Shown in pieces: positions 1 to 52,584 of a stretch of DNA of 52,584 nucleotides. The notes below the pieces were generated by a model. That model was not told where the DNA came from, searched no databases, and saw nothing but the letters and a program-made list of their open reading frames with translations. The DNA lies in assembly GCA_020723925.1 (NCBI GenBank), contig DYHX01000003.1, positions 1 through 52,584 of the forward strand. The letters run 5' to 3'. The position numbers and the translations under genes are program-made. How positions within the stretch are numbered: the first letter of the stretch is position 1; every line of letters starts with the position of its first letter. The DNA comes from Nitrospira japonica. Its GTDB lineage: Bacteria > Nitrospirota > Thermodesulfovibrionia > Thermodesulfovibrionales > DYHX01.

Positions 1-170
1 TAATCTCTGAGGCACTTACGATTGCCATATTAATTATCTGTCGATTATAAAAATTTTGAGACAGCCTTTCCTATATCTATTTTTCGGTTCTATTTCGTTG
101 TGTATTATACCCTTGCTAAAATGGATTGACAAGGGAGGATGGTTTGTTAAATAGAGAGAATCAGGCCTTC

Positions 171-1067
171 TTAAGGCTTGTAGTCCGGGTATTGCGACTC
201 CTGCAGTGCCTTAATCCTGTCATCAAGATCAGGGTGTGTTGCGAACAGCGCTGCTATGCCGCGCCTCTTAGAGCCTGAAATCCCAAACGCTGCTATCTTG
301 TCAGGCAGATGGGGTTGTCGTATTGAGGCCTTTAGCCCCTCCAGAGCGCCAATCATAGGTTTTTTGCCGACCATATCTGCGGCTCCGCTGTCAGCCCTGT
401 ATTCACGCCTGCGTGAAAACCAGAAGACAATAATAGATGCCAATATGGCCAACATAATTTCCGCTATAATCGTTGTTATCCAAAAGCCAATTCCGTGACC
501 CCTCTCGTTTTTCAATATAACCCTGTCAACTACATAACCAATAACACGGGATAGGAAGATTACAAAAGTATTCACCACACCCTGAATAAGTGCAAGTGTT
601 ATCATATCTCCATTGGCTATATGTGCTACCTCATGGGCCAGTACGGCGCGACTCTGTTGCCTGTCCATGCGGCGTAATAATCCTGAAGACACTGCAACTA
701 ACGCATTGTTCCTTCGCATGCCAGTAGCAAAGGCATTCATGTCGTCGGCTAGGTATATGGCAACTTCTGGAGTTCCGATACGAGACTGTTTCGCTAAGTC
801 TGATACTGTTCTGACAAGCCATGCCTCTGTTTCGTTGCCCGGAGAACTTATTGCTTTTGCACCAGTGAGTCTTTTTGCTGTCCACTTCGACAGTGCAAGG
901 CTTATGAATGCCCCGCCCATGCCGAATATAGCAGCAAAGATAAGCAATGACTGGTAATTTATTCCGTAGGGAGTTAAATATGGTTCTACCCCGAGTATTC
1001 TAAGTGTAGTGCTTAGTACTATCAAAATTGCTATGTTTGTAATTAGAAAATAAAATACTCTGCGCAT
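171..1067 (-). CDS. htpX: Membrane zinc metalloprotease HtpX (M48)
   Basis: N-terminal TM helices, NAFATG, HEVAH zinc motif followed by NGDM, FSRRREYRAD, THP motif; GGAGG RBS upstream. Confidence 0.95.
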   Translation of the reverse strand: MRRVFYFLITNIAILIVLSTTLRILGVEPYLTPYGINYQSLLIFAAIFGMGGAFISLALSKWTAKRLTGAKAISSPGNETEAWLVRTVSDLAKQSRIGTPEVAIYLADDMNAFATGMRRNNALVAVSSGLLRRMDRQQSRAVLAHEVAHIANGDMITLALIQGVVNTFVIFLSRVIGYVVDRVILKNERGHGIGFWITTIIAEIMLAILASIIVFWFSRRREYRADSGAADMVGKKPMIGALEGLKASIRQPHLPDKIAAFGISGSKRRGIAALFATHPDLDDRIKALQESQYPDYKP

Positions 1068-1098
1068 TTTAACCTCCTTATCCTTACATTCATTGCTC

Positions 1099-3783
1099 TT
1101 ATTTTGCCATCTTTTTCAGTATCTGTTCAAGTTTTTTCAGTTGTTCACCGTAACCTGCCCAATCTCCCTGTCTCTGAAGTTCGTTTGCCCTTTCGAATGC
1201 CCGCACAGCCTCTTTTGCAAGTTCATCAATAGAGACCCTGACATCTTCGATTAATTTTCCTTTAGTCGGCAAAACCTTTCTACCTCCGAATAACCTCTGA
1301 AGACCGAGTTCAAGGTTTTCCTCCATAACAACATCGTTTTCATAGGCAACAATGACCCTTCTAAGTTCTGGAAGCCCACCCTTGTCTACCGCAGCCAGAT
1401 ACAAGGGCTGAACATATAAGAGGGAGCTTTCAATTGGGATAACAAGAAGGCTTCCCCTTATGACCTGTGAACCCCCCTGGCCCCACAGGGTGAGTTGTTG
1501 AGATATATATGAATCCTGGTCTATACGGGCATCGATCTGTCTTGGTCCGAATACGAGTCTGTCCCTTGGAAAGGTATATGCGATCAATTTGCCATAGTTT
1601 GGTTCGTCACACCTCGCTGAAAGCCATGCTGCTAAATTGTCCCTTTTGGAAGGTGTGTAGGGTAAAAGTAAAATGTATTCTTCTTTTTTCTCTTCTGGAA
1701 GTTTCATCATGGTGTAGTATGGCTCCATGGGCTTATCACCGTAAACAGGTATCTCCCATAGGTCTTCTTTATTGTAAAAAACCTTCGGATCGGTCATGTG
1801 GTAAATCGAAAACATTTTTGCCTGCACCTGAAGAAACCCTTGCGGGTATCTGATATGTTTCCTCAGGTCATCCTGCATTTTTGACATGGGTTTGAAAAGA
1901 TCAGGGAAGATAGCATTATAGACCCTGACCACCATATCATCAGAGTCACTTATGTAGAAATTAACGGACCCATTGTAAGCATCAACTATAACCTTCACAG
2001 AATTCCTCATATAATTGATATTTCTGTTTAATGGCTTTGAATAAGGAACTCTGTTAGATACGGTATAGGCATCTACAATCCAGAACAACCTTCCATCTTC
2101 AGAGACAACAATGTAAGGGTCTGTATCATATACAAGGAACGGAGCAATGAGACGCACCCTATCTAAAATATTCCTGTTGTATAATATCCTGCTTTCGGGA
2201 GTAATGTCAGATGAAAGGACGATCTTGCCTGTATTAAACTTCATTGCAAACACCGCTTTCTTGATTAAAGATGATAACTTTACCCCTCCATCGCCTTTAT
2301 ATGAAGTGTAGACATTCCCTTCAGATGTCGGATAACTGAACTCAGGCACCTTTGTCTTTACAATTACATAATCACTCGAAAGCTCGCCAAAATATATCTC
2401 GGGCCTTGTTATCTTTATGTCTGCAGAGGAGACAGGGGGTATGTCTTTGATGATGAATTCAGGCAGACCTTCCCTGGTGATCCTGCTCACAGGGCCCATG
2501 GTGATGCCGTTACCGTGGGTGAAGACCATCTTCTCATTAATCCACGATTTACCTGGCAGGTCGTTGTAAGAGAGTTCCCTCGGAGACATCATGACCTGCA
2601 TATATTCGCCGTTGACTGCATATCGGTCATTGTCAACACCTGTAAATTTATAGTATGTCCTTATCTGCTGGAGCTGGCTGTACGTCCTGAGGAGAGGCGA
2701 GTCATCCCACAACCTGATGTTCTTAATAGTAGCATTGTTTCTTTCAATATCTTTAGCTGTCAGATTGTATGAAACATCAAACGGCCTGACCTCTATCCTT
2801 TCGAGGTCATAACCAACCCTGGTAAATTTAATACCGTGCTCTATGAATGGCCTCTCAAGGGCAAGTTCATTAGGTGCGACCTTAAGATTCTGGAGCAAAG
2901 ATGGATAAACCATAAGGCCGACCACATAGACCAGTGCTGTAAAACCTATCGGGAAAAATGCTATTTTCCATGACCCTCTGAAAAGTCCTGCAATGAAAAG
3001 AACACCGGTTATTAATGTAAGGATAATCAGCAATCTTAATGCAAGGAGTTTAGCATGAATGTCCGTGTATCCAGCCCCAAAGATTACACCATGTGCCGAG
3101 AATAATAGATTAAATTTATCGAGATAAAAACCAAAGGCTATATTCAGAATAAATAACCCTGCAAGAATTCTGATATGCCTTTTGACCCTTCCATCGATGG
3201 ATATATTGTTCTCCCTTGCGGTTATACCTCCCCTGAGAAGATAGTTAGCGGCCACGATGAAAAGCGCTGCCATAATGGTGAGACCTGCAAAACCTTTGAT
3301 GGATTCAATCAGGGGGAGTTCAAATAGATAAAAACCAATGTCCTTACTGAAGATAGGGTCACTTATACCTACATCCATGCGGTTCTGGAAGGTCAAGACC
3401 TCTTTCCATATAGAGCTGCCCCAGATGCCGGCAAAAAGTCCTGTCAGAATTCCTGCCAATATAGTCAGAGGTTTAACCACCTTATTTAATCCCCCTGTAT
3501 TCAGAGAGATTCTTGTTTGCTCTATGAAAAGCAGGTCGATCGATGGAAAATTAATTCTGTTTGCGACAATCACATTGGTTAATATAAAGGCAAGAGAAGA
3601 TAGACCGAATGCTAAGCCTACCAGAACCCTGGTCGAAAGAACCTTTGTGAAGACGTCTGGATAATTGACCTCATTGAAGAAGAGCCAGTTTGTGTATAAA
3701 TTGATTATTGTTACACTCCCAAATACGATAAGAAAAATTAAAGCGGCTAAAATAAGAATAAATGTCCTGTTCCTCTTCATCAT
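1099..3783 (-). CDS. UPF0182 family membrane protein
   Basis: 894 aa with several N-terminal TM helices; family motifs DPIFSKDIGFYLFELP, GAGYTD, NIRLWD, QQIRTYY, FTHGNG, NYMRNSVK, DAYNG, YVQPLYL. Confidence 0.93.
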   Translation of the reverse strand: MMKRNRTFILILAALIFLIVFGSVTIINLYTNWLFFNEVNYPDVFTKVLSTRVLVGLAFGLSSLAFILTNVIVANRINFPSIDLLFIEQTRISLNTGGLNKVVKPLTILAGILTGLFAGIWGSSIWKEVLTFQNRMDVGISDPIFSKDIGFYLFELPLIESIKGFAGLTIMAALFIVAANYLLRGGITARENNISIDGRVKRHIRILAGLFILNIAFGFYLDKFNLLFSAHGVIFGAGYTDIHAKLLALRLLIILTLITGVLFIAGLFRGSWKIAFFPIGFTALVYVVGLMVYPSLLQNLKVAPNELALERPFIEHGIKFTRVGYDLERIEVRPFDVSYNLTAKDIERNNATIKNIRLWDDSPLLRTYSQLQQIRTYYKFTGVDNDRYAVNGEYMQVMMSPRELSYNDLPGKSWINEKMVFTHGNGITMGPVSRITREGLPEFIIKDIPPVSSADIKITRPEIYFGELSSDYVIVKTKVPEFSYPTSEGNVYTSYKGDGGVKLSSLIKKAVFAMKFNTGKIVLSSDITPESRILYNRNILDRVRLIAPFLVYDTDPYIVVSEDGRLFWIVDAYTVSNRVPYSKPLNRNINYMRNSVKVIVDAYNGSVNFYISDSDDMVVRVYNAIFPDLFKPMSKMQDDLRKHIRYPQGFLQVQAKMFSIYHMTDPKVFYNKEDLWEIPVYGDKPMEPYYTMMKLPEEKKEEYILLLPYTPSKRDNLAAWLSARCDEPNYGKLIAYTFPRDRLVFGPRQIDARIDQDSYISQQLTLWGQGGSQVIRGSLLVIPIESSLLYVQPLYLAAVDKGGLPELRRVIVAYENDVVMEENLELGLQRLFGGRKVLPTKGKLIEDVRVSIDELAKEAVRAFERANELQRQGDWAGYGEQLKKLEQILKKMAK

Positions 3784-3811
3784 CTCTAAACCTCCTCTCG
3801 ATTTTAAATGG

Positions 3812-3915
3812 ATAGCGAGCGTATTCCCCGCAGCTTGCTGCGGGGTTTAGCAAGCGAATATAAAAATAATAATTCCTTGCATTAAGATTCCCTGTAGCAA
3901 GCTACGGGGAATCTT
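3812..3915. repeat. Double-hairpin palindromic element (REP-like or IS200/IS605-derived non-autonomous element)
   Basis: Hairpin CCCCGCAGC-TT-GCTGCGGGG (3826-3845) and related hairpin GATTCCCTGTAGC-AA-GCTACGGGGAATC (3886-3913) in a divergent intergenic region. Confidence 0.7.
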
Positions 3916-3998
3916 CAATTACAGGGTAAAAATTACTGGTCAAACCATTATATATATCCAGGGTGATAATAACAACCGTATTTAGTATAATTATAACT

Positions 3999-4646
3999 AT
4001 GAATGGATATTCTTTAGAGCATTTGATAACTGCAGTTGTAGCTGGACAAAATGACAGAGCTGTATCTATTGCGGAGGTATTACTTAAAAACGGCACAAGC
4101 CCCGAATCATTAATACAGGATGGACTGACTGTGGCGCTCCGCTCCCTCGATGCTAAGTGCACCGCTGAGGAGTTTAATCTCTTAGAGATAATGCTTGCAG
4201 GCAGGGCGATGATGACAGTCATGGACAATGTCATTGCAACACACCTTTTGAGCAGCTCTACAATTGAGCCTGTCCCTGAAAAGACAATTATTATAGGCAC
4301 AATAAAAGGAGACATCCATGAGCTTGGCAAAAATGTAGTAAAGATGATGCTTAAGGCTCAGGGGCTCAGGGTTATAGACATTGGCAAAGATGCAAGCCCT
4401 GAGAGCTTTGTCAAGGCTGCAATGTTAGAAAGTGCAAGATTTATCGGCGTAAGCAGCCTGATCACATTGACAATGCCATTTATAAGAGAGATAAGACCGC
4501 TGTTGAACGATACAGGGCTTGATAATGTAAAAATACTTGCTGGAGGGGCTGCAATACAGCAGGCATCTCCCTCGGACCTCAATGTTGATTTTGTCGCTCA
4601 GGACGTATTTGATGCCGTACACTACCTAAATGGGCTCACCTCATGA
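3999..4646 (+). CDS. Corrinoid (cobalamin)-binding protein, MtaC/MttC-like (cap domain + B12-binding Rossmann domain)
   Basis: DxHxxG motif (GDIHELGKNVV), SxL (SSLIT), GGA; N-terminal four-helix cap. Start moved from the track's GTG at 3963 to the ATG at 3999. Confidence 0.9.
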   Translation: MNGYSLEHLITAVVAGQNDRAVSIAEVLLKNGTSPESLIQDGLTVALRSLDAKCTAEEFNLLEIMLAGRAMMTVMDNVIATHLLSSSTIEPVPEKTIIIGTIKGDIHELGKNVVKMMLKAQGLRVIDIGKDASPESFVKAAMLESARFIGVSSLITLTMPFIREIRPLLNDTGLDNVKILAGGAAIQQASPSDLNVDFVAQDVFDAVHYLNGLTS

Positions 4647-5653
4647 CATCATATGAACGAGTATTAAACACTATAGAAGGTAAAGGCATTGACAGGGTCT
4701 CCGCAGCTCCGGAGATATTTGGCCTTTCAGCAAGGATAAATGGGTACACTATAAAACAGTATGTGACAGACGCACAAACACTCGCTTTATGTCAGATTAA
4801 AAGCCAACAGGTGTTTGGTTGCGATATTGTATTTGCCTTTGCTGATACAGCGCTGGAGGCTGAGGCAGTTGGATGCAGGCTTTACTATCCTGATAATGCA
4901 TATCCCTATATCGTTGATCATATCATTAAAACCTCAAAAGACATCGATAAGCTTAAAATACCAGACCCGTTCAGAGACGGCAGAATGCCATTAGTAGTTG
5001 AGGCATGCCGCTCAATGCATAATGAGCTAAAAGACGACTGTGTGGTAACAGCATGTGTGCCTGGTCCTATAAGCCTTGCAGCCCAACTCTCAGGGCTTGA
5101 GACATTTATGTTTTTGATAGCAGACGACTTAGACTCTGTGGAAAAAATACTTAATTTTTCAGAGGATGTGATAATGCGTTATGCAGAGGCACTTTTAAAG
5201 TCAGGTGCGCACTCTATAATGCTTTTTGACCCTGTCGCATCCCCGGCAGTTGTGCCGCCCTCTGTGTTTAAAGATCTGGAAGCCCCTCGTTTAAAACGGA
5301 TGACCGATGCACTCAGGGCGATGGGGTCAAAGTTCCTGTGGTTAAGCATTGCAGGGGCTACTCAAAAAATACTCCCGCTTTTTTCAGGTATAGGGATTGA
5401 CCTTGCTACCGTAGACTATGTAGTGCCTATATCTGATGCCATACGCCTCACCGAAGGTGTAATTATAAACGGCAATATAAAACCGCTGTCCTTTGTCACT
5501 GCCCAACCAGATGAGATAAAACAGATTGCCATTAACTGCTTAAATGAGGCAAAGGGCAGATTTATATTAGGCTCTGGGTGCGAAATGCCTCTTGAGTCGA
5601 AACCTGAGAACATAGGAGCGCTAATAGATGCGGCAGTTTCATCGCCCCTTTAA
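4643..5653 (+). CDS. Uroporphyrinogen decarboxylase-fold methyltransferase (MtaA/CmuA-like MT2), with atypical Zn site
   Basis: MTSYERV start, EAEAVG, DGRMP, GPISLA, FDPVAS, GNIKP, FILGSGCEMP..KPENI; ATGA overlap with the corrinoid gene. Confidence 0.85.
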   Translation: MTSYERVLNTIEGKGIDRVSAAPEIFGLSARINGYTIKQYVTDAQTLALCQIKSQQVFGCDIVFAFADTALEAEAVGCRLYYPDNAYPYIVDHIIKTSKDIDKLKIPDPFRDGRMPLVVEACRSMHNELKDDCVVTACVPGPISLAAQLSGLETFMFLIADDLDSVEKILNFSEDVIMRYAEALLKSGAHSIMLFDPVASPAVVPPSVFKDLEAPRLKRMTDALRAMGSKFLWLSIAGATQKILPLFSGIGIDLATVDYVVPISDAIRLTEGVIINGNIKPLSFVTAQPDEIKQIAINCLNEAKGRFILGSGCEMPLESKPENIGALIDAAVSSPL

Positions 5654-6314
5654 GCTTGTAGCCTGTGAGGTATTTAAAAAAGATATCCTCAGAATACAGC
5701 ACAGGTTTAATTTGACATCACAGTATGATACGCTTTTTCTAGCTTTTGGATACCACAGAAATCCAAAAGAACTATCAAAAAAACTGCAAGAGATTATTGA
5801 TAAATGCACAGATTATGAGTATACCATCCTTTCATACGGCTGCTGCGGAGGCGGTGCTATGGGCTTTGAGGTAAAAGAGACTCCGGTTGTGATACCAAGA
5901 GTCCATGACTGCTTTGATATTTTTTTAGGCAGACAAAAACGGACAGCACTTTTTAGAGAAGAGCCCGGGACTTACTTTCTATCGGATGGATGGGTCGCAT
6001 CAGACGGCACCCCATTTGAAAAGCTGAATAACAATAAAAGCAACTTAACTGTTGGCCTTGAAGACAATAATCTTATAACTCTGGCTTACAGCGGCTATAA
6101 AAGGCTGGTCTTTATCAGGACAGGCTCTGAATTAGATATAACCAATAGCCGAGTAAGGCTCTCCGCATCCATGATGGGATGGGATATGGTTGAAATAAAC
6201 TCAGACATGTCTGTATTACACAGACTTTTGAACTTTCAATGGGACAGTAATGATTTTTTAACGCTTAAAACTGGAGAGCGGTTTGATATACAAAGATTGA
6301 TAAAATCAGCATAA
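5628..6314 (+). CDS. DUF1638 domain protein
   Basis: ACEVF, GYHRNP, YGCCGGG, PRVHDCFDIFLG, GTYFLSDGW motifs typical of DUF1638, a family found next to corrinoid methyltransferases. Confidence 0.85.
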   Translation: MRQFHRPFKLVACEVFKKDILRIQHRFNLTSQYDTLFLAFGYHRNPKELSKKLQEIIDKCTDYEYTILSYGCCGGGAMGFEVKETPVVIPRVHDCFDIFLGRQKRTALFREEPGTYFLSDGWVASDGTPFEKLNNNKSNLTVGLEDNNLITLAYSGYKRLVFIRTGSELDITNSRVRLSASMMGWDMVEINSDMSVLHRLLNFQWDSNDFLTLKTGERFDIQRLIKSA

Positions 6315-6355
6315 GCCTTCGGTGCATAAAAAAATATGTAGGGGTTTATTTAAGC

Positions 6356-8188
6356 ATGAAAGACAAACACTTAAAGATTACCATACAGCCTGGCAATAAA
6401 AGAATTACCGTGCCTAAAGGTTCAAACCTTTTAAGCGTGCTCACCTTCGCCGGGGTAACTATCCCAACCCTTTGCAATCACAATGGCTCATGCGGTAAGT
6501 GCAGGGTTATATTAAGAACAGTGGCAGATGAGCCGTCAGATGTTGAACGCTTCTCCCTTGGCGAGGCATTAATAAGCGAAGGTTACAGACTTGCCTGTAA
6601 GACAATCATTTTTAATGACTGTGAAGTCGTTATCCCGCAGGAAAGCGTAGAGAATATGTTTGAACCTTCTTACACGGGTGAAGAGATTAGCCAGATATCA
6701 GAAATGCCTTATGCTGTAGAGCCGCATATCTTACAAAAAGAGGTCAATCTTACCAGTAGCAAAATCTTCCCTATAGACAAAAGGGTGTTGGCAGCAGTTG
6801 GTGAAAACTATAGCATCAGACCATCACTTATCTATCACCTAAAAGAAAAGGCATCAGGGCATTCATGGGCTGTGCTTAACAAAAGCCGTAGAGAGGTCAC
6901 TGATATTATAAAAAAACCCACTGCTGTATTAGCAGCCTTAGATATTGGAACAACAACTATAGCAGGGTATTTATTTGATGTAGCAGGGGGGAAACTGCTA
7001 AGCGCATCTACCATCTTTAACCCTACAACTGTATTTGGCGGAGATGTGATAAGCCGCCTTACATTTGCAGCGACTAACCCTGACGGCACAGCAAGGCTTC
7101 ACAGAAGTCTCTTAGAAGGGGTAAGGAACATATTACAGATACTTTGCAAGCGTGCAGAGCGTCAATCAAAAGATATATACCAGATTGCTGTGTGCGGCAA
7201 CACCATAATGCAGCATATATTCATAGGTATTGATGCCTCATGCATGGGTATTGCCCCATATGAGCCAACCATAACCAATCTATACAACATAAGACTGCGG
7301 CATATAAAAGACTACAAGGCATTGGGGCTTAATCAAGATATAGATGTCTTGATAATGCCGGCGGTAAGCGCATTTATAGGGGGCGATGCTGTTGCTTGCG
7401 CCCTTGCTGTAAGCCTGCACAAGAAAGATAGACCATCCCTTATTATAGATTTAGGCACTAATGGAGAGATGCTTTTAGGGCACAAAAAAGGTATATGGGC
7501 TGCATCAGCAAGCGCAGGGCCTGCCTTTGAAGGATATAGTCTAAGTTCAGGCATGCGTGCGGGGATTGGCGCAATAGAATATGTGGCGATAAACAATCAT
7601 CTGAGCGTCAAATACCGTGTAATAGGGGGGGGAGCACCTGTAGGCTTATGCGGCTCAGGGGCGATTTCAACAATGGCCCACCTTGTAGGCTATGGTTTTA
7701 TCACTGAAAAAGGTCATTTAAAGGCTTCTCAACAGTCTCAGCGTTTTACAGACGGAGGGTTTGTCATTGCCTCTGCAGAAGAGACATCAACGGGTAGACC
7801 AATAACATTCACCCGTAAGGACGTAGAGGCGCTTCAGTCAGCAAAGGCTGCATTTGCATGCGGCATCTCATATCTGATAAAGGCTGCAGACATCAGCCCT
7901 GAGGATATAGAAAATGTCTATCTTGCAGGCGCATTCGGAAACAGGATTGAAGTTGACGACCTCAAGGTCATAGGGCTCATACCGTCAGACATCAAGGCAG
8001 CAACTTCGTATATAGGCAATGCAGCAGGGATTGGCGTATCTATGGCGCTGCTGTCAGACACCGCGCAAAGCGACGCTCAAGCTATTGCAGATATGACAAA
8101 ACATATAAACCTCGGCGCTTCATTACAGTTTGAGGATGAATTCGTCAACGCCCTTTTCTTCAAAAATTCAGGATGCTATGGAAGGTAA
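6356..8188 (+). CDS. ATP-dependent reductive activator of corrinoid proteins (RACo/RamA-like, ASKHA, DUF4445) with N-terminal [2Fe-2S]
   Basis: CNHNGSCGKC...RLAC ferredoxin; DIGTTT, GGDVISR, DLGTNGE, AGPAFEG, GLCGSG, LAGAFG, GNAAG. Confidence 0.92.
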   Translation: MKDKHLKITIQPGNKRITVPKGSNLLSVLTFAGVTIPTLCNHNGSCGKCRVILRTVADEPSDVERFSLGEALISEGYRLACKTIIFNDCEVVIPQESVENMFEPSYTGEEISQISEMPYAVEPHILQKEVNLTSSKIFPIDKRVLAAVGENYSIRPSLIYHLKEKASGHSWAVLNKSRREVTDIIKKPTAVLAALDIGTTTIAGYLFDVAGGKLLSASTIFNPTTVFGGDVISRLTFAATNPDGTARLHRSLLEGVRNILQILCKRAERQSKDIYQIAVCGNTIMQHIFIGIDASCMGIAPYEPTITNLYNIRLRHIKDYKALGLNQDIDVLIMPAVSAFIGGDAVACALAVSLHKKDRPSLIIDLGTNGEMLLGHKKGIWAASASAGPAFEGYSLSSGMRAGIGAIEYVAINNHLSVKYRVIGGGAPVGLCGSGAISTMAHLVGYGFITEKGHLKASQQSQRFTDGGFVIASAEETSTGRPITFTRKDVEALQSAKAAFACGISYLIKAADISPEDIENVYLAGAFGNRIEVDDLKVIGLIPSDIKAATSYIGNAAGIGVSMALLSDTAQSDAQAIADMTKHINLGASLQFEDEFVNALFFKNSGCYGR

Positions 8189-9929
8189 CAACAAAGAGGC
8201 TGATATAAACCTTTCAGGGCTTTCTACAATTATTAAGCTCAACAATATGTTTGGATTTCTCCCGATCAGTCTTAATGAAATGCTCTTAGCCACCGTGGGA
8301 GAGGTCTTAAAACTCTTTAACCCCAATAGCTGTGCTATTTTCATGATAAAGGATCAAGACGTAATAGAACTCGCAGCAATTCAAGGTAAAGAAAGCATTA
8401 AACCGGACTTTGACCCTCATAAGAGCCATGATATAAAGCACTGTAAGGTCGTAAGAGATAGTCTTCTCTTTGTGTCTGATGATAAACACCACTGCGCAAA
8501 CCGTCAACCTTATGGTGAAGGATATCCCTTTCATGTCTGTATTCCTATAATTGCTGAAAAGGTTGTAGGGGTACTTTCGATGGATTTTTTAAATAAAAAG
8601 GCCATTTTCTCTGATGAACTTAATATCCTTCTTTCTATAACCAATCAGGCAGCTATTGCAATTCAGCGCACTATGCTTTTCAATGACATGAAAAAGGAAA
8701 AGATAGAGCTTGAAACCGCTTACAAAGAGATACAAAAACTCAATAACGAACTCAGTAAGAAAATATCAGAGCTCAAAGATACTCAGGAGCAGTTATTACA
8801 GTCTCAAAAAATGGAGGCGCTGGGAAGACTGGCAGGCGGCATAGCCCATGATTTTAACAATTTGTTGACCGTTGTAATTGGATATTCTGAACTAACACTT
8901 AACGAATTGTCCCAGGAAAGTTCGCTCAGGTTCAATACTAACAAGGTATTAAAAGCTACTGACCGCCTAAAGTCACTAACTGGGCAGTTGCTTGCATTCA
9001 GCAGAAAGCAGTTTATTGATTCCCGTATAATAAACCCCAATAGATTAATAACTGATTTTGCTGTTATGCTAAAACGACTAATAGGGGAAGACATAGAGCT
9101 TGAGATAGCACTGTCGCCTGATGTCGGCAGCATAAGGGCTGACCACAGACAAATAGAACAGGTGATTATGAACCTGTGCATAAACTCAAAGCAGGCAATG
9201 CCAAACGGCGGGAAACTCTTTATAGAGACAAAAAATGTAAAGCTTAACGAAATATATACTAAGCATTATCTCGATATAACACCAGGGTGGTATGTGATGA
9301 TAGCCGTGTCAGACACAGGGCATGGCATGTCTGAAGATGTGATAGCTCACATATTTGAGCCTTTCTTTACAACCAGAGAAATAGGTCAGGGAACAGGTCT
9401 CGGGCTTTCTGTTGTTCACGGTATTGTAAAACAGCACAACGGCGGCATACGGGTATATAGTGAGATCGGGAAAGGCACAACCTTTGAGATATACCTTCCA
9501 ATCATTGAAGAGCCAATATCTGATTTAACTGAACCATATCAGGATTCAAATATGCCCAGAGGAAGTGAAAGCATTTTATTGGTTGAGGACGAAGATTTAG
9601 TAAGGGAACTCATAAGAGACATGCTCTCAGGGAGTGGATACAGCATCACAATAGCTTCAAACGGAGAGGAGACTATGAAACTCATCCAGAAGACCAACAG
9701 TTGCTTTGACCTATTGATAACCGATGTCGTTTTGCCCGGGATGAATGGCATGGAGCTTGCCAACAATATAAGGGCCTTAATACCAGATATAAAAGTCCTG
9801 TATATCTCAGGCCATAATGAAGATATAATACACAAATGCGGCGTATTAGAAGAAGGGATCTCATTTCTTCGAAAACCATTCACAGCGCTATCATTAAATA
9901 GTAAAGTCAGAGAGGTCTTAACATCTTAA
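8178..9929 (+). CDS. Cytoplasmic hybrid sensor kinase: GAF - coiled coil - HisKA - HATPase - REC
   Basis: GAF (HVCIPII..VVGVL..NQAAIAI), H-box GIAHDFNNLL, N-box NLCINSKQAM, DTGHGM, FEPFFTT, GTGLGL, REC (LLVEDE..DLLITDVVLPGMNG..FLRKPF); no TM helix; ATG at 8178 overlaps the RACo stop. Confidence 0.92.
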   Translation: MEGNNKEADINLSGLSTIIKLNNMFGFLPISLNEMLLATVGEVLKLFNPNSCAIFMIKDQDVIELAAIQGKESIKPDFDPHKSHDIKHCKVVRDSLLFVSDDKHHCANRQPYGEGYPFHVCIPIIAEKVVGVLSMDFLNKKAIFSDELNILLSITNQAAIAIQRTMLFNDMKKEKIELETAYKEIQKLNNELSKKISELKDTQEQLLQSQKMEALGRLAGGIAHDFNNLLTVVIGYSELTLNELSQESSLRFNTNKVLKATDRLKSLTGQLLAFSRKQFIDSRIINPNRLITDFAVMLKRLIGEDIELEIALSPDVGSIRADHRQIEQVIMNLCINSKQAMPNGGKLFIETKNVKLNEIYTKHYLDITPGWYVMIAVSDTGHGMSEDVIAHIFEPFFTTREIGQGTGLGLSVVHGIVKQHNGGIRVYSEIGKGTTFEIYLPIIEEPISDLTEPYQDSNMPRGSESILLVEDEDLVRELIRDMLSGSGYSITIASNGEETMKLIQKTNSCFDLLITDVVLPGMNGMELANNIRALIPDIKVLYISGHNEDIIHKCGVLEEGISFLRKPFTALSLNSKVREVLTS

Positions 9930-10012
9930 AACGCATCAGAAATATTCAACATATAATTTGGTCATTAGCCCAAAAGATGCAGACATGGATTCAAAATTTC
10001 TTCAATGCGACG

Positions 10013-10171
10013 TATTTATTACCTAAATTGAGCGATTTATTATGCAAACCCATGACAGCCGAGACGGCTGTCCTACCCTATGGGTATATAGGTGTTATCC
10101 AGTAGGACAGGCGTCTCGCCTGTCAAAGAGTGATTTATGATTAAAGAATCGCTCAATTTGGGTATTAAATA
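10013..10171. mobile_element. MITE/REP-like element: about 25 bp imperfect terminal inverted repeats enclosing an inverted pair of REP-like palindromes
   Basis: Left TATTTATTACCTAAATTGAGCGATT vs right AATCGCTCAATTTGGGTATTAAATA (2 mismatches); inner TGACAGCCGAGACGGCTGTCCTAC (10053-10076) inverted to GTAGGACAGGCGTCTCGCCTGTCA (10102-10125). Confidence 0.7.
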
Positions 10172-10241
10172 AAATCCGAAAGATAGCTTGCTATTTTTGG
10201 TAAAATTGAGATACTGCTGATGTGAAGGAGGCGATATACAG

Positions 10242-11357
10242 ATGAACGGTGCATTATTTCAGGGTTCATGGAAGATAACGACAATAATGGGGATACCTAT
10301 CAGGATTCATTTTTCATGGCTTATTGTCTTTGGTTTGATAACGTGGTCATTATCTACCTACTATTTCCCGAAGGCAGCCCCTGAACTTCCAGCAGCCTCT
10401 TACTGGATTAAAGGTGCTATAGCAGCATTCCTGCTCTTTGCCTCTGTTGCATTTCATGAACTTGCACATTCATATATCGCTAAGAAATACAGGATTTCTA
10501 TCATAAGTATTACACTGTTCATTTTCGGGGGCGTTGCACAGATGAAAGGAGAACCCCCACATCCAAAGGCAGAATTCAGGATTGCAATTGCTGGCCCCCT
10601 TTCGAGCTTTTTCTTATCAGGTCTTTTTTTTCTGCTCTATATAAATACGGTTGGTGCCGGAACAAAGGCCCTCTTTTCGTATCTTGCGCAGCTCAATTTT
10701 ATACTTGGAACATTCAATCTCATCCCGGGCTTTCCGATGGATGGTGGAAGGGTATTAAGGTCAATAATATGGAAAAGGACAAAAGATTACTTTTATGCCA
10801 CTCGAAAGGCATCCAGTTTCGGGCAGAAGATTGCCCTTTTCTTTATCTTTTTTGGATTGTTCTCGATCTTCACAGGCTTCCCGGGGGGATTATGGCTGAT
10901 GCTCATAGGCTGGTTTCTTTATACTGCAGCCCAGGCGAGTTATCAGCAGGCAACCCTTCAGGAGACCCTTTCAGGCATTAAAGTCAAAGATATAATGGTG
11001 AGGGATATTGTGACTCTCAGTTCATCGATTGCTATCGACGAGGCTGTGGATAGTTATTTTCTTAGATATGGATATGGTGGATTTCCTGTTGTCGAGGATG
11101 GAAAATTTCTCGGCATCATAACCCTTAAAGAGGTTAAAGATGTTCCCAGGGAGGACTGGGGAAAGGTGAAGGTGTCTGATGTTTTAGTGCCCCATAACAA
11201 AAAGTGGGAGGTGTCCCCTGAGGTCGATACAATGAAGGCCCTTGAATTAATGATAAACGAAGACAAGGGGAGGCTTGTGGTTACAGAGAAAGACAGTATC
11301 ATAGGTTTAATCACAAGAAATGGCATTGCACGGTATGTGCAGATTATGGGGAGATAA
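10242..11357 (+). CDS. Site-2 protease (M50) with tandem CBS domains
   Basis: HELAH, IAIAGP, FNLIPGFPMDGGR, multiple TM helices, C-terminal CBS pair; AGGAGG RBS. Confidence 0.93.
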   Translation: MNGALFQGSWKITTIMGIPIRIHFSWLIVFGLITWSLSTYYFPKAAPELPAASYWIKGAIAAFLLFASVAFHELAHSYIAKKYRISIISITLFIFGGVAQMKGEPPHPKAEFRIAIAGPLSSFFLSGLFFLLYINTVGAGTKALFSYLAQLNFILGTFNLIPGFPMDGGRVLRSIIWKRTKDYFYATRKASSFGQKIALFFIFFGLFSIFTGFPGGLWLMLIGWFLYTAAQASYQQATLQETLSGIKVKDIMVRDIVTLSSSIAIDEAVDSYFLRYGYGGFPVVEDGKFLGIITLKEVKDVPREDWGKVKVSDVLVPHNKKWEVSPEVDTMKALELMINEDKGRLVVTEKDSIIGLITRNGIARYVQIMGR

Positions 11358-11369
11358 CATGGTAATTAA

Positions 11370-14354
11370 CTAAAGGGTTACGACAAACTCCAGCTCTTTT
11401 TCTCCTGACAAAAATCCCTTCCTCAAAACCCTGACCTTCACAGTATCGCCCTGTTTTTTATAGAGGAGAAATATCTTTATGTCATCTACACTTTCAATTC
11501 TGGTGTCGTCCAATGAAATGATAATGTCATTCTTTTTTAACCCAGCCTTTTCTGAGACACTGTCTTTTGGGAAGCCCTCTATCTTTACCTTCCCATCTTT
11601 TTCGCTTAGCATGACCATAAGCTTTGGCGAAGAGGGTGGGGTTATTTGCTCAGGGAAGAGGATATAATCAGCAATATCCCTTTCAACAGACGTGTCATTC
11701 AGTATTATTGCATAATCGAACCCATTGCGCCTGAATGCCCTTTTCGGAATTCCAGAGCCAAAAGACATATGGCCAACTCCTGCAAGTACAACCATTTGAT
11801 GGGCAGGATTTTTCTTAAGGAATTCATCTATTGATTGAGCCATGGTCTCATCCCATAGAATCTGTGCCTGATAGAAGAAGTCAAAGTTCCTGTTTTCTGA
11901 TCCCTTATGTTTCTCAAAAACCTCCTTGAGGCTATTCTTGTATTTTTCATCTGTCAAATCCATGTTCTCTGGTATCTCTCTCTTCTCCTCTTCTGTCAGG
12001 GAATCAAGGCCGGCCGTCGAGACTTTATTTACAATTTCTCTACTTATATTTAGGGCTACTACAGGTATTTTTACTTCCCTTGCAAACTCTATAATATCCC
12101 TGTAGAGATTGTAGTCAAATCCCCATCTCTTAAAATACTGAGATGACTTCAGAAATTCCTTTTCGTCTATTTTGCCTGCCGTATAATCATCCAGTGCCTT
12201 TTGAAATGGCCTCTGAAACATCTCCATGCCTATGGCTATTTTTGGATTTTTCTTGTAAAGGGCATTGATTACCTCAAGCTGAACCATGTGGTGTTCATAC
12301 CTGTCGTGGGATTCTCCAACATAGATTATCTTTTTATCTGAAACCCTCTTTATTATTTCATTGATGTCCAGAATCTTTGCCACCTCGACACCAACTGCAG
12401 GCTCTGTCAAAGGCATCCTTAACCCCCTTTCGCTTTTGTCGATCCTTTTTTCAATATTTTTCCCTTCTTTAAAAGCAGTCATGCTGTATTTCCCATAGTG
12501 GAATATCTTTTTAGCCGCTGCGTTTACCTCTTCTTTTGAATCACCGTGTGCAATGGCGATCACCCTGGATGAGTTCCATGGGTTTTCTTTTACCATAAAT
12601 ATAAAGCCTGAAGATGGATGTTCTATCTTTCCAAAAAGCCTTTTGATAATGGGGCTTTCACTGCCGAGGACAAGAAGAGAAGATGTTTTTATATCCTCTT
12701 CCTTCACCTCTTTTTCTTCTTTTACGCTAAAGCCTTTTCTCTTGAAAAGCCCGACCATACCAGAATAGACTTCTCCATCTTTTTGCGGGAGGACTATCAG
12801 CCTTTTTTCATCTCCAAGAAGCCTTGCTATTACAGGGGGGATTTCTTTTGAAGATGGTTTTTTGAAGACATCATAGTCTTCATCGAGGATTATCTCCATT
12901 GGCTTTTCCTGGGTAAGAATTTCAAAACTCTTTTTTTCACTATCAACCCTTGCGACCTCTTTTATTTCCCCCCTGGCTGTTTTAATTGTGACCGGAATGT
13001 CAAGGATATATGATCTTCCTTTCTGGACAATATCAAAGACCACTGCCCATTGAATACCTTTTCCTTTTACCTTCGGGTTTTTTATCTCCAGAACAGGAGC
13101 TCCTTTTTCGTCCACCCATTGTCTGAAAAACCAGCCAAGATCTTTTCCTGAGATCTTTTCGAATATCCTCTTAATGTCAGCCCATGATGCCTTCTGAAAT
13201 CTCTTTTCTTCCATAAAGGCTCTAAGAGACCGATAAAACCTTTCTTCACCCACAAGTTTCTTGAGCATGTGAAAGACCATTGCCCCTTTTCCATAGCCTA
13301 TGGCCTTTGATGCGAGATCTGTCCTGCTGATGAAATTCTTAAGTGGAGTCTCATTCCCTGAAGTGACATAACTTTCGTAGTCTATTAGAATCTGTTTTCT
13401 GTATTCCAGGCCTCTTCCTTTTTGCTCTTCATATAGATAGTCTGAGAGATATGTGGTCAGCCCCTCTGCCCAGTTTCCCTTTTCATAATCAATATAAACG
13501 AGATTTCCAAACCACTGGTGGAGCACTTCATGTCCAAGTGATGTCTCTACGATAAATGGGAGTCTCACTACATCCTGTCCAAGAAGGGTGAAGGTTGGCA
13601 TTGCATATCCTGTTGGAAGAAAATTTTCTACAACCGAAAATCTTTTATAGGGATATTTTCCTATAAGCTTTTCGTATAGCTCTAAATATTTTTTAGTGTA
13701 TTCTAAATAGATGCTGGCAAGGCCGATATCTTCAGGGAAAAAATAGGCGTAGATGTCAATACCCCTGAAGCTTTCTTTTACAACTTTATACCTGCTCGCT
13801 ATTAAGCTTATACCGTCAACTGGATGGGGGAAGATAAAGGAAAATTCCTTTGCACCTGACTTTATCTCAGTCTTTATCTCCTCCGCCTCTGATACAGCCT
13901 CATAATCTTCTATGAGCGTTACTTTCAGATTATAATAGGAAAGCCCTTCTATGGCAGGATACCAGTTTCCTGTGAGAAATATCCCCTTTTTGCCGATAAC
14001 ACTCTTTGAGACCGCTCCATAATTTGTGATACCTTCTAAGCTTCCACCGTTTTCGAGTATTGCTTCATACCATATTTCTAGAATACTGCCTTTCTCATGT
14101 TTTATCCTGACGACACCTTTTTTAATATCTGGTTTTATGGGTTTGCCATTGAGTTTTGCAGAAATGATATTGAGGTTCTCTGTATGAATTAAAGTCTCTC
14201 TCCCATCTGATAGGGTGATTCGGGATATGCCCTTGAGAAGACTTTTCTCTATATCAAAAGAGACATCAAGGTTATGAAAGGGCATACCTTCTTCTGCCAT
14301 GGAAACCCAGGGGAGTAAAAGTAAAAGGATAACCAGCAGTATATTCACTCGCAC
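11370..14354 (-). CDS. Exported M1-family aminopeptidase fused to ChaN-like and PDZ domains
   Basis: Signal peptide (VNILLVILLLLLPWVSMA), HEVLH-x18-E (NWAEGLTTY), YGKGAMVFHML; ChaN-like IYVGESHD..IGMEMF..WDETMA..LAGVGH; PDZ (SVSEKAGLKKNDIIISLD). Start uncertain: GTG 14354 or 14348 rather than 14564. Confidence 0.85.
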   Translation of the reverse strand: MRVNILLVILLLLLPWVSMAEEGMPFHNLDVSFDIEKSLLKGISRITLSDGRETLIHTENLNIISAKLNGKPIKPDIKKGVVRIKHEKGSILEIWYEAILENGGSLEGITNYGAVSKSVIGKKGIFLTGNWYPAIEGLSYYNLKVTLIEDYEAVSEAEEIKTEIKSGAKEFSFIFPHPVDGISLIASRYKVVKESFRGIDIYAYFFPEDIGLASIYLEYTKKYLELYEKLIGKYPYKRFSVVENFLPTGYAMPTFTLLGQDVVRLPFIVETSLGHEVLHQWFGNLVYIDYEKGNWAEGLTTYLSDYLYEEQKGRGLEYRKQILIDYESYVTSGNETPLKNFISRTDLASKAIGYGKGAMVFHMLKKLVGEERFYRSLRAFMEEKRFQKASWADIKRIFEKISGKDLGWFFRQWVDEKGAPVLEIKNPKVKGKGIQWAVVFDIVQKGRSYILDIPVTIKTARGEIKEVARVDSEKKSFEILTQEKPMEIILDEDYDVFKKPSSKEIPPVIARLLGDEKRLIVLPQKDGEVYSGMVGLFKRKGFSVKEEKEVKEEDIKTSSLLVLGSESPIIKRLFGKIEHPSSGFIFMVKENPWNSSRVIAIAHGDSKEEVNAAAKKIFHYGKYSMTAFKEGKNIEKRIDKSERGLRMPLTEPAVGVEVAKILDINEIIKRVSDKKIIYVGESHDRYEHHMVQLEVINALYKKNPKIAIGMEMFQRPFQKALDDYTAGKIDEKEFLKSSQYFKRWGFDYNLYRDIIEFAREVKIPVVALNISREIVNKVSTAGLDSLTEEEKREIPENMDLTDEKYKNSLKEVFEKHKGSENRNFDFFYQAQILWDETMAQSIDEFLKKNPAHQMVVLAGVGHMSFGSGIPKRAFRRNGFDYAIILNDTSVERDIADYILFPEQITPPSSPKLMVMLSEKDGKVKIEGFPKDSVSEKAGLKKNDIIISLDDTRIESVDDIKIFLLYKKQGDTVKVRVLRKGFLSGEKELEFVVTL

Positions 14355-14645
14355 TGTTTTTCCCAAAAATAGACATAGAGTTATAAACTGGTTAATACCA
14401 ATATCTGAGGTAGGCATGGCAGGTGAAAAATTTTTAGTTCGACACCTTGAAATCCTACCTGTAAAAATAAACCGTATGCACCTCAAAAACCATTGATAAA
14501 ACAATGAGATAGATATGTCCATTTCTGATAATCTGTCGATTCTAAAAATTATGAATCCTGCCATGCCTGCCTTCTATGTCTATTTTTCGGGGTTTTTCCT
14601 CGATTTTGCATTTTGATTTTTATTCGACTATGCTACCATAAAATT

Positions 14646-16652
14646 ATGGAATTTGAATTCTTAAAATCACTGGTTATTATCTTTGGTGTCTCAGCCCTGG
14701 TGGTCTTTCTTCTTAACCGACTGAAGATACCCTCTATTGTCGGTTTTCTTATAGCAGGCGTCATTATCGGCCCTCACGGGCTTGGGTTGGTAAAGGATGT
14801 CCATGATGTAGAGCTTCTTGCTGAGATTGGCGTAATACTTCTTCTTTTCGTAATAGGTATCGAGTTCTCTCTATCCAACCTCATGAGGATGAAAAAGGCT
14901 GTAATCGGAGGCGGAGGAGCACAGGTAGCCCTCACCATATTGTTATCCGCCGGGGCAGCATATCTTGTTACCGGGAACACCAACAGATCAGTTTTCTTTG
15001 GCTTTCTTGTCGCCTTAAGCAGCACTGCCATAGTTCTCAAGATGCTTTCTGAAAGGGCTGAGACAGACTCTCCCCACGGACGCATGATGGTAGGCATCTT
15101 GATATTCCAGGACCTCTGTGTTGTACCTCTTATGTTCCTTATCCCTGCAATGGGAGGGGAGGGCATAAGTATTCCAGTGTTGGCGATAAAGATGGGGAAG
15201 GCGGCACTCTTAGTTGCTGCTATTCTGCTATTAGCAAGGTGGATTGTGCCAGGGCTTTTACATCAGGTCGTTCATACAAGGAGCCGTGAGCTTTTTATAA
15301 CAACTATCATACTCCTGTGTTTGGGGATAGCACTTCTCACCTCAAAGTTTGGCCTTTCACTTGCCCTTGGGGCTTTTTTGGCTGGCCTTGTTGTATCTGA
15401 ATCAGAATACGCACACCAGGCCACATCAGAGATACTCCCATTCAAGGACAGCTTCATCGGACTTTTTTTCGTGTCTGTCGGTATGCTGATGGATATTGGT
15501 TTTATGTCGGATAATTGCCTGGTAATCGCAATGGCAGTTACAGCAATATTCGGCCTCAAGACGATAACAGGTATGCTATCGGCCATTGTAATAGGCAGCC
15601 CCCTCAGGACTGCCTTGCACACAGGGCTTGGCCTTGCACAGATAGGAGAGTTTTCCTTTGTCCTTGCAGTCGCAGGAAAGGCTGTTGGGCTTATAACAGA
15701 GGATTTTTACCAGATATTCCTTTCATCCTCTGTGGCGACCATGATAATGACACCTTTTGTGCTCAAGTCAGCGCCAACAGTGTCAGGCTGGATAACATCG
15801 AGGTCTCTGCTTAAGCGGGCGAGCAGGATGAGAAAGATTTCTGAGGGCCAGGCGTTTCCAAGGAAAAAATCAGGCCATGTCATCATTGTTGGCTTTGGGC
15901 TGAATGGCAGAAATCTGGCCAGAGTCTTGAAAAGGGCAGACATACCATATGTCGTCCTTGAATTAAATAGCGGTGCAGTCAGGGAGATGAAGAAAAAGGG
16001 GGAGCCGATATATTATGGCGATGGAACCAGCACTGGAATAATGCAGAAGCTAGGCATTAGCAGGGCCAGGCTCCTTGTGATTGCCATCTCTGACCCTACT
16101 TCAACAAGAAGGATGGTGGATATAGCAAGGAAGGAAAACCCAGACCTCTATATCATTGTGAGGACACGTTATCTGGCCGAGGTTGATGACCTCAAGGCAC
16201 TCGGCGCCAATGAGGTTATCCCAGAGGAGTTCGAGACCTCCATAGAGATATTCTCAAGGGTGCTTCACCAATACCAATTCCCAAGGAATGTGATAACAGA
16301 GCATATTGAGCGGATAAGAAGCGATAGCTATGAGGTTTTAAGGAAAGTCGAAATACCAAAAAAGCACTTAGTTGAGAGCGAAATGCTTGCGGGGATTGAA
16401 ACCGAGACTTTTCTCATAAAGGAAGGCTCTCATGTAGCCGGGCATTCTATCCGTGACCTTCACCTCCGCTCTGAGACAGGGGCCACAATAATAGCAGTGG
16501 AGCGTGAAGATAAGATTCATCAGAATCCTGAGCCTGGTTTTATCCTGAAACCTAACGACATAATCTTATTGATTGGCAAAAAAGAAGATATAAACCATGC
16601 AATAGAATTTTTGGAATCAGATAGGTTTATTGTATGGAAATATCACCGTTGA
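14646..16652 (+). CDS. CPA2 monovalent cation:proton antiporter (KefC-like) with TrkA-N and TrkA-C domains
   Basis: About 13 TM helices, LSSTAIV, ILIFQD, LAQIGEFSFVL, Rossmann GFGLNG, YYGDG, C-terminal RCK-C. Confidence 0.92.
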   Translation: MEFEFLKSLVIIFGVSALVVFLLNRLKIPSIVGFLIAGVIIGPHGLGLVKDVHDVELLAEIGVILLLFVIGIEFSLSNLMRMKKAVIGGGGAQVALTILLSAGAAYLVTGNTNRSVFFGFLVALSSTAIVLKMLSERAETDSPHGRMMVGILIFQDLCVVPLMFLIPAMGGEGISIPVLAIKMGKAALLVAAILLLARWIVPGLLHQVVHTRSRELFITTIILLCLGIALLTSKFGLSLALGAFLAGLVVSESEYAHQATSEILPFKDSFIGLFFVSVGMLMDIGFMSDNCLVIAMAVTAIFGLKTITGMLSAIVIGSPLRTALHTGLGLAQIGEFSFVLAVAGKAVGLITEDFYQIFLSSSVATMIMTPFVLKSAPTVSGWITSRSLLKRASRMRKISEGQAFPRKKSGHVIIVGFGLNGRNLARVLKRADIPYVVLELNSGAVREMKKKGEPIYYGDGTSTGIMQKLGISRARLLVIAISDPTSTRRMVDIARKENPDLYIIVRTRYLAEVDDLKALGANEVIPEEFETSIEIFSRVLHQYQFPRNVITEHIERIRSDSYEVLRKVEIPKKHLVESEMLAGIETETFLIKEGSHVAGHSIRDLHLRSETGATIIAVEREDKIHQNPEPGFILKPNDIILLIGKKEDINHAIEFLESDRFIVWKYHR

Positions 16653-16727
16653 GATTAAACTGATATATATATAATATCATTGTCTGGCAGGAATGAAAAT
16701 TGACTTCTATCCGATACGAAATTATTA

Positions 16728-16780
16728 TAAACGTAAGACGTGAAACGTAGTTGCCGTTTCACATCTCACGTCTTACATCA
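16728..16780. repeat. Degenerate 7-mer tandem repeat with inverted counterpart
   Basis: AAACGTA-AGACGTG-AAACGTA followed by CGTTTCA-CATCTCA-CGTCTTA-CATC, just before the thyX RBS. Confidence 0.55.
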
Positions 16781-16790
16781 GGGAGTCTAT

Positions 16791-17546
16791 ATGCCAGAAG
16801 CGAAACTAAAGGTAATCCTTTTACGCCACACTCCAAATCCTGAGGAGACCATTGCCATGGCTGCGAAGCTCTGCTACAGTCCTGCTGATATTGAATCCCT
16901 TAAAGATAAAATTGAGACTAAAGACCAAAAGATATTTGTAGAGAAACTTGTAAAGATGGGACATATGTCTCCCATTGAGCATGCGTCTTTCACTTTTGCA
17001 ATAGAGGGTATTTCTCGCGCATGTTCTCATCAGCTTGTCCGTCACAGGCTTGCCTCATACAGCCAGCAATCACAGAGATATGTATCAGAATCCAGAGCAC
17101 AGAGCACAGAACACAGAGCACAGACATTTGACTATATAATTCCACCTTCTATAGCAGAAGAACGGGAGGCAAAGAAGGCATTTGAGAATTTTATGATTGA
17201 AGCACAACGGGCATATGATTTCCTTGTCAGAAAGCTGAATGAAAAGGGCATAAAGGGCGAGGCTGCCAATCAGGATGCGAGGTTTGTGCTCCCAAACGCT
17301 GCAGAGACAAAGATAATCGTTACGATGAATGCAAGGGAGCTGCTGCATTTCTTCAGGCAGAGATGCTGCAACCGCGCACAATGGGAGATAAGGGCAATGG
17401 CAGAGATGATGCTACAGTCGGTAAAGGGTGTTGCCCCTGTAGTATTTGCTAAAGCAGGCCCAGGGTGCCTCTATGCACCATGCCCCGAGGGTGAATACAC
17501 ATGCGGAAAGATAAAAGCGGTGAGGAAGAAGTATGGAGTTAAGTAG
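16791..17546 (+). CDS. thyX: Flavin-dependent thymidylate synthase ThyX (with repeat-derived insertion)
   Basis: GHMSPIEH, ThyX motif RHRLASYSQQSQRY, DARFVLPNA, MNARELLHF, AQWEIR; start at ATG 16791 after GGGAG. Confidence 0.95.
   Translation: MPEAKLKVILLRHTPNPEETIAMAAKLCYSPADIESLKDKIETKDQKIFVEKLVKMGHMSPIEHASFTFAIEGISRACSHQLVRHRLASYSQQSQRYVSESRAQSTEHRAQTFDYIIPPSIAEEREAKKAFENFMIEAQRAYDFLVRKLNEKGIKGEAANQDARFVLPNAAETKIIVTMNARELLHFFRQRCCNRAQWEIRAMAEMMLQSVKGVAPVVFAKAGPGCLYAPCPEGEYTCGKIKAVRKKYGVK
17093..17126 (+). repeat. Intragenic heptamer tandem repeat (CAGAGCA)n in thyX
   Basis: CAGAGCA CAGAGCA CAGAACA CAGAGCA CAGACA encoding RAQSTEHRAQT. Confidence 0.85.
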
Positions 17547-17636
17547 AAAGGAATGATATTGCTTATTTAAATATGTGATATGATGGTATTAAAATCAGGC
17601 TAATATTGATATTAATCAGTACTACAGGGAGGGACT

Positions 17637-17804
17637 ATGCCGATTTATGAGTATGTTTGTATGGTCTGCAAGAAAGAATTTACAGTCATCCTTTCTTTTA
17701 GTGAATATGAGGCGAAGCCAAAAATCACCTGTCCGCACTGCGGAAACGACCACGTGGAGAGGAGATTAAGCACATTTTTCGCAAAGACTGCGAAGAAATC
17801 TTAA
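17637..17804 (+). CDS. FmdB-family zinc-ribbon protein (55 aa, absent from the ORF track)
   Basis: Translated by hand: MPIYEYVCMVCKKEFTVILSFSEYEAKPKITCPHCGNDHVERRLSTFFAKTAKKS; MPIYEY-CxxC...CPxCG signature; GGGAGGG RBS. Confidence 0.9.
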   Translation: MPIYEYVCMVCKKEFTVILSFSEYEAKPKITCPHCGNDHVERRLSTFFAKTAKKS

Positions 17805-17831
17805 ATAATGATAGGATAGGTTTTATTTAAT

Positions 17832-18023
17832 TTAAATTTCCCCTTTCTTTAACAGTTCCCTTATCTTCTTAGCCTTTTCGTCAAGGGCATAGAATAGAAA
17901 CCGATTTGCATCTTCAAGCCATTCAAGGCGCATCTCGACTGGTAGGGATATATATTTCTTGATATCCTCTTCACTTATATCGTAGAAATAACCTTTTAAC
18001 TCATTTCTCTCTTTATTCTTCAT
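17832..18023 (-). CDS. Small hypothetical protein (63 aa), partner of the nucleotidyltransferase
   Basis: Start overlaps the stop of the upstream gene; charged helical protein with SLPVEMRLEWLE. Confidence 0.65.
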   Translation of the reverse strand: MKNKERNELKGYFYDISEEDIKKYISLPVEMRLEWLEDANRFLFYALDEKAKKIRELLKKGEI

Positions 18024-18511
18024 TACTTTATCTTCTTTAATTTCTCAAGCATTTTAATATCTGACAAGTCCTGCTTCCTCGGGGATATCTTTTTCATCTT
18101 AATCATATCATCGATAGAGATTACAGGAATATCAAGGCCAGCGGCCTTCACAGTGATTCGTCTTTCATAGGCTCTGTCAAAGTCTACAGGATTTCTTATA
18201 AACACATCGACCTCCTGATAGGGCTTCTCTGGGTTGTATAAGGTAAATGCGAGCATATTCTTTTCTTTAAACCAGTAGTCCCTTTTTGATTCATCAATAA
18301 ACTCCTCCATCTGGACAGGCACCCTGGGCCTATAATTAAGCCTTTTCATGGCTTCAATAAAGTGATTAGAATTTTTTGTAGAAAGTTCAATCATCAAGTC
18401 GAGGTCTGATGTCATCCTTGGAATGCCATAAAAGTTAAGTGCCATGGCACCTACTACAAGAAATTTGATCTCTGCTTTTATGAGGGTCTGGAATATATCT
18501 TCGTAATACAT
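18023..18511 (-). CDS. Pol-beta superfamily nucleotidyltransferase-like protein
   Basis: VVGAMALNFYG, RMTSDLDL (DxD), later VD, DMIKMK, RKQDLSD. Confidence 0.8.
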   Translation of the reverse strand: MYYEDIFQTLIKAEIKFLVVGAMALNFYGIPRMTSDLDLMIELSTKNSNHFIEAMKRLNYRPRVPVQMEEFIDESKRDYWFKEKNMLAFTLYNPEKPYQEVDVFIRNPVDFDRAYERRITVKAAGLDIPVISIDDMIKMKKISPRKQDLSDIKMLEKLKKIK

Positions 18512-18630
18512 ACAAACTCATTGTAGCAGAACTTCTTTAACATGGAAACACCATTCAGATTAAGGCTTTCAAAAGTATTTGAATTTTTATTAAGATATAT
18601 ATCAATGAAATTAAGGAAATGAGGTAAGTT

Positions 18631-19398
18631 ATGGCATTTGTAATAGCCCTGGCGGGTAAAGGTGGTACCGGAAAGACGAGCATTGCAGGTCTTGCGGTTA
18701 GATATATTGTCGAGAAAAAGAAGAAGCCTGTGCTTGCAGTCGACGCTGATTCGAATAGCTGTCTCAATGAGGCCCTCGGTGTTGATATTCATACAACCAT
18801 AGGACATCTAAGAGAGGAATCCCTCCAGACCATAAGGAGCGGAGCAGAAAGGCCAGGTGGGATGTCTATGGAGCAGCTCTTTGACTATCAGGTACAGCAG
18901 TCCATTATAGAGTCAAAGGGGTTTGACCTTATGGTTATGGGACGCCCTGAAGGGCCTGGATGCTATTGTGCAGCAAATAATATTATAAGGAAATATACAG
19001 ATAAGCTCTCAGAGACCTATCCCTATGTTGTTATAGACAACGAGGCCGGTATGGAGCACCTGAGCAGAAGGACTACCCACAAAGTTGATCTGCTATTAAT
19101 TATCAGTGATCCGACTGTCAGGGGTGTCCAGACTGCAAAGAGGATTAACGACCTTGTTGATGAATTGAACCTTGATATCGATAGAAGGGTTTTGATAATA
19201 AACAGGATTTCAGGGTCTGATGGAGAGTTGCTCAAGAACCTTGCAGAAGACTCTGGGCTTCATGTTGCAGGCATTGTCCCTCAGGACAGCACAATATTTA
19301 ATTATGACCTTCAGGGAAAACCGATATTTCAACTTCCAGAGGATTCACCAGCATTAAGGACAGTTTTCAATATTCTGGATTTGCTTAACATACCATAA
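18631..19398 (+). CDS. cooC: CODH/ACS nickel-insertion ATPase CooC/AcsF
   Basis: Deviant Walker A GKGGTGKT, DAD, GPGCYC, DNEAGMEHLSR. Confidence 0.93.
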   Translation: MAFVIALAGKGGTGKTSIAGLAVRYIVEKKKKPVLAVDADSNSCLNEALGVDIHTTIGHLREESLQTIRSGAERPGGMSMEQLFDYQVQQSIIESKGFDLMVMGRPEGPGCYCAANNIIRKYTDKLSETYPYVVIDNEAGMEHLSRRTTHKVDLLLIISDPTVRGVQTAKRINDLVDELNLDIDRRVLIINRISGSDGELLKNLAEDSGLHVAGIVPQDSTIFNYDLQGKPIFQLPEDSPALRTVFNILDLLNIP

Positions 19399-19437
19399 GG
19401 GATTACAAAGATTATAAATAATTTAGGATTTAAACCC

Positions 19438-19457
19438 AATTTATAAGTTTATAAATT
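19438..19457. promoter_or_regulatory. AT-rich palindrome upstream of acsE (possible operator)
   Basis: AATTTATAA-GT-TTATAAATT in the AT-rich cooC-acsE spacer. Confidence 0.3.
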
Positions 19458-19551
19458 AAAATAATTACTAAAACTCTTTACCTTAAGTGTTAATTTGTGT
19501 TATTTTTTACATCTTAACTGAATTTAAAGACAGGAAAGGAGTCTCCAGAGG

Positions 19552-20334
19552 ATGCTTATAATCGGCGAGAAGTTAAGCATTATAGCCAAAAGGGTCAGAG
19601 ATGCTATGCTGAAGAAGGACAAAGGTCCAATACAGGAGATTGCAACTGCCCAGTGGAAGGCAGGGGCAGGGATGATAGATGCGAATATCGGCCCTGCCGA
19701 GGACGGAGGAGAGGCATTGATGGAATGGATGGTCACAACAATCCAGGAGCTCGTTCCTCTTCCGATATGTCTTGATACAACAAATGCGAGCGCAATAGAA
19801 GCAGGTCTTAAAGTCCATAATAATGAATGGGGCAGGCCCCTTATAAACTCAACCTCAAACGACCCTGAAAGGTTTCCAATCCTTGAGCTTGCTGCAAAAT
19901 ACAATTCACAGGTAATCGGTCTTACAGTCGGGAAGGGTGGTCTTCCTGCAGATGCGGAGGAGAGGGCAGCTATAGCAGCAGAGATGATGGCAAGGGCTAT
20001 GGAGTATGGAGTTCCCCTTGAAGATCTTTATCTTGACCCGCTCGTCCTCCAGATAGCAACATCCCAGGATCATGCAAGGCATGTGATAAAGGCAATAAAG
20101 ATGTTTCAGGAACTTAATGACCCTCCAATGAAAACAGTGGTTGGGCTGAGCAACATATCGAATGGATGTCCAAAGAACATAAGGCCGATTCTGAACAGCT
20201 ATTATCTCTCACTTTTAATGTATGAGGGGCTTACTGCTGCCATAGCAGACCCTCATGAGGTAGCTGTAACAGCAAAAACCATAGATGTGATAATGGGCAG
20301 GACACTTTATGCCCATTCCTATCTTGAGATGTAG
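19552..20334 (+). CDS. acsE: Methyltetrahydrofolate:corrinoid Fe-S protein methyltransferase
   Basis: Pterin-binding TIM barrel: MLIIGEKL, CLDTTN, LINST, LYLDP, VGLSNISNG; acs cluster context. Confidence 0.92.
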   Translation: MLIIGEKLSIIAKRVRDAMLKKDKGPIQEIATAQWKAGAGMIDANIGPAEDGGEALMEWMVTTIQELVPLPICLDTTNASAIEAGLKVHNNEWGRPLINSTSNDPERFPILELAAKYNSQVIGLTVGKGGLPADAEERAAIAAEMMARAMEYGVPLEDLYLDPLVLQIATSQDHARHVIKAIKMFQELNDPPMKTVVGLSNISNGCPKNIRPILNSYYLSLLMYEGLTAAIADPHEVAVTAKTIDVIMGRTLYAHSYLEM

Positions 20335-20345
20335 GAGGCGATAAG

Positions 20346-21287
20346 ATGGCCTTTACACCGCCAAAAGAGACTCATGCAGGTAAGGTTTATGCAGTAACGA
20401 TAGGTTCAGGTGAAGGTGCTGTAACATTCGGAGGCGAGAATGTCCTTCCGTTCAATACCTTCGAAGGTGCATCACCACACAGGCCTGTGATTGCCTATGA
20501 AATCCAGGACGTCCTACCATCTGACTGGCCTGAAAATGTCCAGAAACCCTATGAGGGAGTATCTGGCGACCCTGCTACATGGGCAAGGTTCTGCCAGAAT
20601 ACACTTAAGGCAAAGGCTATAGCCCTGAGGCTTGTCGGAACCCATCCTGACAGGGAGAACCGCTCTCCAGAGGATGCAGCAAAGACTGTCAGGGATGTCC
20701 TTGCAGCGCTCAACGTTCCCCTTATAATCCTCGGAAGCAACCATGTAGAAAAGGATGCGCCTGTGCTTATTGCTGCAGCAGAGGCTGCAAAGGACAGAAA
20801 CTGCATAATCGGAAAGGCTCAGGAAGGAAATTACAAGACTATTACTGCTGCTGCCATGGCAAATAACCACAAGCTAATAGCCATGTCAGAGCTTGATATA
20901 AACCTCTCAAAACAGCTTAACATCCTTATAACCCAGATGGGATTTGACAAGGAGAGGCTCATTACGGACCCGATGTGCTCAGCCCTTGGATATGGACTTG
21001 AATACACATACTCTGTTATGGAGAGGATAAGGCTTGCTGCCCTTGCACAGAATGATTTAACTATGCAGCCGCCGATGCTTGGCGATGTTGGCATGTATGT
21101 CTGGAAGATTAAAGAGACCCAGGCGCCTGAATCTGAACTGCCACAGTGGGGTTCGACAGAGGAGAGGGGTATAGCATGGGAGGCAACCACAGCCACAGCG
21201 CTCCTTGTAGCTGGCGCAGAGCTTCTTATCATGAGGCATCCCATGGCTGTAGAGGCGGTAGAGAAGGTAATAGAAGAACTTGTTTGA
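20346..21287 (+). CDS. acsD: Corrinoid iron-sulfur protein small (delta) subunit
   Basis: FGGENVLPF, DINLSKQLN, ALGYGLEYTYSVMERIRLAAL, WEATTA, LLIMRHP. Confidence 0.95.
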   Translation: MAFTPPKETHAGKVYAVTIGSGEGAVTFGGENVLPFNTFEGASPHRPVIAYEIQDVLPSDWPENVQKPYEGVSGDPATWARFCQNTLKAKAIALRLVGTHPDRENRSPEDAAKTVRDVLAALNVPLIILGSNHVEKDAPVLIAAAEAAKDRNCIIGKAQEGNYKTITAAAMANNHKLIAMSELDINLSKQLNILITQMGFDKERLITDPMCSALGYGLEYTYSVMERIRLAALAQNDLTMQPPMLGDVGMYVWKIKETQAPESELPQWGSTEERGIAWEATTATALLVAGAELLIMRHPMAVEAVEKVIEELV

Positions 21288-21292
21288 AACTA

Positions 21293-21366
21293 TGACACGG
21301 CGAAACAGGGACACGGCGACTCGGAGAAAAATCTCCCCTGCACCGTTTCTCCCATTCTCCGTGTTG
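21293..21366. repeat. Degenerate octamer tandem repeat plus inverted counterpart (acsD-acsC junction)
   Basis: GACACGGC-GAAACAGG-GACACGGC-GACTCGGA then CCCCTGCA-CCGTTTCT-CCCATTCT-CCGTGTT. Confidence 0.7.
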
Positions 21367-21395
21367 TTCATATTTTAGAAATTTGGAGGAAAAAG

Positions 21396-22739
21396 ATGGC
21401 GTTAACAGGCGTTGAAATATTTAAACTCCTTCCAAAAACAAACTGTAAGAAGTGCGGGCATCCAACCTGTCTTGCCTTTGCAATGAAACTTGCCCAGAGG
21501 CAGGCATCACTTGATTCATGTCCTGATGTCTCTGAAGATGCAAGGAGGATTTTGGGTGAGGCATCTGCTCCTCCAGTAAGGCCGATTAGTCTTGGCGTTG
21601 GTGATAAGGCAGTAAAGATGGGAGAGGAGACTGTCCTTTTCAGGCATGACAAGAAGTTCGTTAATCCCTGCGCATTTGCCCTTGAGATAAAGGACACACT
21701 TTCAGAGGCGGATATAACAAAGAAGATAGAAGATGTTGTTAACTCAGAGATAGACCGTGTGGGTCAGAAACTCAAGATCGATGCGATCGCACTCACAAAC
21801 GAATCTGGAGATGCAGGGAAACTCGAGACTGCTGCAAAGCTTATTTCGTCAAAGGCACCGCAGGTTCCTGTCATAATCTGCACAACAAATCTTCAGGCTG
21901 CAGAGGCAGCAGTAAAGCCATTTGATGACAGGAGGCCTTTGATATATGGTGCAAATGCAGATAATGCAGAGGCAATGGCAAATGTGGCCAAGACCTTCAA
22001 GGCAACGCTCGGGGTCTCTGCTAAGGGACTTGATGAACTCTCCACACTAACGGAGAAGATTAAGTCTTTTGATGTCGAGGATATGGTTATAGATTCAAGC
22101 GCAAGAAGGGCGAAGGAGATACTTGAGGACAACACCCTTATAAGAAGGGCTGCAATAAGGAAGAACTTCAAGCCTCTTGGCTATCCAGTTATAACATTTG
22201 CACAGCGTGAAGACAGCCTGCATGAGGCACTCATAGCAACCATCGGTGTTGCAAAATACTCTTCAATCATAATCCTGAGCAGCATCGAGAAGTGGAAGAA
22301 CCTTGCCCTCTTTACATTGAGGCAGAACCTCTACACAGACCCACAGGTCCCAATGCAGGTTGAGCAGAAGATATACAAGATTGGCGAGGCAACTCCAGAG
22401 GCTCCGCTATTAATCACAACAAACTTCTCGCTTACATACTTCATTGTCTCTGGCGAGATAGAAAACAGTAAGGTTCCATGCAGACTTGCTGTTATGGACT
22501 GCGAGGGGCTCTCGGTTCTTACAGCATGGGCTGCTGGAAAGTTCACAGCGTCAAAGATTGCACAGTTTATAAAGGAAAGCGGTATTGAAAACGAGGTAAA
22601 ACACAGGGATCTCGTTATACCTGGATATGTTGCGATCTTAAGTGGCTCCGTAGAGGAGAAGCTTGAAGGATGGAAGGTAACTGTTGGGCCGAGAGAGGCA
22701 AACGGGCTGCCTGCATTTTTAAGGGCAAGAGCAACATAA
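21396..22739 (+). CDS. acsC: Corrinoid iron-sulfur protein large (gamma) subunit
   Basis: LPKTNCKKCGHPTCLAFAM...CP [4Fe-4S] domain, YTDPQVP, TTNFSLTYF, GLSVLTAWAAGKF, GPREA. Confidence 0.96.
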   Translation: MALTGVEIFKLLPKTNCKKCGHPTCLAFAMKLAQRQASLDSCPDVSEDARRILGEASAPPVRPISLGVGDKAVKMGEETVLFRHDKKFVNPCAFALEIKDTLSEADITKKIEDVVNSEIDRVGQKLKIDAIALTNESGDAGKLETAAKLISSKAPQVPVIICTTNLQAAEAAVKPFDDRRPLIYGANADNAEAMANVAKTFKATLGVSAKGLDELSTLTEKIKSFDVEDMVIDSSARRAKEILEDNTLIRRAAIRKNFKPLGYPVITFAQREDSLHEALIATIGVAKYSSIIILSSIEKWKNLALFTLRQNLYTDPQVPMQVEQKIYKIGEATPEAPLLITTNFSLTYFIVSGEIENSKVPCRLAVMDCEGLSVLTAWAAGKFTASKIAQFIKESGIENEVKHRDLVIPGYVAILSGSVEEKLEGWKVTVGPREANGLPAFLRARAT

Positions 22740-22740
22740 A

Positions 22741-22836
22741 GACAGTGTCAGTGTCAGTGAATAGTGTCAGCAATTAGTGCAAGTGAATAGTGACAGTGTC
22801 AGTAAAAGAAAAGAACTGACACTGAACACTGACATT
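22741..22836. repeat. (GTGTCA)-type tandem repeat plus inverted counterpart (acsC-acsB junction)
   Basis: AGTGTCAGTGTCAGTGAATAGTGTCAG... followed by ACTGACACTGAACACTGACA. Confidence 0.8.
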
Positions 22837-22865
22837 AATCACTATAAATAACATAGGAGGTTGGA

Positions 22866-25064
22866 ATGTCTAAGATAATAGCCTCAGCAGCTATAAGGGG
22901 CGCACATAAGCTGGTTAACCAGGCCGAAGAGATGCTCCAGCAGGCTATTGCTGAAAAGGGTGAGGGCTTTGCCTTTGAATTCCCTGACACAGCATATCAC
23001 CTTCCCATGATCTATGCCATAACAGGCCATGCGGTTAAGACCCTTGGTGATATGAAGATAGCTCTTGGAAACACAAAAAAACTCCTTCATGAAGAACCAA
23101 AGGAACACCTCTATAAGCCATATCTTGGAGAGGCATTAGACTCTGGTATGGCAACACTCTTTGCAGAAGAGATTATAATGGCTCTCCGCTACATAAATGA
23201 GCTTGAGCCACATAAGGACCCTGATACCGGCTATGTTTATAATGGGTTCATCACTGACACCATCCAGCGTAACCTCGGCATACAGCTTGTTGACGGCACT
23301 ATGCCTGGCTTTGCTGCCATCATTGGTGCTGCACCCAATGAAGATATTGCTGTAAATATAGTAAGGGAGCTTCAGGAAAAGAATATACTCACATTTTTAT
23401 CCGGTCATACCAATGGTGACAGTGTCACAAAACAGTTGCAGAGAAAGGGCATTGAACTTGGCTGGGAAACAAGAATAGTCCCGCTCGGACCAGAAACAGA
23501 GCACACAATTTATGCCCTTGACTGGGCAATAAGAGCATCCCTGATATTCGGTGGTAAAAAACCAGGAGACTTTAAAGAGCATCTCAAATATCAAAAGGAC
23601 AGGGTCTTTGCTTTTGCACTCGCACTTGGTGAGCTTGATGACATCAAGTGGTCAACAGGTGCTGGTGCTATAAATATGGGCTTCCCTGCAGTATGCGATA
23701 CAGAGGTGCCTGTCATACATCCAACAGGCGTATGCACATATGAAGAGGTTGACAGGGAGCTTGACCATAACAAAATTGTCCAGAAGGCAATCGAAGTTAG
23801 AGGGCTTAAAATTACAGTTGAGAAGCCCCCGATACCTGTTGCATACGGCCCTGCCTTTGAGGGTGAAAGGATAAGGAAAGAGGATACATTTATCGAGTTT
23901 GGCGGCCAGAGGACACCATCATTCGAATGGGTCAGGACAAAGGAGCTCGATGAGATCGAGGACAACAAGGTCATCATTGTTGGCGCTGAGTGGAAGGAGC
24001 GGTTTGAGAAGGGCGGCCAGATGCCGCTTGGGATAGTGATAGATGTTGCTGGCCGTAAGATGCAGAAGGATTTTGAATCTGTCATCGAAAGAAAGGTTCA
24101 CCACAACATCAATGAGGCCCAGGGAGTATGGCATATGGGCCAGCGTGATATTAACTGGATAAGGATAAGCCACAACGCAAAGAAAGAAGGGCTGACACTC
24201 GAACATATAGGCATAATTCAGGCCACGATGACACACCACAGGTTTAAATCCATCGTGGACAAGGTTCAGGTCACGCTTTATGTAGATGAAAAAGATGTTC
24301 TCGCCATGCAGGAAGAGGCAAGGAAGTCATATCGAGAGCGTGACCAGAGGGTTGGAAGCATGACAGATGAATCAGTGGATATATTCTATTCGTGTCTCCT
24401 CTGCCAGTCTTTTGCACCAAGCCATGTCTGTGTTATTACGCCTGAGAGGCTCGGTCTCTGTGGTGCATATAACTGGCTTGATGGGAAGGCTGCCTATGAG
24501 ATAGACCCTACTGGTGGAAACCAGCCTATTCCAAAAGGCCAGACGCTTGATACTGTAAATGGCCGCTGGTCAGGTGTTGATGAATATCTTAAAAAGGCAT
24601 CAGGTGGCGCTGTCGAGACCATGAACGCATATACAATAATGGACAACCCCATGACATCTTGCGGATGTTTTGAATGTATACTTGCGATCATCCCTGAGGC
24701 AAACGGGGTGATGCTTGTACAGAGAGGTCATACTGGGATGACACCAATAGGCATGAAATTTTCCACACTCGCGGGAACTGTTGGCGGTGGTGTACAGTCT
24801 CCCGGTTTCATGGGTATAGGGAGGAACTTTATCACAAGCAAGAAATTTTTATATGGTGATGGAGGCATCAAGAGGATTGTCTGGATGACAAAGAACCTGA
24901 AAGAGGGTCTTAAAGAGGCATTCAACCAGAGGGCAGCAGAGGAAGGAGTTCCAGATCTTCTTAACAAGATTGCTGATGAGACAGTGGCTGAGGATTCAGA
25001 AAAACTCCTCGAATTCCTTACAGGTGTTGGACATCCTGCACTTGAGATGGAGTCGATGATATAA
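22866..25064 (+). CDS. acsB: Acetyl-CoA synthase (bacterial type, with N-terminal domain)
   Basis: FPDTAYHLP, GPAFEGERIRK, A-cluster ligands CLLCQSFAPSHVC..LCGA..MTSCGCFE. Confidence 0.97.
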   Translation: MSKIIASAAIRGAHKLVNQAEEMLQQAIAEKGEGFAFEFPDTAYHLPMIYAITGHAVKTLGDMKIALGNTKKLLHEEPKEHLYKPYLGEALDSGMATLFAEEIIMALRYINELEPHKDPDTGYVYNGFITDTIQRNLGIQLVDGTMPGFAAIIGAAPNEDIAVNIVRELQEKNILTFLSGHTNGDSVTKQLQRKGIELGWETRIVPLGPETEHTIYALDWAIRASLIFGGKKPGDFKEHLKYQKDRVFAFALALGELDDIKWSTGAGAINMGFPAVCDTEVPVIHPTGVCTYEEVDRELDHNKIVQKAIEVRGLKITVEKPPIPVAYGPAFEGERIRKEDTFIEFGGQRTPSFEWVRTKELDEIEDNKVIIVGAEWKERFEKGGQMPLGIVIDVAGRKMQKDFESVIERKVHHNINEAQGVWHMGQRDINWIRISHNAKKEGLTLEHIGIIQATMTHHRFKSIVDKVQVTLYVDEKDVLAMQEEARKSYRERDQRVGSMTDESVDIFYSCLLCQSFAPSHVCVITPERLGLCGAYNWLDGKAAYEIDPTGGNQPIPKGQTLDTVNGRWSGVDEYLKKASGGAVETMNAYTIMDNPMTSCGCFECILAIIPEANGVMLVQRGHTGMTPIGMKFSTLAGTVGGGVQSPGFMGIGRNFITSKKFLYGDGGIKRIVWMTKNLKEGLKEAFNQRAAEEGVPDLLNKIADETVAEDSEKLLEFLTGVGHPALEMESMI

Positions 25065-25066
25065 AC

Positions 25067-25147
25067 TGACGCGGAGACGGGGAGACACGGAGAATCGGAG
25101 AAATAATTTTTTTCACCGTGTCTCCATTTCACCGTTTCCCCGTGTCA
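25067..25147. repeat. Octamer tandem repeat plus inverted counterpart forming a hairpin (acsB-cooS junction)
   Basis: TGACGCGGA-GACGGGGA-GACACGGA-GAATCGGA ... CACCGTGT-CTCCATTT-CACCGTTT-CCCCGTGTCA. Confidence 0.75.
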
Positions 25148-25167
25148 ATGAAAAAGGTGGAGGTAAA

Positions 25168-27153
25168 ATGGATAGTACAAAAAGCGCCGATAAATTGGCA
25201 GAACAGATAATAGAGTGGGGCGAAGCCCATGGAATGGAGACCTGTTTTGAAAGGACAGAAAGACTGAAGCCATGCCCTATAGGTTCCAGTGGTGCATGCT
25301 GTAAAGTCTGCCATATGGGGCCATGCAGATTTGTGGGTAAAAATGCAGAGGAAGAAGCAAGAGGCATATGCGGCGCAACGCTTCCAACAGTTGCAGCAAG
25401 GAATCTTGTAAGGATGATTGCTGCAGGGACTGCTGCACACAGCGACCATGCAAGGGACATGGCATTTACCTTACTCGCAGTTGCCAATGGAGAGACAAAG
25501 GACTTTCAGATAAAGGATGTGAGAAAACTCTACAGGGTTGCAGAGATACTCGGCGTTGAATTTGGAAATGGAAGGGCAGTTAACGATGTGGCGAGAGATG
25601 TAGCCCTTAAATTCATTGAAGATTTTGGCAGACAAAAAGGAGAGATAAATTACCTTAAGAGGGCACCCAAAAAGACCCAGGAAAGATGGAAGAAGTGGGG
25701 TGTTGCTACAAGGGGTATAGACAGAGAAGTTGCTGAGGCTATGCACAGGACATCTATTGGTGTTGACCATGACCCTGACCATCTCCTTACACATGGTTTA
25801 AGAACTGCCCTTGCTGATGGATGGGGCGGCTGCATGATAGCCACAGATATTACCGATATTCTTTTTGGAACTCCAAGACCTGTAAAGGCAGAGGCAAGTT
25901 TTGGAATATTCAAAGAGGATGAGGTCAACCTCGTTGTTCATGGACATGAACCATCCCTCGCAGAGATGATAGTAGATGTTACATCAGAGCCTGAGATGAT
26001 TGCCTATGCAAAATCAAAGGGCGCAAAAGGAATAAACCTTGGCGGTATGTGCTGTACTGCCAATGAAGTTCTGATGAGGCATGGTATTCCTACTGCTGGA
26101 GGCTTTACAAATCAAGAATTGGGGATAATGACAGGGCTTGTGGATGCAATCACAGTGGATGTGCAGTGTATAATGCCATCCATTGCTGAGCTTTCAAAGA
26201 AATTCCATACAAAGGTTATAACAACCTCTGAAAAAGCAAAGATTCCGGGTGCAATGCATGTGGAGTACGATGAACACAGGGCAAAAGAGATAGCAAGGGA
26301 GATAGTGAAGATTGCATGTGACAATTTCCCTAACAGAACAACAGGGGGGAGCCATATTACAGACAGGTTCCCTGTAATTGCAGGCTTTTCCCATGAATAT
26401 ATAGAATATATGCAGGGCGGTTCATGGAGGGGCTCATTCAGACCTCTGAATGATGCGATCATTGCAGGAAGGATTCGTGGGGTTGTTGGACTTGCAGGAT
26501 GTGACAATCCGAGAGTACAGTCACAGGGGATTCACAGATTTCTTGCAACAGAGCTTATCAAGAATGATGTGCTTATTGTTTCCACAGGTTGCGGCTCTGC
26601 TGCATGCGGGACTGCTGGTTTTCTTACACCCGAGATGGCATTAGAGAATGCTGGCCCTGGTCTGAGAGAAGTGTGTGAGGCTATTGGAATTCCACCAATA
26701 CTTCACCTTGGTGCATGTGTCGATAATTCAAGAATTTTGACCATTCTTTCGGCAATGGCAGAAGAAGGTGGTCTCTCTGATGAGATTGGTGGTATGCCTG
26801 GAGTTGGTATTGCTCCTGAGTGGATGTCTGAGAAGGCAATTGCCATCGGATGTTATTTTGCTGCATCAGGTGTTCCTGTAATATTCGGCGGCGAATCACC
26901 TGTTGGAGCAAGTCAGGAAGTAACAAGGATAATGACAGAGGTATGGATGGAGAGATTCAGGGGTGCAATGCATTTCGAGCCAGACCCTGAGAAGATGCTG
27001 GCACTTGCCCTTGATTACATTGATAAGGCAAGGGCAGCCCTTAAGTTAAGAAAGTACGAGCCAGGAAGATTTGGCACTGAAAGGGTGCTCATGGATATGG
27101 CTGCAAGGCGTGAAATCGAGAAGGCTGCAAAACCGCATATTGGAATATATTAG
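25168..27153 (+). CDS. cooS: Anaerobic Ni,Fe carbon monoxide dehydrogenase catalytic subunit
   Basis: CPIG..GACCKVCHMGPC..ICGA (D/B clusters), AAHSDH, HGHEP, GMCCTANE, DVQC, GCDNP, TGCG, GACVDNSR, PEWMSEKA. Confidence 0.97.
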   Translation: MDSTKSADKLAEQIIEWGEAHGMETCFERTERLKPCPIGSSGACCKVCHMGPCRFVGKNAEEEARGICGATLPTVAARNLVRMIAAGTAAHSDHARDMAFTLLAVANGETKDFQIKDVRKLYRVAEILGVEFGNGRAVNDVARDVALKFIEDFGRQKGEINYLKRAPKKTQERWKKWGVATRGIDREVAEAMHRTSIGVDHDPDHLLTHGLRTALADGWGGCMIATDITDILFGTPRPVKAEASFGIFKEDEVNLVVHGHEPSLAEMIVDVTSEPEMIAYAKSKGAKGINLGGMCCTANEVLMRHGIPTAGGFTNQELGIMTGLVDAITVDVQCIMPSIAELSKKFHTKVITTSEKAKIPGAMHVEYDEHRAKEIAREIVKIACDNFPNRTTGGSHITDRFPVIAGFSHEYIEYMQGGSWRGSFRPLNDAIIAGRIRGVVGLAGCDNPRVQSQGIHRFLATELIKNDVLIVSTGCGSAACGTAGFLTPEMALENAGPGLREVCEAIGIPPILHLGACVDNSRILTILSAMAEEGGLSDEIGGMPGVGIAPEWMSEKAIAIGCYFAASGVPVIFGGESPVGASQEVTRIMTEVWMERFRGAMHFEPDPEKMLALALDYIDKARAALKLRKYEPGRFGTERVLMDMAARREIEKAAKPHIGIY

Positions 27154-27210
27154 TGAATAGTAAAAATAAGTGTCTATGACTATTCACTGTTCACTAACGA
27201 CTATTCACTG
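27151..27210. repeat. AGTGAAT/ATTCACT heptamer repeat with inverted counterpart (cooS junction)
   Basis: TAGTGAATAGT ... ACTATTCACTGTTCACTAACGACTATTCACT. Confidence 0.7.
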
Positions 27211-27222
27211 TTTGGGGGTTAG

Positions 27223-27708
27223 ATGAAAATAGAAGAGCTGAATGTGGATGAAAGGATAGGCAGCGCTGGCGATGTCCTTACAGAGAGCCAGAAAAAGAGG
27301 GGGCTACTGATCCATGCATTCCAGAGTATACAGAAGGAGCACAATTATCTGCCAGAGGATGTTTTGCAACAATTATCAAAGAAACTTGATATACCGCTAT
27401 CTGACGTTTACAGCACAGCCTCTTTTTACAAACACTTCTACTTTAACCCGAGGGGTAAGAACATAGTCTGCGTATGCATGGGCACTGCCTGCCATGTAAG
27501 GGGAGCAGGAAAGGTATTGGAGAAATTGGGGAAAACCTTCGGGGTGAAGGAAGGCGAGACAACTCCTGATTTATCGTTGACCCTTGAGACTGTAGGTTGT
27601 GTCGGCTGTTGCGGACTGGCCCCTGTTGCTACAGTAAATGACGAGGTTGTGGGTGACCTTAGCGCTAAAAAGGTTGATGAGATAATAAAGAAAGTTAAAG
27701 AGGGGTGA
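27223..27708 (+). CDS. NuoE/HydC-like [2Fe-2S] subunit
   Basis: NYLP, ASFY, CMGTACHVRG, ETVGCVGCCGLAP. Confidence 0.92.
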   Translation: MKIEELNVDERIGSAGDVLTESQKKRGLLIHAFQSIQKEHNYLPEDVLQQLSKKLDIPLSDVYSTASFYKHFYFNPRGKNIVCVCMGTACHVRGAGKVLEKLGKTFGVKEGETTPDLSLTLETVGCVGCCGLAPVATVNDEVVGDLSAKKVDEIIKKVKEG

Positions 27709-27709
27709 G

Positions 27710-29596
27710 ATGGGAAAGCTAAAGAGCGCAGAGGATTTGAGAAACCTGAGAAAACTCCTTGAGGATGAGACGTTTAAACCGGGAACCCCGAGGATGAGGG
27801 TCTGCAGCGGTACCGCCTGCACTGCCACAGGCTCACAAAAAGTTGTAAATGCTATACAGGATGAGGCAGCAAGGAGGGGGATAACCCTCGATATTGTAAA
27901 GACAGGCTGCCAGGGTTTTTGCCAGAAAGGGCCTGTCATGAAGGTTGAACCACAGGGGATATTCTATCAGAAGGTTAACCCGGAACACGCCTCATGGCTC
28001 ATTAGCTATACAGTCATCGGAGGGATACCATACAGGCAGGGCCTTTTCAGGGAAAATATTTTGAGCGAACCTATACCTGAGATGACAGATGTACCCTTTT
28101 ATAAGAAACAGGTGAGAATAGTTTTGAAAAACAATGAGCTTATAGACCCACGAAATATCTATCATTATATAGCTGTTGGCGGATATTCAGCCCTGGAGAA
28201 GGCCATTGGCTCCATGACCCCTGATGAGGTATTGAATGAGATAGATAGGGCGAACCTGAGGGGCCGCGGCGGCGCAGGGTTTCCAGCAGGGAAGAAATGG
28301 AGGCACACGAAGAATGCCCCGGGAGAGATAAAGTTTGTAATAGCAAACGGTGATGAAGGAGACCCTGGAGCATTTATGGACAGGTCTGTTATGGAAGGGG
28401 ATCCCCACAGCCTTTTTGAGGGGATGCTCCTCTGCGCGTATGCCATTGGCGCACAATACGGGCTTATCTATGTGAGGCACGAATATCCATTAGCTGTTAA
28501 GAACCTGGGGATTGCAATTAAGCAGGCGGAGGAACTTGGGCTGCTCGGCAAGAATATCCTCGGCAGCAACCTTAGCTTTACCATTGATATAAGGGAAGGC
28601 GCCGGTGCCTTTGTATGCGGTGAATCAACTGCACTTGTTGCATCCATCGAGGGTGAGAGGGGATTCCCAAGGCCGAGACCCCCGAGGCTTTCCGAACCAG
28701 GCGGTGGGGTATGGGGTTATCCGAGTAATTTGAATAATATAGAGACATATGCATGTGTGCCTCCTATAATCGAGAGAGGGGCTGATTGGTTTCGAAGCAT
28801 TGGCACAGAGAATTCTCCAGGCACAAAGGTCTTTGCCCTTACAGGCAAGGTTAAAAACACAGGGCTTGTTGAGGTTCCGATGGGGATAACCCTCAGGGAG
28901 ATTGTTTTTGATATCGGCGGCGGTATTACGGGAGGCAAAAAGTTCAAGGCTGTGCAGACCGGTGGGCCTTCTGGAGGCTGCCTGCCTGCAGAATACCTTA
29001 ACCTGTCTGTGGATTTCGATTCCCTTACAAAGGTTGGCTCTATGATGGGCTCAGGCGGTATGGTCGTCATGGATGAGGACAACTGCATAGTCGATGTTGC
29101 AAAGTTTTTCCTCTCATTCACACAGTCAGAGTCCTGTGGCAAGTGTCCTCCGTGCAGAATAGGCACATCACAGATGCTCGAAATCCTCGAAAAAATAACT
29201 TCAGGACAGGGAGAAGAGGGCGATATCGAACGACTTGAGAAGATAGGAAGGCTTGTCCATGACGGCTCTCTCTGTGGTCTTGGCCAGAGCGCACCGAACC
29301 CTGTGCTTTCTACAATAAAATATTTCAGAGAAGAATACGAAGAACACATATATGATAAATATTGTAGGGCAAAGGCATGTAGCGGTCTTGGCATGTTCAG
29401 GATAGACAATGATGAATGCTTCCTTTGCGGGCTCTGCAAGCAGGCGTGTGCATTCGATGCTGTAAAAGAGACAAAGGATAAATTTTTTATAGATCAAGAC
29501 TACTGCACAAAATGCAAGGCGTGTTACCCTGCATGCCCGATAGGGGCGGTGAAAATAGAAAAACAAGCAAGAAAAAGTGTCAGTGTCAGTGAATAG
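27710..29596 (+). CDS. NuoF/HydB-like FMN/NAD(P)H-binding subunit with N-terminal [2Fe-2S] and C-terminal 2x[4Fe-4S]
   Basis: CSGTAC..GCQGFC; LRGRGGAGFP; NGDEGDPGAFMD; GAFVCGE; QTGGPSGGC; ESCGKCPPCR..SLCGLG; EHIYDKYCRAKAC; two CxxCxxCxxxC motifs. Confidence 0.94.
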   Translation: MGKLKSAEDLRNLRKLLEDETFKPGTPRMRVCSGTACTATGSQKVVNAIQDEAARRGITLDIVKTGCQGFCQKGPVMKVEPQGIFYQKVNPEHASWLISYTVIGGIPYRQGLFRENILSEPIPEMTDVPFYKKQVRIVLKNNELIDPRNIYHYIAVGGYSALEKAIGSMTPDEVLNEIDRANLRGRGGAGFPAGKKWRHTKNAPGEIKFVIANGDEGDPGAFMDRSVMEGDPHSLFEGMLLCAYAIGAQYGLIYVRHEYPLAVKNLGIAIKQAEELGLLGKNILGSNLSFTIDIREGAGAFVCGESTALVASIEGERGFPRPRPPRLSEPGGGVWGYPSNLNNIETYACVPPIIERGADWFRSIGTENSPGTKVFALTGKVKNTGLVEVPMGITLREIVFDIGGGITGGKKFKAVQTGGPSGGCLPAEYLNLSVDFDSLTKVGSMMGSGGMVVMDEDNCIVDVAKFFLSFTQSESCGKCPPCRIGTSQMLEILEKITSGQGEEGDIERLEKIGRLVHDGSLCGLGQSAPNPVLSTIKYFREEYEEHIYDKYCRAKACSGLGMFRIDNDECFLCGLCKQACAFDAVKETKDKFFIDQDYCTKCKACYPACPIGAVKIEKQARKSVSVSE

Positions 29597-29767
29597 TGTC
29601 AGTAAGAATTTTACTAAGAAGACCACAAGTAAGGCGACATAATTATGTTTGTTTTGTCATCCCGACTTGAACGGGATCATTCTTCAAGAAGGATTCCTGA
29701 CAAGCAGGAATGACAGAGTGTGGTGCCTTACTTATGACCGTATTTGTAACTGACACTGACACTAACT
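29576..29767. repeat. (GTGTCA) repeat pair enclosing a REP-like palindrome
   Basis: AGTGTCAGTGTCAGTGAATAGTGTCAG (29576-29602), inner TGTCATCCCGACTTG...CAAGCAGGAATGACA (about 29655-29715), then ACTGACACTGACACTAACT. Confidence 0.75.
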
Positions 29768-29776
29768 GGAGGCAAG

Positions 29777-30367
29777 ATGACAGAGCAGAAGGAAAAAAAG
29801 GTTGAGGACATAAAGAAAGAGGCAGAGGCAACAAAAAAATGCCCTGTCAACAAGGCCTTTTACTACATAGATGAGTTTCTGTCCGGCCCAATGTGCGGTA
29901 AATGCCTGCCGTGTTCTCTTGGGAGTTATGAGGCAAGGATTCGCCTTGATAATATAGTTCAAGGGAAAGGCGCAGAGGTTGACCTATACGCCCTGAAGAG
30001 GATTGCAAATGAGATGCTTGAAGGCTCCATGTGCAAGAAAGGCAAGGATACAGCTAAATTTATACTTGACTGGATGAGTACAGATGTTTATAGGGAGCAT
30101 ATTGAAGGAAAGTGCCCTGAGATGGAATGCCTTGCCCTCATAGAATACAGGATTATTCCCGAAAGATGCATTATGTGTGGGGACTGCCAGGAGGTTTGCA
30201 AGTATAATGCGATTATGGGTGAGAAGAAGGTGACGTATCTTTCAGGGTATCTGCCTTTTGAGATAAGGCAGAAGAGGTGCACCAAATGTGGTGAGTGCGT
30301 AAAAGTCTGCCCGACAGCGTCAATTGTGATTGTTGATGTAAAAAGTAAAGAGCTTGTTGGAGTATAA
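29777..30367 (+). CDS. Stand-alone Fe-S protein equivalent to the C-terminal half of NuoF/HydB ([4Fe-4S] N3-type domain + 2x[4Fe-4S])
   Basis: CPV..MCGKCLPCSLG..SMCKKG..EHIEGKCPEMEC, then CIMCGDCQEVC and CTKCGECVKVCP; GGAGG RBS. Confidence 0.85.
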   Translation: MTEQKEKKVEDIKKEAEATKKCPVNKAFYYIDEFLSGPMCGKCLPCSLGSYEARIRLDNIVQGKGAEVDLYALKRIANEMLEGSMCKKGKDTAKFILDWMSTDVYREHIEGKCPEMECLALIEYRIIPERCIMCGDCQEVCKYNAIMGEKKVTYLSGYLPFEIRQKRCTKCGECVKVCPTASIVIVDVKSKELVGV

Positions 30368-30376
30368 CTTTAAAAT

Positions 30377-30452
30377 TGTCACCCTGAACTTGTTTCAGGG
30401 TCTAATAAATTAAAATTGATTATTAAGATGCTGAAACGAGTTCAGCATGACA
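30377..30452. repeat. REP-like inverted palindromic pair
   Basis: TGTCACCCTGAACTTGTTTCAGGGTCT ... AGATGCTGAAACGAGTTCAGCATGACA. Confidence 0.75.
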
Positions 30453-30470
30453 TTAATAGGGGAGGCATAG

Positions 30471-32498
30471 ATGGCAAATATGGTAAAACTCACAATAGAT
30501 GGTAAAGAGATTTGTGCTCCTGAAGGGATGAACCTCGTAGAGGCTGCTGAGGCTACTGGCATTCATATTCCAAACCTCTGCTACCTGAAAGGCATGAAGG
30601 GTATAGGTGCATGCAGGATGTGTCTTGTTGAGGTAGAAGGTATGAAAGGTCCAATGATAGCATGCACAATGAAGGTCAAAGAGGGCATGGTTATCAACAC
30701 AAAGACAGAAAAGGTTCAAGAAGTTCGTAAATTTGTCATAGACCTTATTCTCTCGATGCATCCACTTGACTGTATGACCTGCACAAAGGCAGGGGTATGT
30801 AACCTCCAGAAGTATGCATATGACTTTGAGATAAAAGAGTCAAGTTTCACAAGGAAGAAGTTTGGATATCCAGTTGATGAGGCAAACCCATTCATAAAGC
30901 GTGACCCCGACTACTGCATACTCTGCGGAAAATGCGTTCGTATCTGTAAAGAGCAGGGGACAAAAGTCCTCGAGTTTATGGGAAGGGGTGTTGGCTCAAA
31001 GGTTACAACAGCAAATGATAAGCCTCTTCAGGAATCGGGCTGCACATTTTGTGGAAGTTGCGTGGATGCATGCCCTGTTAATGCCCTTCTTGAGGCTGAC
31101 AGATGGAGGAAGGGAAGGGAATGGGAATATGAGAAGGTAGGTTCTGTGTGTCTTTCATGCGGTAATGCATGTGATATAACAGTCAGCGTGCATGACAATG
31201 AGGTAGCAAAGATAAACGCAGGTGCGCCAGAGGGTTCTATTGAACAATACATATGTGCAATAGGGAGATTCGGTTTTGACTGCATGAAGAGTGAGACGAG
31301 GCTCACATCTCCGATGAAGAGGGTGGGTAACGAACTCAAGGAGACAACATGGGAGGATGCCATCGAAACAGTTGCAAAGGAACTGAAGAAGGCTGGTGAA
31401 AATGCAGGATTTATATCAACAGCAGGAATCCTGAATGAAGATGCTCTTACCCTAAAGAAATTCGCATCGGATGCTGTAAAGACAAAGAATGTCGATACAA
31501 CTGCAAGCCTTTACGGAGATGCAGATACATTAATATCAGGAAGTGCAAAGCTTGATTCAGCAGACCTCTTTGTACTTGTGGATTTAAATCCAAGCCAATG
31601 GGACAGGGTACTGCCTGCAATTGATGCTGTCATCAGAAGAAGGATTAATGCAGGTGCAAAACTGATTGTCATTAATTCTTCAGAGCCGAAGGTTGCATCT
31701 GTGGCAACGGTAAATCTTATTGAGAACGAGTCGTCAGCCCTTATGTCCCTTGCAAAGGCACTTATTGATAAAGGCTTGACAGGCGATAAAAAGCTCGCAT
31801 CAGCAGTTTCAAATGCATCAGTTACAGAGGCAGTGGAAAAGGCAGCAACACTTTATATGGAGGCAAAGAATCCTGTGATACTCACATCTCCTGCAATGTA
31901 TCCTGCTGCTGCCAATATCAGCCTCTTAAAGGGCGTAGCAGTATCAGTGCCTGTTGAGTCCAATGCAAAGGGTGTAATTTTAATGGGACTCACAACAGAG
32001 GGAAAGACATACAAGGAGATGGTCTCAGGCGGCATGAATGTCCTCTATGCTGCTGGTGAGATACCCGCCCTGAAGTCAGAGGTCAGGGCGAATGTGGATT
32101 TCCTGATTGTTCAGAACTCTCATCTTTCAGAGCTTGCAAAGCAGGCAGATATTGTCCTGCCATCGGCAACCTTCCTTGAGGCAGAAGGCAGCATTGTGGA
32201 TTACCTTGGAAGGCTCAAGTATGTGCTTAAGGCTGTCGAGCCAGCAGGCGAGGCAAAACAGCACAGGAATATTTTTATAGAACTCTCAAAGGCGATGGGC
32301 AGTCCGATAAAAGAACCAAAAGAAACTGAGATAAAGAAGGCAATGAAAATAAAGGCAAAGCCATCGTTCAGCCCATTTAAGAAGAAAGAGGGGCTTGATA
32401 TATCCCCGAATGAGATGATCGAGTCTATCAACGCATCTGTGATCAATGGCTCAAGGCTCCTCTGGCTCAAGGAAACAGAGAAAACCGTTACAGTTTGA
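30471..32498 (+). CDS. NuoG/HydA-N-terminus-like Fe-S subunit with degenerate molybdopterin-oxidoreductase C-terminal fold
   Basis: [2Fe-2S] (LCY..GACRMC..AC), His-ligated cluster HPLDCMTC, CILCGKCVRIC, CTFCGSCVDACP, CLSCGNAC..CAIGR; ADIVLP..EAEGS tail; no H-cluster motifs seen. Confidence 0.85.
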   Translation: MANMVKLTIDGKEICAPEGMNLVEAAEATGIHIPNLCYLKGMKGIGACRMCLVEVEGMKGPMIACTMKVKEGMVINTKTEKVQEVRKFVIDLILSMHPLDCMTCTKAGVCNLQKYAYDFEIKESSFTRKKFGYPVDEANPFIKRDPDYCILCGKCVRICKEQGTKVLEFMGRGVGSKVTTANDKPLQESGCTFCGSCVDACPVNALLEADRWRKGREWEYEKVGSVCLSCGNACDITVSVHDNEVAKINAGAPEGSIEQYICAIGRFGFDCMKSETRLTSPMKRVGNELKETTWEDAIETVAKELKKAGENAGFISTAGILNEDALTLKKFASDAVKTKNVDTTASLYGDADTLISGSAKLDSADLFVLVDLNPSQWDRVLPAIDAVIRRRINAGAKLIVINSSEPKVASVATVNLIENESSALMSLAKALIDKGLTGDKKLASAVSNASVTEAVEKAATLYMEAKNPVILTSPAMYPAAANISLLKGVAVSVPVESNAKGVILMGLTTEGKTYKEMVSGGMNVLYAAGEIPALKSEVRANVDFLIVQNSHLSELAKQADIVLPSATFLEAEGSIVDYLGRLKYVLKAVEPAGEAKQHRNIFIELSKAMGSPIKEPKETEIKKAMKIKAKPSFSPFKKKEGLDISPNEMIESINASVINGSRLLWLKETEKTVTV

Positions 32499-32592
32499 GT
32501 AAGGCTAAGAATCTGAAAGCAAAAATATTTTAGCCACTATTCAATAGTCAATAACAACTACGGGGTTTATATTGTCCTCCTTCATTTTGCAT

Positions 32593-33810
32593 TTAATGGT
32601 TAGTTTCCTTAAGCGGCAGAAATTTTACTCCGAATGTGTATAACAATGCAAAGAGGGCAGTTATCCCCAGCGTAATAACAATCTCAAAGAATGTCGGGAA
32701 ATATGAAGGAAGCCCTTCTTTTAATACCGGAAGCACCTGTCCTGCTGTGACGAAATTATATCTCATCACGAATAAACCCATGAGAACGAGCAGTGAGCTA
32801 ACAAATATTCCACGATGTGTTACCTTTGGAGTTAGAAGTATTATTATCGGAATAATCGTTCCAAGCAGTATTTCAAAGACATAGAAAGAAAAGCTGAATG
32901 GTCCATTTATCAGCAACATAATTGAGTTTATCTTTTCAGGGTTATTTACGCTTGAAAAGATCATCCATGAGTTAAACAAAAGCCCCATAGAAAGCATCAG
33001 GGCCAATAATTTGCCAAGCTCACATATTAATCTACTTAGTTTATCACCAATCTCTTCCCCTCTTATCCAGTATGTAAGGATTGTGATGAACAGAAAGAAG
33101 GAAAGCCCTGAAAATGTTGCTGATAGAACAAAATAAGCAGGGTAGAACGCACCATACCAGAGTGATCTCGCCTCTGTGTGCGCAAAGACTGCACCGAGTG
33201 TGCTTACTGCCGCGAGTCCTGTAACGAATGCTGATCCTCCTGCTGCCTTTGCAAGTTTATGGTCAAGGTGAACCGACCTTTCGGATTCATCCTTCCTTCC
33301 AAAAACGAGCAGGCTATAAAATACCTGTTTGTATCCTGTTGAGGTGTTGGCAATCTTTGCCATATCAGCCCTCGCAAGTAACAGGTATTCTATAATCACA
33401 AAAAGCAGATATACAGAATAGAAGAACCCCATCCACAATATACCTGACTTGAGGTTGGGGCTTAAATACACATAGACAAATGCCCTCTCTACATGTCCAA
33501 GATGAAGGAGGATTGCTAAAAGACCTGACATAATAGCTATTGAGGCAAAGAATACACCCCTTTTGCTTATTAATTCATATCTTTTGATGCCAAAGACATG
33601 CCCTAACGATGTTATAACACACATGCCTGAACCTGATACTACAAAGAAGACATATACAGATACAAGCATTGTCCACGGGATGTGTGTTGATATCTCAAGT
33701 ATCTCCTGACCCTCTACAAAGCTCAACAGAACTACAAATGCCCCAAGGATAATAAAGGCAAGTAGGAAACTCATCCACCAATAAAAAATTGTATCTCTGC
33801 TGGAAATCAT
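32593..33810 (-). CDS. NrfD/PsrC-family quinol oxidoreductase membrane subunit
   Basis: About 10 TM helices; IPWTMLVSVYVFF, HLGHVER, SPNLKSGILWM, RSLW, RYNFVTAGQ. Confidence 0.9.
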   Translation of the reverse strand: MISSRDTIFYWWMSFLLAFIILGAFVVLLSFVEGQEILEISTHIPWTMLVSVYVFFVVSGSGMCVITSLGHVFGIKRYELISKRGVFFASIAIMSGLLAILLHLGHVERAFVYVYLSPNLKSGILWMGFFYSVYLLFVIIEYLLLARADMAKIANTSTGYKQVFYSLLVFGRKDESERSVHLDHKLAKAAGGSAFVTGLAAVSTLGAVFAHTEARSLWYGAFYPAYFVLSATFSGLSFFLFITILTYWIRGEEIGDKLSRLICELGKLLALMLSMGLLFNSWMIFSSVNNPEKINSIMLLINGPFSFSFYVFEILLGTIIPIIILLTPKVTHRGIFVSSLLVLMGLFVMRYNFVTAGQVLPVLKEGLPSYFPTFFEIVITLGITALFALLYTFGVKFLPLKETNH

Positions 33811-33819
33811 GCCTCCCCC

Positions 33820-34641
33820 CTATTCTTTGTCACCACTTCCGCGTGAAAAAAGATATAAAACACCCGCAAGTACTGCCCCTGCAAGAAAGCCGGTGGAACT
33901 TATCCTTAGCCTGTCAATGTCCTCGGATACTATTTTTTGTGGTGCAACAATAAGCCCCATTTCTTCGGGAGGAGCCGGCAGGATGGTGATAACATCTGTT
34001 CCCCCTGCCTCCTTCTCTCCAAGTACATAACCTCTGACAAGCTGAGCCTTTACCCTCGCTTTCCTCAGCATCAGGTCTCTGTATCCATAATCCAGTGCCT
34101 CAACAGGACAGGCAGCCACACAGGCGGGTTTGAGTTTTGGTATCCTGTCATAACAGAGATGGCACTTCCTTGTGATTCTCTTATGAAAATCAAATCTTGG
34201 CACCTTAAATGGACATGCCTGATAGCAATACCTGCAGCCTATACACTTTGTCTCGTCTATGACAACAGCGCCTGTTACTGGATTTTTTGTAATGGCGGTT
34301 ACAGGGCATACACCTGCACAGGCAGGTTTTATGCAATTCTGACATTGCCACTTTAAAAATTTCCCTATCTCGCCATTACGGCTGCTCCGAACAAAGTTAA
34401 CCACTGTATAGGTGGTCCCGTCCATATCCCTTACCAGCGTCTCAGGGACTTCGTAGGGTGGAAGTTTATTCCAACGCTTGCAGGCAGACATGCAGCGCCT
34501 GCATCCTATGCACTTGAAGGTATCCATGAGCTTTGCATACCTTCTCTCGCCTGTCTTAGGATTTACGGCGAGCGAGGCAGGCGCCGCGCCCATCAGCTTT
34601 ATAAAATCACGCCTTGTAAGGTTACTGTCTTCCCATGCCAT
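33820..34641 (-). CDS. Tat-exported NrfC/HybA-like 4x[4Fe-4S] protein with C-terminal anchor
   Basis: TRRDFIK twin-arginine motif; CIGCRRCMSAC, CQNCIKPACAGVCP, CIGCRYCYQACP, KCHLC..PACVAACP; start reassigned to ATG 34641 (GGAGA upstream). Confidence 0.9.
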   Translation of the reverse strand: MAWEDSNLTRRDFIKLMGAAPASLAVNPKTGERRYAKLMDTFKCIGCRRCMSACKRWNKLPPYEVPETLVRDMDGTTYTVVNFVRSSRNGEIGKFLKWQCQNCIKPACAGVCPVTAITKNPVTGAVVIDETKCIGCRYCYQACPFKVPRFDFHKRITRKCHLCYDRIPKLKPACVAACPVEALDYGYRDLMLRKARVKAQLVRGYVLGEKEAGGTDVITILPAPPEEMGLIVAPQKIVSEDIDRLRISSTGFLAGAVLAGVLYLFSRGSGDKE

Positions 34642-34661
34642 TTCCGTATCTCCATTCTTGT

Positions 34662-34734
34662 TTGTCATCGCGAGGCTGACAAAGTCAGCCAAAGCAATCT
34701 CAAGACGAGATTTCTCGCTTCGCTCGGAATGACA
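34662..34734. repeat. REP-like palindromic element
   Basis: TGTCATCGCGAGGCTGACAAAGTCAGCCAAAGCAATCTC ... GAGATTTCTCGCTTCGCTCGGAATGACA; outer TGTCAT/ATGACA ends like the elements at 29655 and 30377. Confidence 0.7.
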
Positions 34735-34752
34735 AAAAGTGAGTAATAAAAC

Positions 34753-36165
34753 CTATTTCTTTGGTGCTTCTTCTTTCTTATCTACCTTATCTACAGGTTT
34801 TTCAATTGAAATTGTTACTTTTCCAAGTCCGAATTGTTCTCTCCTTTTGTTTTTAACTGCCTCCACTACCTTCATCATATCTTCGGGCTTGTCTTTTTCA
34901 TGGTAATGGCATGCATTGCAGGAGTTTGGCTGTTTTGCAAGACCGCCGTGTTTAAGGGTTTCAGAAGGGCTTACGAACTTAAATCTGTGGCTGCTTATGT
35001 CAAACTCTGCTTCTCCCCTCTTAACTGCTGTCTGGGAGGTCTTTGGCATGTGACAGCCCCTGCAGTCATTGGTTGTGTGGATGCCGTGGAAACCTTCATT
35101 AGTTATCTTATGGCAATTTAAGCATAATTCATTGGCAGGTGCCTTTAATGAGCCCTTGCTTAGTGCTCCTTTTTGATGCACTGCATGACAGTCCCAGCAG
35201 TTTACACCCGAAAGTGCATGTTTGCTCTTTGCCCAGTCTACATACTGCTGGCGATGCATCTTTGGACTGCCGTCAGGCCACTCGCCAGGTTTTTCGTCAT
35301 AATAGCTCCTTAATACCAAGCCGGGTAGATACCCAGCAGGACCTCCAGAATATTCATAATGTTTCGGACCATAAGGCGATTCCGTGTTCTTTACTGATAC
35401 ACCTCTATTGTGGCACTGTCCACATATCTGAGCAGCACGTTTTGCATCGTGTATCTTTGCAGGATTAACTATGGTCGTGGACTTTAAACCGAGAGGCGCC
35501 TTCAAATGCTCACTTCCCGGCCCATGGCATGACTCACATCCTATCCCGCGTTCTACCAGAGTGGTATCGAATCTATCATTTTTTGCATCATAATTAATCT
35601 TTACTCCAACTGCGTGGCAGCCTGAGCAGTGATACTGCCATGCCCTTCCTTTGTCACTCCAGTATTTGCCGTCTCCGGGCTTCTGTTTTGCAAGACCATG
35701 ATAATCCGTCCATTTCTTTGTCTCCACATTCCACTGAACCGGTAAGACATGGAGTGCGCCGTTTGGGAATTCTGTTAAATATCTCTGCTTCCATGCACCT
35801 CCGATAACATATTTAAGCTCGTATGTTTCTTCTTTACCATCACGACCTATTGTTGTAACATAGTGTTTACCATCTTTTGTAGACATCTTTGTTGTGTAGT
35901 CGCCTGCTTTAAAGGTGTTGTTCTTTGTGAAATCACCGACTACAGTATTTATACTTGCAGGTCTTTCCTGATGGGGATGGAGGGTTGTGAGCCAGCTTTC
36001 ATACTGGTCTTTGTGACAGCCTGCGCACCTCTGTGAGCCTACATATTCAGCCTTTGAAATGGCAGTAATCATCTCATCTGTATATCCAAAAGGTTGCTGT
36101 GTATAAACCATCAGCACAGCAACTACAAGCACTATTGAAAATAATATGACTTTCATATGTTTCAT
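34753..36165 (-). CDS. Periplasmic octaheme cytochrome c (paralog 3)
   Basis: Signal peptide; 8 CxxCH: CAGCH, CSGCH, CESCH, CGQCH, CWDCH, CLNCH, CRGCH, CNACH. Confidence 0.92.
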   Translation of the reverse strand: MKHMKVILFSIVLVVAVLMVYTQQPFGYTDEMITAISKAEYVGSQRCAGCHKDQYESWLTTLHPHQERPASINTVVGDFTKNNTFKAGDYTTKMSTKDGKHYVTTIGRDGKEETYELKYVIGGAWKQRYLTEFPNGALHVLPVQWNVETKKWTDYHGLAKQKPGDGKYWSDKGRAWQYHCSGCHAVGVKINYDAKNDRFDTTLVERGIGCESCHGPGSEHLKAPLGLKSTTIVNPAKIHDAKRAAQICGQCHNRGVSVKNTESPYGPKHYEYSGGPAGYLPGLVLRSYYDEKPGEWPDGSPKMHRQQYVDWAKSKHALSGVNCWDCHAVHQKGALSKGSLKAPANELCLNCHKITNEGFHGIHTTNDCRGCHMPKTSQTAVKRGEAEFDISSHRFKFVSPSETLKHGGLAKQPNSCNACHYHEKDKPEDMMKVVEAVKNKRREQFGLGKVTISIEKPVDKVDKKEEAPKK

Positions 36166-36180
36166 TTCTATAACCTCCCT

Positions 36181-37575
36181 TTATTTTTTAGGAGCAGTCT
36201 CTTTTACAGGTGGTACAGGTGGTATGCGCTTTCCTAAACCGACTGATTCCCTCTTTTTATTCCTTACAGCATCTATTGCCATCTGTAAATCTTCAGGGCT
36301 GTCCTTTTCGTGATAGTGGCATCCGTTGCAGGAGTTGGGTTGCTTTGCAAGTCCACCATATTTAAGTGTTTCAGCAGGACTTACGAACTTAAACCTGTGG
36401 CTGCTTATATCAAACTCAGCCTCACCCCTCTTAACAGCCGTCTGGGATGTCTTTGGCATGTGGCATCCCCTGCAGTCATTATTGCCGTGTATGCTATGTG
36501 TTATATCACTATCTATCTTATGGCAATTTAAGCATAATTCATTGGCAGGTGCCTTTAATGACCCCTTGCTCAGCGCTCCTTTCTGATGGACTGCATGACA
36601 GTCCCAGCAATTTACACCTGAAAGTGCATGTTTGCTCTTTGCCCAGTCTACATACTGCTGGCGATGCATCTTTGGACTGCCGTCAGGCCATTCAGCGGGC
36701 TTTTCATTGTAATAGTTTCTCAATACAAGACCTGGCAAATACCCTGCTGGTCCAGCAGGGTATTCATAAAATTCTGGACCATGAAGAGAATCTGTCTTTT
36801 TCACAGATACACCTCTGTCATGGCACTGACCGCATATCTGCGCAGCCCTCTTTGCATCGTGTATCTTTGCAGGATTAACTATGGTTGTAAATTTCTTGTT
36901 CATCGGTGCAATGACATGCTCACTGCCTGCTCCATGGCATGACTCACAACCTATACCTCTTTCTACAACAGTTGTATTGAACCTGTCCTTTTTAGCATCA
37001 TAGTTAATCTGTAGTCCTGTCACATGGCATGTGCCGCATTGATATTGCCATGTGCGGTTTTTGTCACTCCAGTATTTGCCGTCTCCGGGCTTCTGTTTTG
37101 CAAGACCATGATAATCCGTCCATTTCTTTGTCTCCACATTCCACTGAACCGGTAAGATATGGAGTGCGCCGTTTGGGAATTCTATTAAGTATCTCTGCTT
37201 CCATGCACCACCAATTACATACTTGATTTCATAAGTTCCTTCTTTACCCTCAGGACCTATAGTTGTGACATAGTATTTCCCATCCTTTGTGAACATCTTT
37301 GCTGTATAACCGCCTGCCGTAAATGTGTTGTCCTTTATAAAATCTCCGACTACAGTATTTTTATTTGCTGGCCTTTCCTGATAAGGATGCAGTGTTGAAA
37401 GCCATGACTCATACTGGTCTTCATGACAGCCCGCACACACCTTTGAACCAACATATTTTGATTTGGATATGGCTGCAATCCTTTCATCAGTGTAATCAGC
37501 AAAAAGACCTGTCACTAATAATGACAGGAATGCTGTCGAAATGATAAGAGCGATTATGAGATATATCTTTTTCAT
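36181..37575 (-). CDS. Periplasmic octaheme cytochrome c (paralog 2)
   Basis: Signal peptide; 8 CxxCH: CAGCH, CGTCH, CESCH, CGQCH, CWDCH, CLNCH, CRGCH, CNGCH. Confidence 0.92.
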   Translation of the reverse strand: MKKIYLIIALIISTAFLSLLVTGLFADYTDERIAAISKSKYVGSKVCAGCHEDQYESWLSTLHPYQERPANKNTVVGDFIKDNTFTAGGYTAKMFTKDGKYYVTTIGPEGKEGTYEIKYVIGGAWKQRYLIEFPNGALHILPVQWNVETKKWTDYHGLAKQKPGDGKYWSDKNRTWQYQCGTCHVTGLQINYDAKKDRFNTTVVERGIGCESCHGAGSEHVIAPMNKKFTTIVNPAKIHDAKRAAQICGQCHDRGVSVKKTDSLHGPEFYEYPAGPAGYLPGLVLRNYYNEKPAEWPDGSPKMHRQQYVDWAKSKHALSGVNCWDCHAVHQKGALSKGSLKAPANELCLNCHKIDSDITHSIHGNNDCRGCHMPKTSQTAVKRGEAEFDISSHRFKFVSPAETLKYGGLAKQPNSCNGCHYHEKDSPEDLQMAIDAVRNKKRESVGLGKRIPPVPPVKETAPKK

Positions 37576-38805
37576 TTACTTTGCCTCCTTCCGAGCGGTA
37601 ACAGGTTTTGGTGTGCCTGCCTGTTTTACCGAAGACCATGCACCCATAAGCTCAGCGAGAGGCGTATCTTTATGGTGATGGCATCCGCTGCACGAATTTG
37701 GCTGGTTTTTGACCCCATCGTGCTTAAAGCTTTCATCAGGACCCACAAACTTGAAGCTGTGGCTTCTTTCTTCTCCTGCATACATGCCTTCTTTTACAGT
37801 TTTAGGCATATGGCAGGCTATGCAGCTACCAAAAGTATGTATTGTATGAGACGCTTTTGCCTCAAGCTGAAGCGGCTTATGACAGCTTTTACATAGCTCA
37901 TCCCCCGCCTGCTTGGTCTGAAATAGCGTTTCTTTTTCATGGACACTGTGGCAGGTAAAACATGCTACGCCTGCTTTTGCATGCTCGCTCCTTTCCCAGT
38001 CTATGTATTGTTGATGGTGGAGTTTTGAATCCTTGCTCGGCCAGAATTTATCAGGATTCTTTTCAGGGGATACTGTTTTAAAAAAGAGCCTCAGATTTGC
38101 CCCTGGGGTTACCCTGTAATTTACAGGATAGGCATATTCCCCGCTCTTGTCCGTACCAGAGTTGTGGCATGAGCCGCATATATCAGCGGCAGCCCTTGGT
38201 GTAAGCTTTGCAGGGTTTATAATGGTGAATATCTCATAGCCGAGGACAGCTTTTACATGGTTGCTGCCAGGTCCGTGGCATGACTCACATCCTATGCCTG
38301 CCTCTTTGAATGTCTTTTTTGCAGGGTCTACACCAGTAGCATGGCAGCCTCCACATTCCTTAAACCATGGCCTTTCCTTCCACCTCTTGTCTTCAGGTGT
38401 TTCCTCCCACTTCCCTGCTTCTACATTAAACTGAGCAGGAAGTATGAAATACTCATCCCCGACCTTTGTAAGATACCTCTGCCTCCACTGACTTCCGATG
38501 GTATAAAGGATATCCTCTTTCTTAAATGTCTTTGGTGCAGTCGGGGCATCAAAATCACCGAGTACAGCTGCTGGGTCTTTTTTGACATCCACCATCATCT
38601 TTGCGTGAAGGGTCCCCTTCCAGTTGGAATATAACCTCTCATGACATTTTCTGCACTCATCCGAGCCTACGAATGTAGCATTCACCATGTCCTTAAATTC
38701 TCCTTTTGGCGCCTCTCTCTTTTTGACTACTATGATTGTTGTAACAACCACTATAGAGAGAGTCAGGAGAAAGATGATGCCGATAATCCATGGTAATTTC
38801 TTCAT
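37576..38805 (-). CDS. Membrane-anchored octaheme cytochrome c (paralog 1)
   Basis: Long N-terminal hydrophobic helix; 8 CxxCH: CRKCH, CGGCH, CESCH, CGSCH, CFTCH, CKSCH, CIACH, CSGCH; AGGAG RBS. Confidence 0.92.
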   Translation of the reverse strand: MKKLPWIIGIIFLLTLSIVVVTTIIVVKKREAPKGEFKDMVNATFVGSDECRKCHERLYSNWKGTLHAKMMVDVKKDPAAVLGDFDAPTAPKTFKKEDILYTIGSQWRQRYLTKVGDEYFILPAQFNVEAGKWEETPEDKRWKERPWFKECGGCHATGVDPAKKTFKEAGIGCESCHGPGSNHVKAVLGYEIFTIINPAKLTPRAAADICGSCHNSGTDKSGEYAYPVNYRVTPGANLRLFFKTVSPEKNPDKFWPSKDSKLHHQQYIDWERSEHAKAGVACFTCHSVHEKETLFQTKQAGDELCKSCHKPLQLEAKASHTIHTFGSCIACHMPKTVKEGMYAGEERSHSFKFVGPDESFKHDGVKNQPNSCSGCHHHKDTPLAELMGAWSSVKQAGTPKPVTARKEAK

Positions 38806-39100
38806 CCTACCACTCCTTTCTGCCCTGAGCTGGCAATGTTTTTAATAATTAAATTTGAGGTGTTAATAGATTTAGCCTTCAGGATTTGTTTCAATTTTCA
38901 CTCCTCAGGAGGAATATGGTCAATAGAAAAGTTATTCACTAATCTGGGATTTTTGTGAAGAAAAATTCACGGCAGCTCTGTAAAGATTATCTGGGTATAG
39001 ATGAGGACAAAGATTACAGTGTTCAAGATAACCACTTCATGATTTTGTGCCAATAGAGAGATGTCCAATATGTATGAATCTATCTTTAAGAAGCATATCG

Positions 39101-39832
39101 TCAGACTATTCTAATCGTTAAGAGCACTCCGATTATTATCACCATAGTTGCAACATAGAGTTTGAAGGCTTTCAGTGATAGCTTATTTAACAGGTTTTTC
39201 CCCGCAAATGTCCCTGCAAATGCTGATAGGGTTGTAATAAGCAAGAGCAGTTCACTGGTAGCAAGTGCCTCTCTGTTGTTAAATATATAAACAGGGATTC
39301 TTGTAATATCAACAATGGATGCAATAATAGCTGCTGTGGCGACAAATGTCTCTTTTGAAATATCGTAGTTGAGCAGATATGCACTGCGGATTGCTCCCTG
39401 ATTGCCCACAAATCCACCGAGAAGTCCTGATAGAAAGCCGCCTATGAAATCTATTCTTTTCGGTAGTTTAAATTTTTCGCCTCCCCCTGTTGCCTCTTTT
39501 AAACCGAGAAATATTAAAGATAAACCAAGCAAAATCTTTACAACTGATGAATCCATTTTGCCCTGAAAGAATGCGCCTATAAAAGCGCCCATTAGTGTTA
39601 ATACCCCAAACCGTTTTAAAATATCCAGACTCACATGCCTGCTGAAAAGGGATAGTTTTAAAAGATTATTCGCCAGATGTACAACTGCTACTATCAGGAT
39701 GGCAATCTTGACATCATAGAATATGAGAAATACTGGCGTTAAAATCGTGCCCAGCCCGAACCCTGTCATGAGAGTTAAGGCAGCAGCCATGAATGCCATG
39801 AGAACAGGAATTAAGATGTTTATTTCAATCAT
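39101..39832 (-). CDS. TauE/SafE (TSUP) family permease
   Basis: TGFGLG..LTP, internal repeat SGLLGGFVGNQGAIRS, FVAT; about 8 TM helices. Confidence 0.85.
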   Translation of the reverse strand: MIEINILIPVLMAFMAAALTLMTGFGLGTILTPVFLIFYDVKIAILIVAVVHLANNLLKLSLFSRHVSLDILKRFGVLTLMGAFIGAFFQGKMDSSVVKILLGLSLIFLGLKEATGGGEKFKLPKRIDFIGGFLSGLLGGFVGNQGAIRSAYLLNYDISKETFVATAAIIASIVDITRIPVYIFNNREALATSELLLLITTLSAFAGTFAGKNLLNKLSLKAFKLYVATMVIIIGVLLTIRIV

Positions 39833-40124
39833 GCATTACCTCGTCTATGAGCTCATTTATCTTTTCTTTAATCTGTGACAGTGTCCTTATGCCCTTTGTC
39901 GTTGTTCTGTAATACTTTCTTATTTTTCCACCAACATTTTCTGAATACGACCTCAAGAACTTTTCCTCTTCAAGTTTGTGAAGGACAGGATAAAGCGTTC
40001 CAGGACTCAGCTTATATCCATGTCTGCCAAGCTCCTCAATAAGCCACAAACCATACACAGGCTCTTTAGATGCATGGTGTAGGATATGAATTCTTATAAA
40101 ACCTAAAAAGAAATCTCTAAGCAT
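39825..40124 (-). CDS. PadR-family transcriptional regulator
   Basis: ILHH..PVYG..SPGTLYPVLHKLE..RKYYRTT.KG winged HTH. Confidence 0.93.
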   Translation of the reverse strand: MLRDFFLGFIRIHILHHASKEPVYGLWLIEELGRHGYKLSPGTLYPVLHKLEEEKFLRSYSENVGGKIRKYYRTTTKGIRTLSQIKEKINELIDEVMHD

Positions 40125-40202
40125 ATATCTAAATCCGATAACGGAATACGATATAAATTAAATAATAAAATATCTCCTTGTCAAGCATGCGGGTTGAGAT
40201 AA

Positions 40203-40853
40203 TTATGTTGAAAGGTGATTCTCTAAAATCTTAAGGCAGTCAAGGGTCTTTTCGCCTTCTTTTGTGATCACATATGACTTCTCTTTATCCTGTTCTATAA
40301 GCCCTGCCTCTTTAAGCATCCTCAGATGAAAAACCACCTTTGTATGGTCTTCTATGCCGAGTTCTCTCGTGATTTCCATAAAACGCATACTTGTTCTTGA
40401 GCAGAGCAATCTTATAATCTTTCTTCTTATGGGATTGGATAAAGAGCTCAGGGTATAGTCGAGGTCTAACTTCTTTATGCCTTCTTCAAACTTTGACTCT
40501 TCAATCGCCCGCCTTATTGTTGTAAGGAGCTCCTCTATCTTAAAGGGTTTGGATATATAGTCGCTTGCCCCCTTTTTTATAGCATCTACTGCGTTTTCGA
40601 CTGTTGCAAAGGCCGTAATCATAATTACTCTTGTTTTTGGTCTAACCCTTCTAAGCTCTGCAAGGGCATCAATACCGCTCATCCTTGGCATCATTAAATC
40701 AAGGAGGGCGATATCGTAGTCTTCAGAGGCAGCCTTCTCTATCGCCTCCTTACCAGAGGCTGCTTCATCTGTATGGTATCCTGCCCCTTTCAGTATCTCA
40801 GAGAGGTTTGCCCTTAGTTCCGCATCATCATCTACTATGAGAATCTTTTTCAT
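40203..40853 (-). CDS. Response regulator: REC fused to an ArsR-like winged-helix domain
   Basis: KILIVDDD, LLDLMMP, ITAF, YISKPF; C-terminal LSNPIRRKII..FHLRMLKEAGLI..YVITKEG. Confidence 0.88.
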   Translation of the reverse strand: MKKILIVDDDAELRANLSEILKGAGYHTDEAASGKEAIEKAASEDYDIALLDLMMPRMSGIDALAELRRVRPKTRVIMITAFATVENAVDAIKKGASDYISKPFKIEELLTTIRRAIEESKFEEGIKKLDLDYTLSSLSNPIRRKIIRLLCSRTSMRFMEITRELGIEDHTKVVFHLRMLKEAGLIEQDKEKSYVITKEGEKTLDCLKILENHLST

Positions 40854-42282
40854 TTTTCTCAATTGACGGAAGTTTAACGGTTACTGTTGTTCCTTTTCCA
40901 ACAGTGCTGGATATTTCTGTAGTGCCACTATGTTGATTGATTATGCCATAGCAGATTGAAAGACCAAGTCCTGTTCCTGCACCAACCTCTTTTGTTGTAA
41001 AGAATGGGTCAAATACCTTTGATAAGTTTTCTTCAGAAATCCCGACCCCTGTATCAGATATTTCTACCTTAATCTGTCCATTGCTATGTGAGGTAGAAAT
41101 GAAAATATTTCCCCCATCAGGCATTGCCTCGACAGAGTTGTTCAGGATGTTTATAAAGACCTGCTGCAGTTTCCCTGGGTCCCCCATTGCAGCAGGGACA
41201 TCTGATAGTTTTTGATGGATTGTTACATCATTGAGTTTGTATCTCAAGAGTGTGAGGGTGCTGGTTATTACATTATTGATATCTAAAGGGATGAATTCGG
41301 ATTCTCTCTGGCGGGAAAACTGCAATAGCTCCTTTGCAATAGTAGATGCCCTGTCTACATTCCTTTCAACCGCTTCAAGTTTTTGTAAAATGTCTTTGTC
41401 TGTGATGTTGTTTTTAAGTCTGTTCTTCAGAATCTGCATATTCAAAGATACATTTGTTAGGGGGTTGTTTATCTCATGAGCAATGCCAGTTGCAAGCTGT
41501 CCGAGAGAAGCCAATTTCTCAGACTGTGCAAGACGTTTTAGTTGTTGTTCTATCTTTTTCCTTGTTTCTATATCAAAAATATTAAGTGCCTTTATGATAA
41601 AGCAGGCGATCAAGACAGCTGATATGCCACGCAGCACCTCTACTGGGATTGGGAGATAAGGTAACATTGAGTGGGAAGGAACCATTCCTGCAAAGATGCT
41701 ATAAAATACAAAGGTGATACCAGCGTAAAAGAGATTTTTTGAAACAGAAAGGCTTAAGTTCTTTACCTCATGGGAGTATGTCACCAACCCATAAGCAGTT
41801 ACAAGCCCGCCAACAAGACCAAAGGTATTCCTTGCCAGGATGTCTGCTTTTTTAAAGAACTGGATATCCATACTGAATCCATGATTCCATAGATATATAA
41901 TCCAGAAGAGAAAAAGAATTGCAGGAATTCCCTTTAACCACTTCATGCGATTATTATCGATAGAGCGTATAAGTGCCAGGCCAAACTGTAAAAGGAAGAA
42001 AAAGGAGAGAACAACAACAAATACTGTTATTAACTTTATAAAGAATATTTCACGAGGTGATATATATTGCCCCTGTAAAAGCATGTAGAGTTCAAGCCAT
42101 TCGTGGGCTCCGTGTGCAAATCCAAACCCGGCCAAAAGATAGAGGCTGCCTGCAAGTTTCAACTCGCTTCCACTTATATCCTTAACCGCAATAGAGACAC
42201 CGAGAAAAAGGAATGCGAGACCATAAAAGAAATAAAGCAGACAGACCGGAGGGATATTTGTAAATAGGTTAAGTTCAGACAT
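40828..42282 (-). CDS. Membrane sensor histidine kinase with a multi-pass (about 7 TM) input domain
   Basis: Hydrophobic N-terminal 240 aa containing HGAHEW; H-box GIAHEINNPL, NILNNS, DTGVG, FDPFFTTK, GTGLGL. Confidence 0.92.
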   Translation of the reverse strand: MSELNLFTNIPPVCLLYFFYGLAFLFLGVSIAVKDISGSELKLAGSLYLLAGFGFAHGAHEWLELYMLLQGQYISPREIFFIKLITVFVVVLSFFFLLQFGLALIRSIDNNRMKWLKGIPAILFLFWIIYLWNHGFSMDIQFFKKADILARNTFGLVGGLVTAYGLVTYSHEVKNLSLSVSKNLFYAGITFVFYSIFAGMVPSHSMLPYLPIPVEVLRGISAVLIACFIIKALNIFDIETRKKIEQQLKRLAQSEKLASLGQLATGIAHEINNPLTNVSLNMQILKNRLKNNITDKDILQKLEAVERNVDRASTIAKELLQFSRQRESEFIPLDINNVITSTLTLLRYKLNDVTIHQKLSDVPAAMGDPGKLQQVFINILNNSVEAMPDGGNIFISTSHSNGQIKVEISDTGVGISEENLSKVFDPFFTTKEVGAGTGLGLSICYGIINQHSGTTEISSTVGKGTTVTVKLPSIEKNEKDSHSR

Positions 42283-42524
42283 AATAAATGTCTTTCATCC
42301 GTTTTATAAAATTATAGCACAAAGACAGAATACAGGGAAGGATAGTAGATTGACCGATGACTAAGTATACCATTAAACCTTATAATCTGTTTCATCACCC
42401 ATATTCGGCAATGTCCCATCTTCCCCTTGTCAATCCTCACTTAGCACAGATATAATAGTGGCGTTCGCAAGTTTTTTTGTTGCGAATAAGGGCTTTTTAC
42501 TGAATAATTGCAAGAGGAGGATAG

Positions 42525-43793
42525 ATGACGATTACCGAAAAGATACTTGCAGCCCATGCTGATAAGAAAGAGGTTTCGCCAGGAGAGTTGATAAATGCGA
42601 AAGTAGACCTTGTGCTTGCCAATGACATAACCGCGCCAATCGCTATTCAGGAATTCAAAAAGATTGGTGCAAAGGGTGTCTTTGATAAAGACAGAGTTGC
42701 CTTTATCCCTGATCACTTTGCACCACAGAAGGACATAAAGGCGGCCGAGCAGTGCAAGATGCTGAGGGAGTTTTCAAGGGAGTACCATCTTAGTTTATAT
42801 TTTGAGGTTGGAAGAATGGGTATTGAACATGCACTGCTTCCTGAAGAGGGGCTTGTTGTGCCGGGGGATTTGATCATAGGTGCGGACAGTCATACATGCA
42901 CTTACGGTGCCCTCGGAGCATTCTCAACAGGCGTTGGCTCAACAGATGTCGCCTCTGCAATGGCAACAGGTGAGTGCTGGTTCAAGGTTCCTGAGTCAAT
43001 GAAATTTATATATTATGGAAAACTCAATAGATGGGTTGGTGGTAAAGACTTAATACTTCACACCATCGGAGACATTGGTGTTGATGGTGCCCTTTACAGA
43101 GCAATGGAATTTGAAGGGGAGACCATAAGAAACCTTCCCATGCATGCAAGGCTCACGATGTGTAACATGGCAGTAGAGGCAGGCGGAAAGAGTGGTATCA
43201 TTGTGCCTGATGAGATAACAGCGGCTTATGTAAAAAACAGGGCAAAAAGACCATACAAGTTCTATTCTTCAGATGAAGATTCAGATTATATAGAAATAAG
43301 ACAATATAACTGCTCAAAGATTCCCCTCACAGTTGCCTGTCCTCATCTTCCATCAAATACAAGGCCTGCCGTAGAGCTTTTTGAGGTGGCTATTGACCAG
43401 GTTGTAATAGGCTCTTGCACTAATGGAAGACTGGAGGATTTGAGGGAGGCTGCAGAGGTTATAAAAGGGAGGAAGGTAAATTCTAATGTGAGGTTGATAG
43501 TGATTCCTGCAACACAGAGGATTTACAAGCAGGCAATGAAAGAAGGGCTCCTTGATATATTCATAGATGCTGAGGCAGTAGTCTCGACGCCTACATGCGG
43601 GCCATGCCTTGGCGGACATATGGGAATCCTCGCAAAGGGGGAAAGGGCGCTTGCAACAACGAACAGGAATTTTGTCGGCCGTATGGGACATCCAGAGAGC
43701 GAAGTCTATCTCTCCAACCCCGCAGTGGCAGCAGCATCAGCAGTTCTTGGGAGGATCGGGGTTCCTGAGGAATTAGGGTTGCAAAGAGAGTAA
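42525..43793 (+). CDS. leuC: 3-isopropylmalate dehydratase large subunit
   Basis: [52 protein letters not shown]. Confidence 0.92.
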
Positions 43794-43806
43794 TGCGTTA
43801 TGCGTA

Positions 43807-44328
43807 ATGAGTAATAAAACCGTAATACCACCGGAAGATAAACTGAAAGAATTGGGTATTGAGCTTCCTGAGGCACCAAAGCCGCTGGGTTCTTATGTCC
43901 CATTTGTAAGGAGCGGGAACCTTGTCTTTCTCAGCGGGATGCTTCCGTTGAGAGGAGGAAAGCTCGTAAGGCAGGGCAGGGTAGGTGAGAATATTACTAT
44001 CGATGAAGCAAGGGAAGATGCAAGAGTAACAGCAATAAATGCATTGTCTGTCTTAAAATTAAACATAGGAAGTCTCAATAAGGTAACGAGATGTGTAAAG
44101 CTAACGGGCTATGTCGCCTCAGCCCCTGATTTTACAGAGCAGCCAAAGGTCCTTAATGCTGCCTCGGACCTGATGTTTGAGATTTTTGGAGAAGGAGGAA
44201 GGCATGCGAGGGCAGCAGTCGGCGTCTCTGTGCTCCCGCTCAATTCACCAATCGAAATAGAGTTCATATTTGAAATAGTTGCTTCTCATCTTCACTTCTT
44301 TACTCGCAACTCATTACTGTTTTATTGA
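43807..44328 (+). CDS. RidA/YjgF/YER057c family protein
   Basis: LGIELP..PLGSYVP, LSGMLP, NAASDL..IFG..GRHARAAVGV..LP. Confidence 0.9.
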   Translation: MSNKTVIPPEDKLKELGIELPEAPKPLGSYVPFVRSGNLVFLSGMLPLRGGKLVRQGRVGENITIDEAREDARVTAINALSVLKLNIGSLNKVTRCVKLTGYVASAPDFTEQPKVLNAASDLMFEIFGEGGRHARAAVGVSVLPLNSPIEIEFIFEIVASHLHFFTRNSLLFY

Positions 44329-44331
44329 CCT

Positions 44332-45639
44332 ATGGTAAAACCTGTTGTTGTAATAGTCGGAAGACCAAATGTTGGCAAATCAACCCTCTTTAACAGGATG
44401 GTTGGCTCTGCCACTGCTATAGTCGAGGATATCCCTGGCGTTACGCGAGACAGAAACTATATGGAGGCAGAGTGGAATGAAAAGGTTTTTATCGCTGTTG
44501 ACACAGGAGGATTTTATCCCGAGCCAGCAGAAGACATATTCCTCCAGGTCAAGGAGCAGGCGCTGTTTGCAATTGACGAGGCAGACCTTATAATCCATCT
44601 GCTTGATGGCAAGGAGGGGCTTAATCCATCAGATATCGAGCTTTCAAGGATCCTCAGGGCATCAGGCAAGAAGGTCATCTGGGCTGTTAACAAGATAGAC
44701 GGACCTAAAAGGGAAGACAGGCTATACGACTTCTATCCCCTTGGAGTTGATGAACTTATACCTGTCTCAGCGGCAACCGGATATAATTTTGATGAATTTA
44801 TGGACAGAATTATTGCCCTGCTTCCACCTGCTGTTAAAAAAGATGTTGATTATCCCAAGGTTGCTGTTGTTGGCAGGCCGAATGTTGGCAAGTCCACACT
44901 TGTGAATGCCCTCCTTGGAAAGAAGAGGATGATTGTCAGTCCAATTCCAGGCACAACAAGGGACTCTATTGACACAGTCTGCAGCTACTATGGCAAGAAG
45001 TATCTGTTTATAGATACAGCAGGTATAAGAAGAAAGGGTAAGGTAGGCTACTCTGTCGAGAGATTCTCGATGGTCAGGGCAATAAGGAGTATAGAACGCT
45101 GTGATGTAGCACTCATAGTGCTTGATGCATCTGAAGGCATAGTAGAACAGGATCAGAAGATTGCAGGCATTGTGGAAAGATATGGCAGGGGGGCGGTATT
45201 TTTGCTGAACAAGTGGGACCTGTTAGAAGACCCTGAGACTGAATACAAGAGGCTCATTCCAGAGCTGCAGCGAAAGATGTGGTTTATCAGCCATGCCCCT
45301 GTGATTACAACAGCAGGCATGGAAAGAAAGAGGATTACAAAGGTTTTTCCTGTAATCGATGAGGTAATCGCTGAGAGGAAGAAGAGGATAAGCACAGCAG
45401 AAATGAACAGATTTTTGAGAGAGGTTGTATCAAGTGCGCCAATGCCTTTATATAAGGGTAAGGCAGTAAAACTCTATTACATGACCCAGGTCAAGACAGA
45501 GCCACCAGGCTTTGCAATCTTCACTAATCATCCAGAAGGCTTGAAAGAGGCGCATATAAGATACATAGAGAAATGTCTGAGAGATAAATTTTCCTTCAAG
45601 GGTACACCCATAAGAATTTATAAGAAATTAAAAATGTAG
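44332..45639 (+). CDS. der: Ribosome biogenesis GTPase Der (EngA)
   Basis: Two GRPNVGKS P-loops, DTGG/DTAG, NKID/NKWD, KH-like C-terminus (GTPIR). Confidence 0.97.
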   Translation: MVKPVVVIVGRPNVGKSTLFNRMVGSATAIVEDIPGVTRDRNYMEAEWNEKVFIAVDTGGFYPEPAEDIFLQVKEQALFAIDEADLIIHLLDGKEGLNPSDIELSRILRASGKKVIWAVNKIDGPKREDRLYDFYPLGVDELIPVSAATGYNFDEFMDRIIALLPPAVKKDVDYPKVAVVGRPNVGKSTLVNALLGKKRMIVSPIPGTTRDSIDTVCSYYGKKYLFIDTAGIRRKGKVGYSVERFSMVRAIRSIERCDVALIVLDASEGIVEQDQKIAGIVERYGRGAVFLLNKWDLLEDPETEYKRLIPELQRKMWFISHAPVITTAGMERKRITKVFPVIDEVIAERKKRISTAEMNRFLREVVSSAPMPLYKGKAVKLYYMTQVKTEPPGFAIFTNHPEGLKEAHIRYIEKCLRDKFSFKGTPIRIYKKLKM

Positions 45640-45760
45640 ATGCAAAGTGCAAGATGCAATATGTGCAAGTGTATGTATATGAAAGCTTCTTGCATACACT
45701 TACACATTCACCCCCACACCTATGCATAGGTTGTGGGTGTAAACCCGTGGTGTGGGGGTT
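45640..45760. repeat. Degenerate TGCAA-type tandem/inverted repeat and CCCCCACACC/GGTGTGGGGG hairpin
   Basis: ATGCAAA-GTGCAAG-ATGCAAT...TTGCATACACTTACAC; ACCCCCACACC (45710-45720) inverted to GGTGTGGGGGT (45749-45759). Confidence 0.6.
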
Positions 45761-45774
45761 CACATTCGAGAGAG

Positions 45775-46590
45775 ATGAGATTTATAAGGGTCTTATTTAA
45801 GAGCTTTGTTGACTTTTTCAAGGATGGCGGGATAATGCTTGCTGCCTCGCTGTCATACTTCGCCATGATGGCGATTGTCCCATTCTGCCTCTTCCTCGTG
45901 ACAATCTTCGCATATTTCCTTGGTGAACACCAGGCCTTTTATAAATTTTTTGTGGCAAAGCTCATAAGTTTTTTCCCGAAGATTACCCATGAGATAACAG
46001 AGGAACTCAGGAAGATCATAACATTCAAGGGACTCGGAAAGTTCAGCCTCATACTCTATGGCTTTCTGTCCTACCAGTTCTTTTCATCTATGGAGTCGGC
46101 CATAAATGTGATATTCAAGATAAAAAAGAAGAGGGCATTTATAATCTCCCTGTTCCTCTCATTAGTTGTGGTGACATTGATAATAGCATTTCTTCTTATC
46201 TCCTTTAGTGCAACGTCAATAATCCCCTTGCTCAAGGTGCTGAAGGAGTTTTTCCCTGCGCTGAAGATTGGCAAGATAACAAGCTTTCTCATAAGGTTTG
46301 TTGTGCCATTCTTTCTTGTCCTATTTACTGTTATATCGATGTATATACTTTTACCAAAAAGGAGGATAAAATTCTTCCATGCCTTCTCTGGTGCGCTGTT
46401 TACTGCGATATTACTTGAGATTGCAAAACACCTCTTCACCTGGTATGTTGGGTCTGTCACAAAGCTTGGAACCATCTACGGCCCCCTGTCAGCATTCGTG
46501 GTATTCTTAGTGTGGATATTTTATTCGTCCTGCATATTCCTTATAGGCGGTGAGATTGTGCATAATCTGGGAGACTCAAAAGGAGACTGA
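45775..46590 (+). CDS. YihY/virulence factor BrkB family membrane protein
   Basis: LAASLSYF, MYILLP, IYGPLSAFVVFLVWIFYSSCIFLIGGE; start at ATG 45775. Confidence 0.88.
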   Translation: MRFIRVLFKSFVDFFKDGGIMLAASLSYFAMMAIVPFCLFLVTIFAYFLGEHQAFYKFFVAKLISFFPKITHEITEELRKIITFKGLGKFSLILYGFLSYQFFSSMESAINVIFKIKKKRAFIISLFLSLVVVTLIIAFLLISFSATSIIPLLKVLKEFFPALKIGKITSFLIRFVVPFFLVLFTVISMYILLPKRRIKFFHAFSGALFTAILLEIAKHLFTWYVGSVTKLGTIYGPLSAFVVFLVWIFYSSCIFLIGGEIVHNLGDSKGD

Positions 46591-46591
46591 T

Positions 46592-46756
46592 TTGATAGAC
46601 CTTATTGGTAAGATTGTTGAGGTCAAGGCAAATGACATAACCTATACAGGAAAGCTTGTTGAAGTAGGGGAGACAGAAGTCCACCTCGAATCAGAATTAG
46701 GCTGGATCGTTATCCCGGCTGAGAATATTGCGTTTATAAGGGAGAAAGAGGATTAA
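46592..46756 (+). CDS. Small hypothetical protein (54 aa), possible Sm/LSm-like or SH3-like beta-barrel
   Basis: TTG start after AGGAG; LIGKIVEVKANDITYTGKLVEVGETEVHL...WIVIPAENIAFI. Confidence 0.6.
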   Translation: MIDLIGKIVEVKANDITYTGKLVEVGETEVHLESELGWIVIPAENIAFIREKED

Positions 46757-47649
46757 CCTAAATCCCCAAGTAAAAACTGAACAAGCGTCACTGCTGATAT
46801 TGCGGCTGTCTCTGCACGTAGTATTCGCCTGCCGAGAGACGTAACAATCAGTCCTTTAGACTTTGCAAGATTAACCTCTTCTTCTGTGAACCCACCCTCA
46901 GGGCCAATGGCAACAAAGAGTGGGCAGTGAATAGTGAATAGTGAATAGTGAATAGTATCTACTTTATTTTCTGCCGACTGTTCACTAACGACTATCGACT
47001 TTTTTAATTTCTCCACTGCCTCTGATATCTTTATGCCTCCTTCTTCCCAGAAGATGAGGCCGTTTATAGGCTGGGACAGTCCCGATTCTACCCCTCGTAA
47101 ACTCGGCGGTAAATCTGGGACAGTCCCATCGTGAGCGTGTAATCCCCCATCACCCCCCTTTAGAAAAGGGGGGGCGGGGGGATTTGAACTAAAAATGTCG
47201 CAGAAATTAACAGGCTCATGAACAACAGGAATCATAGTTCTACCGCTCTGTCTCGATGCCTCCTCTGCTATCTTTCTCCATCGCTCGACCTTTCTTGTCT
47301 CCCTTATCTGGCTCCTCTCTGTGATTGTCGGGATTATCTCTTTAACTCCAAGCTCTGTTGCTTTTTGAATAACGAGATCCATTTTTTCGCCCTTCATAAG
47401 TCCCTGTACAAGTGTAATATTGAGCGGAGACTCTGTATTGCAAGGGAATGTCTCTATGACCTCTGCAATGACCTCTCTTTTGTCTGTCTTAATGATGGTT
47501 GTTTTTAAACAGTTTCCCATACCATCAAATATGACCAGAGTATCGCCGACCTTACTTCTCAATACCGATGTTAGATACCTGGCCTGCTCCTTTTGTATTC
47601 GTATGTGTCTTTCTTTTAGATCAGCTGATGGCAGTAAGATTCGAGGCAT
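46753..47649 (-). CDS. rsmE: 16S rRNA m3U1498 methyltransferase RsmE (with repeat-derived insertions)
   Basis: VLR..GD, KGEKMDLVIQKATELGV, EASRQSGR, IGPEGGF, LGRRILRAETA; follows dnaJ. Confidence 0.93.
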   Translation of the reverse strand: MPRILLPSADLKERHIRIQKEQARYLTSVLRSKVGDTLVIFDGMGNCLKTTIIKTDKREVIAEVIETFPCNTESPLNITLVQGLMKGEKMDLVIQKATELGVKEIIPTITERSQIRETRKVERWRKIAEEASRQSGRTMIPVVHEPVNFCDIFSSNPPAPPFLKGGDGGLHAHDGTVPDLPPSLRGVESGLSQPINGLIFWEEGGIKISEAVEKLKKSIVVSEQSAENKVDTIHYSLFTIHCPLFVAIGPEGGFTEEEVNLAKSKGLIVTSLGRRILRAETAAISAVTLVQFLLGDLG

Positions 47650-47658
47650 TAACCCCCT

Positions 47659-48762
47659 CTATTTTTCAGCGCTCGAAAATAAATCCTTCAGTTTCTCTTT
47701 AAACCCTTTCGAAACCTCATCACCATTTATTTTTGCAAATTCCTCGAGTATCTCCCTCTGTCTCGGTGTGAGTCTCTTTGGCACTTCAACATATACCCTG
47801 ACAATCTGGTCACCCTTTGCATGGCCGCCAAGTTTTTGTATACCTTTCCCCTTGAGATGGAAGGTCTTTCCAGAAGGAGTTCCAGCAGGAATCTTTATTT
47901 TTGCTATACCATCAAGGGTGGGCACTTCTATCTCTGCCCCAAGGGCTGCATGGGGAAATGCGATCGGAATCTCACAGAATAAATCCATCCCATCCCTTTT
48001 GAAGAAGGGGTGTTCATCAACATGCAGAATTATGTAGAGGTCACCTGGCGGACCTCCGTAGACACCAAGTTCACCTTCCCCTGACATCTTGAGTCTTGAA
48101 CCTGTATCAACGCCTGGGGGGATTTTTACTGATATGGTGCGGACCTTTTTAACCTTGCCATTTCCCCTACACGTTGTGCAGGGGTCTGTAATAATCTGGC
48201 CAGTTCCATGGCAGCGGCCACATGTCCTTGAAACGCTGAAGAACCCCTCCTGAAACCTGACATGCCCTGTACCTTTGCAATTTGGACATGAAACAGGTCC
48301 CTTGCCTGGCATGGAACCTGTGCCATTACATGGTGTGCAGTTTTCCCACCTTGGCACCTCTATGAATTCCTCAGTGCCAAAGGCAGCCTCCTCAAGGGTT
48401 ATATCGAGGTCATATCTCAGGTCATTGCCTTTTGTTGGCCTCGGTCTGCGCTGTCCTGTAAATGTTCCGAAGAAGTCTCCGAAGATATCCTCAAATACAT
48501 CCGTGAAGGCTGTTCCGCCTCTGAATGCTCCGAACCCAGCTCCAATGCCTTCTGCTGTTCCAAATCTGTCGTAGTTTGCCCTTTTTTCAGGATCGCTGAG
48601 GCAGGTGTATGCCTCGTTTATCTCCTTGAATTTTTCTTCGGACTCTTTATTCTCGGGGTTCCTGTCAGGGTGGTATTTCAGGGCAAGGCGCCTGAACGCC
48701 TTCTTAATTTCGGCTTCAGAAGCGTTTCTTGATACACCCAGCATTTCATAATAATCTCTCAT
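47659..48762 (-). CDS. dnaJ: Chaperone DnaJ
   Basis: J domain with HPD, G/F region, four CxxCxGxG repeats. Confidence 0.98.
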
Positions 48763-48765
48763 TTT

Positions 48766-48842
48766 TATTAGTTATTAGTTTTAGTTAGGGATTTTCTGTC
48801 GTCTTTCCTTAACCCCTTAACTACTTGCTACTTATTACTTGT
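48766..48842. repeat. Degenerate heptamer tandem/inverted repeat (dnaK-dnaJ junction)
   Basis: TTAGTTA-TTAGTTT-TAGTTA ... TAACTAC-TTGCTAC-TTATTAC. Confidence 0.55.
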
Positions 48843-48843
48843 T

Positions 48844-50754
48844 TTAGTTCTCCTTCTTATTTTTATCTACTTCTTCGAATTCTGCTTCAACAACTTCTTC
48901 TTCAGGTGCTTTTGCTTTTGCTTCAGCACCTGCGCCTGCTTGTGCCCCTGCTGCCCTGTATATGTGCTCTGCAAATTTGTGAGAGGCCCTTGTGAGATTT
49001 TCAATTGCAGACTTTATCTCTGCCACATCTGTGCTTGTATCCTTGACTTTCTTACATTTTTCCAGTGCATCTTCTACATCTTTCTTCTCAGACTCGCTAA
49101 GCTTGTCTCCATATTCGCGGAGGGATTTTTCTGCTGTGTATACAAGGGTGTCAGCCTCATTCCTTGCCTCAGCGAGCTGTTTCTTCTTCTTGTCCTCCTC
49201 TGCATGGGACTCTGCATCCCGCATCATCTTTTTGATCTCTTCTTCTGTGAGGCCGCTTGATACAGTTATCCTTATGGATTGTTCTTTGCCTGTGCCAAGG
49301 TCCTTTGCTGACACATGGAGTATTCCATTGGCGTCGATATCAAATGATACCTCTATCTGTGGCATACCTCTTGGTGCTGGTGGTATTCCTACGAGTTCAA
49401 AAACCCCGAGGAGTTTGTTATCTGCTGCCATTTCCCTTTCACCCTGGGACACCTTGATCGTTACTGCAGGTTGATTGTCAGCAGCAGTCGAGAAGATTTG
49501 ACCCTTTTTTGTCGGGATTGTTGTATTCCTCTCTATAATCTTTGTGAATATACCACCGAGGGTCTCTATGCCGAGTGAGAGCGGAGTGACATCCAGGAGA
49601 AGTACTTCCCTGACCTCTCCTTTGAGCACTGCGGCCTGTATTGCAGCTCCCACAGCAACAACCTCATCCGGATTAACGGTTTTGTTTGGCTCCTTCCCAA
49701 AAAAGCCCTGAACTGTCTGCTGAACCTTTGGTGTCCTTGTCTGCCCGCCAACAAGAAGTACCTCATCAATATTCAAAGGAGATAAATTTGCATCACCGAG
49801 GGCATTTTTGCATGGCCCAATTGTTTTCTCTACGAGGTCTCCTGTAAGCTGTTCGAACTTTGCCCTTGAGAGTTTCATCAAGAGGTGTTTTGGACCTGTT
49901 GCATCGGCCGTTATGAACGGAAGGTTTATCTCTGTCTCCATGGCTGTCGAAAGCTCGATTTTTGCCCTTTCAGCAGCCTCTTTAAGCCTCTGCAGCGCCA
50001 TCTTATCCTGTTTCAGATCAATGCCCTGGTCTTTTTTGAATTCGCCTACCATCCAATCGATAATCCTCAGGTCAAAGTCATCACCGCCGAGGTATGTATC
50101 GCCATTCGTGGACTTTACCTCTATTACACCCTCACCGATCTCGAGTATGGATATATCGAATGTGCCTCCTCCAAGGTCATAGACAGCAATCTTCTCCTCT
50201 CTCTTCTTGTCCATCCCATAAGCAAGGGATGCAGCTGTTGGCTCGTTAATTATCCTCAATACATTAAGTCCTGCAATCTTGCCTGCATCTTTTGTTGCCT
50301 GGCGCTGGCTGTCGTCAAAATAGGCCGGTACTGTTACGACAGCATCTGTAACAGGTTCTCCGAGATAATCCTCAGCAGCCTGTTTCAGTTTCTGCAGTAT
50401 CATGGCAGATATCTCAGGAGGAGAATACATCTTTCCCCTTATCTCCACGTGGGCATCTCCATTGAGTGCCTCGACTATCCTGTATGGCAATCGCTTTTTT
50501 GCATGCTCAACCTGAGGGGAGTTGTACTTTCTTCCCATGAGCCTTTTTATTGAGAATATTGTATTCTCAGGGTTTGTAATCGCCTGTCTTTTGGCAATCT
50601 GGCCAACGAGTCTCTCCCCCTTTTCAGTAAAGGCAACGACAGATGGAGTTGTCCGGGTGCCCTCCTGGTTTGGGATGACCACAGGCTCGCCAGCCTGGAC
50701 AACGGCAACAACAGAGTTTGTTGTGCCAAGGTCTATTCCTATTGCTTTACCCAT
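48844..50754 (-). CDS. dnaK: Chaperone DnaK
   Basis: [45 protein letters not shown]. Confidence 0.99.
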
Positions 50755-50759
50755 TTTTA

Positions 50760-51404
50760 TTATTCCTCCTCATCTTTATTTATATTTATTCTAATCTCTA
50801 TATTGCCTTCTTCTGTCTTTTCTTTCTCCTGACTCTCGACTAACGACTGACGACTATTGACTGTCTTTTGAGGTTTCTTTGATACAGCAACAAGGGAAGG
50901 GCGCAGCACTTTATCCCTGAACATGTAGCCCTTTCTAAACTCCTCAACCACTGTTTTTTCATCTGTGTCCTCTCTCTCAACCTGCGTCATAGCATGATGC
51001 AGCGATGGATCGAATCGTTTGCCGAGGGCAGAGATTGGAGTAATGCCGAATTTCTCAATGACCCTCTGGAACTCCTTGAGTGTTATCTCTACGCCCTGGA
51101 CGAGTCCCTGTGAAACATTATTCGATGAATGTTTCACAGCCAACTCGAGATTATCTATAACAGGCAGGAGTTCATACAGCAATGACTCATTGCTGTATTT
51201 TATAAGCTCCTCCTTATCTTTCAATACCCTCTTCCTGTAATTGTCGAACTCTGCATAGAGCCGCAGGTACCTGTCTTTTAATTCCTGTAGCTCCTCCTCG
51301 GGTTTTAGTTTTTCTGTCTCCACCACCTCTTCTTTTTCACCGATAACCTGTTCCATTCCTGAAACTTCTTCCTCTCTCTTCTCTATGGTTTTATTTTCTT
51401 CCAA
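50760..51404 (-). CDS. grpE: Nucleotide exchange factor GrpE
   Basis: [41 protein letters not shown]. Confidence 0.96.
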
Positions 51405-52440
51405 ACCATCCTCCTATCTCTCTGCTGAGCGCCCTTGTTATAAACTTTGCGGTCATATCGACTATGAAGATTGCCTTTGAATAGTCCATCCTTGTTGGGC
51501 CTATTATCCCAACGGTCCCGATAGGTCTATCGCCTTCTTTATATGTTGATGCTACAATGCTCAGTTTCTTCATTTCGTCATCAAGGTTTTCGGAACCTAT
51601 TACAACCTGCACTCCGTCCGATTCGGATAGCCTGTCAAGCAGTTTTATAATCAGGTGCTTGTCTTCTATGGCCCTTGAAATCTCTTTTATCTTCTCGATG
51701 TTTGAGAAATCAGGAAGTGATAGAACCTCTGAGAATCCAGAAATAAATATATCGCTATGAGGGAAAGACAATGCCTCCCTGCATATTCTTATCGCCCTTG
51801 ATATAAGGGTATCACATAGTGCCTTTTCTTTCGCCATTTCCTTTATTATCATCGAGCGAATTTCGTCAAGGGTATAGCCGGAGAACTCGGAATTCAGGTA
51901 TTCTGTTATCCTGTTAAGGTCTCTCTGCGTTAGCTCTGGATTCATATTCAGAATTCTGTTTTTTACCAGACCTTCGTTGGTAAAGAGCATTGCTACTGCC
52001 TGGTTCCCCCTGTATTTTAATAACTCGATCCTGTTCAATATTGTCCTGTCAGGGTTTGGAGGAAGTGCAACCCCGAGATAGTGCGAAAGAATCGAAAGTG
52101 TTTTTGTTGCCTCGCCAATGAGAATATTGATATCGTGTCTGATAGCCTCAAGTTTTCTTGTCAGGTCATGGACAAGCTCTTCATTTGGCTGATCTTCTTC
52201 ATGACGCAGGCAGTCAACATAAAATCTGTATCCCTTATCTGTAGGCACCCTTCCTGCAGAAGTGTGCGGCTGGCGCAGAAAGCCCATATCTTCGAGGTCA
52301 GCCATTATGTTTCTTATTGTTGCCGGAGAAAGGGCAAAAGAATACCTCTTTGTAACAAACCTTGACCCAACCGGGTCTGGATTGTTTATATAGCTCTGAA
52401 CTACTGCACAGAGCACTCTCTTGTTTCTCTCGTCAAGCAT
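51391..52440 (-). CDS. hrcA: Heat-inducible transcription repressor HrcA
   Basis: PVGSR, SPATIRNIMADLE, PHTSAGRVPTDKGYR, GIIGPTRMDY. Confidence 0.97.
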   Translation of the reverse strand: MLDERNKRVLCAVVQSYINNPDPVGSRFVTKRYSFALSPATIRNIMADLEDMGFLRQPHTSAGRVPTDKGYRFYVDCLRHEEDQPNEELVHDLTRKLEAIRHDINILIGEATKTLSILSHYLGVALPPNPDRTILNRIELLKYRGNQAVAMLFTNEGLVKNRILNMNPELTQRDLNRITEYLNSEFSGYTLDEIRSMIIKEMAKEKALCDTLISRAIRICREALSFPHSDIFISGFSEVLSLPDFSNIEKIKEISRAIEDKHLIIKLLDRLSESDGVQVVIGSENLDDEMKKLSIVASTYKEGDRPIGTVGIIGPTRMDYSKAIFIVDMTAKFITRALSREIGGWFGRK

Positions 52441-52459
52441 ATTTCGACAAGCTCAATAT

Positions 52460-52486
52460 TTAGCACTCTCAATGGTAGAGTGCTAA
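52460..52486. promoter_or_regulatory. CIRCE element (HrcA operator)
   Basis: Perfect TTAGCACTC-N9-GAGTGCTAA 19 bp upstream of the hrcA start. Confidence 0.97.
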
Positions 52487-52487
52487 T

Positions 52488-52517
52488 AATTTAGCAGTTA
52501 ATTCCTCAAGGTGTCAA
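52488..52517 (-). promoter_or_regulatory. Sigma70-type promoter of the hrcA-grpE-dnaK-dnaJ operon
   Basis: Minus strand TTGACA-18 nt-TAAATT with extended -10 TG, directly upstream of CIRCE. Confidence 0.65.
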
Positions 52518-52531
52518 GTAGACTGTTAGCC

Positions 52532-52584
52532 TGTCAAGCCAAAATAGAAATGTCCTATTTTCACCAAAATAGAAATGTCCGGTT
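52532..52584 (+). mobile_element. Probable terminus of an insertion sequence (IS1202/ISNCY-like), truncated by the window end
   Basis: Begins TGT; 17-bp direct repeat CCAAAATAGAAATGTCC at 52539-52555 and 52564-52580, resembling iterated transposase-binding sites. Confidence 0.5.

What the first reader, a model, noticed from the sequence alone, without database searches (positions are those of the whole stretch)
3999..9929. Corrinoid methyl-transfer cassette translationally coupled to a sensor kinase: candidate B12/methyl-sensing signalling system
Seen: five co-oriented, mostly overlapping genes (corrinoid protein, MtaA-like protein, DUF1638, RACo activator, soluble GAF hybrid kinase); the kinase ATG overlaps the RACo stop. 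No substrate-specific MT1 (MtaB/MttB/MtmB type), THF methyltransferase or transporter is in the cassette. Known: corrinoid protein + methyltransferase + RACo is the kit of catabolic methyl-transfer systems. Inference: here the kit ends in a histidine kinase rather than a metabolic acceptor, so the methylation or cobalt redox state of the corrinoid protein may be the kinase input, reporting on a methylated compound (methyl halide, methyl sulfide etc.) or on redox. It lies about 9 kb from the acs operon it might influence.
Basis: partly seen in the sequence, partly recalled or inferred. Interest (0 to 1): 0.85.

Follow-up and report, generated by a model that had tools for sequence, protein, structure and literature searches.

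The report
Corrinoid-protein sensor kit wired to kinase
A vitamin-B12-binding protein, a disabled methyltransferase look-alike and their repair enzyme sit in one operon with a sensor kinase, and in related bacteria the same kit switches on the nitrous-oxide reductase genes, so it may be a B12-based sensor for this greenhouse gas.

Summary
The five co-oriented genes are real (Pfam): corrinoid protein 3999-4646, MtaA-like URO-D protein 4643-5653, DUF1638 5628-6314, RACo 6356-8188, soluble GAF-HisKA-HATPase-REC kinase 8178-9929, whose ATG overlaps the RACo stop. An independent assembly shows the same contiguity. In 17 of 17 informative relatives (8 genomes, 9 metagenome contigs) the corrinoid/URO-D pair is followed by a kinase with the same Cys/His-rich GAF domain. 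In 15 of 16 an NtrC-type activator follows. In 13 of 14 a sigma-54 motif then faces nosZ or its electron-transport genes. The URO-D protein has lost two of MtaA's three zinc ligands. In sister systems DUF1638 is fused to kinase, GGDEF or PilZ outputs. The genome holds no MttB and no second corrinoid protein. Best reading: the cobalt state of the corrinoid protein is the kinase input, with N2O oxidation of Co(I) the likely signal. The window is atypical: its kinase is a chimeric paralogue, the orthologous kinase/NtrC pair lies on contig C31, and no nosZ is assembled. All of this is inference from genomics. No biochemical evidence exists.

The parts
3999..4646 (+). Corrinoid protein (cap + B12-binding domain; DxHxxG His-on motif D105/H107/G110; clade-invariant Cys54 in the cap)
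   Evidence: Pfam. Below every NCBIfam equivalog cut-off. Alignments A4 and A7. It is the only small corrinoid protein in the genome.
4643..5653 (+). MtaA/CmuA-like URO-D-fold protein with a degenerate zinc site (S-I-A in place of MtaA's H-x-C; the third Cys, C313, is kept); probably a pseudo-enzyme or an enzyme with changed chemistry that docks the corrinoid protein
   Evidence: Pfam. NCBIfam mtaA_cmuA scores 172 bits against a cut-off of 235. Alignment to MtaA 4ay7. S235/A237 are invariant in 16 of 16 clade members. Canonical H-x-C is kept in homologues from metabolic contexts.
5628..6314 (+). DUF1638 protein, two-lobed alpha/beta fold, with invariant Cys13, His43, Cys73, Cys95 (candidate metal or Fe-S site); an optional accessory of the kit
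   Evidence: Pfam. Alignment A2. Model pLDDT 93.7. No clear solved relative. Fusions to HATPase, GGDEF and PilZ in other loci.
6356..8188 (+). RACo-type ATP-dependent reductive activator of corrinoid proteins ([2Fe-2S] ferredoxin + middle + ASKHA domains); proposed reset enzyme, Co(II) to Co(I)
   Evidence: Pfam. NCBIfam AcsV 357 bits, below the cut-off. A second RACo lies on contig C28.
8178..9929 (+). Soluble hybrid histidine kinase. Cys/His-rich GAF (about 8178-8730; invariant H81, C89, C106, C121 in kinase numbering), HisKA-HATPase (about 8760-9550), receiver (about 9620-9929). It is chimeric: a kit-type GAF on a generic hybrid transmitter.
   Evidence: Pfam. Start codon. GAF alignments. 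Domain-wise BLAST: GAF 53% to the C31 orthologue; kinase core 52-57% and receiver 41-47% to unrelated hybrid kinases.

Best explanation
The five genes form a cytoplasmic sensory unit, not a catabolic pathway. The corrinoid protein (CoP) holds a cobamide that RACo keeps in, or returns to, the Co(I) state with ATP. The MtaA-like protein, which lacks two of the three zinc ligands needed to methylate a thiol, acts as a docking or uncapping partner for the CoP. The optional DUF1638 protein, with a 3Cys+1His site, assists the redox handling. The Cys/His-rich GAF domain of the kinase reads the state of this assembly: Co(I), Co(II) or methyl-Co(III). In related Nitrospirota and in metagenome contigs the kinase phosphorylates an NtrC-type activator. 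That activator fires a sigma-54 promoter in front of nosZ and its Rieske/cytochrome b and cytochrome c partners. N2O is known to oxidise Co(I) corrinoids. The most likely signal is therefore N2O (or another oxidant) converting Co(I)-CoP to Co(II)-CoP, with RACo as the reset. In the window's genome the kit-type GAF sits on a generic hybrid kinase-receiver transmitter next to the kit. The orthologous GAF kinase and NtrC lie on contig C31, in front of a sigma-54 motif, an IS remnant and the contig end. Shown: the gene content, the conserved synteny, the degenerate zinc site, the fusions and the sigma-54 motifs. Inferred: that the CoP state is the input, that N2O is the signal, and all protein contacts.
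For: (1) Kinase linkage. All 17 informative loci of the close URO-D clade carry a GAF kinase right after the kit, with or without DUF1638 and RACo. These are 8 genomes (window, G148, G115, G064, G086, G454, G052, G084) and 9 contigs (L073, L076-L081, L095, L097). In 15 of 16 an NtrC-type activator follows. (2) Output. nosZ lies on the same strand 0.3-9 kb downstream in G148, G115, G064, G086, G052, G084, L080, L081 and L095. It is the only nosZ in the four genomes tested for copy number. The GltD-like/Rieske/cytochrome b module that precedes nosZ follows in L076, L078 and L079. A GG[CT]A[CT]N5TTGC motif lies in the intergenic stretch after the two-component genes in 13 of 14 loci with downstream sequence. 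The background in the own genome is 106 hits in 1.87 Mb. (3) Not catabolic. H-x-C of MtaA is replaced by S-I/T-A in 16 of 16 clade members. Homologues from metabolic contexts keep it. The genome has one small CoP, one non-HemE URO-D, no MttB and no PF02574. (4) Rosetta-stone fusions in sister systems that follow a CoP/URO-D pair: DUF1638::GAF-like::HATPase (L030), DUF1638::GAF-like::GGDEF (L031, L043), and UROD::RACo beside a kinase and an NtrC-like gene (L083). DUF1638::PilZ (L042) was found without a CoP/URO-D pair beside it. (5) The GAF is the conserved element. It has four invariant Cys/His residues in 18 kinases, and in the window it was moved onto a different transmitter. (6) Chemistry. 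Co(I) cobalamin reacts with N2O (PMC13059711, passages read). An N2O-sensing mechanism is still sought (PMC11539149, passage read).
Against: There is no experimental or expression evidence, and no RNA run was listed. The window's genome has no nosZ or other nos-specific genes in a 94%-complete assembly. Its adjacent kinase is a paralogue with no NtrC beside it, so the nos link is by homology only. The GAF domain has its own invariant Cys/His set and could sense directly without the CoP. Four contigs (L079-L081, L095) and 2 genomes (G052, G084) lack RACo and DUF1638 at the locus, so a reset enzyme is not always adjacent. At least 8 informative nosZ loci in the order have no such kit, so it is not needed for nos control in general. 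Kin genomes are not independent samples. DUF1638 and RACo also occur in clearly metabolic clusters with MttB or MtmB.
Confidence: 0.55

Rival explanations
1. The GAF kinase/NtrC pair senses its signal (NO, N2O, O2 or redox) through a metal or Fe-S centre in its own Cys/His-rich GAF domain, as NorR does with non-heme iron (recalled). The co-transcribed corrinoid genes are helpers for life with N2O. They could be a sacrificial Co(I) decoy, a cobamide repair or storage system, or protection of the corrinoid-dependent Wood-Ljungdahl enzymes. They would not be the sensor.
For: The GAF has invariant H, C, C, C in 18 of 18 kinases. RACo and DUF1638 are dispensable at the locus in 6 of the 17 informative loci. 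These organisms carry acs/CoFeSP, which N2O should damage. DUF1638 and RamA-like proteins support B12 enzymes elsewhere (bioRxiv 10.1101/192971, passages read).
Against: CoP and URO-D are the first genes of the regulator operon, upstream of the sigma-54 promoter, and are not part of the induced nos operon. CoP/URO-D stay beside a kit-type GAF even in the window's genome, where nos is not found. DUF1638 is physically fused to GAF-output proteins after CoP/URO-D pairs. This fits an input role better than a repair role.
Confidence: 0.2
2. An ordinary catabolic methyl-transfer cassette. The URO-D protein is a zinc-independent MT1 (O-demethylase-like) that loads CoP from an unknown methyl donor. 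The methyl group passes to the Wood-Ljungdahl pathway through AcsE/CoFeSP. The kinase is simply its substrate-responsive regulator.
For: CoP + URO-D + RACo is the classical kit. URO-D-superfamily O-demethylases exist (PMC10418091, Results part 1 read). acs lies 8.7 kb away. L014 has a sigma-54 motif upstream of CoP.
Against: Synteny in relatives is with nos, not acs. No second methyltransferase is in any of the 19 clade loci. The sigma-54 motif faces nos genes in 13 of 14 loci and CoP in only 1. The reduced kits lack RACo. The outputs of sister systems (GGDEF, PilZ, Hpt relay) are not catabolic regulators.
Confidence: 0.15
3. A split, unconventional methionine synthase (CoP + MtaA-like homocysteine methylase + RamA-like activator + DUF1638), as in Phaeobacter, since the genome lacks MetH and MetE.
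For: No PF02574 and no PF01717 in the genome. DUF1638 and a RamA-like protein are needed for split MetH in Phaeobacter (10.1101/192971). A homocysteine-methyltransferase::DUF1638 fusion exists (P0107).
Against: Nearly the whole order lacks MetH (found in 4 of 151) and MetE (15 of 151), with or without the kit, so the phyletic pattern gives no support. The zinc site needed to activate a thiol is lost. The kit is present in a minority of genomes and tied to nos and a kinase.
Confidence: 0.03

Closest known systems
Methanol/methylamine/methylthiol:CoM methyltransferase systems (MtaABC, MtbA/MtmBC, MtsAB) with RamA/RACo activators
   Same: A monomeric His-on corrinoid protein, a URO-D-fold MtaA-like partner and an ATP-dependent reductive activator are encoded together.
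   Different: There is no MT1. The MtaA-like protein lacks two of three zinc ligands. All parts score below the NCBIfam family cut-offs. The operon ends in a sensor kinase, and in relatives it sits with NtrC in front of nos genes.
Accessory gas-sensor protein plus kinase pairs (H-NOX/HnoK, NosP/NahK) - recalled, not tested
   Same: A soluble cofactor-binding protein co-transcribed with a soluble (often hybrid) histidine kinase would control the kinase through its cofactor state.
   Different: The cofactor would be a cobamide held by a methyltransferase-type corrinoid protein, with a dedicated ATP-driven reset enzyme. No H-NOX or NosP domain is present.
NorR (GAF-AAA+-HTH sigma-54 activator sensing NO by non-heme iron in its GAF domain) - recalled
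   Same: A GAF domain with metal-type ligands controls a sigma-54 promoter of an N-oxide reductase.
   Different: Here the GAF is on a histidine kinase that works through a separate NtrC-type regulator. The target is nosZ, not norVW. A corrinoid kit is always co-encoded.
B12-dependent regulators (CarH/LitR photoreceptors, AerR/PpaA) - recalled
   Same: A B12-binding domain is used for signalling and not for catalysis.
   Different: Those use adenosyl- or methyl-B12 photochemistry and bind DNA or an antirepressor. Here there is a Co(I)-competent methyltransferase-type CoP with RACo, feeding a two-component system in strict anaerobes from the dark subsurface (run labels).
Type 1 mlp gene clusters (Kountz and Balskus, PMC10418091)
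   Same: Bacterial clusters of MtaA-like proteins + CoP + RACE that lack a tetrahydrofolate methyltransferase.
   Different: Type 1 clusters are defined by at least Mlp2 and Mlp3 (two or three URO-D proteins). Here there is one, with a degenerate zinc site and a kinase. That paper mentions no sensor kinase: a term search of its main text found 'kinase' only within metabolic enzyme names and no 'two-component' or 'sensor'.
Split methionine synthase helpers RamA-like + DUF1638 (Price et al., 10.1101/192971)
   Same: DUF1638 and a RACo/RamA-like protein co-occur and serve a corrinoid protein.
   Different: There is no homocysteine- or pterin-binding module at the locus. DUF1638 is optional in the nos-type kit and is fused to signalling outputs in sister systems.

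Membership tests
Catabolic corrinoid methyltransferase system (MT1 + CoP + MT2 + activator) | Corrinoid protein with B12-binding domain and DxHxxG motif | tested here: met
   Pfam PF02310 + PF02607. D105, H107 and G110 are invariant.
Catabolic corrinoid methyltransferase system (MT1 + CoP + MT2 + activator) | MtaA-type MT2 with zinc ligands His-x-Cys ... Cys | tested here: not met
   Aligned to MtaA 4ay7, 'LHICG' corresponds to 'LSIAG'; only the third Cys is kept. S235/A237 are invariant in 16 of 16 clade members. NCBIfam mtaA_cmuA scores 172 bits against a cut-off of 235.
Catabolic corrinoid methyltransferase system (MT1 + CoP + MT2 + activator) | Substrate-specific MT1 (MttB/MtmB/MtbB/MtaB or O-demethylase) in the cluster or genome | tested here: not met
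   None among the five genes or the flanks. No PF06253 in the genome. The only other URO-D is a HemE-like gene. MtaB, MtmB and MtbB were not searched genome-wide.
Catabolic corrinoid methyltransferase system (MT1 + CoP + MT2 + activator) | RACo/RamA-type reductive activator | tested here: met
   PF14574 + PF17651 + Fer2. Below the NCBIfam AcsV and RamA cut-offs.
Two-component system (hybrid histidine kinase) | HisKA phospho-acceptor + HATPase_c + receiver domains | tested here: met
   PF00512, PF02518, PF00072.
nos-linked CoP/URO-D/GAF-kinase/NtrC module (defined here) | Kit-type Cys/His GAF kinase directly after the corrinoid genes | tested here: met
   The window GAF keeps all four invariant residues and is 53% identical to the C31 orthologue.
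nos-linked CoP/URO-D/GAF-kinase/NtrC module (defined here) | NtrC-type sigma-54 activator next to the kinase, and nosZ downstream | tested here: not met
   The window has a fused receiver and then an M50 peptidase. The orthologous kinase + NtrC are on contig C31. No nosZ was found in the assembly.
Type 1 mlp gene cluster | At least two MtaA-like proteins (Mlp2 and Mlp3) with CoP and RACE | tested here: not met
   There is a single URO-D gene in the cluster. Definition from PMC10418091, Results part 1.
Split methionine synthase (Phaeobacter type) | Homocysteine S-methyltransferase (PF02574) and pterin-binding modules working with the CoP | tested here: not met
   No PF02574 in the genome. Pterin-binding genes exist only elsewhere: FolP-like, AcsE and C97.
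H-NOX/HnoK or NosP/NahK gas-sensor pairs | H-NOX or NosP heme domain protein beside the kinase | tested here: not met
   No such Pfam domain is in any of the five proteins. The resemblance is in logic only.

The most novel reading that the evidence does not exclude
This is the first dedicated nitrous-oxide sensor. A methyltransferase-derived corrinoid protein is held at Co(I) by RACo and oxidised by N2O. The Cys/His-rich GAF kinase reads this state, with the zinc-less MtaA-like protein and DUF1638 as adaptors, and switches on clade-II-like nosZ through NtrC and sigma-54. The cell would thus measure N2O by the same chemistry that makes N2O toxic to B12 enzymes. The f4-type relatives, with DUF1638 fused to GGDEF, kinase or PilZ outputs, would carry the same input into c-di-GMP signalling.
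Probability: 0.3. Interest if true: 0.95.

Novelty: new variant of a known kind. Interest (0 to 1): 0.88.

Why it matters
How bacteria perceive N2O is an open question. Regulators that respond to it are known (the Nss proteins of Wolinella), but no sensing mechanism is (PMC11539149, passage read). [quoted passage not shown] A conserved, compact gene module now makes the question testable: four or five soluble proteins, one kinase, one activator and one promoter. The predicted chemistry, Co(I) plus N2O, already has textbook precedent in methionine synthase. It would also be the first case of methyltransferase-type corrinoid machinery (CoP, MtaA-like protein, RACo) recruited for signalling. It would give DUF1638 a context, with a 3Cys+1His site and fusions to kinase, GGDEF and PilZ. 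It could provide parts for an N2O biosensor.

Tried and rejected
Methionine-synthase idea. The genome lacks MetH and MetE, but so does nearly the whole order, so there is no phyletic signal. I rejected it as the main reading.

Repeat-bounded mobile unit. Repeat A (3800-3920) and repeat B (9990-10215) flank the kit, and both recur upstream of the C31 kinase. However, each has dozens of copies in the genome, so the coincidence carries no weight.

Complex prediction of CoP + URO-D + GAF, with GAF as partner: no verdict (score 0.00, controls not run). This is no evidence either way.

Fold searches for DUF1638. Foldseek against the PDB gave nothing at E <= 0.001; the top hit was the PrpR N-terminal domain at TM 0.35-0.40. 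VIA wide gave a best Z of 6.9 (aspartate racemase, PTS EIIA-Man, LacI/PBP-like), within the noise range the tool states.

GAF profile against PDB sequences gave only generic GAF hits.

The search for homologous proteins 'longer' for DUF1638 found 1 protein and was too insensitive. The search of protein representatives replaced it.

Promoter and terminator scan of 3700-10300 gave no more sites than in shuffles.

Expression: no RNA holder was listed.

Literature. Searches for DUF1638 found 4 papers. 'corrinoid protein + histidine kinase + methyltransferase + GAF' found 1 unrelated paper. 'nosZ + corrinoid + histidine kinase' found 2 genome papers, listing only. 'N2O sensor + nosZ' found 9 papers that, by title and abstract, appear to concern measurement devices or other topics. 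'nitrous oxide reductase / corrinoid protein / gene cluster / sigma-54' found none holding all the relevant terms as a system. No description of this module turned up. The library lacks most subscription journals, and supplements were closed and not consulted.

Full report
OBSERVATION. The window (contig C79 of a 1.87-Mb, 94%-complete genome) carries five co-oriented genes.
- A corrinoid protein (CoP, 3999-4646; B12-binding_2 + B12-binding).
- An MtaA-like URO-D-fold protein (4643-5653).
- A DUF1638 protein (5628-6314).
- A RACo activator (6356-8188; Fer2 + middle + ASKHA).
- A GAF-HisKA-HATPase-REC kinase. Its in-frame ATG at 8178 overlaps the RACo stop by 11 nt.

The flanks are a divergent UPF0182 gene and an M50/CBS peptidase. 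The acs operon begins 8.7 kb downstream. One contig of run X1 covers 4114-9998 without a difference. A 14.5-kb contig from a run of another study covers 3985-9952 at about 97% identity. The junctions are therefore real. Titles of related contigs place the organism among the Nitrospirota: 'Nitrospirota bacterium', 'Dissulfurispiraceae bacterium'. The abundance of sigma-54 activators confirms it is a bacterium.

IS IT A CATABOLIC KIT? The genome has one small corrinoid protein. It has one URO-D besides a HemE-like gene, no MttB, and no homocysteine methyltransferase or MetE domain. All four kit proteins score below the curated NCBIfam cut-offs of their nearest families. Aligned to the solved MtaA (4ay7), the zinc-ligand motif 'LHICG' reads 'LSIAG' in the window protein; only the third cysteine is kept. 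This loss is invariant in 16 of 16 members of the close clade. URO-D homologues from metabolic-looking clusters (L019, L034) and from a different DUF1638 context (L021) keep H-x-C. The CoP keeps the DxHxxG motif, so it should bind a cobamide. The methionine-synthase alternative was prompted by Price et al. (10.1101/192971, passages read). It finds no phyletic support, because MetH (4 of 151) and MetE (15 of 151) are rare throughout the order.

NEIGHBOURHOOD SURVEY. DUF1638 occurs in 20 of 151 sampled genomes of the order and in 25 of 401 of the phylum. I fetched all 21 order loci and 12 further phylum loci. I mapped them with phmmer, using the window proteins as queries, and with Pfam.
- Four genomes (G148, G115, G064, G086) repeat the window's order CoP-UROD-DUF1638-RACo. 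This is followed by a GAF-HisKA-HATPase kinase and an NtrC-type sigma-54 activator.
- A fifth genome, labelled a 'Deltaproteobacteria bacterium', came from the genome-contig scan.
- Sister systems, mostly in family f4, show several forms. CoP-UROD-DUF1638 is followed by a GAF kinase (L024) or a GAF-kinase-REC-Hpt protein (L023). DUF1638 is fused through a GAF-like segment to a kinase ATPase (L030) or a diguanylate cyclase (L031, L043). DUF1638 is also fused to PilZ (L042). RACo-CoP-UROD-DUF1638 is followed by three kinases (L038).
- Counting the window, 9 of the 21 order loci have a CoP-UROD-DUF1638 unit adjacent or fused to a signalling output.
- A further 5 order loci have a PAS kinase/LuxR pair beside DUF1638.
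- The remaining 7 have none or are too short. They include clearly metabolic clusters with MttB. MtmB clusters occur elsewhere in the phylum.

THE OUTPUT. The genes after NtrC are nosZ (nos_propeller + cupredoxin) with cytochromes c in G086 and G064. In G148 and G115 they are a GltD-like/Fe-S protein, a Rieske protein, cytochrome b, cytochromes c and then nosZ-nosD-nosF. Each of these four genomes has a single nosZ, and it is this one. nosZ occurs in 20 of 151 genomes of the order. I fetched the other 16 nosZ loci. Two of them, G052 and G084, lack DUF1638 in the genome and RACo at the locus. They carry a reduced kit, CoP-UROD-GAF kinase-NtrC, directly upstream of nosZ. Eight informative nosZ loci have no kit, and six are too short upstream to judge.

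A metagenome scan with the URO-D clade gave 11 close relatives (44-53% identity).
- All 9 informative contigs have the GAF kinase after the kit.
- All 8 that continue have NtrC.
- nosZ follows in L080, L081 and L095.
- The GltD-like/Rieske/cytochrome b module follows in L076, L078 and L079.
- DUF1638 and RACo are both present in L073, L077 and L078. RACo alone is present in L076. Neither is present in L079-L081 and L095.
- More distant URO-D homologues (about 29-30% identity; L084, L086-L092, with L085 and L093 left out of the count) have no adjacent kinase (0 of 8). They serve as a natural control.
- L083 shows a UROD::RACo fusion between an NtrC-like gene with a CoP gene on one side and a kinase on the other.

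A sigma-54-type motif, GG[CT]A[CT]N5TTGC, lies in the intergenic stretch just after the two-component genes and faces the nos or respiratory genes. It is found in 13 of 14 loci that have downstream sequence; L079 is the exception. The own genome holds 106 such motifs in 1.87 Mb on both strands. Only L014 has one upstream of CoP.

THE WINDOW IS AN ATYPICAL MEMBER. The true orthologues of the kit kinase (64% identity to G148 and G115) and of NtrC (80%) lie on the 8.3-kb contig C31. They are followed by a sigma-54 motif, IS-like reading frames and the contig end. The kinase beside the kit is chimeric.
- Its GAF is of the kit type: 53% identical to C31 and 37-41% to the other kit kinases, with all four invariant Cys/His residues.
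- Its kinase core (52-57%) and receiver (41-47%) belong to the generic hybrid-kinase family, which has more than 30 copies per genome in this order.

No nosZ, NosD or other nos-specific gene is in the assembly. The output of the window's kinase is therefore unknown. Nothing ties it to acs.

MECHANISM (inferred). The conserved core is CoP + zinc-less URO-D protein + Cys/His GAF kinase. RACo and DUF1638 are frequent accessories. DUF1638 has invariant Cys13, His43, Cys73 and Cys95 in 39 sequences. Its predicted two-lobed alpha/beta fold is confident (pLDDT 93.7) and has no clear solved relative. Elsewhere it is fused to hydantoinase-type ASKHA ATPases and to a homocysteine methyltransferase. Co(I) corrinoids react with N2O, which is the basis of N2O toxicity to MetH (PMC13059711, passages read). 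RACo-type enzymes restore Co(I). I therefore propose that N2O, or another oxidant, converts Co(I)-CoP to Co(II)-CoP. The GAF kinase would read this change, and NtrC/sigma-54 would turn on nos. The main rival keeps the same regulatory circuit but places the sensing in the GAF's own Cys/His site, with the corrinoid genes as N2O-damage helpers. A co-folding job gave no verdict.

NOVELTY. Five literature searches and the mlp-cluster preprint (PMC10418091, Results part 1 and term search) gave no description of a corrinoid kit coupled to a kinase or to nos. A 2024 study still calls for the identification of an N2O-sensing mechanism (PMC11539149). The library is incomplete, and supplements were closed. 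I rate the finding as a new variant of known kinds: a two-component system with an accessory cofactor protein, built from methyltransferase parts. There is a 0.3 chance that it is the first N2O sensor.

Noticed in passing
window 3800-3920 and 9990-10215: Two MITE-like dispersed repeats flank the kit. Each has dozens of copies across the 106 contigs, often at contig ends. Repeat B (237 bp) is absent at this site in a related strain from another study, so it is an insertion polymorphism.
   Followed up: partly
G000 contig C31 (locus L102) 3067-6350: The orthologous kit-type GAF kinase and NtrC activator lie here, away from the kit, with a 131-aa gene between them. A sigma-54 motif at 6333 faces IS-like frames and the contig end. 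The nos cluster may have been lost or left unassembled.
   Followed up: partly
window 9747-9760 (+): The window's single match to the sigma-54-type motif GG[CT]A[CT]N5TTGC lies inside the 3' end of the kinase gene, about 500 nt upstream of the M50/CBS peptidase gene. It may be chance.
   Followed up: no
L017, L020, L021, L022, L015, L035: A second recurrent DUF1638 context: DUF1638 lies beside a PAS-HisKA_3 kinase + LuxR regulator + URO-D protein with an intact zinc motif (shown for L021) + CobW GTPase + a 139-aa protein. A CODH (Prismane) lies next to DUF1638 in L017, L021 and L035; no CoP was seen.
   Followed up: partly
L083 10001-12895; L082 1893-3986: A URO-D::RACo fusion protein (964 aa) lies between an NtrC-like gene with a CoP gene and a 366-aa kinase, in metagenome contigs.
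   Followed up: no
proteins P0027, P0037, P0107, P0117: Outside this phylum, DUF1638 is often fused to hydantoinase-type ASKHA ATPases (about 915-960 aa). It is fused once to a homocysteine S-methyltransferase and once to a membrane/rhodanese protein. The motifs GYGxCG and HDC are conserved.
   Followed up: partly
whole order: MetH-type (4 of 151) and MetE-type (15 of 151) methionine synthase domains are rare in this order. The route to methionine in these genomes is unclear; it may use a divergent core-MetE/Mes-type enzyme.
   Followed up: no
window 18631-32498: A bacterial-type acs operon (CooC, AcsE, AcsD, AcsC, AcsB, CODH) is followed by NuoE/NuoF-like and formate-dehydrogenase-like genes. 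No RACo gene is in the operon; a second RACo lies on contig C28.
   Followed up: no
L013 6477-7184: A Crp/Fnr-type regulator sits directly upstream of the CoP gene in G148. Crp/Fnr-family Nss regulators mediate N2O responses in Wolinella (PMC11539149).
   Followed up: no

Follow-up and report, generated by a model that had tools for sequence, protein, structure and literature searches.

Paired heptamer arrays in and around an acs operon as probable gene-less derivatives of a four-helix-bundle cassette

Repeat elements in the window

The window (the whole stretch of 52,584 nt analyzed here) contains tandem arrays of short units in and around an acs operon and near several housekeeping genes. 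All of the copies sit in or between protein genes, and an Rfam search of the window returned zero matches. The sites are as follows, with the fold z value where a site was folded.

16728 to 16780, plus strand: thyX leader, paired 7-mer arms (z -4.5)
17093 to 17124, plus strand: single purine-rich 7-mer array inside thyX, unit CAGAGCA, in frame, about 9 extra codons
20333 to 20342, plus strand: acsE-acsD minimal junction, stop overlapping the ribosome-binding site, unoccupied state
21292 to 21366, plus strand: acsD-acsC, paired 8/9-mer arms of GACACGG / CCGTGT type (z -4.4)
22743 to 22846, plus strand: acsC-acsB, paired 6/7-mer arms, a mix of AGTGTC and AGTGAAT (z -5.1)
25067 to 25149, plus strand: acsB-cooS, paired 8-mer arms (z -6.0)
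27152 to 27212, plus strand: cooS-nuoE, paired AGTGAAT-family arms (z -3.8)
29575 to 29768, plus strand: after nuoF, AGTGTC arms around a further inverted pair and a REP-like palindrome of GTCAT type (z -7.7)
43788 to 43815, plus strand: single 7-mer arm overlapping the leuC stop, no partner (z +0.4)
45638 to 45712, plus strand: after der, 7-mer arm and an inner pair of another family (z -2.9)
46924 to 47000, minus strand: inside rsmE, in-frame arms of AGT type that pair imperfectly (z -1.9)
48764 to 48848, minus strand: dnaK-dnaJ, weakly paired mixed-unit arms (z -2.4)
50826 to 50864, minus strand: grpE, close to its 3' end, single in-frame 7-mer arm (z +1.0)

The original prediction described tandem units paired with their inverted complement, including at most junctions of the acs operon. 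Nine of the 11 folded sites do form stable or weak stems, but those at 43788 and 50826 are single arms whose complementary partner is absent, the acsE-acsD junction is minimal and lacks repeats, and the in-frame thyX array was overlooked. Both exact repeats listed earlier are present (27 nt common to 22744 and 29576; 19 nt common to 27186 and 46977). The arms at 29576 enclose a REP-like palindrome, as described, which has a 24-nt exact match on contig C91, and the architecture of this element is that of nested insertions.

Several of these elements recur elsewhere in the genome. A stretch of 27 nt from the thyX array is repeated exactly on contig C103. At C18:1420-1514 lies a copy of the 22744 element that matches it at 93% over 95 nt and contains the loop, and at least 16 nt of the cooS-nuoE element are common to 27 loci. 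In relatives, the thyX insert is absent in 25 of 29 and is replaced by unrelated short inserts in the other 4. About 8 of 19 relatives (counted by eye) have different repeat-coded inserts at the same protein position in rsmE, and at dnaK-dnaJ the two genes overlap or are separated by arms or repeats of other kinds. The element after der adjoins a CCCCACACC-type repeat. At 10053-10125 the window also contains a REP-like doublet distinct from these elements.

Number, polarity, and copying of the arrays

A scan of the 1.87-Mb genome detected 340 period-7, 52 period-8, and 23 period-6 arrays. Three local 3-mer shuffles gave 2, 1, and 1 arrays of period 7; 5, 2, and 0 of period 8; and 1, 8, and 6 of period 6, and an enrichment over shuffled DNA, which had been put forward as a check, is thus evident for period 7 (340 arrays versus 1 to 2 per shuffle). 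The modal copy number is 4 to 5 units (249 of 340 arrays), and 139 distinct unit words occur among 314 arrays. Arrays are present at gene junctions, as first described, but are not restricted to them: 198 of the 340 fall within crudely called ORFs, and 143 of the 1,711 called ORFs contain arrays.

A strict inverted partner of the same unit within 150 nt was found for 37 of 340 arrays (2 of 340 in the control), and 270 of 340 have no such partner within 1.5 kb. With a pyrimidine-rich periodic partner of any unit allowed, 117 of 312 arrays have one on the expected side and 3 on the wrong side. Close neighbors follow a strict polarity, with a purine-rich arm and then a pyrimidine-rich arm in this genome (52:0) and nearly always in relatives (46:2). 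Seeded alignment of the element ends reveals a loose AGT core only, without a fixed terminal word.

Gene-less elements have been copied whole between unrelated loci, including their nonperiodic loops. Array-region matches of at least 50 nt and at least 85% identity comprise 31 pairs, among them a 146-nt nested composite, and such copying is detectable for only 22 of 371 array regions. Because whole elements with their loops are copied, the dedicated mobilizing mechanism suggested earlier is likely, but no enzyme for it was found. Elements also nest within one another's loops, and unit number varies. Target-site duplication was not visible by eye at the 22744/C18 pair or in comparisons of minimal and filled junctions. 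The genome encodes four Y1/HUH (PF01797) genes; in the flanks inspected, none lies between a purine and a pyrimidine heptamer arm, and irregular short runs follow two of them downstream. Palindromic repeats of conventional families are also plentiful, and they occupy the same junctions and loops. A search for reverse transcriptase (PF00078) gave 0 matches in this assembly, which is 94% complete, and a telomerase-like generator is ranked low on that account.

Cargo genes and the states of orthologous junctions

Two four-helix-bundle genes (TIGR02436/PF05635) are found in this genome. The gene on contig C31 is bracketed by the arm family of the 22743 element (AGTGTC family), and that on contig C90 by AGTGAAT-family arms, as at 27152. 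To our knowledge, PF05635 is a large family of solved structure and no known function, and we know of no catalytic activity of its proteins. With only 2 cargo genes versus about 340 arrays and 139 unit words, most units lack a matching protein in this 94% complete assembly. A profile built from roughly half of the retrieved cargo proteins likewise recovered the two genes, with no further remnants in this genome, and it missed a fragment in relative L041 (below). A filter for small ORFs bracketed by arrays returned, among the matches listed, eight that are ordinary genes or artifacts and no further cargo; it is insensitive, since both known cassettes were missed. Nucleases, toxins, and four-helix-bundle proteins had been suggested as cargo. 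Four-helix-bundle genes do lie between arms, but GxxExxY, which presumably has a nuclease-like fold, gave 0 matches in this genome (within the order, 6 of 61 genomes carry it, flanked by longer-unit arms of its own), and no toxin was seen among the junction inserts inspected.

Of 59 four-helix-bundle genes in relatives, 40 are preceded by an array and 43 are followed by one, with 30 flanked on both sides. Sampled loci contained arrays in 21 of the 27 relatives that have the gene and in 2 of the 12 that lack it; these are co-occurrence counts across kin, and the rank correlation is weak (P = 0.056). When cargo proteins of different genomes are compared in pairs, 10 of 18 pairs with ≥60% identity have arm units in common, versus 2 of 1,258 pairs below that value, a correlation that shared descent fits equally; some of the close pairs represent one insertion site. 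The structure of a cargo homologue, XCC0516, has five chains, and a pentamer is stated in the accessible part of PMC4990558.

A comparison of orthologous junctions, also put forward earlier, indicates that they are not invariant. Three states (no insert, arms, and arms plus gene) occur at the same junctions, along with deletion intermediates. Of 618 distinct acs-junction sequences from relatives, 139 are ≤45 nt, and 223 score as periodic at a low threshold without shuffle control, a count that includes false positives; each junction has 16 to 26 different units. One relative (L251) has intact four-helix-bundle cassettes at acsB-cooS and cooS-nuoE, and another (L278) has a 5'-truncated one at acsC-acsB. 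At acsE-acsD, relative L243 retains between its arms an internally deleted remnant with both gene ends (E = 0.00096), and L041 retains a weak one for which TIGR02436 is the sole NCBIfam hit, below cut-off (E = 0.051). The L331 candidate (E = 1.2) was not counted as a remnant.

These gene-bearing, truncated, and remnant states directly support the proposal that the repeat pairs are empty cassette sites, as do the hisA-hisF and pre-cobQ junctions (names that we assign from flanking sequence), where the arms here are near-identical to those of the cassettes in relatives and the gene is missing. Since intact cassettes account for only 2 of the 618 sequences, it is unproven at most sites whether the gene was lost or was captured by arms already present. 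In a small test, 15 looser junction matches came down to 6 distinct ones once adjacency was required and identity had to reach 50% on each side. Gene-less arrays are present at 4 of these 6 junctions, at which a relative has a cassette, compared with 150 of 1,198 codirectional junctions, and 2 of the 4 keep near-identical arms.

Turnover is also seen within a close population. Run X2 is 97 to 98% identical to the window in acsBCD; runs X3 and X4, which cover the stretch only in pieces, were left out. At the otherwise minimal acsE-acsD junction, X2 has a 439-nt insert that, in the last 30 letters read, ends in a 7-mer arm before GGAGG. It has other sequence at four window elements (21285, 22727, 25065, and 29559): another heptamer family begins at 22727 (acsC-acsB), 137 other letters replace the element at 25065 (acsB-cooS), and 217 nt are skipped at 29559 (after nuoF). 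The left arm at 27150 (cooS-nuoE) is 21 nt longer, and the thyX-leader element at 16728 aligns throughout with scattered substitutions only.

Origin of the repeat pairs and related systems

We consider it reasonably probable that the repeat pairs derive from a small selfish cassette and have lost its gene while remaining mobile. They are likely emptied shells rather than operon regulators, because the same junctions in relatives hold nothing, other repeats, or arms around a four-helix-bundle gene. The full cassette would comprise a purine-rich repeat arm, the four-helix-bundle gene (TIGR02436/PF05635), and a pyrimidine-rich repeat arm. Cassettes and shells would insert without target-site duplication and survive only at tolerated sites, namely, the gap between a stop and the next ribosome-binding site, protein surface loops, or the loop of an older insert. 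Internal deletion would usually remove the gene, and further deletion or exchange with a neighboring element would produce single and mixed arms. In the mechanism that we favor, a four-helix-bundle pentamer, as a distant relative of Avd, would recognize its own 4- to 5-unit arm in single-stranded DNA or RNA and would work in trans, with host recombination or repair enzymes carrying out insertion. More doubtfully, PF05635 proteins could be trans-acting, sequence-specific mobility factors of an unrecognized transposase-free class, with one pentamer reading about five 7-base units, protein and unit codiversifying, and the gene-less progeny accounting for the bacterial heptamer excess and for new peptide loops in about 8% of the organism's proteins.

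The original prediction also held that mRNA hairpins tune operon stoichiometry, which is not supported. Single strands were folded against 60 base-shuffles each, with element boundaries set by eye, so that the z values are flattered; stems range from z -3.8 to -7.7 at six window sites and are absent at 43788 and 50826. The sense strand folds better in 10 of 24 intergenic pairs and 11 of 44 in-ORF pairs of this genome and in 25 of 44 acs-junction pairs of relatives. Thus, there is no sense-strand preference, and this test gives selected mRNA hairpins no support. Within ORFs, 33 of 44 pairs fold better on the antisense strand, probably because stop codons restrict the readable units. Selected elements acting as hairpins or protein-binding sites to set stoichiometry or translation, a reading also given for similar repeats (PMC2700814, PMC4679880), would fit the 33 acs-junction pairs, of 44 in relatives, whose right arm ends ≤9 nt from GGAG, the better pairing of intergenic arms with their own partner than with others (20 of 24), and the presence of an RNase III gene. 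However, a position beside the ribosome-binding site is one that tolerates inserts in any case, junctions are minimal in many relatives, most arrays are unpaired or within genes, and elements are replaced rapidly even within the X2 population, which makes this reading very improbable.

Two other origins were weighed against the emptied cassettes. The arrays may arise locally and anew by slippage, template switching, or repair synthesis with a 7-base bias, the four-helix-bundle gene being an opportunist that lands or is kept in stems. The many unit words, their diversity at each acs junction, and the predominance of single arrays or mismatched partners are what such a process would leave; the 21-nt length change at 27150 reflects slippage acting, and 3' extension of both break ends could also give the purine-then-pyrimidine order. 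We nevertheless regard it as unlikely, as unrelated loci share nonperiodic loops and nested composites as long as 146 nt, arm units follow cargo-protein similarity, gene remnants lie between arms, and PF00078 was not found in this assembly. It is also rather improbable that the elements are REP- or MITE-like and moved by a transposase encoded elsewhere (e.g., a Y1/HUH protein), with the four-helix-bundle gene as passive cargo. The four PF01797 genes, the palindromic families at the same sites, and the lack of evident target duplication at the 22744/C18 pair, which HUH chemistry fits, are consistent with this, but in the flanks inspected no Y1 gene is bracketed by a heptamer pair, and the element ends lack a fixed terminal word.

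Known repeat classes overlap with the present elements in part. REP/REPIN, MITEs, and RPE-type coding repeats are short, non-autonomous inverted-repeat elements of high copy number that are intergenic or in frame and nest at shared hotspots. Unlike these, the arms here are tandem arrays of a variable unit, and the gene of the full-length form is not a transposase. REP/REPIN elements have a conserved 20- to 40-nt palindrome, a fixed terminal tetranucleotide, and a cognate RAYT gene flanked by repeats, whereas here the unit words are diverse and the Y1 genes, whose products may still act in trans, lie outside heptamer arm pairs. MITEs have target-site duplications and a cognate DDE transposase; the copying of a whole noncoding element between loci is MITE-like. 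Phase-variable simple sequence repeat contingency loci have a long perfect tract in which slippage switches a gene on or off, and this class was rejected: the arrays are degenerate, mostly of 4 to 5 copies, and lie in intact housekeeping genes (thyX, rsmE, and grpE). Dispersed heptamer repeats, among which cyanobacterial STRRs are arrays of comparable kind, occur in several phyla; they have been interpreted as sites for regulators, as G-quadruplexes, or as signals in translation, and their origin has been left unexplained.

ORF-bearing 23S rRNA intervening sequences (IVSs; S23p/PF05635) have complementary termini around a four-helix-bundle ORF, with tandem heptamers of variable copy number beside the start codon, ORF decay by deletion, and demonstrated RNase III excision (PMC4990558, accessible part). 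The window elements share the complementary termini able to form a stem (six sites) but lie in or between protein genes, in hundreds per genome, are mostly gene-less, and belong to many, often nested, unit families. None of the window copies contains an IVS-type PF05635 ORF; the same arm families enclose one on C31 and C90. By analogy with the IVSs, the RNase III encoded here would probably cut the longer mRNA stems, as a side effect rather than as tuned regulation.

In Geobacter metallireducens, paired tandem sites listed as "putative global regulator binding sites" (classes 1 to 3) likewise consist of 3 to 5 tandem 7- to 9-nt units in opposite-strand pairs of variable spacing between genes; they are missing from a sister species, a related heptamer family lies inside genes, and the window elements at 21293 and 25067 are similar to class 2 (TCTCCGTS[Y]; PMC2700814). 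The accessible text of that paper takes them as IHF/HU-type binding sites, proposing rather than showing such binding, and makes no link to a cargo gene or mobility. For the window arrays, regulator binding is disfavored because turnover is fast. The GGGAATC repeats of Xanthomonas (convergent pairs, 70 in Xcc; PMC4692102) and the TAACTGA repeats of Beggiatoaceae (PMC4679880) are also dispersed heptamer arrays near stop and start codons, some read in frame, with one dominant unit per genome where there are many here. In the parts accessible, their origin is unexplained, they are interpreted as G-quadruplexes or translational regulators, and the terms "four helix," "S23," and "intervening" are absent from PMC4679880. 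Avd of diversity-generating retroelements has a homologous fold (PMC10053308, accessible part), but the cargo protein hits NF033474 weakly (E = 1.9e-6; 28 bits, cut-off 80), and reverse transcriptase was not found in this assembly.

Paired repeats (Geobacter and Xanthomonas) and ORF-bearing rRNA IVSs have thus been published separately. Literature tying paired heptamer arrays outside rRNA to PF05635 was not found, with most subscription papers and the supplements of PMC2700814 and PMC4692102 lying beyond the scope of the search. At the present locus the two are tied together by empty, filled, and decaying states at shared junctions in an operon of core carbon fixation. Calling the hairpins between acs genes regulatory would require evidence. 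The arrays in the 143 called ORFs distort start-codon calls and alignments. The true start of thyX is probably the ATG at 16791.

The repeat family and its architecture

The window belongs to a 1.87-Mb genome (94% complete) and carries thyX, an acsE-acsD-acsC-acsB-cooS-nuoEF(G) operon, leuC-der, rsmE, and an hrcA-grpE-dnaK-dnaJ operon. The repeats of the original prediction, with both exact copies, were found where it placed them, and the family is real and pervasive: 340 period-7 arrays occur genome-wide against 1 to 2 per shuffle (three local shuffles), with modest enrichment for period 8 (n = 52) and period 6 (n = 23). Copy number is 4 to 5 in 249 of the 340 arrays. The 314 strong arrays use 139 unit words, the purine-rich strand of which shares a loose AGT core in an alignment seeded with an AGT-type word. 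Neighboring arrays within 60 nt of each other run from purine rich to pyrimidine rich in 52 cases and in reverse in none, with same-type pairs numbering 14 and 11.

The predicted paired-arm structure holds in part. Stems are strong at six window sites (z, −3.8 to −7.7) and weak at three, but 43788 and 50826 are single arms; genome-wide, only about one third of arrays (117/312) have a partner arm, often built from a different unit. Of the 340 arrays, 98 lie between co-directional genes and 198 fall within crudely called open reading frames (ORFs), making the family wider than first described; 143 of 1,711 ORFs contain an array.

Several other features were also seen. A REP-like doublet (10053 to 10125) within a longer inverted repeat (10013 to 10171) has at least 16 nt in common with 84 genome loci, one copy being ahead of the C31 cassette. 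Two more high-copy nonperiodic families, many of whose copies are at contig ends, are represented at ~14361 to 14443 and ~45700 to 45745, and a palindromic element (30376 to 30455) separates nuoG from a 196-amino-acid ORF (29777 to 30367). The latter resembles the C-terminal part of NuoF (NADH_4Fe-4S and Fer4 domains) and is conserved at this position among relatives, some of which carry a CBS-like gene ahead of it. Positions 18023 to 18511 give a weak AbiEii-type nucleotidyltransferase match, and a small CxxC zinc-ribbon-like ORF absent from the gene listing is visible at 17638 to 17805.

Cargo genes between the arms

Two four-helix-bundle genes (TIGR02436/PF05635) are present in the genome, both flanked on each side by arms: AGTGTC-family arms on contig C31, a family present at window 22744 and 29576, and AGTGAAT-family arms on C90, present at 27151 and 46926. 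The protein encoded on C31 matches XCC0516 (E, 1e-16), for which a structure has been solved, and, under the family cut-off, Avd. Within the order Thermodesulfovibrionales, four-helix-bundle matches occur in 36 of 61 genomes. Among 60 cargo loci picked from the best matches in relatives, 59 had full flanks, with arrays upstream in 40, downstream in 43, and on both sides in 30. Of 18 cross-genome protein pairs with ≥60% identity (52 proteins compared), 10 had arm units in common, against 2 of 1,258 less similar pairs (permutation, 0/500); some close pairs represent one inherited insertion site. Sampled loci contained arrays in 21 of 27 relatives that encode the gene versus 2 of 12 that lack it, these relatives being kin and not independent.

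Four-helix-bundle cassettes also appear to lie between the two halves of what we take, from the flanks, to be an arsA-like gene (L134, L138, and L139) or just ahead of a presumed cas2-like gene (L162 and L169). No GxxExxY gene was found in the assembly. Those of relatives have their own arms with longer units, and similar arms stand empty at acsC-acsB in relative L018; therefore, the arm design serves more than one cargo.

Small cargo genes between arms at orthologous junctions, which the original prediction proposed to look for, were found intact in relative L251:

L251:11573-12107, intact four-helix-bundle cassette, acsB-cooS junction
L251:14064-14550, intact four-helix-bundle cassette, cooS-nuoE junction

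Other relatives hold partial forms. L278 has a 5′-truncated four-helix-bundle gene with a right arm at acsC-acsB (a deletion or misassembly) and the same unit in gene-less pairs at three more acs junctions; L243 keeps both gene ends between arms at acsE-acsD with the middle absent; and L041 has there a 37-codon fragment whose sole NCBIfam match is TIGR02436, below cut-off. The acs junctions of 40 loci comprise just a stop and a ribosome-binding site, carry paired arrays of varied units, or carry other palindromes; three congeneric species differ at almost all of them. Adding 160 loci gave 618 distinct junction sequences, of which 139 are ≤45 nt and 223 scored as periodic at a loose, uncontrolled threshold, with 16 to 26 different units per junction and a purine-to-pyrimidine polarity of 46 versus 2. 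Six distinct junctions hold a cassette in a relative and have both neighbors adjacent here. Gene-less arrays occupy 4 of them, compared with 150 of 1,198 co-directional junctions; at two of these, the arms are nearly identical to those of the filled relative, one now with a nested 8/9-mer element.

Copying, turnover, and proposed origin

The 22744 element has a copy at C18:1420-1514 (93% over 95 nt, loop included), with no target duplication visible at this pair. Matching pairs of ≥50 nt (n = 31) touch 22 of 371 array regions and include nested composites of ≤146 nt with nonperiodic linkers, in both orientations. Since whole elements are copied, loop and linkers included, elements lacking the gene move as a whole in at least some cases; for most of them, the 371 regions contain no detectable twin. 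Contig C57 (cobalamin genes) holds 30 arrays in 25 kb, where several copies of one nested composite suggest local hopping.

Nor are the junctions invariant, the outcome the original prediction had set against itself. A close population in sequencing run X2 differs from the window by 26 of 944 nt in acsD, 28 of 1,333 in acsC, and 33 of 2,211 in acsB. At acsE-acsD, this population carries 439 additional letters, an insert matching a cassette in size, as judged from length and end letters, whose final heptamer arm directly abuts GGAGG. Other sequence fills acsD-acsC, acsC-acsB (opening with a different heptamer family), and acsB-cooS; 217 nt are skipped after nuoF, the 27151 arm is 21 letters longer, and the 16728 pair is retained.

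Taken together, these comparisons show three states with intermediates, whole-element copies, nesting, slippage, and arm-protein covariation. The family behaves like a nonautonomous mobile element that descends from a cassette of the IVS type, and it lacks defining features of both rRNA IVSs and REPs. The cassette would arrive first, the gene would then be lost, and the shells would spread and later decay. A putative four-helix-bundle pentamer may bind its own arms and help host enzymes insert the element. No reverse transcriptase was found in the assembly; four Y1 proteins are encoded, and no heptamer arm pair brackets any Y1 gene in the flanks inspected.

Parts of this picture are described separately. 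The rRNA IVS account gives complementary ends, heptamers, an S23p ORF, and cutting by RNase III (PMC4990558); for Geobacter, paired tandem sites are interpreted as regulator sites (PMC2700814), with window elements 21293 and 25067 resembling one class; heptamer arrays near gene ends are presented with their origin unexplained (PMC4692102, PMC4679880); and PF05635-Avd homology is stated (PMC10053308). Our literature search found no paper that connects them.

Regulation and arrays inside genes

The original prediction also offered mRNA hairpins that tune operon stoichiometry. If mRNA hairpins were under selection, the sense strand should give the better fold, which is the case in only 10 of 24 intergenic, 11 of 44 in-ORF, and 25 of 44 relatives' acs pairs. 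The right arm ends ≤9 nt before the ribosome-binding site in 33 of 44 acs pairs, a spot that is likewise the only place where a tightly packed operon can accept extra sequence. With no sense preference and fast turnover, the elements are unlikely to regulate by design. An RNase III gene is present, and incidental effects may occur, such as putative RNase III cuts.

The thyX array amounts to ~9 extra codons and is absent at that place in 25 of 29 relatives. By visual assessment, ~8 of 19 relatives have different repeat-coded peptides at the rsmE array position, and at a second rsmE position several have palindromic repeats from other families. From sequence, the thyX and rsmE arrays look like independent insertions into tolerant loops. 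G/C-run palindromes also lie in frame in rsmE (~47065 to 47185), at a site filled independently in relatives. In thyX (16915 to 17028), a long X2 contig has 1,192 letters replacing 112. Inteins occur in ThyX, and the net 1,080 nt is divisible by three; from its length, our guess is an intein with a homing endonuclease. Where pyrimidine-rich arms coincide with gene starts (C25, C57, and C92), they encode hydrophobic, signal-peptide-like stretches.

Follow-up and report, generated by a model that had tools for sequence, protein, structure and literature searches.

A predicted electron-bifurcating flavin/Fe-S module next to cooS in a CODH/ACS gene cluster of a Thermodesulfovibrionia genome

The window (the whole stretch of DNA that was analysed, 52,584 nucleotides) belongs to a metagenome-assembled genome (MAG) of an uncultured bacterium of the Thermodesulfovibrionia (Nitrospirota), which is 93.8% complete. 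It carries ten genes of interest, all on the + strand and in the following order:

18631..19398, + strand: cooC/acsF-like P-loop ATPase, 255 aa, first gene of the acs cluster (PF01656 CbiA; MinD-family matches weak)
19552..20334, + strand: acsE, methyl-THF:corrinoid/Fe-S protein methyltransferase (NF040758, 255 bits, below the cut-off of 370; NF005719, 236.7 bits, below the cut-off of 259)
20346..21287, + strand: acsD, corrinoid Fe-S protein small subunit (NF003376, 423 bits against a cut-off of 280)
21396..22739, + strand: acsC, corrinoid Fe-S protein large subunit (NF003195, 593 bits against a cut-off of 306)
22866..25064, + strand: acsB, acetyl-CoA synthase subunit (NF040764, 1023 bits against a cut-off of 800; Pfam ACS_CODH_B_C, CdhC, CODH_A_N)
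25168..27153, + strand: cooS/acsA, Ni-Fe CO dehydrogenase (CODH) catalytic subunit, 661 aa (TIGR01702, 569.5 bits against a cut-off of 478; PF03063, 528 bits)
27223..27708, + strand: bfuC, HydC/NuoE-like, 161 aa, [2Fe-2S] (PF01257, 158 bits)
27710..29596, + strand: bfuB, HydB-type NuoF-like, 628 aa (PF01512, PF10589, SLBB, Fer4; PF01257-like N-terminal stretch)
29777..30367, + strand: fes196, Fe-S protein, 196 aa, between bfuB and bfuA (PF10589 and Fer4 families, two 4Fe-4S motifs)
30471..32498, + strand: bfuA, NuoG-like, 675 aa (Pfam domains; TIGR01973, 346 bits, below the cut-off of 470)

A preliminary description of this DNA had placed a three-gene module within a full ACS operon, with bfuC beginning 69 bp after cooS on the same strand. 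The run acsE-D-C-B followed by cooS on that strand and a gap of 69 bp agree with this; the three genes are also as described, but the fourth, fes196, had been overlooked. The end of bfuC and the start of bfuB are 1 bp apart, and no terminator-like sites were found on the + strand from cooS through the end of bfuA. The cooC/acsF-like function of the first gene is putative and assigned purely from its position. The N-terminal Cys pattern of CooS, as read from the translation, is CPIGSSGACCKVCHMGPC.

The best solved relatives of BfuC are the HydC subunits of bifurcating hydrogenases (PDB identifiers 8a6t_C, 156 bits, and 7t2r_C, 137 bits), and BfuB aligns along its entire length with NiFe-HydB of known structure (7t2r_B, 750.7 bits). 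BfuB comprises an N-terminal [2Fe-2S] domain, the FMN/NADH domain, the B1 cluster, the B2 site and a C-terminal 2x[4Fe-4S] domain, and the features earlier singled out as HydB-like (GDPGAFMD, GGPSGG, CIVD, EHIYDKYCRAKAC and the C-terminal 2x[4Fe-4S]) are all present in the translation. In the alignment with 7t2r_B the B2 positions fall at C459, T497, H546, C552 and C557. The literature is split between a [2Fe-2S] cluster and a structural metal site at B2, and no enzyme of the CODH-linked class, Codh-Bfu, has been characterised biochemically; both points lend something to the view that the module is a non-bifurcating, NADH-linked wire between NAD(H) and CODH or ferredoxin, operating without energetic coupling. 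We consider such a wire improbable, as the non-bifurcating homologues are described as devoid of clusters B2-B5 (Schut et al. 2022, PMC9304861), all of which are predicted in BfuB. The five B2-site positions are given in the same paper as diagnostic of bifurcating members. Judged by their sequences, BfuB and BfuC are a true Bfu-type core, BfuB having every sequence hallmark of a bifurcating BfuB.

The overlooked gene, fes196, encodes a stand-alone protein paralogous to the C-terminal third of BfuB, with B1-like, B2-like and two [4Fe-4S] sites, from which the FMN domain is absent. It shares 33% identity with residues 458-617 of its own BfuB and aligns with residues 471-627 of HydB (8a6t_B) with 87.8 bits. 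Across 37 orthologues, 15 Cys and one His are invariant, and in 56 of 58 loci bfuB and bfuA flank a fes196 match.

BfuA has the Pfam domains Fer2_4, NADH-G_4Fe-4S_3, Fer4, Molybdop_Fe4S4 and Molybdopterin, corresponding to five Fe-S motifs (a [2Fe-2S], a His-ligated [4Fe-4S], two [4Fe-4S] and an N7-like [4Fe-4S]) and a pterin-less molybdopterin-type domain; because all of these are kept, we regard it as Type-3-like. Of its 20 cluster-ligand positions, 18 are invariant and two at least 90% conserved among 37 orthologues. The domain search returned no Fe_hyd_lg_C, Molydop_binding or pterin cap domain. BfuA was aligned to 7t2r_A and to FdsA (6tg9_A), and the ‘CH’ segment of FdsA, which we take to be its Mo ligand, lies opposite a gap in BfuA. 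The Pfam domains and the FdsA alignment thus uphold the initial reading of a large subunit with neither an H-cluster nor a Mo-ligating Cys/Sec. Taken together, bfuC-bfuB-fes196-bfuA is, by prediction, a flavin/Fe-S module of the electron-bifurcating type with no catalytic site of its own.

Other enzymes of the genome were considered as partners. A Sec-type FdhA on contig C78 (TIGR01591, 673 bits) carries a NuoG-like N-terminal fusion of its own, and a NuoE and a BfuB of its own are encoded ahead of it. The only [NiFe] hydrogenase large subunit, on contig C12, is interrupted by an internal stop; its neighbours are a small subunit and beta and gamma subunits of the sulfhydrogenase type. The [FeFe] hydrogenase domain PF02906 was not found in the 93.8% complete genome. 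Contig C32 holds a nuo operon in the order nuoB-C-D-E-F-G, with in-line nuoEFG, a canonical NuoF of 412 aa (TIGR01959, 609 bits, above the cut-off) and a NuoG of 864 aa. As the formate dehydrogenase (FDH), the Nuo complex and the [NiFe] hydrogenase have NAD modules of their own, the obvious rival partners are removed. A partner elsewhere, which the preliminary description regarded as fatal to its proposal, would make the module a diaphorase for an FDH or a hydrogenase, on the model of Fdh-Bfu or NiFe-Bfu. Subunits B and A of NiFe-HydABCSL (7t2r) are indeed among the closest relatives of BfuB and BfuA with solved structures, and BfuA falls in the same length class as 7t2r_A (692 aa) with the same five cluster motifs; given the BfuBC set of the FDH and the beta and gamma subunits of the hydrogenase, this is nonetheless a decidedly improbable role. 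No hydrogenase or FDH gene adjoins the module in the 71 loci mapped, a mapping made with window proteins only, so that such genes are visible only in annotated flanks. It is highly unlikely that the module instead docks on Nuo subunits from another locus as the NADH/ferredoxin input of a membrane complex I: although BfuA is NuoG-like and such ‘Nuo-Bfu’ enzymes are reported in Nitrospirae and Planctomycetes (BfuB clade 39, PMC9304861), BfuB and BfuA both fall short of the NuoF and NuoG equivalog cut-offs, the nuo operon already has its canonical NuoF and NuoG, and the module lies inside a nuo cluster in 0 of 71 loci.

Of the 71 module loci fetched, 51 were informative for linkage to cooS. The gene is directly upstream on the same strand in 37, lies 2.7-6.5 kb upstream with nfnAB in between in seven, and is directly downstream of the module in two (L077 and L079); in the remaining five the module is unlinked to cooS and forms its own operon elsewhere. 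cooS is therefore within about 6.5 kb in 46/51 loci and directly adjacent in 39/51. Among metagenome contigs, which partially overlap with the MAG contigs, it is directly upstream in 25 of 27 informative cases. The deepest-branching loci, L077 and L079, read bfuC-bfuB-fes196-bfuA-cooS with a stand-alone cooS, and in the longer of them, L079, nfnAB closely precedes the module and the visible stretch contains no acs genes; this order is a second, independent arrangement of cooS beside the module. On the BfuA tree every deep branch is in the cooS-linked state, with at least four separate origins of the unlinked one. In the seven relatives with nfnAB on the opposite strand between cooS and bfuC, the module needs its own promoter. 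The nfnAB pair recurs beside cooS, Pfam-confirmed in module-bearing loci, and gene sizes suggest it in three module-less ones. In the annotated flanks (the five unlinked loci, three nfnAB-insert loci, L048 and L079), no metF, hdr or other oxidoreductase genes adjoin the module.

CODH/ACS is also often found without the module. AcsB is still encoded in 62 of the 80 genomes of the class that lack an ortholog-level BfuA. When cooS loci were sampled from such genomes, bfuC did not follow cooS in 16 of 20; the other four do have bfuC, cut by contig ends, and the list of absences is accordingly inflated. In the CooS tree, genomes with and without the module interleave, with at least eight changes forced by supported branches, and hence no module-specific CooS subtype stands out. 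Conversely, a 2.7-Mb MAG of a paralogous clade (G005, completeness not given) has the module, and CooS and AcsB were not found in it with these queries. The earlier proposal of CODH as the partner thus holds in that cooS is the conserved neighbour (46/51), but not as a strict pairing, given the seven nfnAB-split loci, the five unlinked ones and the genomes with AcsB and no module.

We propose, with a probability of roughly 0.5, that the module is coupled functionally to CODH, tying CO2/CO chemistry to NADH and ferredoxin. In such a soluble complex, the FMN of BfuB would bind NAD(H) and its C-terminal [4Fe-4S] arm would bind ferredoxin. The module itself has no catalytic site for a third substrate; this would be supplied by CooS from the CODH/ACS whose genes immediately precede the module. 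The likeliest route for electrons travelling between the clusters of CODH and the wire of BfuA would be fes196. The net reaction may be CO + H2O + NAD+ + oxidised ferredoxin <-> CO2 + NADH + reduced ferredoxin; the docking of CooS, the role of fes196, the stoichiometry and the direction are all putative. If true, NADH would, in the autotrophic direction, contribute half of the electrons with which CODH/ACS reduces CO2. Because the E0' of CO2/CO (about -520 mV) is below that of ferredoxin, we reason that bifurcation would be sensible only at very low steady-state CO.

A tight complex is argued against by the common occurrence of CODH/ACS without the module, the lack of a module-specific CooS subtype and separate transcription in some relatives, and the recurrent nfnAB neighbours are equally compatible with a complex and with a looser ‘ferredoxin/pyridine-nucleotide gene neighbourhood’. 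It is possible, though we think it rather doubtful, that BfuC-BfuB-fes196-BfuA is a free-standing redox-balancing enzyme, self-complete or serving a non-CODH partner, which shuttles electrons between NAD(H), ferredoxin and a third party, a soluble carrier or an enzyme, such as a second ferredoxin at fes196 or MetVF, and which adjoins cooS only through the common Wood-Ljungdahl ferredoxin pool. The four-gene module is the invariant unit, being its own operon in 5/51 loci and behind opposite-strand nfnAB in 7/51, CooS does not co-vary with it, and nfnAB too encodes an enzyme that works with ferredoxin and NAD(P)H; fes196 is a second copy of the BfuB arm that faces ferredoxin, and MetF of this genome is encoded in a folD-metF operon that lacks genes for redox partners. 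However, a Bfu core depends on a third redox partner, for which CooS is the only candidate conserved nearby, in two gene orders of which one has a stand-alone cooS, and the annotated flanks offer no other oxidoreductase.

In clostridia and Carboxydothermus, NAD(P)H-linked CooS-CooF-flavoprotein clusters likewise tie CODH genetically to a pyridine-nucleotide-dependent flavoprotein via an Fe-S subunit, but CooF is a polyferredoxin, the FAD/NAD oxidoreductase is unrelated to NuoF and these clusters are not known to bifurcate. With the complex I N-module NuoEFG and Nuo-Bfu, the module shares a three-subunit ancestry and, in BfuA, the N7-like cluster and pterin-less domain of NuoG, but its BfuB has extra N- and C-terminal cluster domains and it lies outside the nuo operon, beside a separate canonical nuoEFG. 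The [FeFe] HydABC enzymes (PDB identifiers 8a6t, 7q4v, 7p5h) match BfuB with 616-715 bits and BfuC with 113-156 bits and have the same FMN, B1, B2 and C-terminal ferredoxin arm, whereas BfuA lacks their H-cluster domain. The bifurcating hydrogenase NiFe-HydABCSL of Acetomicrobium mobile (PDB identifiers 7t2r/7t30; PMC9304861) provides the best solved match to BfuB and the same BfuA architecture (692 versus 675 aa, five cluster motifs, a degenerate molybdopterin-type domain), with the catalytic site on separate subunits docking on BfuA, as is proposed here; unlike it, the present locus has CODH/ACS in place of hydrogenase subunits as its neighbour, and the additional fes196. That CODH-linked Bfu members had been predicted from genomes, as the preliminary description stated, is borne out by the account of Codh-Bfu, a predicted Type 2 Bfu enzyme of Acetohalobium arabaticum and Clostridium cellulovorans (Schut et al. 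2022, PMC9304861). As described there, Codh-Bfu is known from four sequences, all from Firmicutes, in which cooS separates bfuB from bfuA and BfuA is devoid of clusters A3 and A5. In both systems a BfuBC core is paired with a BfuA lacking a catalytic site, cooS belongs to the cluster, additional [4Fe-4S] subunits are encoded and the proposed reaction, of CO with NAD+ and ferredoxin, is the same; neither is characterised biochemically. By that account, the present locus differs in its Nitrospirota host, in having cooS upstream of bfuC as the last gene of a full acsEDCB-cooS operon, in a BfuA that keeps five cluster motifs and the pterin-less domain, and in an extra subunit that is a paralogue of the BfuB C-terminus, the comparison with the extra Codh-Bfu subunits being by description only. 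Within the published description, the locus is a variant of the predicted, never characterised Codh-Bfu, new in its phylum, its complete CODH/ACS, its Type-3-like BfuA and its extra subunit.

The module bfuC-bfuB-fes196-bfuA closes a single tight run of plus-strand genes, which extends over 18.6-32.5 kb of the window from a cooC-like gene to bfuA:

5' of cooS, plus strand: cooC-like gene, acsE, acsD, acsC and acsB
25168-27153, plus strand: cooS, CO dehydrogenase subunit (TIGR01702, 569.5 bits against a cut-off of 478)
27223-27708, plus strand: bfuC, NuoE/HydC-like, 69 bp after cooS
27710-29596, plus strand: bfuB, NuoF/HydB-like, 628 aa, 1 bp after bfuC
29777-30367, plus strand: fes196, Fe-S protein gene, 196 aa, 180 bp after bfuB
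30471-32498, plus strand: bfuA, NuoG-like, 675 aa, 103 bp after fes196

These coordinates confirm the HydC-, HydB- and NuoG-like genes that the preliminary description had placed 69 bp after cooS on the same strand, and its full ACS operon is borne out by acsE, acsD, acsC and acsB, which precede cooS in the same run. Its list of module genes holds for the three that it named, but it had overlooked fes196. A simple scan found no terminator-like site on the plus strand from cooS to the end of bfuA and no promoter-like site in the gap between cooS and bfuC, which is weak evidence for one predicted transcript reading from cooS through bfuA.

Minus-strand genes converge on the operon (window 32593-38805) and encode an NrfD-like membrane protein, an HmcB-like Fe-S protein and multihaem cytochromes c, the last being three paralogues of 409-470 aa. 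A conserved link between the operon and these genes was rejected, being matched in 0 of the 71 related loci. Upstream, at 3963-8188, genes are present for a B12-binding protein, a URO-D-like methyltransferase, DUF1638 and a RACo-type reductive activator of corrinoid proteins, a corrinoid methyltransferase set that fits methyl-group input to the same pathway. The spacers of the acs-bfu region at 22740-22865, 27153-27222, 29578-29776 and 30368-30470 are built of hairpins and short repeats, namely runs of CAGTGT and GTGAATAGT/ACTATTCAC; GTGAATAGT and its complement have 61 and 59 copies in the genome against about 7 expected for each, and one repeat run encodes the final codons of bfuB (…SVSVSE). 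There is also a 7-bp tandem run at about 46927-46956 of the window.

An alignment spanning the whole of BfuB matches it to 7t2r_B, subunit B of the solved NiFe-HydABCSL enzyme, at 750.7 bits, and it scores 616-715 bits against HydB of [FeFe] bifurcating hydrogenases. Its Pfam matches are to families that we take to be equivalents of the InterPro entries published for BfuB: PF01512 (136 bits), PF10589 (119 bits), Fer4 families at residues 564-615, and SLBB at 25.8 bits, slightly under the cut-off of 27. Those entries, as set out by Schut et al. 2022 (PMC9304861), are a NuoF FMN domain, SLBB, a NuoF Fe-S domain and a 4Fe-4S ferredoxin domain, and it is the BfuBC core that defines the Bfu family there. 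The same paper describes a five-ligand B2 site, formed in the NiFe enzyme by C438, C476 (or Thr), H525, C531 and C536, which is missing in non-bifurcating homologues. At the equivalent positions of the 7t2r_B alignment, counted by hand along the printed alignment, BfuB of the window has C459, T497, H546, C552 and C557. Both the N-terminal thioredoxin-like 2Fe-2S domain (B5; PF01257-like, residues 25-98, E 1.2e-7) and the C-terminal 2x[4Fe-4S] domain (B3 and B4; Fer4_21, residues 564-615) align with 7t2r_B as well. BfuC is a NuoE-like [2Fe-2S] protein (PF01257, 158 bits) whose closest solved chain is HydC of an [FeFe] HydABC enzyme (8a6t_C, 156 bits), its top solved matches all being HydC of bifurcating enzymes. 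By domains, B2 ligands and cluster regions, the module is predicted to be a Bfu-type core, and these alignments establish a predicted NAD(H)/FMN site and the complete BfuB/BfuC cluster set. Assignment of BfuB as a NuoF equivalog was rejected (TIGR01959, 452 against a cut-off of 558.65). In four related loci (L018, L021, L040 and L077), fes196 is preceded by a tandem pair of full-length bfuB genes.

BfuA has motifs for a 2Fe-2S cluster, a His-ligated 4Fe-4S cluster, two more 4Fe-4S clusters and an N7-like 4Fe-4S cluster, all common to 7t2r_A; across 37 orthologues, 18 of the ligand positions never vary and 2 are conserved to 90% or more. Pfam searches found neither the H-cluster domain PF02906 nor the pterin-binding cap domain PF01568 in BfuA, and its score against the formate dehydrogenase model TIGR01591 is 156 bits, with a cut-off of 666. 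The 'CH' segment of FdsA (6tg9_A), a Cys-His pair that we take to be the Mo ligand, is missing from BfuA in the alignment. The Pfam results and the FdsA alignment agree with the earlier view of a large subunit that has Fe-S clusters and neither H-cluster motifs nor an evident Mo-ligating Cys/Sec segment. As read from its motifs, BfuA is a predicted five-cluster wire ending in a scaffold domain. Since it retains five cluster motifs without a catalytic domain, it is classified, by the scheme as outlined in PMC9304861, as Type-3-like, as in the NiFe enzyme and unlike the Type 2 protein of the CODH-linked Bfu type (Codh-Bfu) predicted there. BfuA was also rejected as a NuoG equivalog (TIGR01973, 346 against a cut-off of 470), canonical nuoBCDEFG being located on another contig (C32).

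The overlooked gene, fes196, encodes a protein that shares 33% identity with residues 458-617 of the adjoining BfuB and aligns to the final third of solved HydB (8a6t_B residues 471-627, 87.8 bits). No FMN domain is present; of its cluster motifs, one is B1-like (CxxCxxC...C), one is B2-like (C...H-x4-C-x4-C, in which Val occupies the Thr/Cys position) and two are of the 4Fe-4S type. All 16 of its ligands are invariant in 37 orthologues, and by these motifs fes196 is a predicted fourth subunit that adds four cluster sites. Of the 58 loci holding both bfuB and bfuA, 56 have a fes196 match between the two, the exceptions being L034, where only a 35-residue remnant is present, and L025, which has none. 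Small proteins combining PF10589 and Fer4 were found in Atlas clusters labelled Bacillota, Thermodesulfobacteriota, Planctomycetota and Chloroflexota, and a search of metagenome contigs for distant fes196 relatives returned orthologues only (54-73% identity). A Rosetta-stone fusion joining fes196 to bfuA, hinted at by an 857-aa open frame in one genome (G118), was rejected because the reading frames of the two genes differ in it. Between bfuB and fes196, 31 of 57 related loci have a 140-aa CBS-pair gene (PF00571, 99.6 bits; for example L086:8877-9299), which is missing from the window (29597-29776) and 25 other loci, and the gap between the two genes is bimodal in size (about 14-270 bp against about 470-890 bp). 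The CBS-pair protein may regulate the module as a subunit that senses nucleotides.

A partner for this core was sought in the rest of the genome (1.87 Mb, 106 contigs, 93.8% complete), which has four NuoF-like loci, namely that of the window and those on contigs C78, C28 and C32. The preliminary description had named a formate dehydrogenase or hydrogenase elsewhere as the competing partner, and candidates of both kinds exist, with subunits of their own. At C78:12182-17217 (L016), a NuoE gene and a 592-aa BfuB gene accompany a 916-codon FdhA-type frame with one internal stop; both halves of the frame match FdhA, the C-terminal part reaching 673 bits with TIGR01591. This cluster is probably a selenocysteine-type Fdh-Bfu with its own core, the internal stop being the selenocysteine codon. 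The only [NiFe] large-subunit match of the genome (C12:1392-2696) has one mid-gene in-frame stop, for which a pseudogene, recoding or an error of sequencing may account, and is accompanied by a small subunit and sulfhydrogenase-type beta and gamma subunits. A search of the 93.8% complete genome for the [FeFe] domain PF02906 found none. The C32 locus is nuoB-C-D-E-F-G with a canonical 412-aa NuoF. The Bfu-type cluster at C28:7508-14315 (L015) encodes a receiver domain-NuoE fusion (287 aa), a 614-aa BfuB and an 826-aa NuoG/Fdh-like protein; it also encodes a 127-aa protein resembling the N-terminus of BfuB and a GAF-domain protein, and lies downstream of a histidine kinase gene, an anti-sigma-factor-like gene and a sigma-54 activator gene. 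MetF may be the partner of the module, given that it is encoded in a folD-(222 aa)-metF operon without redox partner genes, but nothing links it to the module. The partner favoured here is the CO dehydrogenase encoded next to it.

The link with cooS was mapped by searching the window proteins against the 71 related loci, of which 20 are cut too near the module and 51 are informative. Adjacency of cooS to the module is seen in 39 of the 51, and cooS lies within about 6.5 kb in 46.

Position of cooS relative to the module in the informative loci
37 loci: directly upstream of bfuC on the same strand (tblastn gap below 800 bp)
6 loci: 2.7-3.8 kb upstream, separated from bfuC by two opposite-strand genes (NfnB- and NfnA-type by Pfam)
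1 locus (L048): 6.5 kb upstream, with the same nfn layout and DUF3786
2 loci (L077, L079): directly after bfuA
5 loci (L034, L036, L072, L073, L085): no cooS in the 2.6-6.7 kb visible upstream

At L079, nfnA and nfnB precede bfuC, pilus genes follow cooS, and no acs genes are in view. The genomes of L034 and L036 have an acsEDCB-cooS operon elsewhere, ending at cooS; L073 is a second copy of the module in a genome with a linked copy (L020), and the genome of L072 gave no CooS or AcsB with the queries used. A quick maximum-likelihood tree was computed for BfuA, with two paralogues of the same genome as its root; L077 and L079 branch first in it, the deep branches are all cooS-linked and the unlinked state has at least four origins. 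Metagenome contigs retrieved with the fes196 alignment (80, of which 53 are too short to judge and some are identical to contigs of MAG records) have cooS directly upstream in 25 of 27 informative cases.

The nfnAB pair adjoins the module in L042, L043, L045, L046, L047, L054, L048 and L079, and adjoins cooS without the module in L103 and L104. Its products have NfnA-type (Fer4_20 and Pyr_redox_2) and NfnB-type (DHODB_Fe-S_bind and NAD_binding_1) domains. In one clade the pair runs opposite to the module; in L079 it shares the strand of bfuC and precedes it. It is often near cooS whether the module is present or not, its presence in three module-less loci being inferred from gene sizes only. 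No clear NfnAB orthologue was found in the genome of the window.

Nitrospirota is the label of 70 of the 71 related loci, mostly Thermodesulfovibrionales/Thermodesulfovibrionia MAGs. Among 390 species genomes of the class, 374 have some match to BfuA; by hand counts from the survey table, about 297 (about three quarters) reach ortholog level (best E at or below 1e-110), 77 reach paralogue level only and 16 have no match, the absences being somewhat inflated by contig breaks. The expectation that CODH/ACS occurs only where the module is present fails, since AcsB is found in 62 of 80 genomes without ortholog-level BfuA (37 of 44 high-quality ones); the 80 were drawn from 93 such genomes, with 13 left out. 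Sampling of the cooS surroundings in 24 of the genomes without ortholog-level BfuA recovered a full-length CooS orthologue in 20, which is followed by no bfuC in 16 and by a bfuC cut by the contig end in 4. On a tree of 65 CooS sequences, module-bearing and module-less genomes interleave, and no module-linked CooS subtype was seen. The supported branches require eight or more changes, a count inflated by the four mislabelled rows in which bfuC is present and cut by contig ends.

We hypothesize that CooS supplies the third redox reaction of the module, with fes196 as the likeliest bridge, so that the complex would couple CO2/CO to NAD+/NADH and ferredoxin. We put the probability of such functional coupling at about one in two. 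The standard potential of CO2/CO is about -520 mV (Table 1 of PMC9304861), which by our reasoning is below ferredoxin. Very low CO inside CODH/ACS would shift the couple to between NADH and ferredoxin, and in that range Bfu-type confurcation would save half the reduced ferredoxin; a similar low-CO argument appears in the text of PMC9304861.

We consider a stable physical CODH-Bfu supercomplex less likely than not, and the same holds for the wider proposal, that CODH/ACS and the four-subunit Bfu form a bifurcating/confurcating acetyl-CoA synthase supercomplex across most Thermodesulfovibrionia. Under that proposal, reduction of CO2 to CO at the C-cluster would be driven jointly by NADH and reduced ferredoxin, and in reverse, acetyl-CoA cleavage would yield NADH and reduced ferredoxin. 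The fes196 protein would be a new adaptor, a duplicated ferredoxin arm of BfuB that plugs into the CODH D-cluster at the usual site of free ferredoxin. An adjacent Nfn would convert 2 NADPH to 1 NADH and 2 reduced ferredoxin, the same amounts that Bfu would use, and with these matching stoichiometries NADPH alone could power the carbonyl branch where nfnAB is adjacent. The module-less genomes with AcsB, the interleaved CooS tree and the nfnAB neighbourhoods that occur irrespective of the module are evidence against a tight complex. A structure prediction for CooS with fes196 scored 0.00 against a mark of 0.32 as a single job without controls and has no bearing either way.

Wood-Ljungdahl organisms near the thermodynamic limit have to pay for the very low-potential CO2/CO step. 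A CO dehydrogenase that bifurcates is a prediction made from four Firmicute genomes, and no such enzyme has ever been isolated. In this subsurface and sediment class of Nitrospirota, a differently built related module is the usual companion of CODH/ACS, and the locus adds a new subunit type, fes196. Were the coupling real, the ferredoxin demand of acetyl-CoA synthesis would be halved, or NADH would be recovered from acetyl-CoA oxidation; it would be relevant to abundant sulfate-reducing or sulfur-cycling groundwater bacteria and would offer a widespread, strongly conserved target for biochemical tests of the Codh-Bfu idea.

Full-text literature searches found no paper besides PMC9304861 with the term Codh-Bfu, though an unassigned clade in its tables may already include these genes, and no description of the arrangement in Nitrospirota; nor do the portions of PMC8671834, PMC8027613, PMC7325909, PMC13657043 and PMC11033732 returned by term look-ups describe it. 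The idea of a CODH-linked Bfu is already in print as a prediction, and the Nitrospirota form differs from that described in PMC9304861. The predicted Codh-Bfu comprises four sequences, from Firmicutes only, with cooS between bfuB and bfuA, a Type 2 BfuA without clusters A3 and A5, and BfuB in clade 49. The closest solved relative of the window's BfuB, judged by pairwise alignment, is NiFe-Bfu, which is also placed in clade 49 there. The two forms are alike in having cooS in the same cluster as the bfu genes, here 69 bp before bfuC. They differ in that here cooS is upstream of bfuC, or downstream of bfuA in L077 and L079, and BfuA has all five motifs of 7t2r_A, the A3/A4/A5 naming following the description in the paper. 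Further differences are the Nitrospirota host, the joining of the module to a complete CODH/ACS operon, the fes196 subunit, the optional CBS-domain gene and the nfnAB association.

Follow-up and report, generated by a model that had tools for sequence, protein, structure and literature searches.

Gene content and layout

Within the window (the whole 52,584-nucleotide stretch of DNA analyzed here), five genes lie on the minus strand between positions 32593 and 38805. They encode three octaheme cytochromes c (cyt1, cyt2, and cyt3), a Tat-type protein with four [4Fe-4S] clusters, and an NrfD-family membrane protein. Intergenic gaps are 0–15 nt, except for 111 nt ahead of the Fe-S gene. No molybdoenzyme gene is present in the cluster, as an earlier, sequence-only reading of this DNA had noted. 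The 111-nt gap folds at −33.8 kcal/mol and contains a short hairpin-forming repeat (34664..34733) with copies elsewhere in the genome (13 further blastn hits over nine other contigs). A promoter scan gave results near chance (29 vs 21.8 ± 4.7), and a terminator scan identified none at the end of the cluster.

Upstream are genes for a membrane sensor histidine kinase (40828..42282, minus strand; Pfam HisKA and HATPase_c) and a response regulator with receiver and winged-helix domains (40203..40862, minus strand; domain search). Both are kept at the related loci L001, L002, L172, and L174, where the kinase orthologues are 63–71% identical and the regulator orthologues (72–78% identical) sit immediately upstream of cyt1. 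The gene order, including this pair, is found again in other Thermodesulfovibrionia, and the pair likely controls the cytochrome cluster.

Between the pair and cyt1 are a PadR-family regulator (39825..40124, minus strand; domain search), which had no match at E ≤ 1e-15 in thirteen related loci, and a TauE/SafE-family exporter gene (tauE, 39101..39832, minus strand; PF01925). A conserved promoter-like region lies downstream of tauE and upstream of cyt1, so tauE may not be co-transcribed with the cluster. Also 5′ of cyt1 is an imperfect palindrome, TGT(G/C)AA-N6-TT(C/G)ACA (38954..38971), a candidate operator that aligns across the window, L001, and L002. The window contains one match to it (with one mismatch) where the chance mean is 0.72, so the palindrome's weight comes from its conservation. 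Downstream, the sequence-only reading had remarked that the cluster converges on a CODH operon. This looks incidental: CODH is absent from both related operons with readable downstream DNA, and we rejected a link for want of conserved adjacency.

Three related octaheme cytochromes

The products of cyt1 (37576..38805, minus strand; 409 aa), cyt2 (36181..37575, minus strand; 464 aa), and cyt3 (34753..36165, minus strand; 470 aa) each contain exactly eight CxxCH motifs, which hold all sixteen of their cysteines. The three are related, as first described, and the shared motifs quoted at that time are present in the alignment of all three. CxxCK does not occur in any of them, and CX15CH is impossible with no cysteine outside CxxCH, again in agreement with that description. 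The claim of a common heme spacing holds for cyt2 and cyt3 (133/30/38/75/25/20/48 in both), while that of cyt1 is only similar (100/22/37/72/23/23/44). At the protein level cyt2 and cyt3 are 76% identical, and their DNA shares identical runs of 98, 71, 48, and 35 bp. Identity of cyt1 to the other two is 42–43% by alignment and 35–38% by tblastn. Judged by hydropathy and inspection, the N-terminal hydrophobic helix of cyt1 is likely an uncleaved anchor and cyt2 and cyt3 are likely exported, which matches the initial assignment of one anchored and two signal-peptide cytochromes.

Predicted fold and heme-2 pocket

AlphaFold2 models were made for cyt1 (pLDDT 79.9) and cyt2 (pLDDT 92.6, pTM 0.87). 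The best match by sequence (E 6e-21; profile E 1e-40) and, for both models, by structure is OcwA, a reductase with nine hemes from the cell surface of Thermincola potens (PDB 6I5B; PMC6703420). The cyt1 model aligns to OcwA over 333 residues (VIA Z 26.6, rmsd 2.9) and the cyt2 model over 340 (VIA Z 23.2, rmsd 2.9; Foldseek E 3.6e-20), with 31–33% identity over these 333–340 residues. OmhA (Z 14–15) and MccA (Z 10.3–10.5) complete the top three, followed by c554 at Z of about 6. HAO and IhOCC reached only Z 4.6 and 4.1, against 26.6 for OcwA. The comparison with HAO, MccA, and c554 that the sequence-only reading had proposed therefore places OcwA nearest, with OmhA and MccA next. OTR, whose fold has a Lys-ligated heme 2, was not among the fold matches listed, which does not exclude a likeness; it too is without the helix bundle (PMC9250108).

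The models predict a trimmed form of OcwA. Hemes 1–4 and 6–9 of OcwA and its extra beta-sheet region are kept. Its heme 5, the second open heme, is absent: eight CxxCH motifs stand against nine hemes, and six residues separate H316 and C323 where OcwA has forty-four, including CLKCH. Most of the C-terminal three-helix bundle, through which members of the group oligomerize (PMC9250108), is also lacking. Both models have one helix after heme 8, where the chain stops, and the structural alignment ends at OcwA residues 469–473. Among 115 homologues, the C-terminal tail has a median of 28 aa. Whereas OcwA is cell-wall exposed, the cluster cytochromes are predicted to be periplasmic, are encoded with a quinone module, and come as three paralogues.

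According to PMC6703420, heme 2 of OcwA is five-coordinate under the pair HH281/282. This pair aligns to family positions 304/305, and an offset of +29 fits both published HH pairs. The aligned residues are His263-His264 in cyt1 (codons 38014..38019, minus strand) and the variant His304-Arg305 in cyt2 (codons 36661..36666, minus strand) and cyt3. From this correspondence, heme 2 is predicted to be five-coordinate, under a His-His or His-Arg pair, in all three cytochromes. The 115 homologues have HH (71), NR (35), HR (5), or other residues (4) at these positions, while eight other non-motif histidines are 93–100% conserved. A variable pair alongside eight highly conserved histidines is what one would expect of pocket residues and not of an axial ligand. 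In the count of distal histidines suggested earlier, however, the eight would suffice by number for bis-His ligation of every heme.

The Fe-S and NrfD-family subunits

The Fe-S subunit (33820..34641, minus strand; NrfC-like, of the FdnH/HybA/HmcB type) has an RRxF Tat motif, sixteen cysteines, and a single hydrophobic segment at its C terminus, a putative anchor. Its start is likely the ATG at 34641 (273 aa) rather than the TTG at 34692, since the former matches the starts of its orthologues. The membrane subunit (32593..33810, minus strand; 405 aa; PF03916, E 2e-31) is of the long ActC/QrcD/DsrP-like type, with a predicted quinone site. A crude scan gave it eleven hydrophobic segments, of which two overlap, for about ten helices. 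A PF03916 membrane subunit next to a four-[4Fe-4S] subunit is a feature of NrfD-like energy-transducing complexes (PMC8076601), and both are found here. The sequence-only reading had called the two NrfC and NrfD. Their general nature stands, yet the two are not Nrf orthologues: the Fe-S protein scores 100.7 bits against the NrfC model TIGR03149 (cut-off 377.6), and the membrane protein is longer than the short, 8-helix NrfD of Nrf.

Relatives and host genome

Of 390 genomes of the class, 40 carry the cytochrome family, and the quinone modules that accompany it are of three unrelated kinds. A module lies within 3.5 kb and on the same strand in 43 of the 49 loci with a close relative: NrfC/D in twenty-five, NapC/NirT in nine, and triheme cytochrome and/or cytochrome b561 in nine. 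Molybdoenzyme genes are present at eleven of the twenty-five NrfC/D loci and 11-heme genes at seventeen. In the NapC and cytochrome b loci we saw no further catalytic gene within the cluster, apart from a molybdoenzyme about 1.8 kb downstream at L055. Our phylogeny of the family is a quick tree in which long branches are unreliable.

The host genome (93.8% complete) encodes DsrA and AprA, further multiheme cytochromes, and several molybdoenzymes of the Tat type. It also encodes an octaheme nitrite reductase (ONR) homologue (E 3e-167), adjoining a NapA-like gene.

Possible functions

Taken together, the OcwA-like fold, the kept heme-2 pair, and the adjoining subunits agree with the original proposal of a quinone-linked periplasmic redox module, here with a predicted open heme. 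Our preferred explanation, to which we give about an even chance, is that the genes encode a terminal reductase of the periplasm, fed by quinol and laid out like MccACD and NrfABCD, with sulfur oxyanions mildly favored. The NrfD-family subunit would oxidize menaquinol and the Fe-S subunit would hand the electrons to cyt1, which is probably anchored. A soluble acceptor would then be reduced by cyt2 and cyt3, both probably exported, at the predicted five-coordinate heme 2. We infer the direction of electron flow, the subunit order, and the substrate, as we do control by the kinase and regulator.

If the complex is a reductase, a sulfur oxyanion or polysulfide leads among the substrates, at somewhat under an even chance. 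Soluble Fe(III), quinone shuttles, or other acceptors are less probable, and nitrite, NO, or hydroxylamine, as a secondary or detoxifying activity, slightly less so again. The hints of sulfur are TauE beside 3 of the 49 loci and rhodanese beside two, DsrA and AprA in the host, and the presence there of a separate ONR homologue. The TauE clue, already raised by the sequence-only reading, is weak. An orthologue (81% identity) does lie 3′ of nrfD in one related operon (L003:3306-4034), but TauE is found at few of the loci. It counts against the reductase explanation that OcwA itself turns over nitrite only once per minute and did not reduce sulfite. In vitro, OcwA both reduces and oxidizes hydroxylamine.

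Clearly less probable, though the strongest of the alternatives, is that the cytochromes do not catalyze a reaction themselves but relay or store electrons, passing them from quinol through up to twenty-four hemes to a separately encoded periplasmic enzyme, a soluble shuttle, or an outer-surface cytochrome. This reading gains from locus L158, where orthologues of cyt1, NrfC, and NrfD (61%, 54%, and 49% identical) are followed by genes for an 11-heme cytochrome, another Fe-S protein, and a molybdoenzyme of the ArrA/PsrA clade. (We rejected ArxA/ArrA as an identity for this molybdoenzyme, which scored below every NCBIfam cut-off and has HYGRMK where ArrA has RGRY; neither motif is given in PMC6549141.) The pocket pair is gone in six of ten cyt1-clade proteins (AY, SY, YH, YH, SN, and GY) and is GP in two molybdoenzyme-linked members. 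By motif search, seventeen of twenty octahemes from the NrfC/D loci with a molybdoenzyme or 11-heme gene keep HH (two have GP and one was unread), so HH is no proof of catalysis. At least two copies of the heme-3 signature occur in 14 of 148 retrieved representatives, several of them clear tandem fusions of two to four modules. The host's Tat-type molybdoenzymes and multiheme cytochromes also speak for a relay, as do the eight conserved histidines, enough by number for full ligation. Against a relay, most of the host molybdoenzyme clusters that we viewed come with Fe-S and NrfD-type genes of their own, and the 11-heme partner was not found in the host genome, at its 93.8% completeness. HH or HR is also kept in 7/7 cyt2/cyt3-clade proteins, and cyt1 retains HH in four of five genomes with three-cytochrome operons.

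We consider it quite unlikely that electrons run in reverse, with the cytochromes collecting them in the periplasm and the NrfD-family subunit reducing menaquinone, as in Nhc, Hmc, Qrc, and hydrogenase-2; of these, Qrc, Nhc, and Hyd-2 are listed as quinone-reducing (PMC8076601). Candidate donors for such a route are a reduced sulfur compound, hydroxylamine, or a hydrogenase or formate dehydrogenase via carriers. The best NCBIfam matches of the Fe-S subunit are HmcB and HybA, with FdnH also among its best matches, and those of the membrane subunit are QrcD, HmcC, and DsrP. This would suit the reverse direction, as would hydroxylamine oxidation by OcwA and the host's DsrA and AprA. All of these NCBIfam scores are far below the family cut-offs, however, and the membrane subunit matches a single solved structure, and that weakly: the NrfD chain 8K9E_C (E 0.0035), which we take to be ActC of the quinol-oxidizing alternative complex III. 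Nine relative loci pair the cytochrome with NapC/NirT proteins, which are usually quinol dehydrogenases, and those relatives that have been characterized (OcwA, OmhA, and MccA) all act as reductases.

It is highly improbable that the cytochromes are a divergent sulfite reductase of the MccA/SirA type or an ammonifying nitrite reductase of the NrfA/ONR type: MccA shares the heme set, the operon plan, and third place among structural matches, but CX15CH (heme 8 in MccA) and a cysteine-bound copper site are missing here, identity is 18–20%, and the chains are about 250 residues shorter, while CxxCK is absent and the genome has its separate ONR homologue.

Returning to a terminal reductase, a bolder form of that explanation, which we regard as unlikely, would make these proteins a copper-free, bundle-free descendant of OcwA and an undescribed class of octaheme terminal reductase acting on polysulfide or a sulfur oxyanion. 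In these subsurface Nitrospirota, the anchored copy and the two exported ones would form a chain of twenty-four hemes with several open His-His or His-Arg sites, a molybdenum-free replacement for the 11-heme and molybdoenzyme end on the same quinol module. The sequence-only reading had already proposed a 24-heme hetero-oligomer. Most of the helix bundle by which this group oligomerizes is lacking here. The natural tandem fusions make chaining plausible.

While the operon plan is already known, the cytochrome family itself appears to be uncharacterized. PMC6703420 proposes that octahemes derive from nonahemes by heme loss. This family stands nearer to OcwA than does MccA and lacks heme 5, so it provides a natural test of that proposal, and of the question whether catalysis can take place at a His-His or His-Arg pocket. 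As the family has members in 40 of 390 genomes and three unrelated quinone modules, assigning its substrate would put a name to a respiratory step that recurs among microbes of anoxic sediment and the subsurface.

Comparison with known systems

Full-text literature contained no functional study of this family that we could find, and OcwA-related octahemes are listed without an assigned function in PMC7829351. A match to MccSep/ExtKL (PMC13510729) was confined to the heme-1 motif and was set aside. The Nhc, Hmc, Qrc, and DsrJOP complexes of sulfate reducers have in common with the cluster a multiheme cytochrome, an Fe-S protein, and a long NrfD-type subunit. The cytochromes in those complexes serve as electron carriers, c3-type or other, and do not have the OcwA fold. 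The C-terminal catalytic heme of HAO, HDH, and IhOCC is absent here, and their oligomer-forming helix bundle is mostly missing. In NrfA and ONR, too, the C-terminal module houses the catalytic heme (CxxCK or equivalent), and the heme at the position of NrfA heme 1 (OcwA heme 5) is deleted here.

The cluster cytochromes have the c554-like N-terminal four-heme module of clade 3 (c554/MccA/OcwA/OmhA; PMC9250108). Residues 1–180 of c554 (PDB 1FT5/1FT6), which consists of this module alone, span residues 37–331 of the model, with H27 and H102 aligned to H63 and H220; we take H27, H102, and H179 to be heme ligands in c554. OmhA (PDB 6QVM) is in the same clade but has eleven hemes and is surface-bound.

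NrfABCD and MccACD share a quinol-fed plan of a multiheme cytochrome with an NrfC/NrfD-type pair and no molybdoenzyme (PMC8076601). Common to NrfABCD and the cluster are this plan and a likely relay cytochrome; the cluster differs in its absence of CxxCK and in a predicted open heme within the N-terminal c554-like module. Copper in MccA is bound by two cysteines. No spare cysteine for such a site exists in cyt1–cyt3, and no extra cysteine column is conserved among the 115 homologues; the profile alignment to MccA (PDB 4RKM) cannot be relied on from heme 1 to heme 2 and stops short of the region after heme 3. The active site of MccA holds copper, as stated in PMC6703420. MccACD/SirACD (PMC8076601) resembles the cluster in its octaheme cytochrome with the same heme set, the predicted open heme 2, and the four-[4Fe-4S] and NrfD-like subunits, while the cluster has a longer NrfD (about ten helices rather than eight) and three cytochrome genes instead of one.

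The octaheme cluster

The five genes at 32593-38805 all lie on the minus strand at the positions proposed in an earlier reading of the sequence alone. Three encode octaheme cytochromes of 409 aa (cyt1), 464 aa (cyt2) and 470 aa (cyt3), with eight CxxCH motifs apiece. The fourth product is an Fe-S protein that carries a Tat motif and 16 cysteines and has a hydrophobic segment at its C terminus; the fifth gene belongs to PF03916 (NrfD family). As that reading also held, CxxCK and CX15CH are absent from cyt1-cyt3, which contain no cysteine beyond those of CxxCH. Its description of a shared motif spacing is correct for cyt2 and cyt3, where the spacing is identical (76% protein identity), but only roughly so for the more distant cyt1. 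A REP-like hairpin repeat (34664-34733), with 13 further matches on 9 other contigs, separates cyt3 from the Fe-S gene and could affect mRNA stability or amounts for the downstream genes.

Fold and family of the cytochromes

Pfam and NCBIfam returned only generic heme domains for cyt1-cyt3, and no model that names them. By sequence, the closest solved relative is the nonaheme cytochrome OcwA (6I5B). The earlier reading had proposed comparison with known multiheme folds including MccA, the octaheme sulfite reductase, and here too OcwA came out closest. AlphaFold models (pLDDT 92.6 for cyt2 and 79.9 for cyt1) matched it with Z scores of 23.2 (cyt2) and 26.6 (cyt1) at an rmsd of 2.9, compared with 14-15 for the undecaheme OmhA, about 10 for MccA and 5-7.5 for NrfA. 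In the scheme of PMC9250108, cyt1-cyt3 belong to clade 3. In the ESM Atlas, cyt2 lies near unnamed c554-domain clusters, the nearest of which are mostly from Nitrospirota.

The heme-5 segment of OcwA is deleted in cyt1-cyt3, so the remaining heme set equals that of MccA, described in an excerpt of PMC6703420 as OcwA's minus heme 5. Only one helix follows heme 8 before the chain ends (the tail has a median length of 28 aa across 115 homologues), and most of the oligomer-forming three-helix bundle of OcwA is therefore missing. MccA has a copper site with cysteine ligands. Because the octahemes have no cysteine outside CxxCH, they differ from MccA in that neither its CX15CH nor any cysteine-bound copper site is possible.

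Heme 2

Heme 2 of OcwA is five-coordinate and lies beneath HH281/282, according to PMC6703420. The alignment puts this pair at positions 304/305 in cyt2, and a single offset of +29 recovers both published OcwA HH pairs as well as the chain range of the structural alignment. The pair is HH in cyt1 (H263-H264) and HR in cyt2 and cyt3 (H304-R305). Across 115 aligned proteins (cyt1-cyt3 and 112 of the 120 listed matches, from 864 in total at E<=1e-20), HH accounts for 71 cases, NR for 35, HR for 5 and other pairs for 4.

Eight further histidines (63, 220, 316, 330, 360, 363, 393, 422) are conserved in 93-100% of these proteins. In c554, the residues aligned with H63 and H220 are H27 and H102, and H179 corresponds to H330 by alignment range only; we take these c554 residues to be the ligands of hemes 4, 1 and 3, respectively. 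The counterpart of H360 in OcwA is H380, which belongs to the pocket of the heme 5 that is missing here, and H422 may, we infer, replace a ligand borne on the bundle. An open heme 2 needs seven ligands, leaving one of the eight histidines spare. Counting distal histidines, proposed earlier as a way to find a five-coordinate heme, thus gives enough for all-bis-His ligation, which the count alone cannot exclude. Given the alignment to the OcwA pocket, we predict that heme 2 is open in these cytochromes.

Related loci

The octaheme family profile matched 40/390 genomes of the class Thermodesulfovibrionia at E<=1e-60, and a search with cyt1 alone matched 10/301 genomes of the phylum; the full profile search gave 2,560 representatives at E<=1e-30. 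We compared 112 loci (79 from metagenomes, 20 regions from the 40 genomes, picked for long contigs, and 13 others), leaving out L042, which duplicates L002, along with nine distant loci. Close members of the family (at least 270 bits) occur in 49 loci and distant members only in 63, counts that are not independent, since several loci share one genome or one family. A quinone module, checked with Pfam, lies near the octaheme in 43 of the 49 close loci (NrfC/D in 25, NapC/NirT in 9, triheme and/or cytochrome b561 in 9); 3/63 distant loci match these modules.

An 11-heme gene is present in 17 of the 25 NrfC/D loci and an ArrA/PsrA-clade molybdoenzyme, below every family cut-off, in 11. At one of them (L158), orthologues of cyt1, the Fe-S protein and NrfD (61%, 54% and 49%) are encoded upstream of the 11-heme and molybdoenzyme genes. 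The window's own genome (93.8% complete) has cyt1-cyt3 as its only members of the octaheme family, zero matches to the 11-heme protein and a best molybdoenzyme match of 28%.

An HH or HR pocket pair is present in all seven proteins of the cyt2/3 clade, all nine cytochrome-b-linked proteins and 7/8 NapC-linked proteins, the eighth being unread by motif and HH in the alignment behind the quick tree described below. In the cyt1 clade HH occurs in only 4/10, all four from three-cytochrome operons.

Several other arrangements were seen. The heme-3 signature is present in at least two copies in 14/148 retrieved representatives, several of which are whole-module tandem fusions. P0124, P0126, P0127, P0130, P0152 and P0156 are natural fusions of 2-4 OcwA-type modules with up to 32 CxxCH; the pocket of P0130 is HH in module 1 and HR in module 2, resembling cyt1 then cyt2. 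A membrane-anchored triheme protein with no Pfam match accompanies cytochrome b561 and an octaheme of this family in L046, L048-L050, L052, L053, L055, L056, L059, L062 (with three consecutive octaheme modules) and L075. A recurrent uncharacterised operon of Thermodesulfovibrionia (L155, L158, L161-L165, L168-L171, L176, L177, L038) comprises genes for an Fe-S protein, NrfD, an octaheme, an 11-heme cytochrome, a second Fe-S protein, an ArrA/PsrA-clade molybdoenzyme of ~850 aa and a chaperone. It is often preceded by a phosphonate-binding-type protein, a kinase and a regulator, and ars-type genes adjoin some copies. The L158 molybdoenzyme has an HYGRMK motif and falls short of the NCBIfam cut-offs.

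Gene order and neighbours

The full order kinase, regulator, cyt1, cyt2, cyt3, Fe-S, NrfD recurs in L001 and L002; in genomes G479 (L172 and L003) and G472 (L174) it is interrupted by contig ends, yet consistent. A palindrome and a TTGA element downstream of it, both upstream of cyt1, are conserved in the window, L001 and L002. Only in the window are tauE and padR inserted upstream of these elements, and in L003 the tauE orthologue comes after nrfD. The convergence on a CODH operon noted earlier is true of the window, where CODH/ACS is on the opposite strand, but none follows nrfD in L002 or L003 (L001 meets a contig edge). The plus strand at 18631-32498 carries this Wood-Ljungdahl cluster (acsB/cooS confirmed) and then NuoE/F/G-like genes, which may form an NAD-linked or bifurcating module.

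In a quick tree (57 rows), cyt1 and cyt2/3 fall in separate clades, so simple triplication does not account for the cluster. In the same tree, cyt2 and cyt3 of the window group with each other (SH-aLRT 100); they also share identical DNA stretches of up to 98 bp, which suggests gene conversion or re-duplication. Next to the cluster, L002:438-3790 and L157:6342-7871 hold more distantly related octaheme genes from this superfamily, and L002 has five octaheme genes in 11 kb.

Mechanism and substrate

We give roughly even chances to the cluster being a quinol-fed periplasmic reductase with its chemistry at heme 2. Electrons would pass from NrfD to the Fe-S protein, then to the probably anchored cyt1 and on to the probably exported cyt2 and cyt3, where heme 2 is the candidate site of chemistry. 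That the cytochromes form an electron relay is less probable, though a serious reading, since in other genomes this front end supplies a molybdoenzyme, and the octahemes linked to molybdoenzymes mostly keep HH. Electron flow in the reverse direction is improbable; the case for it comes from the best matches, HybA/HmcB-like (Fe-S protein) and QrcD-like (membrane subunit), all of which are below cut-off.

For the quinol-fed reductase, sulfur oxyanions are mildly favoured as substrate. The hint first taken from TauE holds to that extent, with TauE neighbours in 3/49 loci and rhodanese neighbours in 2/49. The host also has DsrA and AprA, and its homologue of octaheme nitrite reductase (ONR), beside a NapA-like gene, would already handle nitrite. 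Against this reading, OcwA did not reduce sulfite and reduced nitrite only slowly. PMC10376724 proposes, from proteomics, that OcwA/MccA-related multihemes serve sulfur-compound respiration in Dethiobacter.

Two molybdoenzyme loci were also recorded. Beside the ONR homologue, L180:2792-6124 encodes a NapA-like protein of unusual length (1111 aa). At L181 (G000 contig C24, 4140-7400) a TtrA-like molybdoenzyme gene is represented by three ORFs in a row (103, 594 and 399 aa) and may be split or frameshifted.

Comparison with known systems

Our search of the full-text literature, which covers few subscription journals, found no study of the octaheme family or of a three-octaheme cluster. Nor is the family treated in the available parts of PMC11492766, 10.1101/2025.05.29.656830, PMC13510729, PMC10732223, PMC6549141 and PMC8840924. 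The accessible sections of PMC7829351 report OcwA/OmhA-related octaheme clusters with no assigned function. The operon plan is already known from MccACD, NrfABCD and NhcABCD, which an excerpt of PMC8076601 describes as molybdenum-free cytochrome-FeS-NrfD complexes. The cluster is real and conserved, and its cytochromes are an uncharacterised, pruned family of OcwA-type octahemes on a MccACD-like plan.
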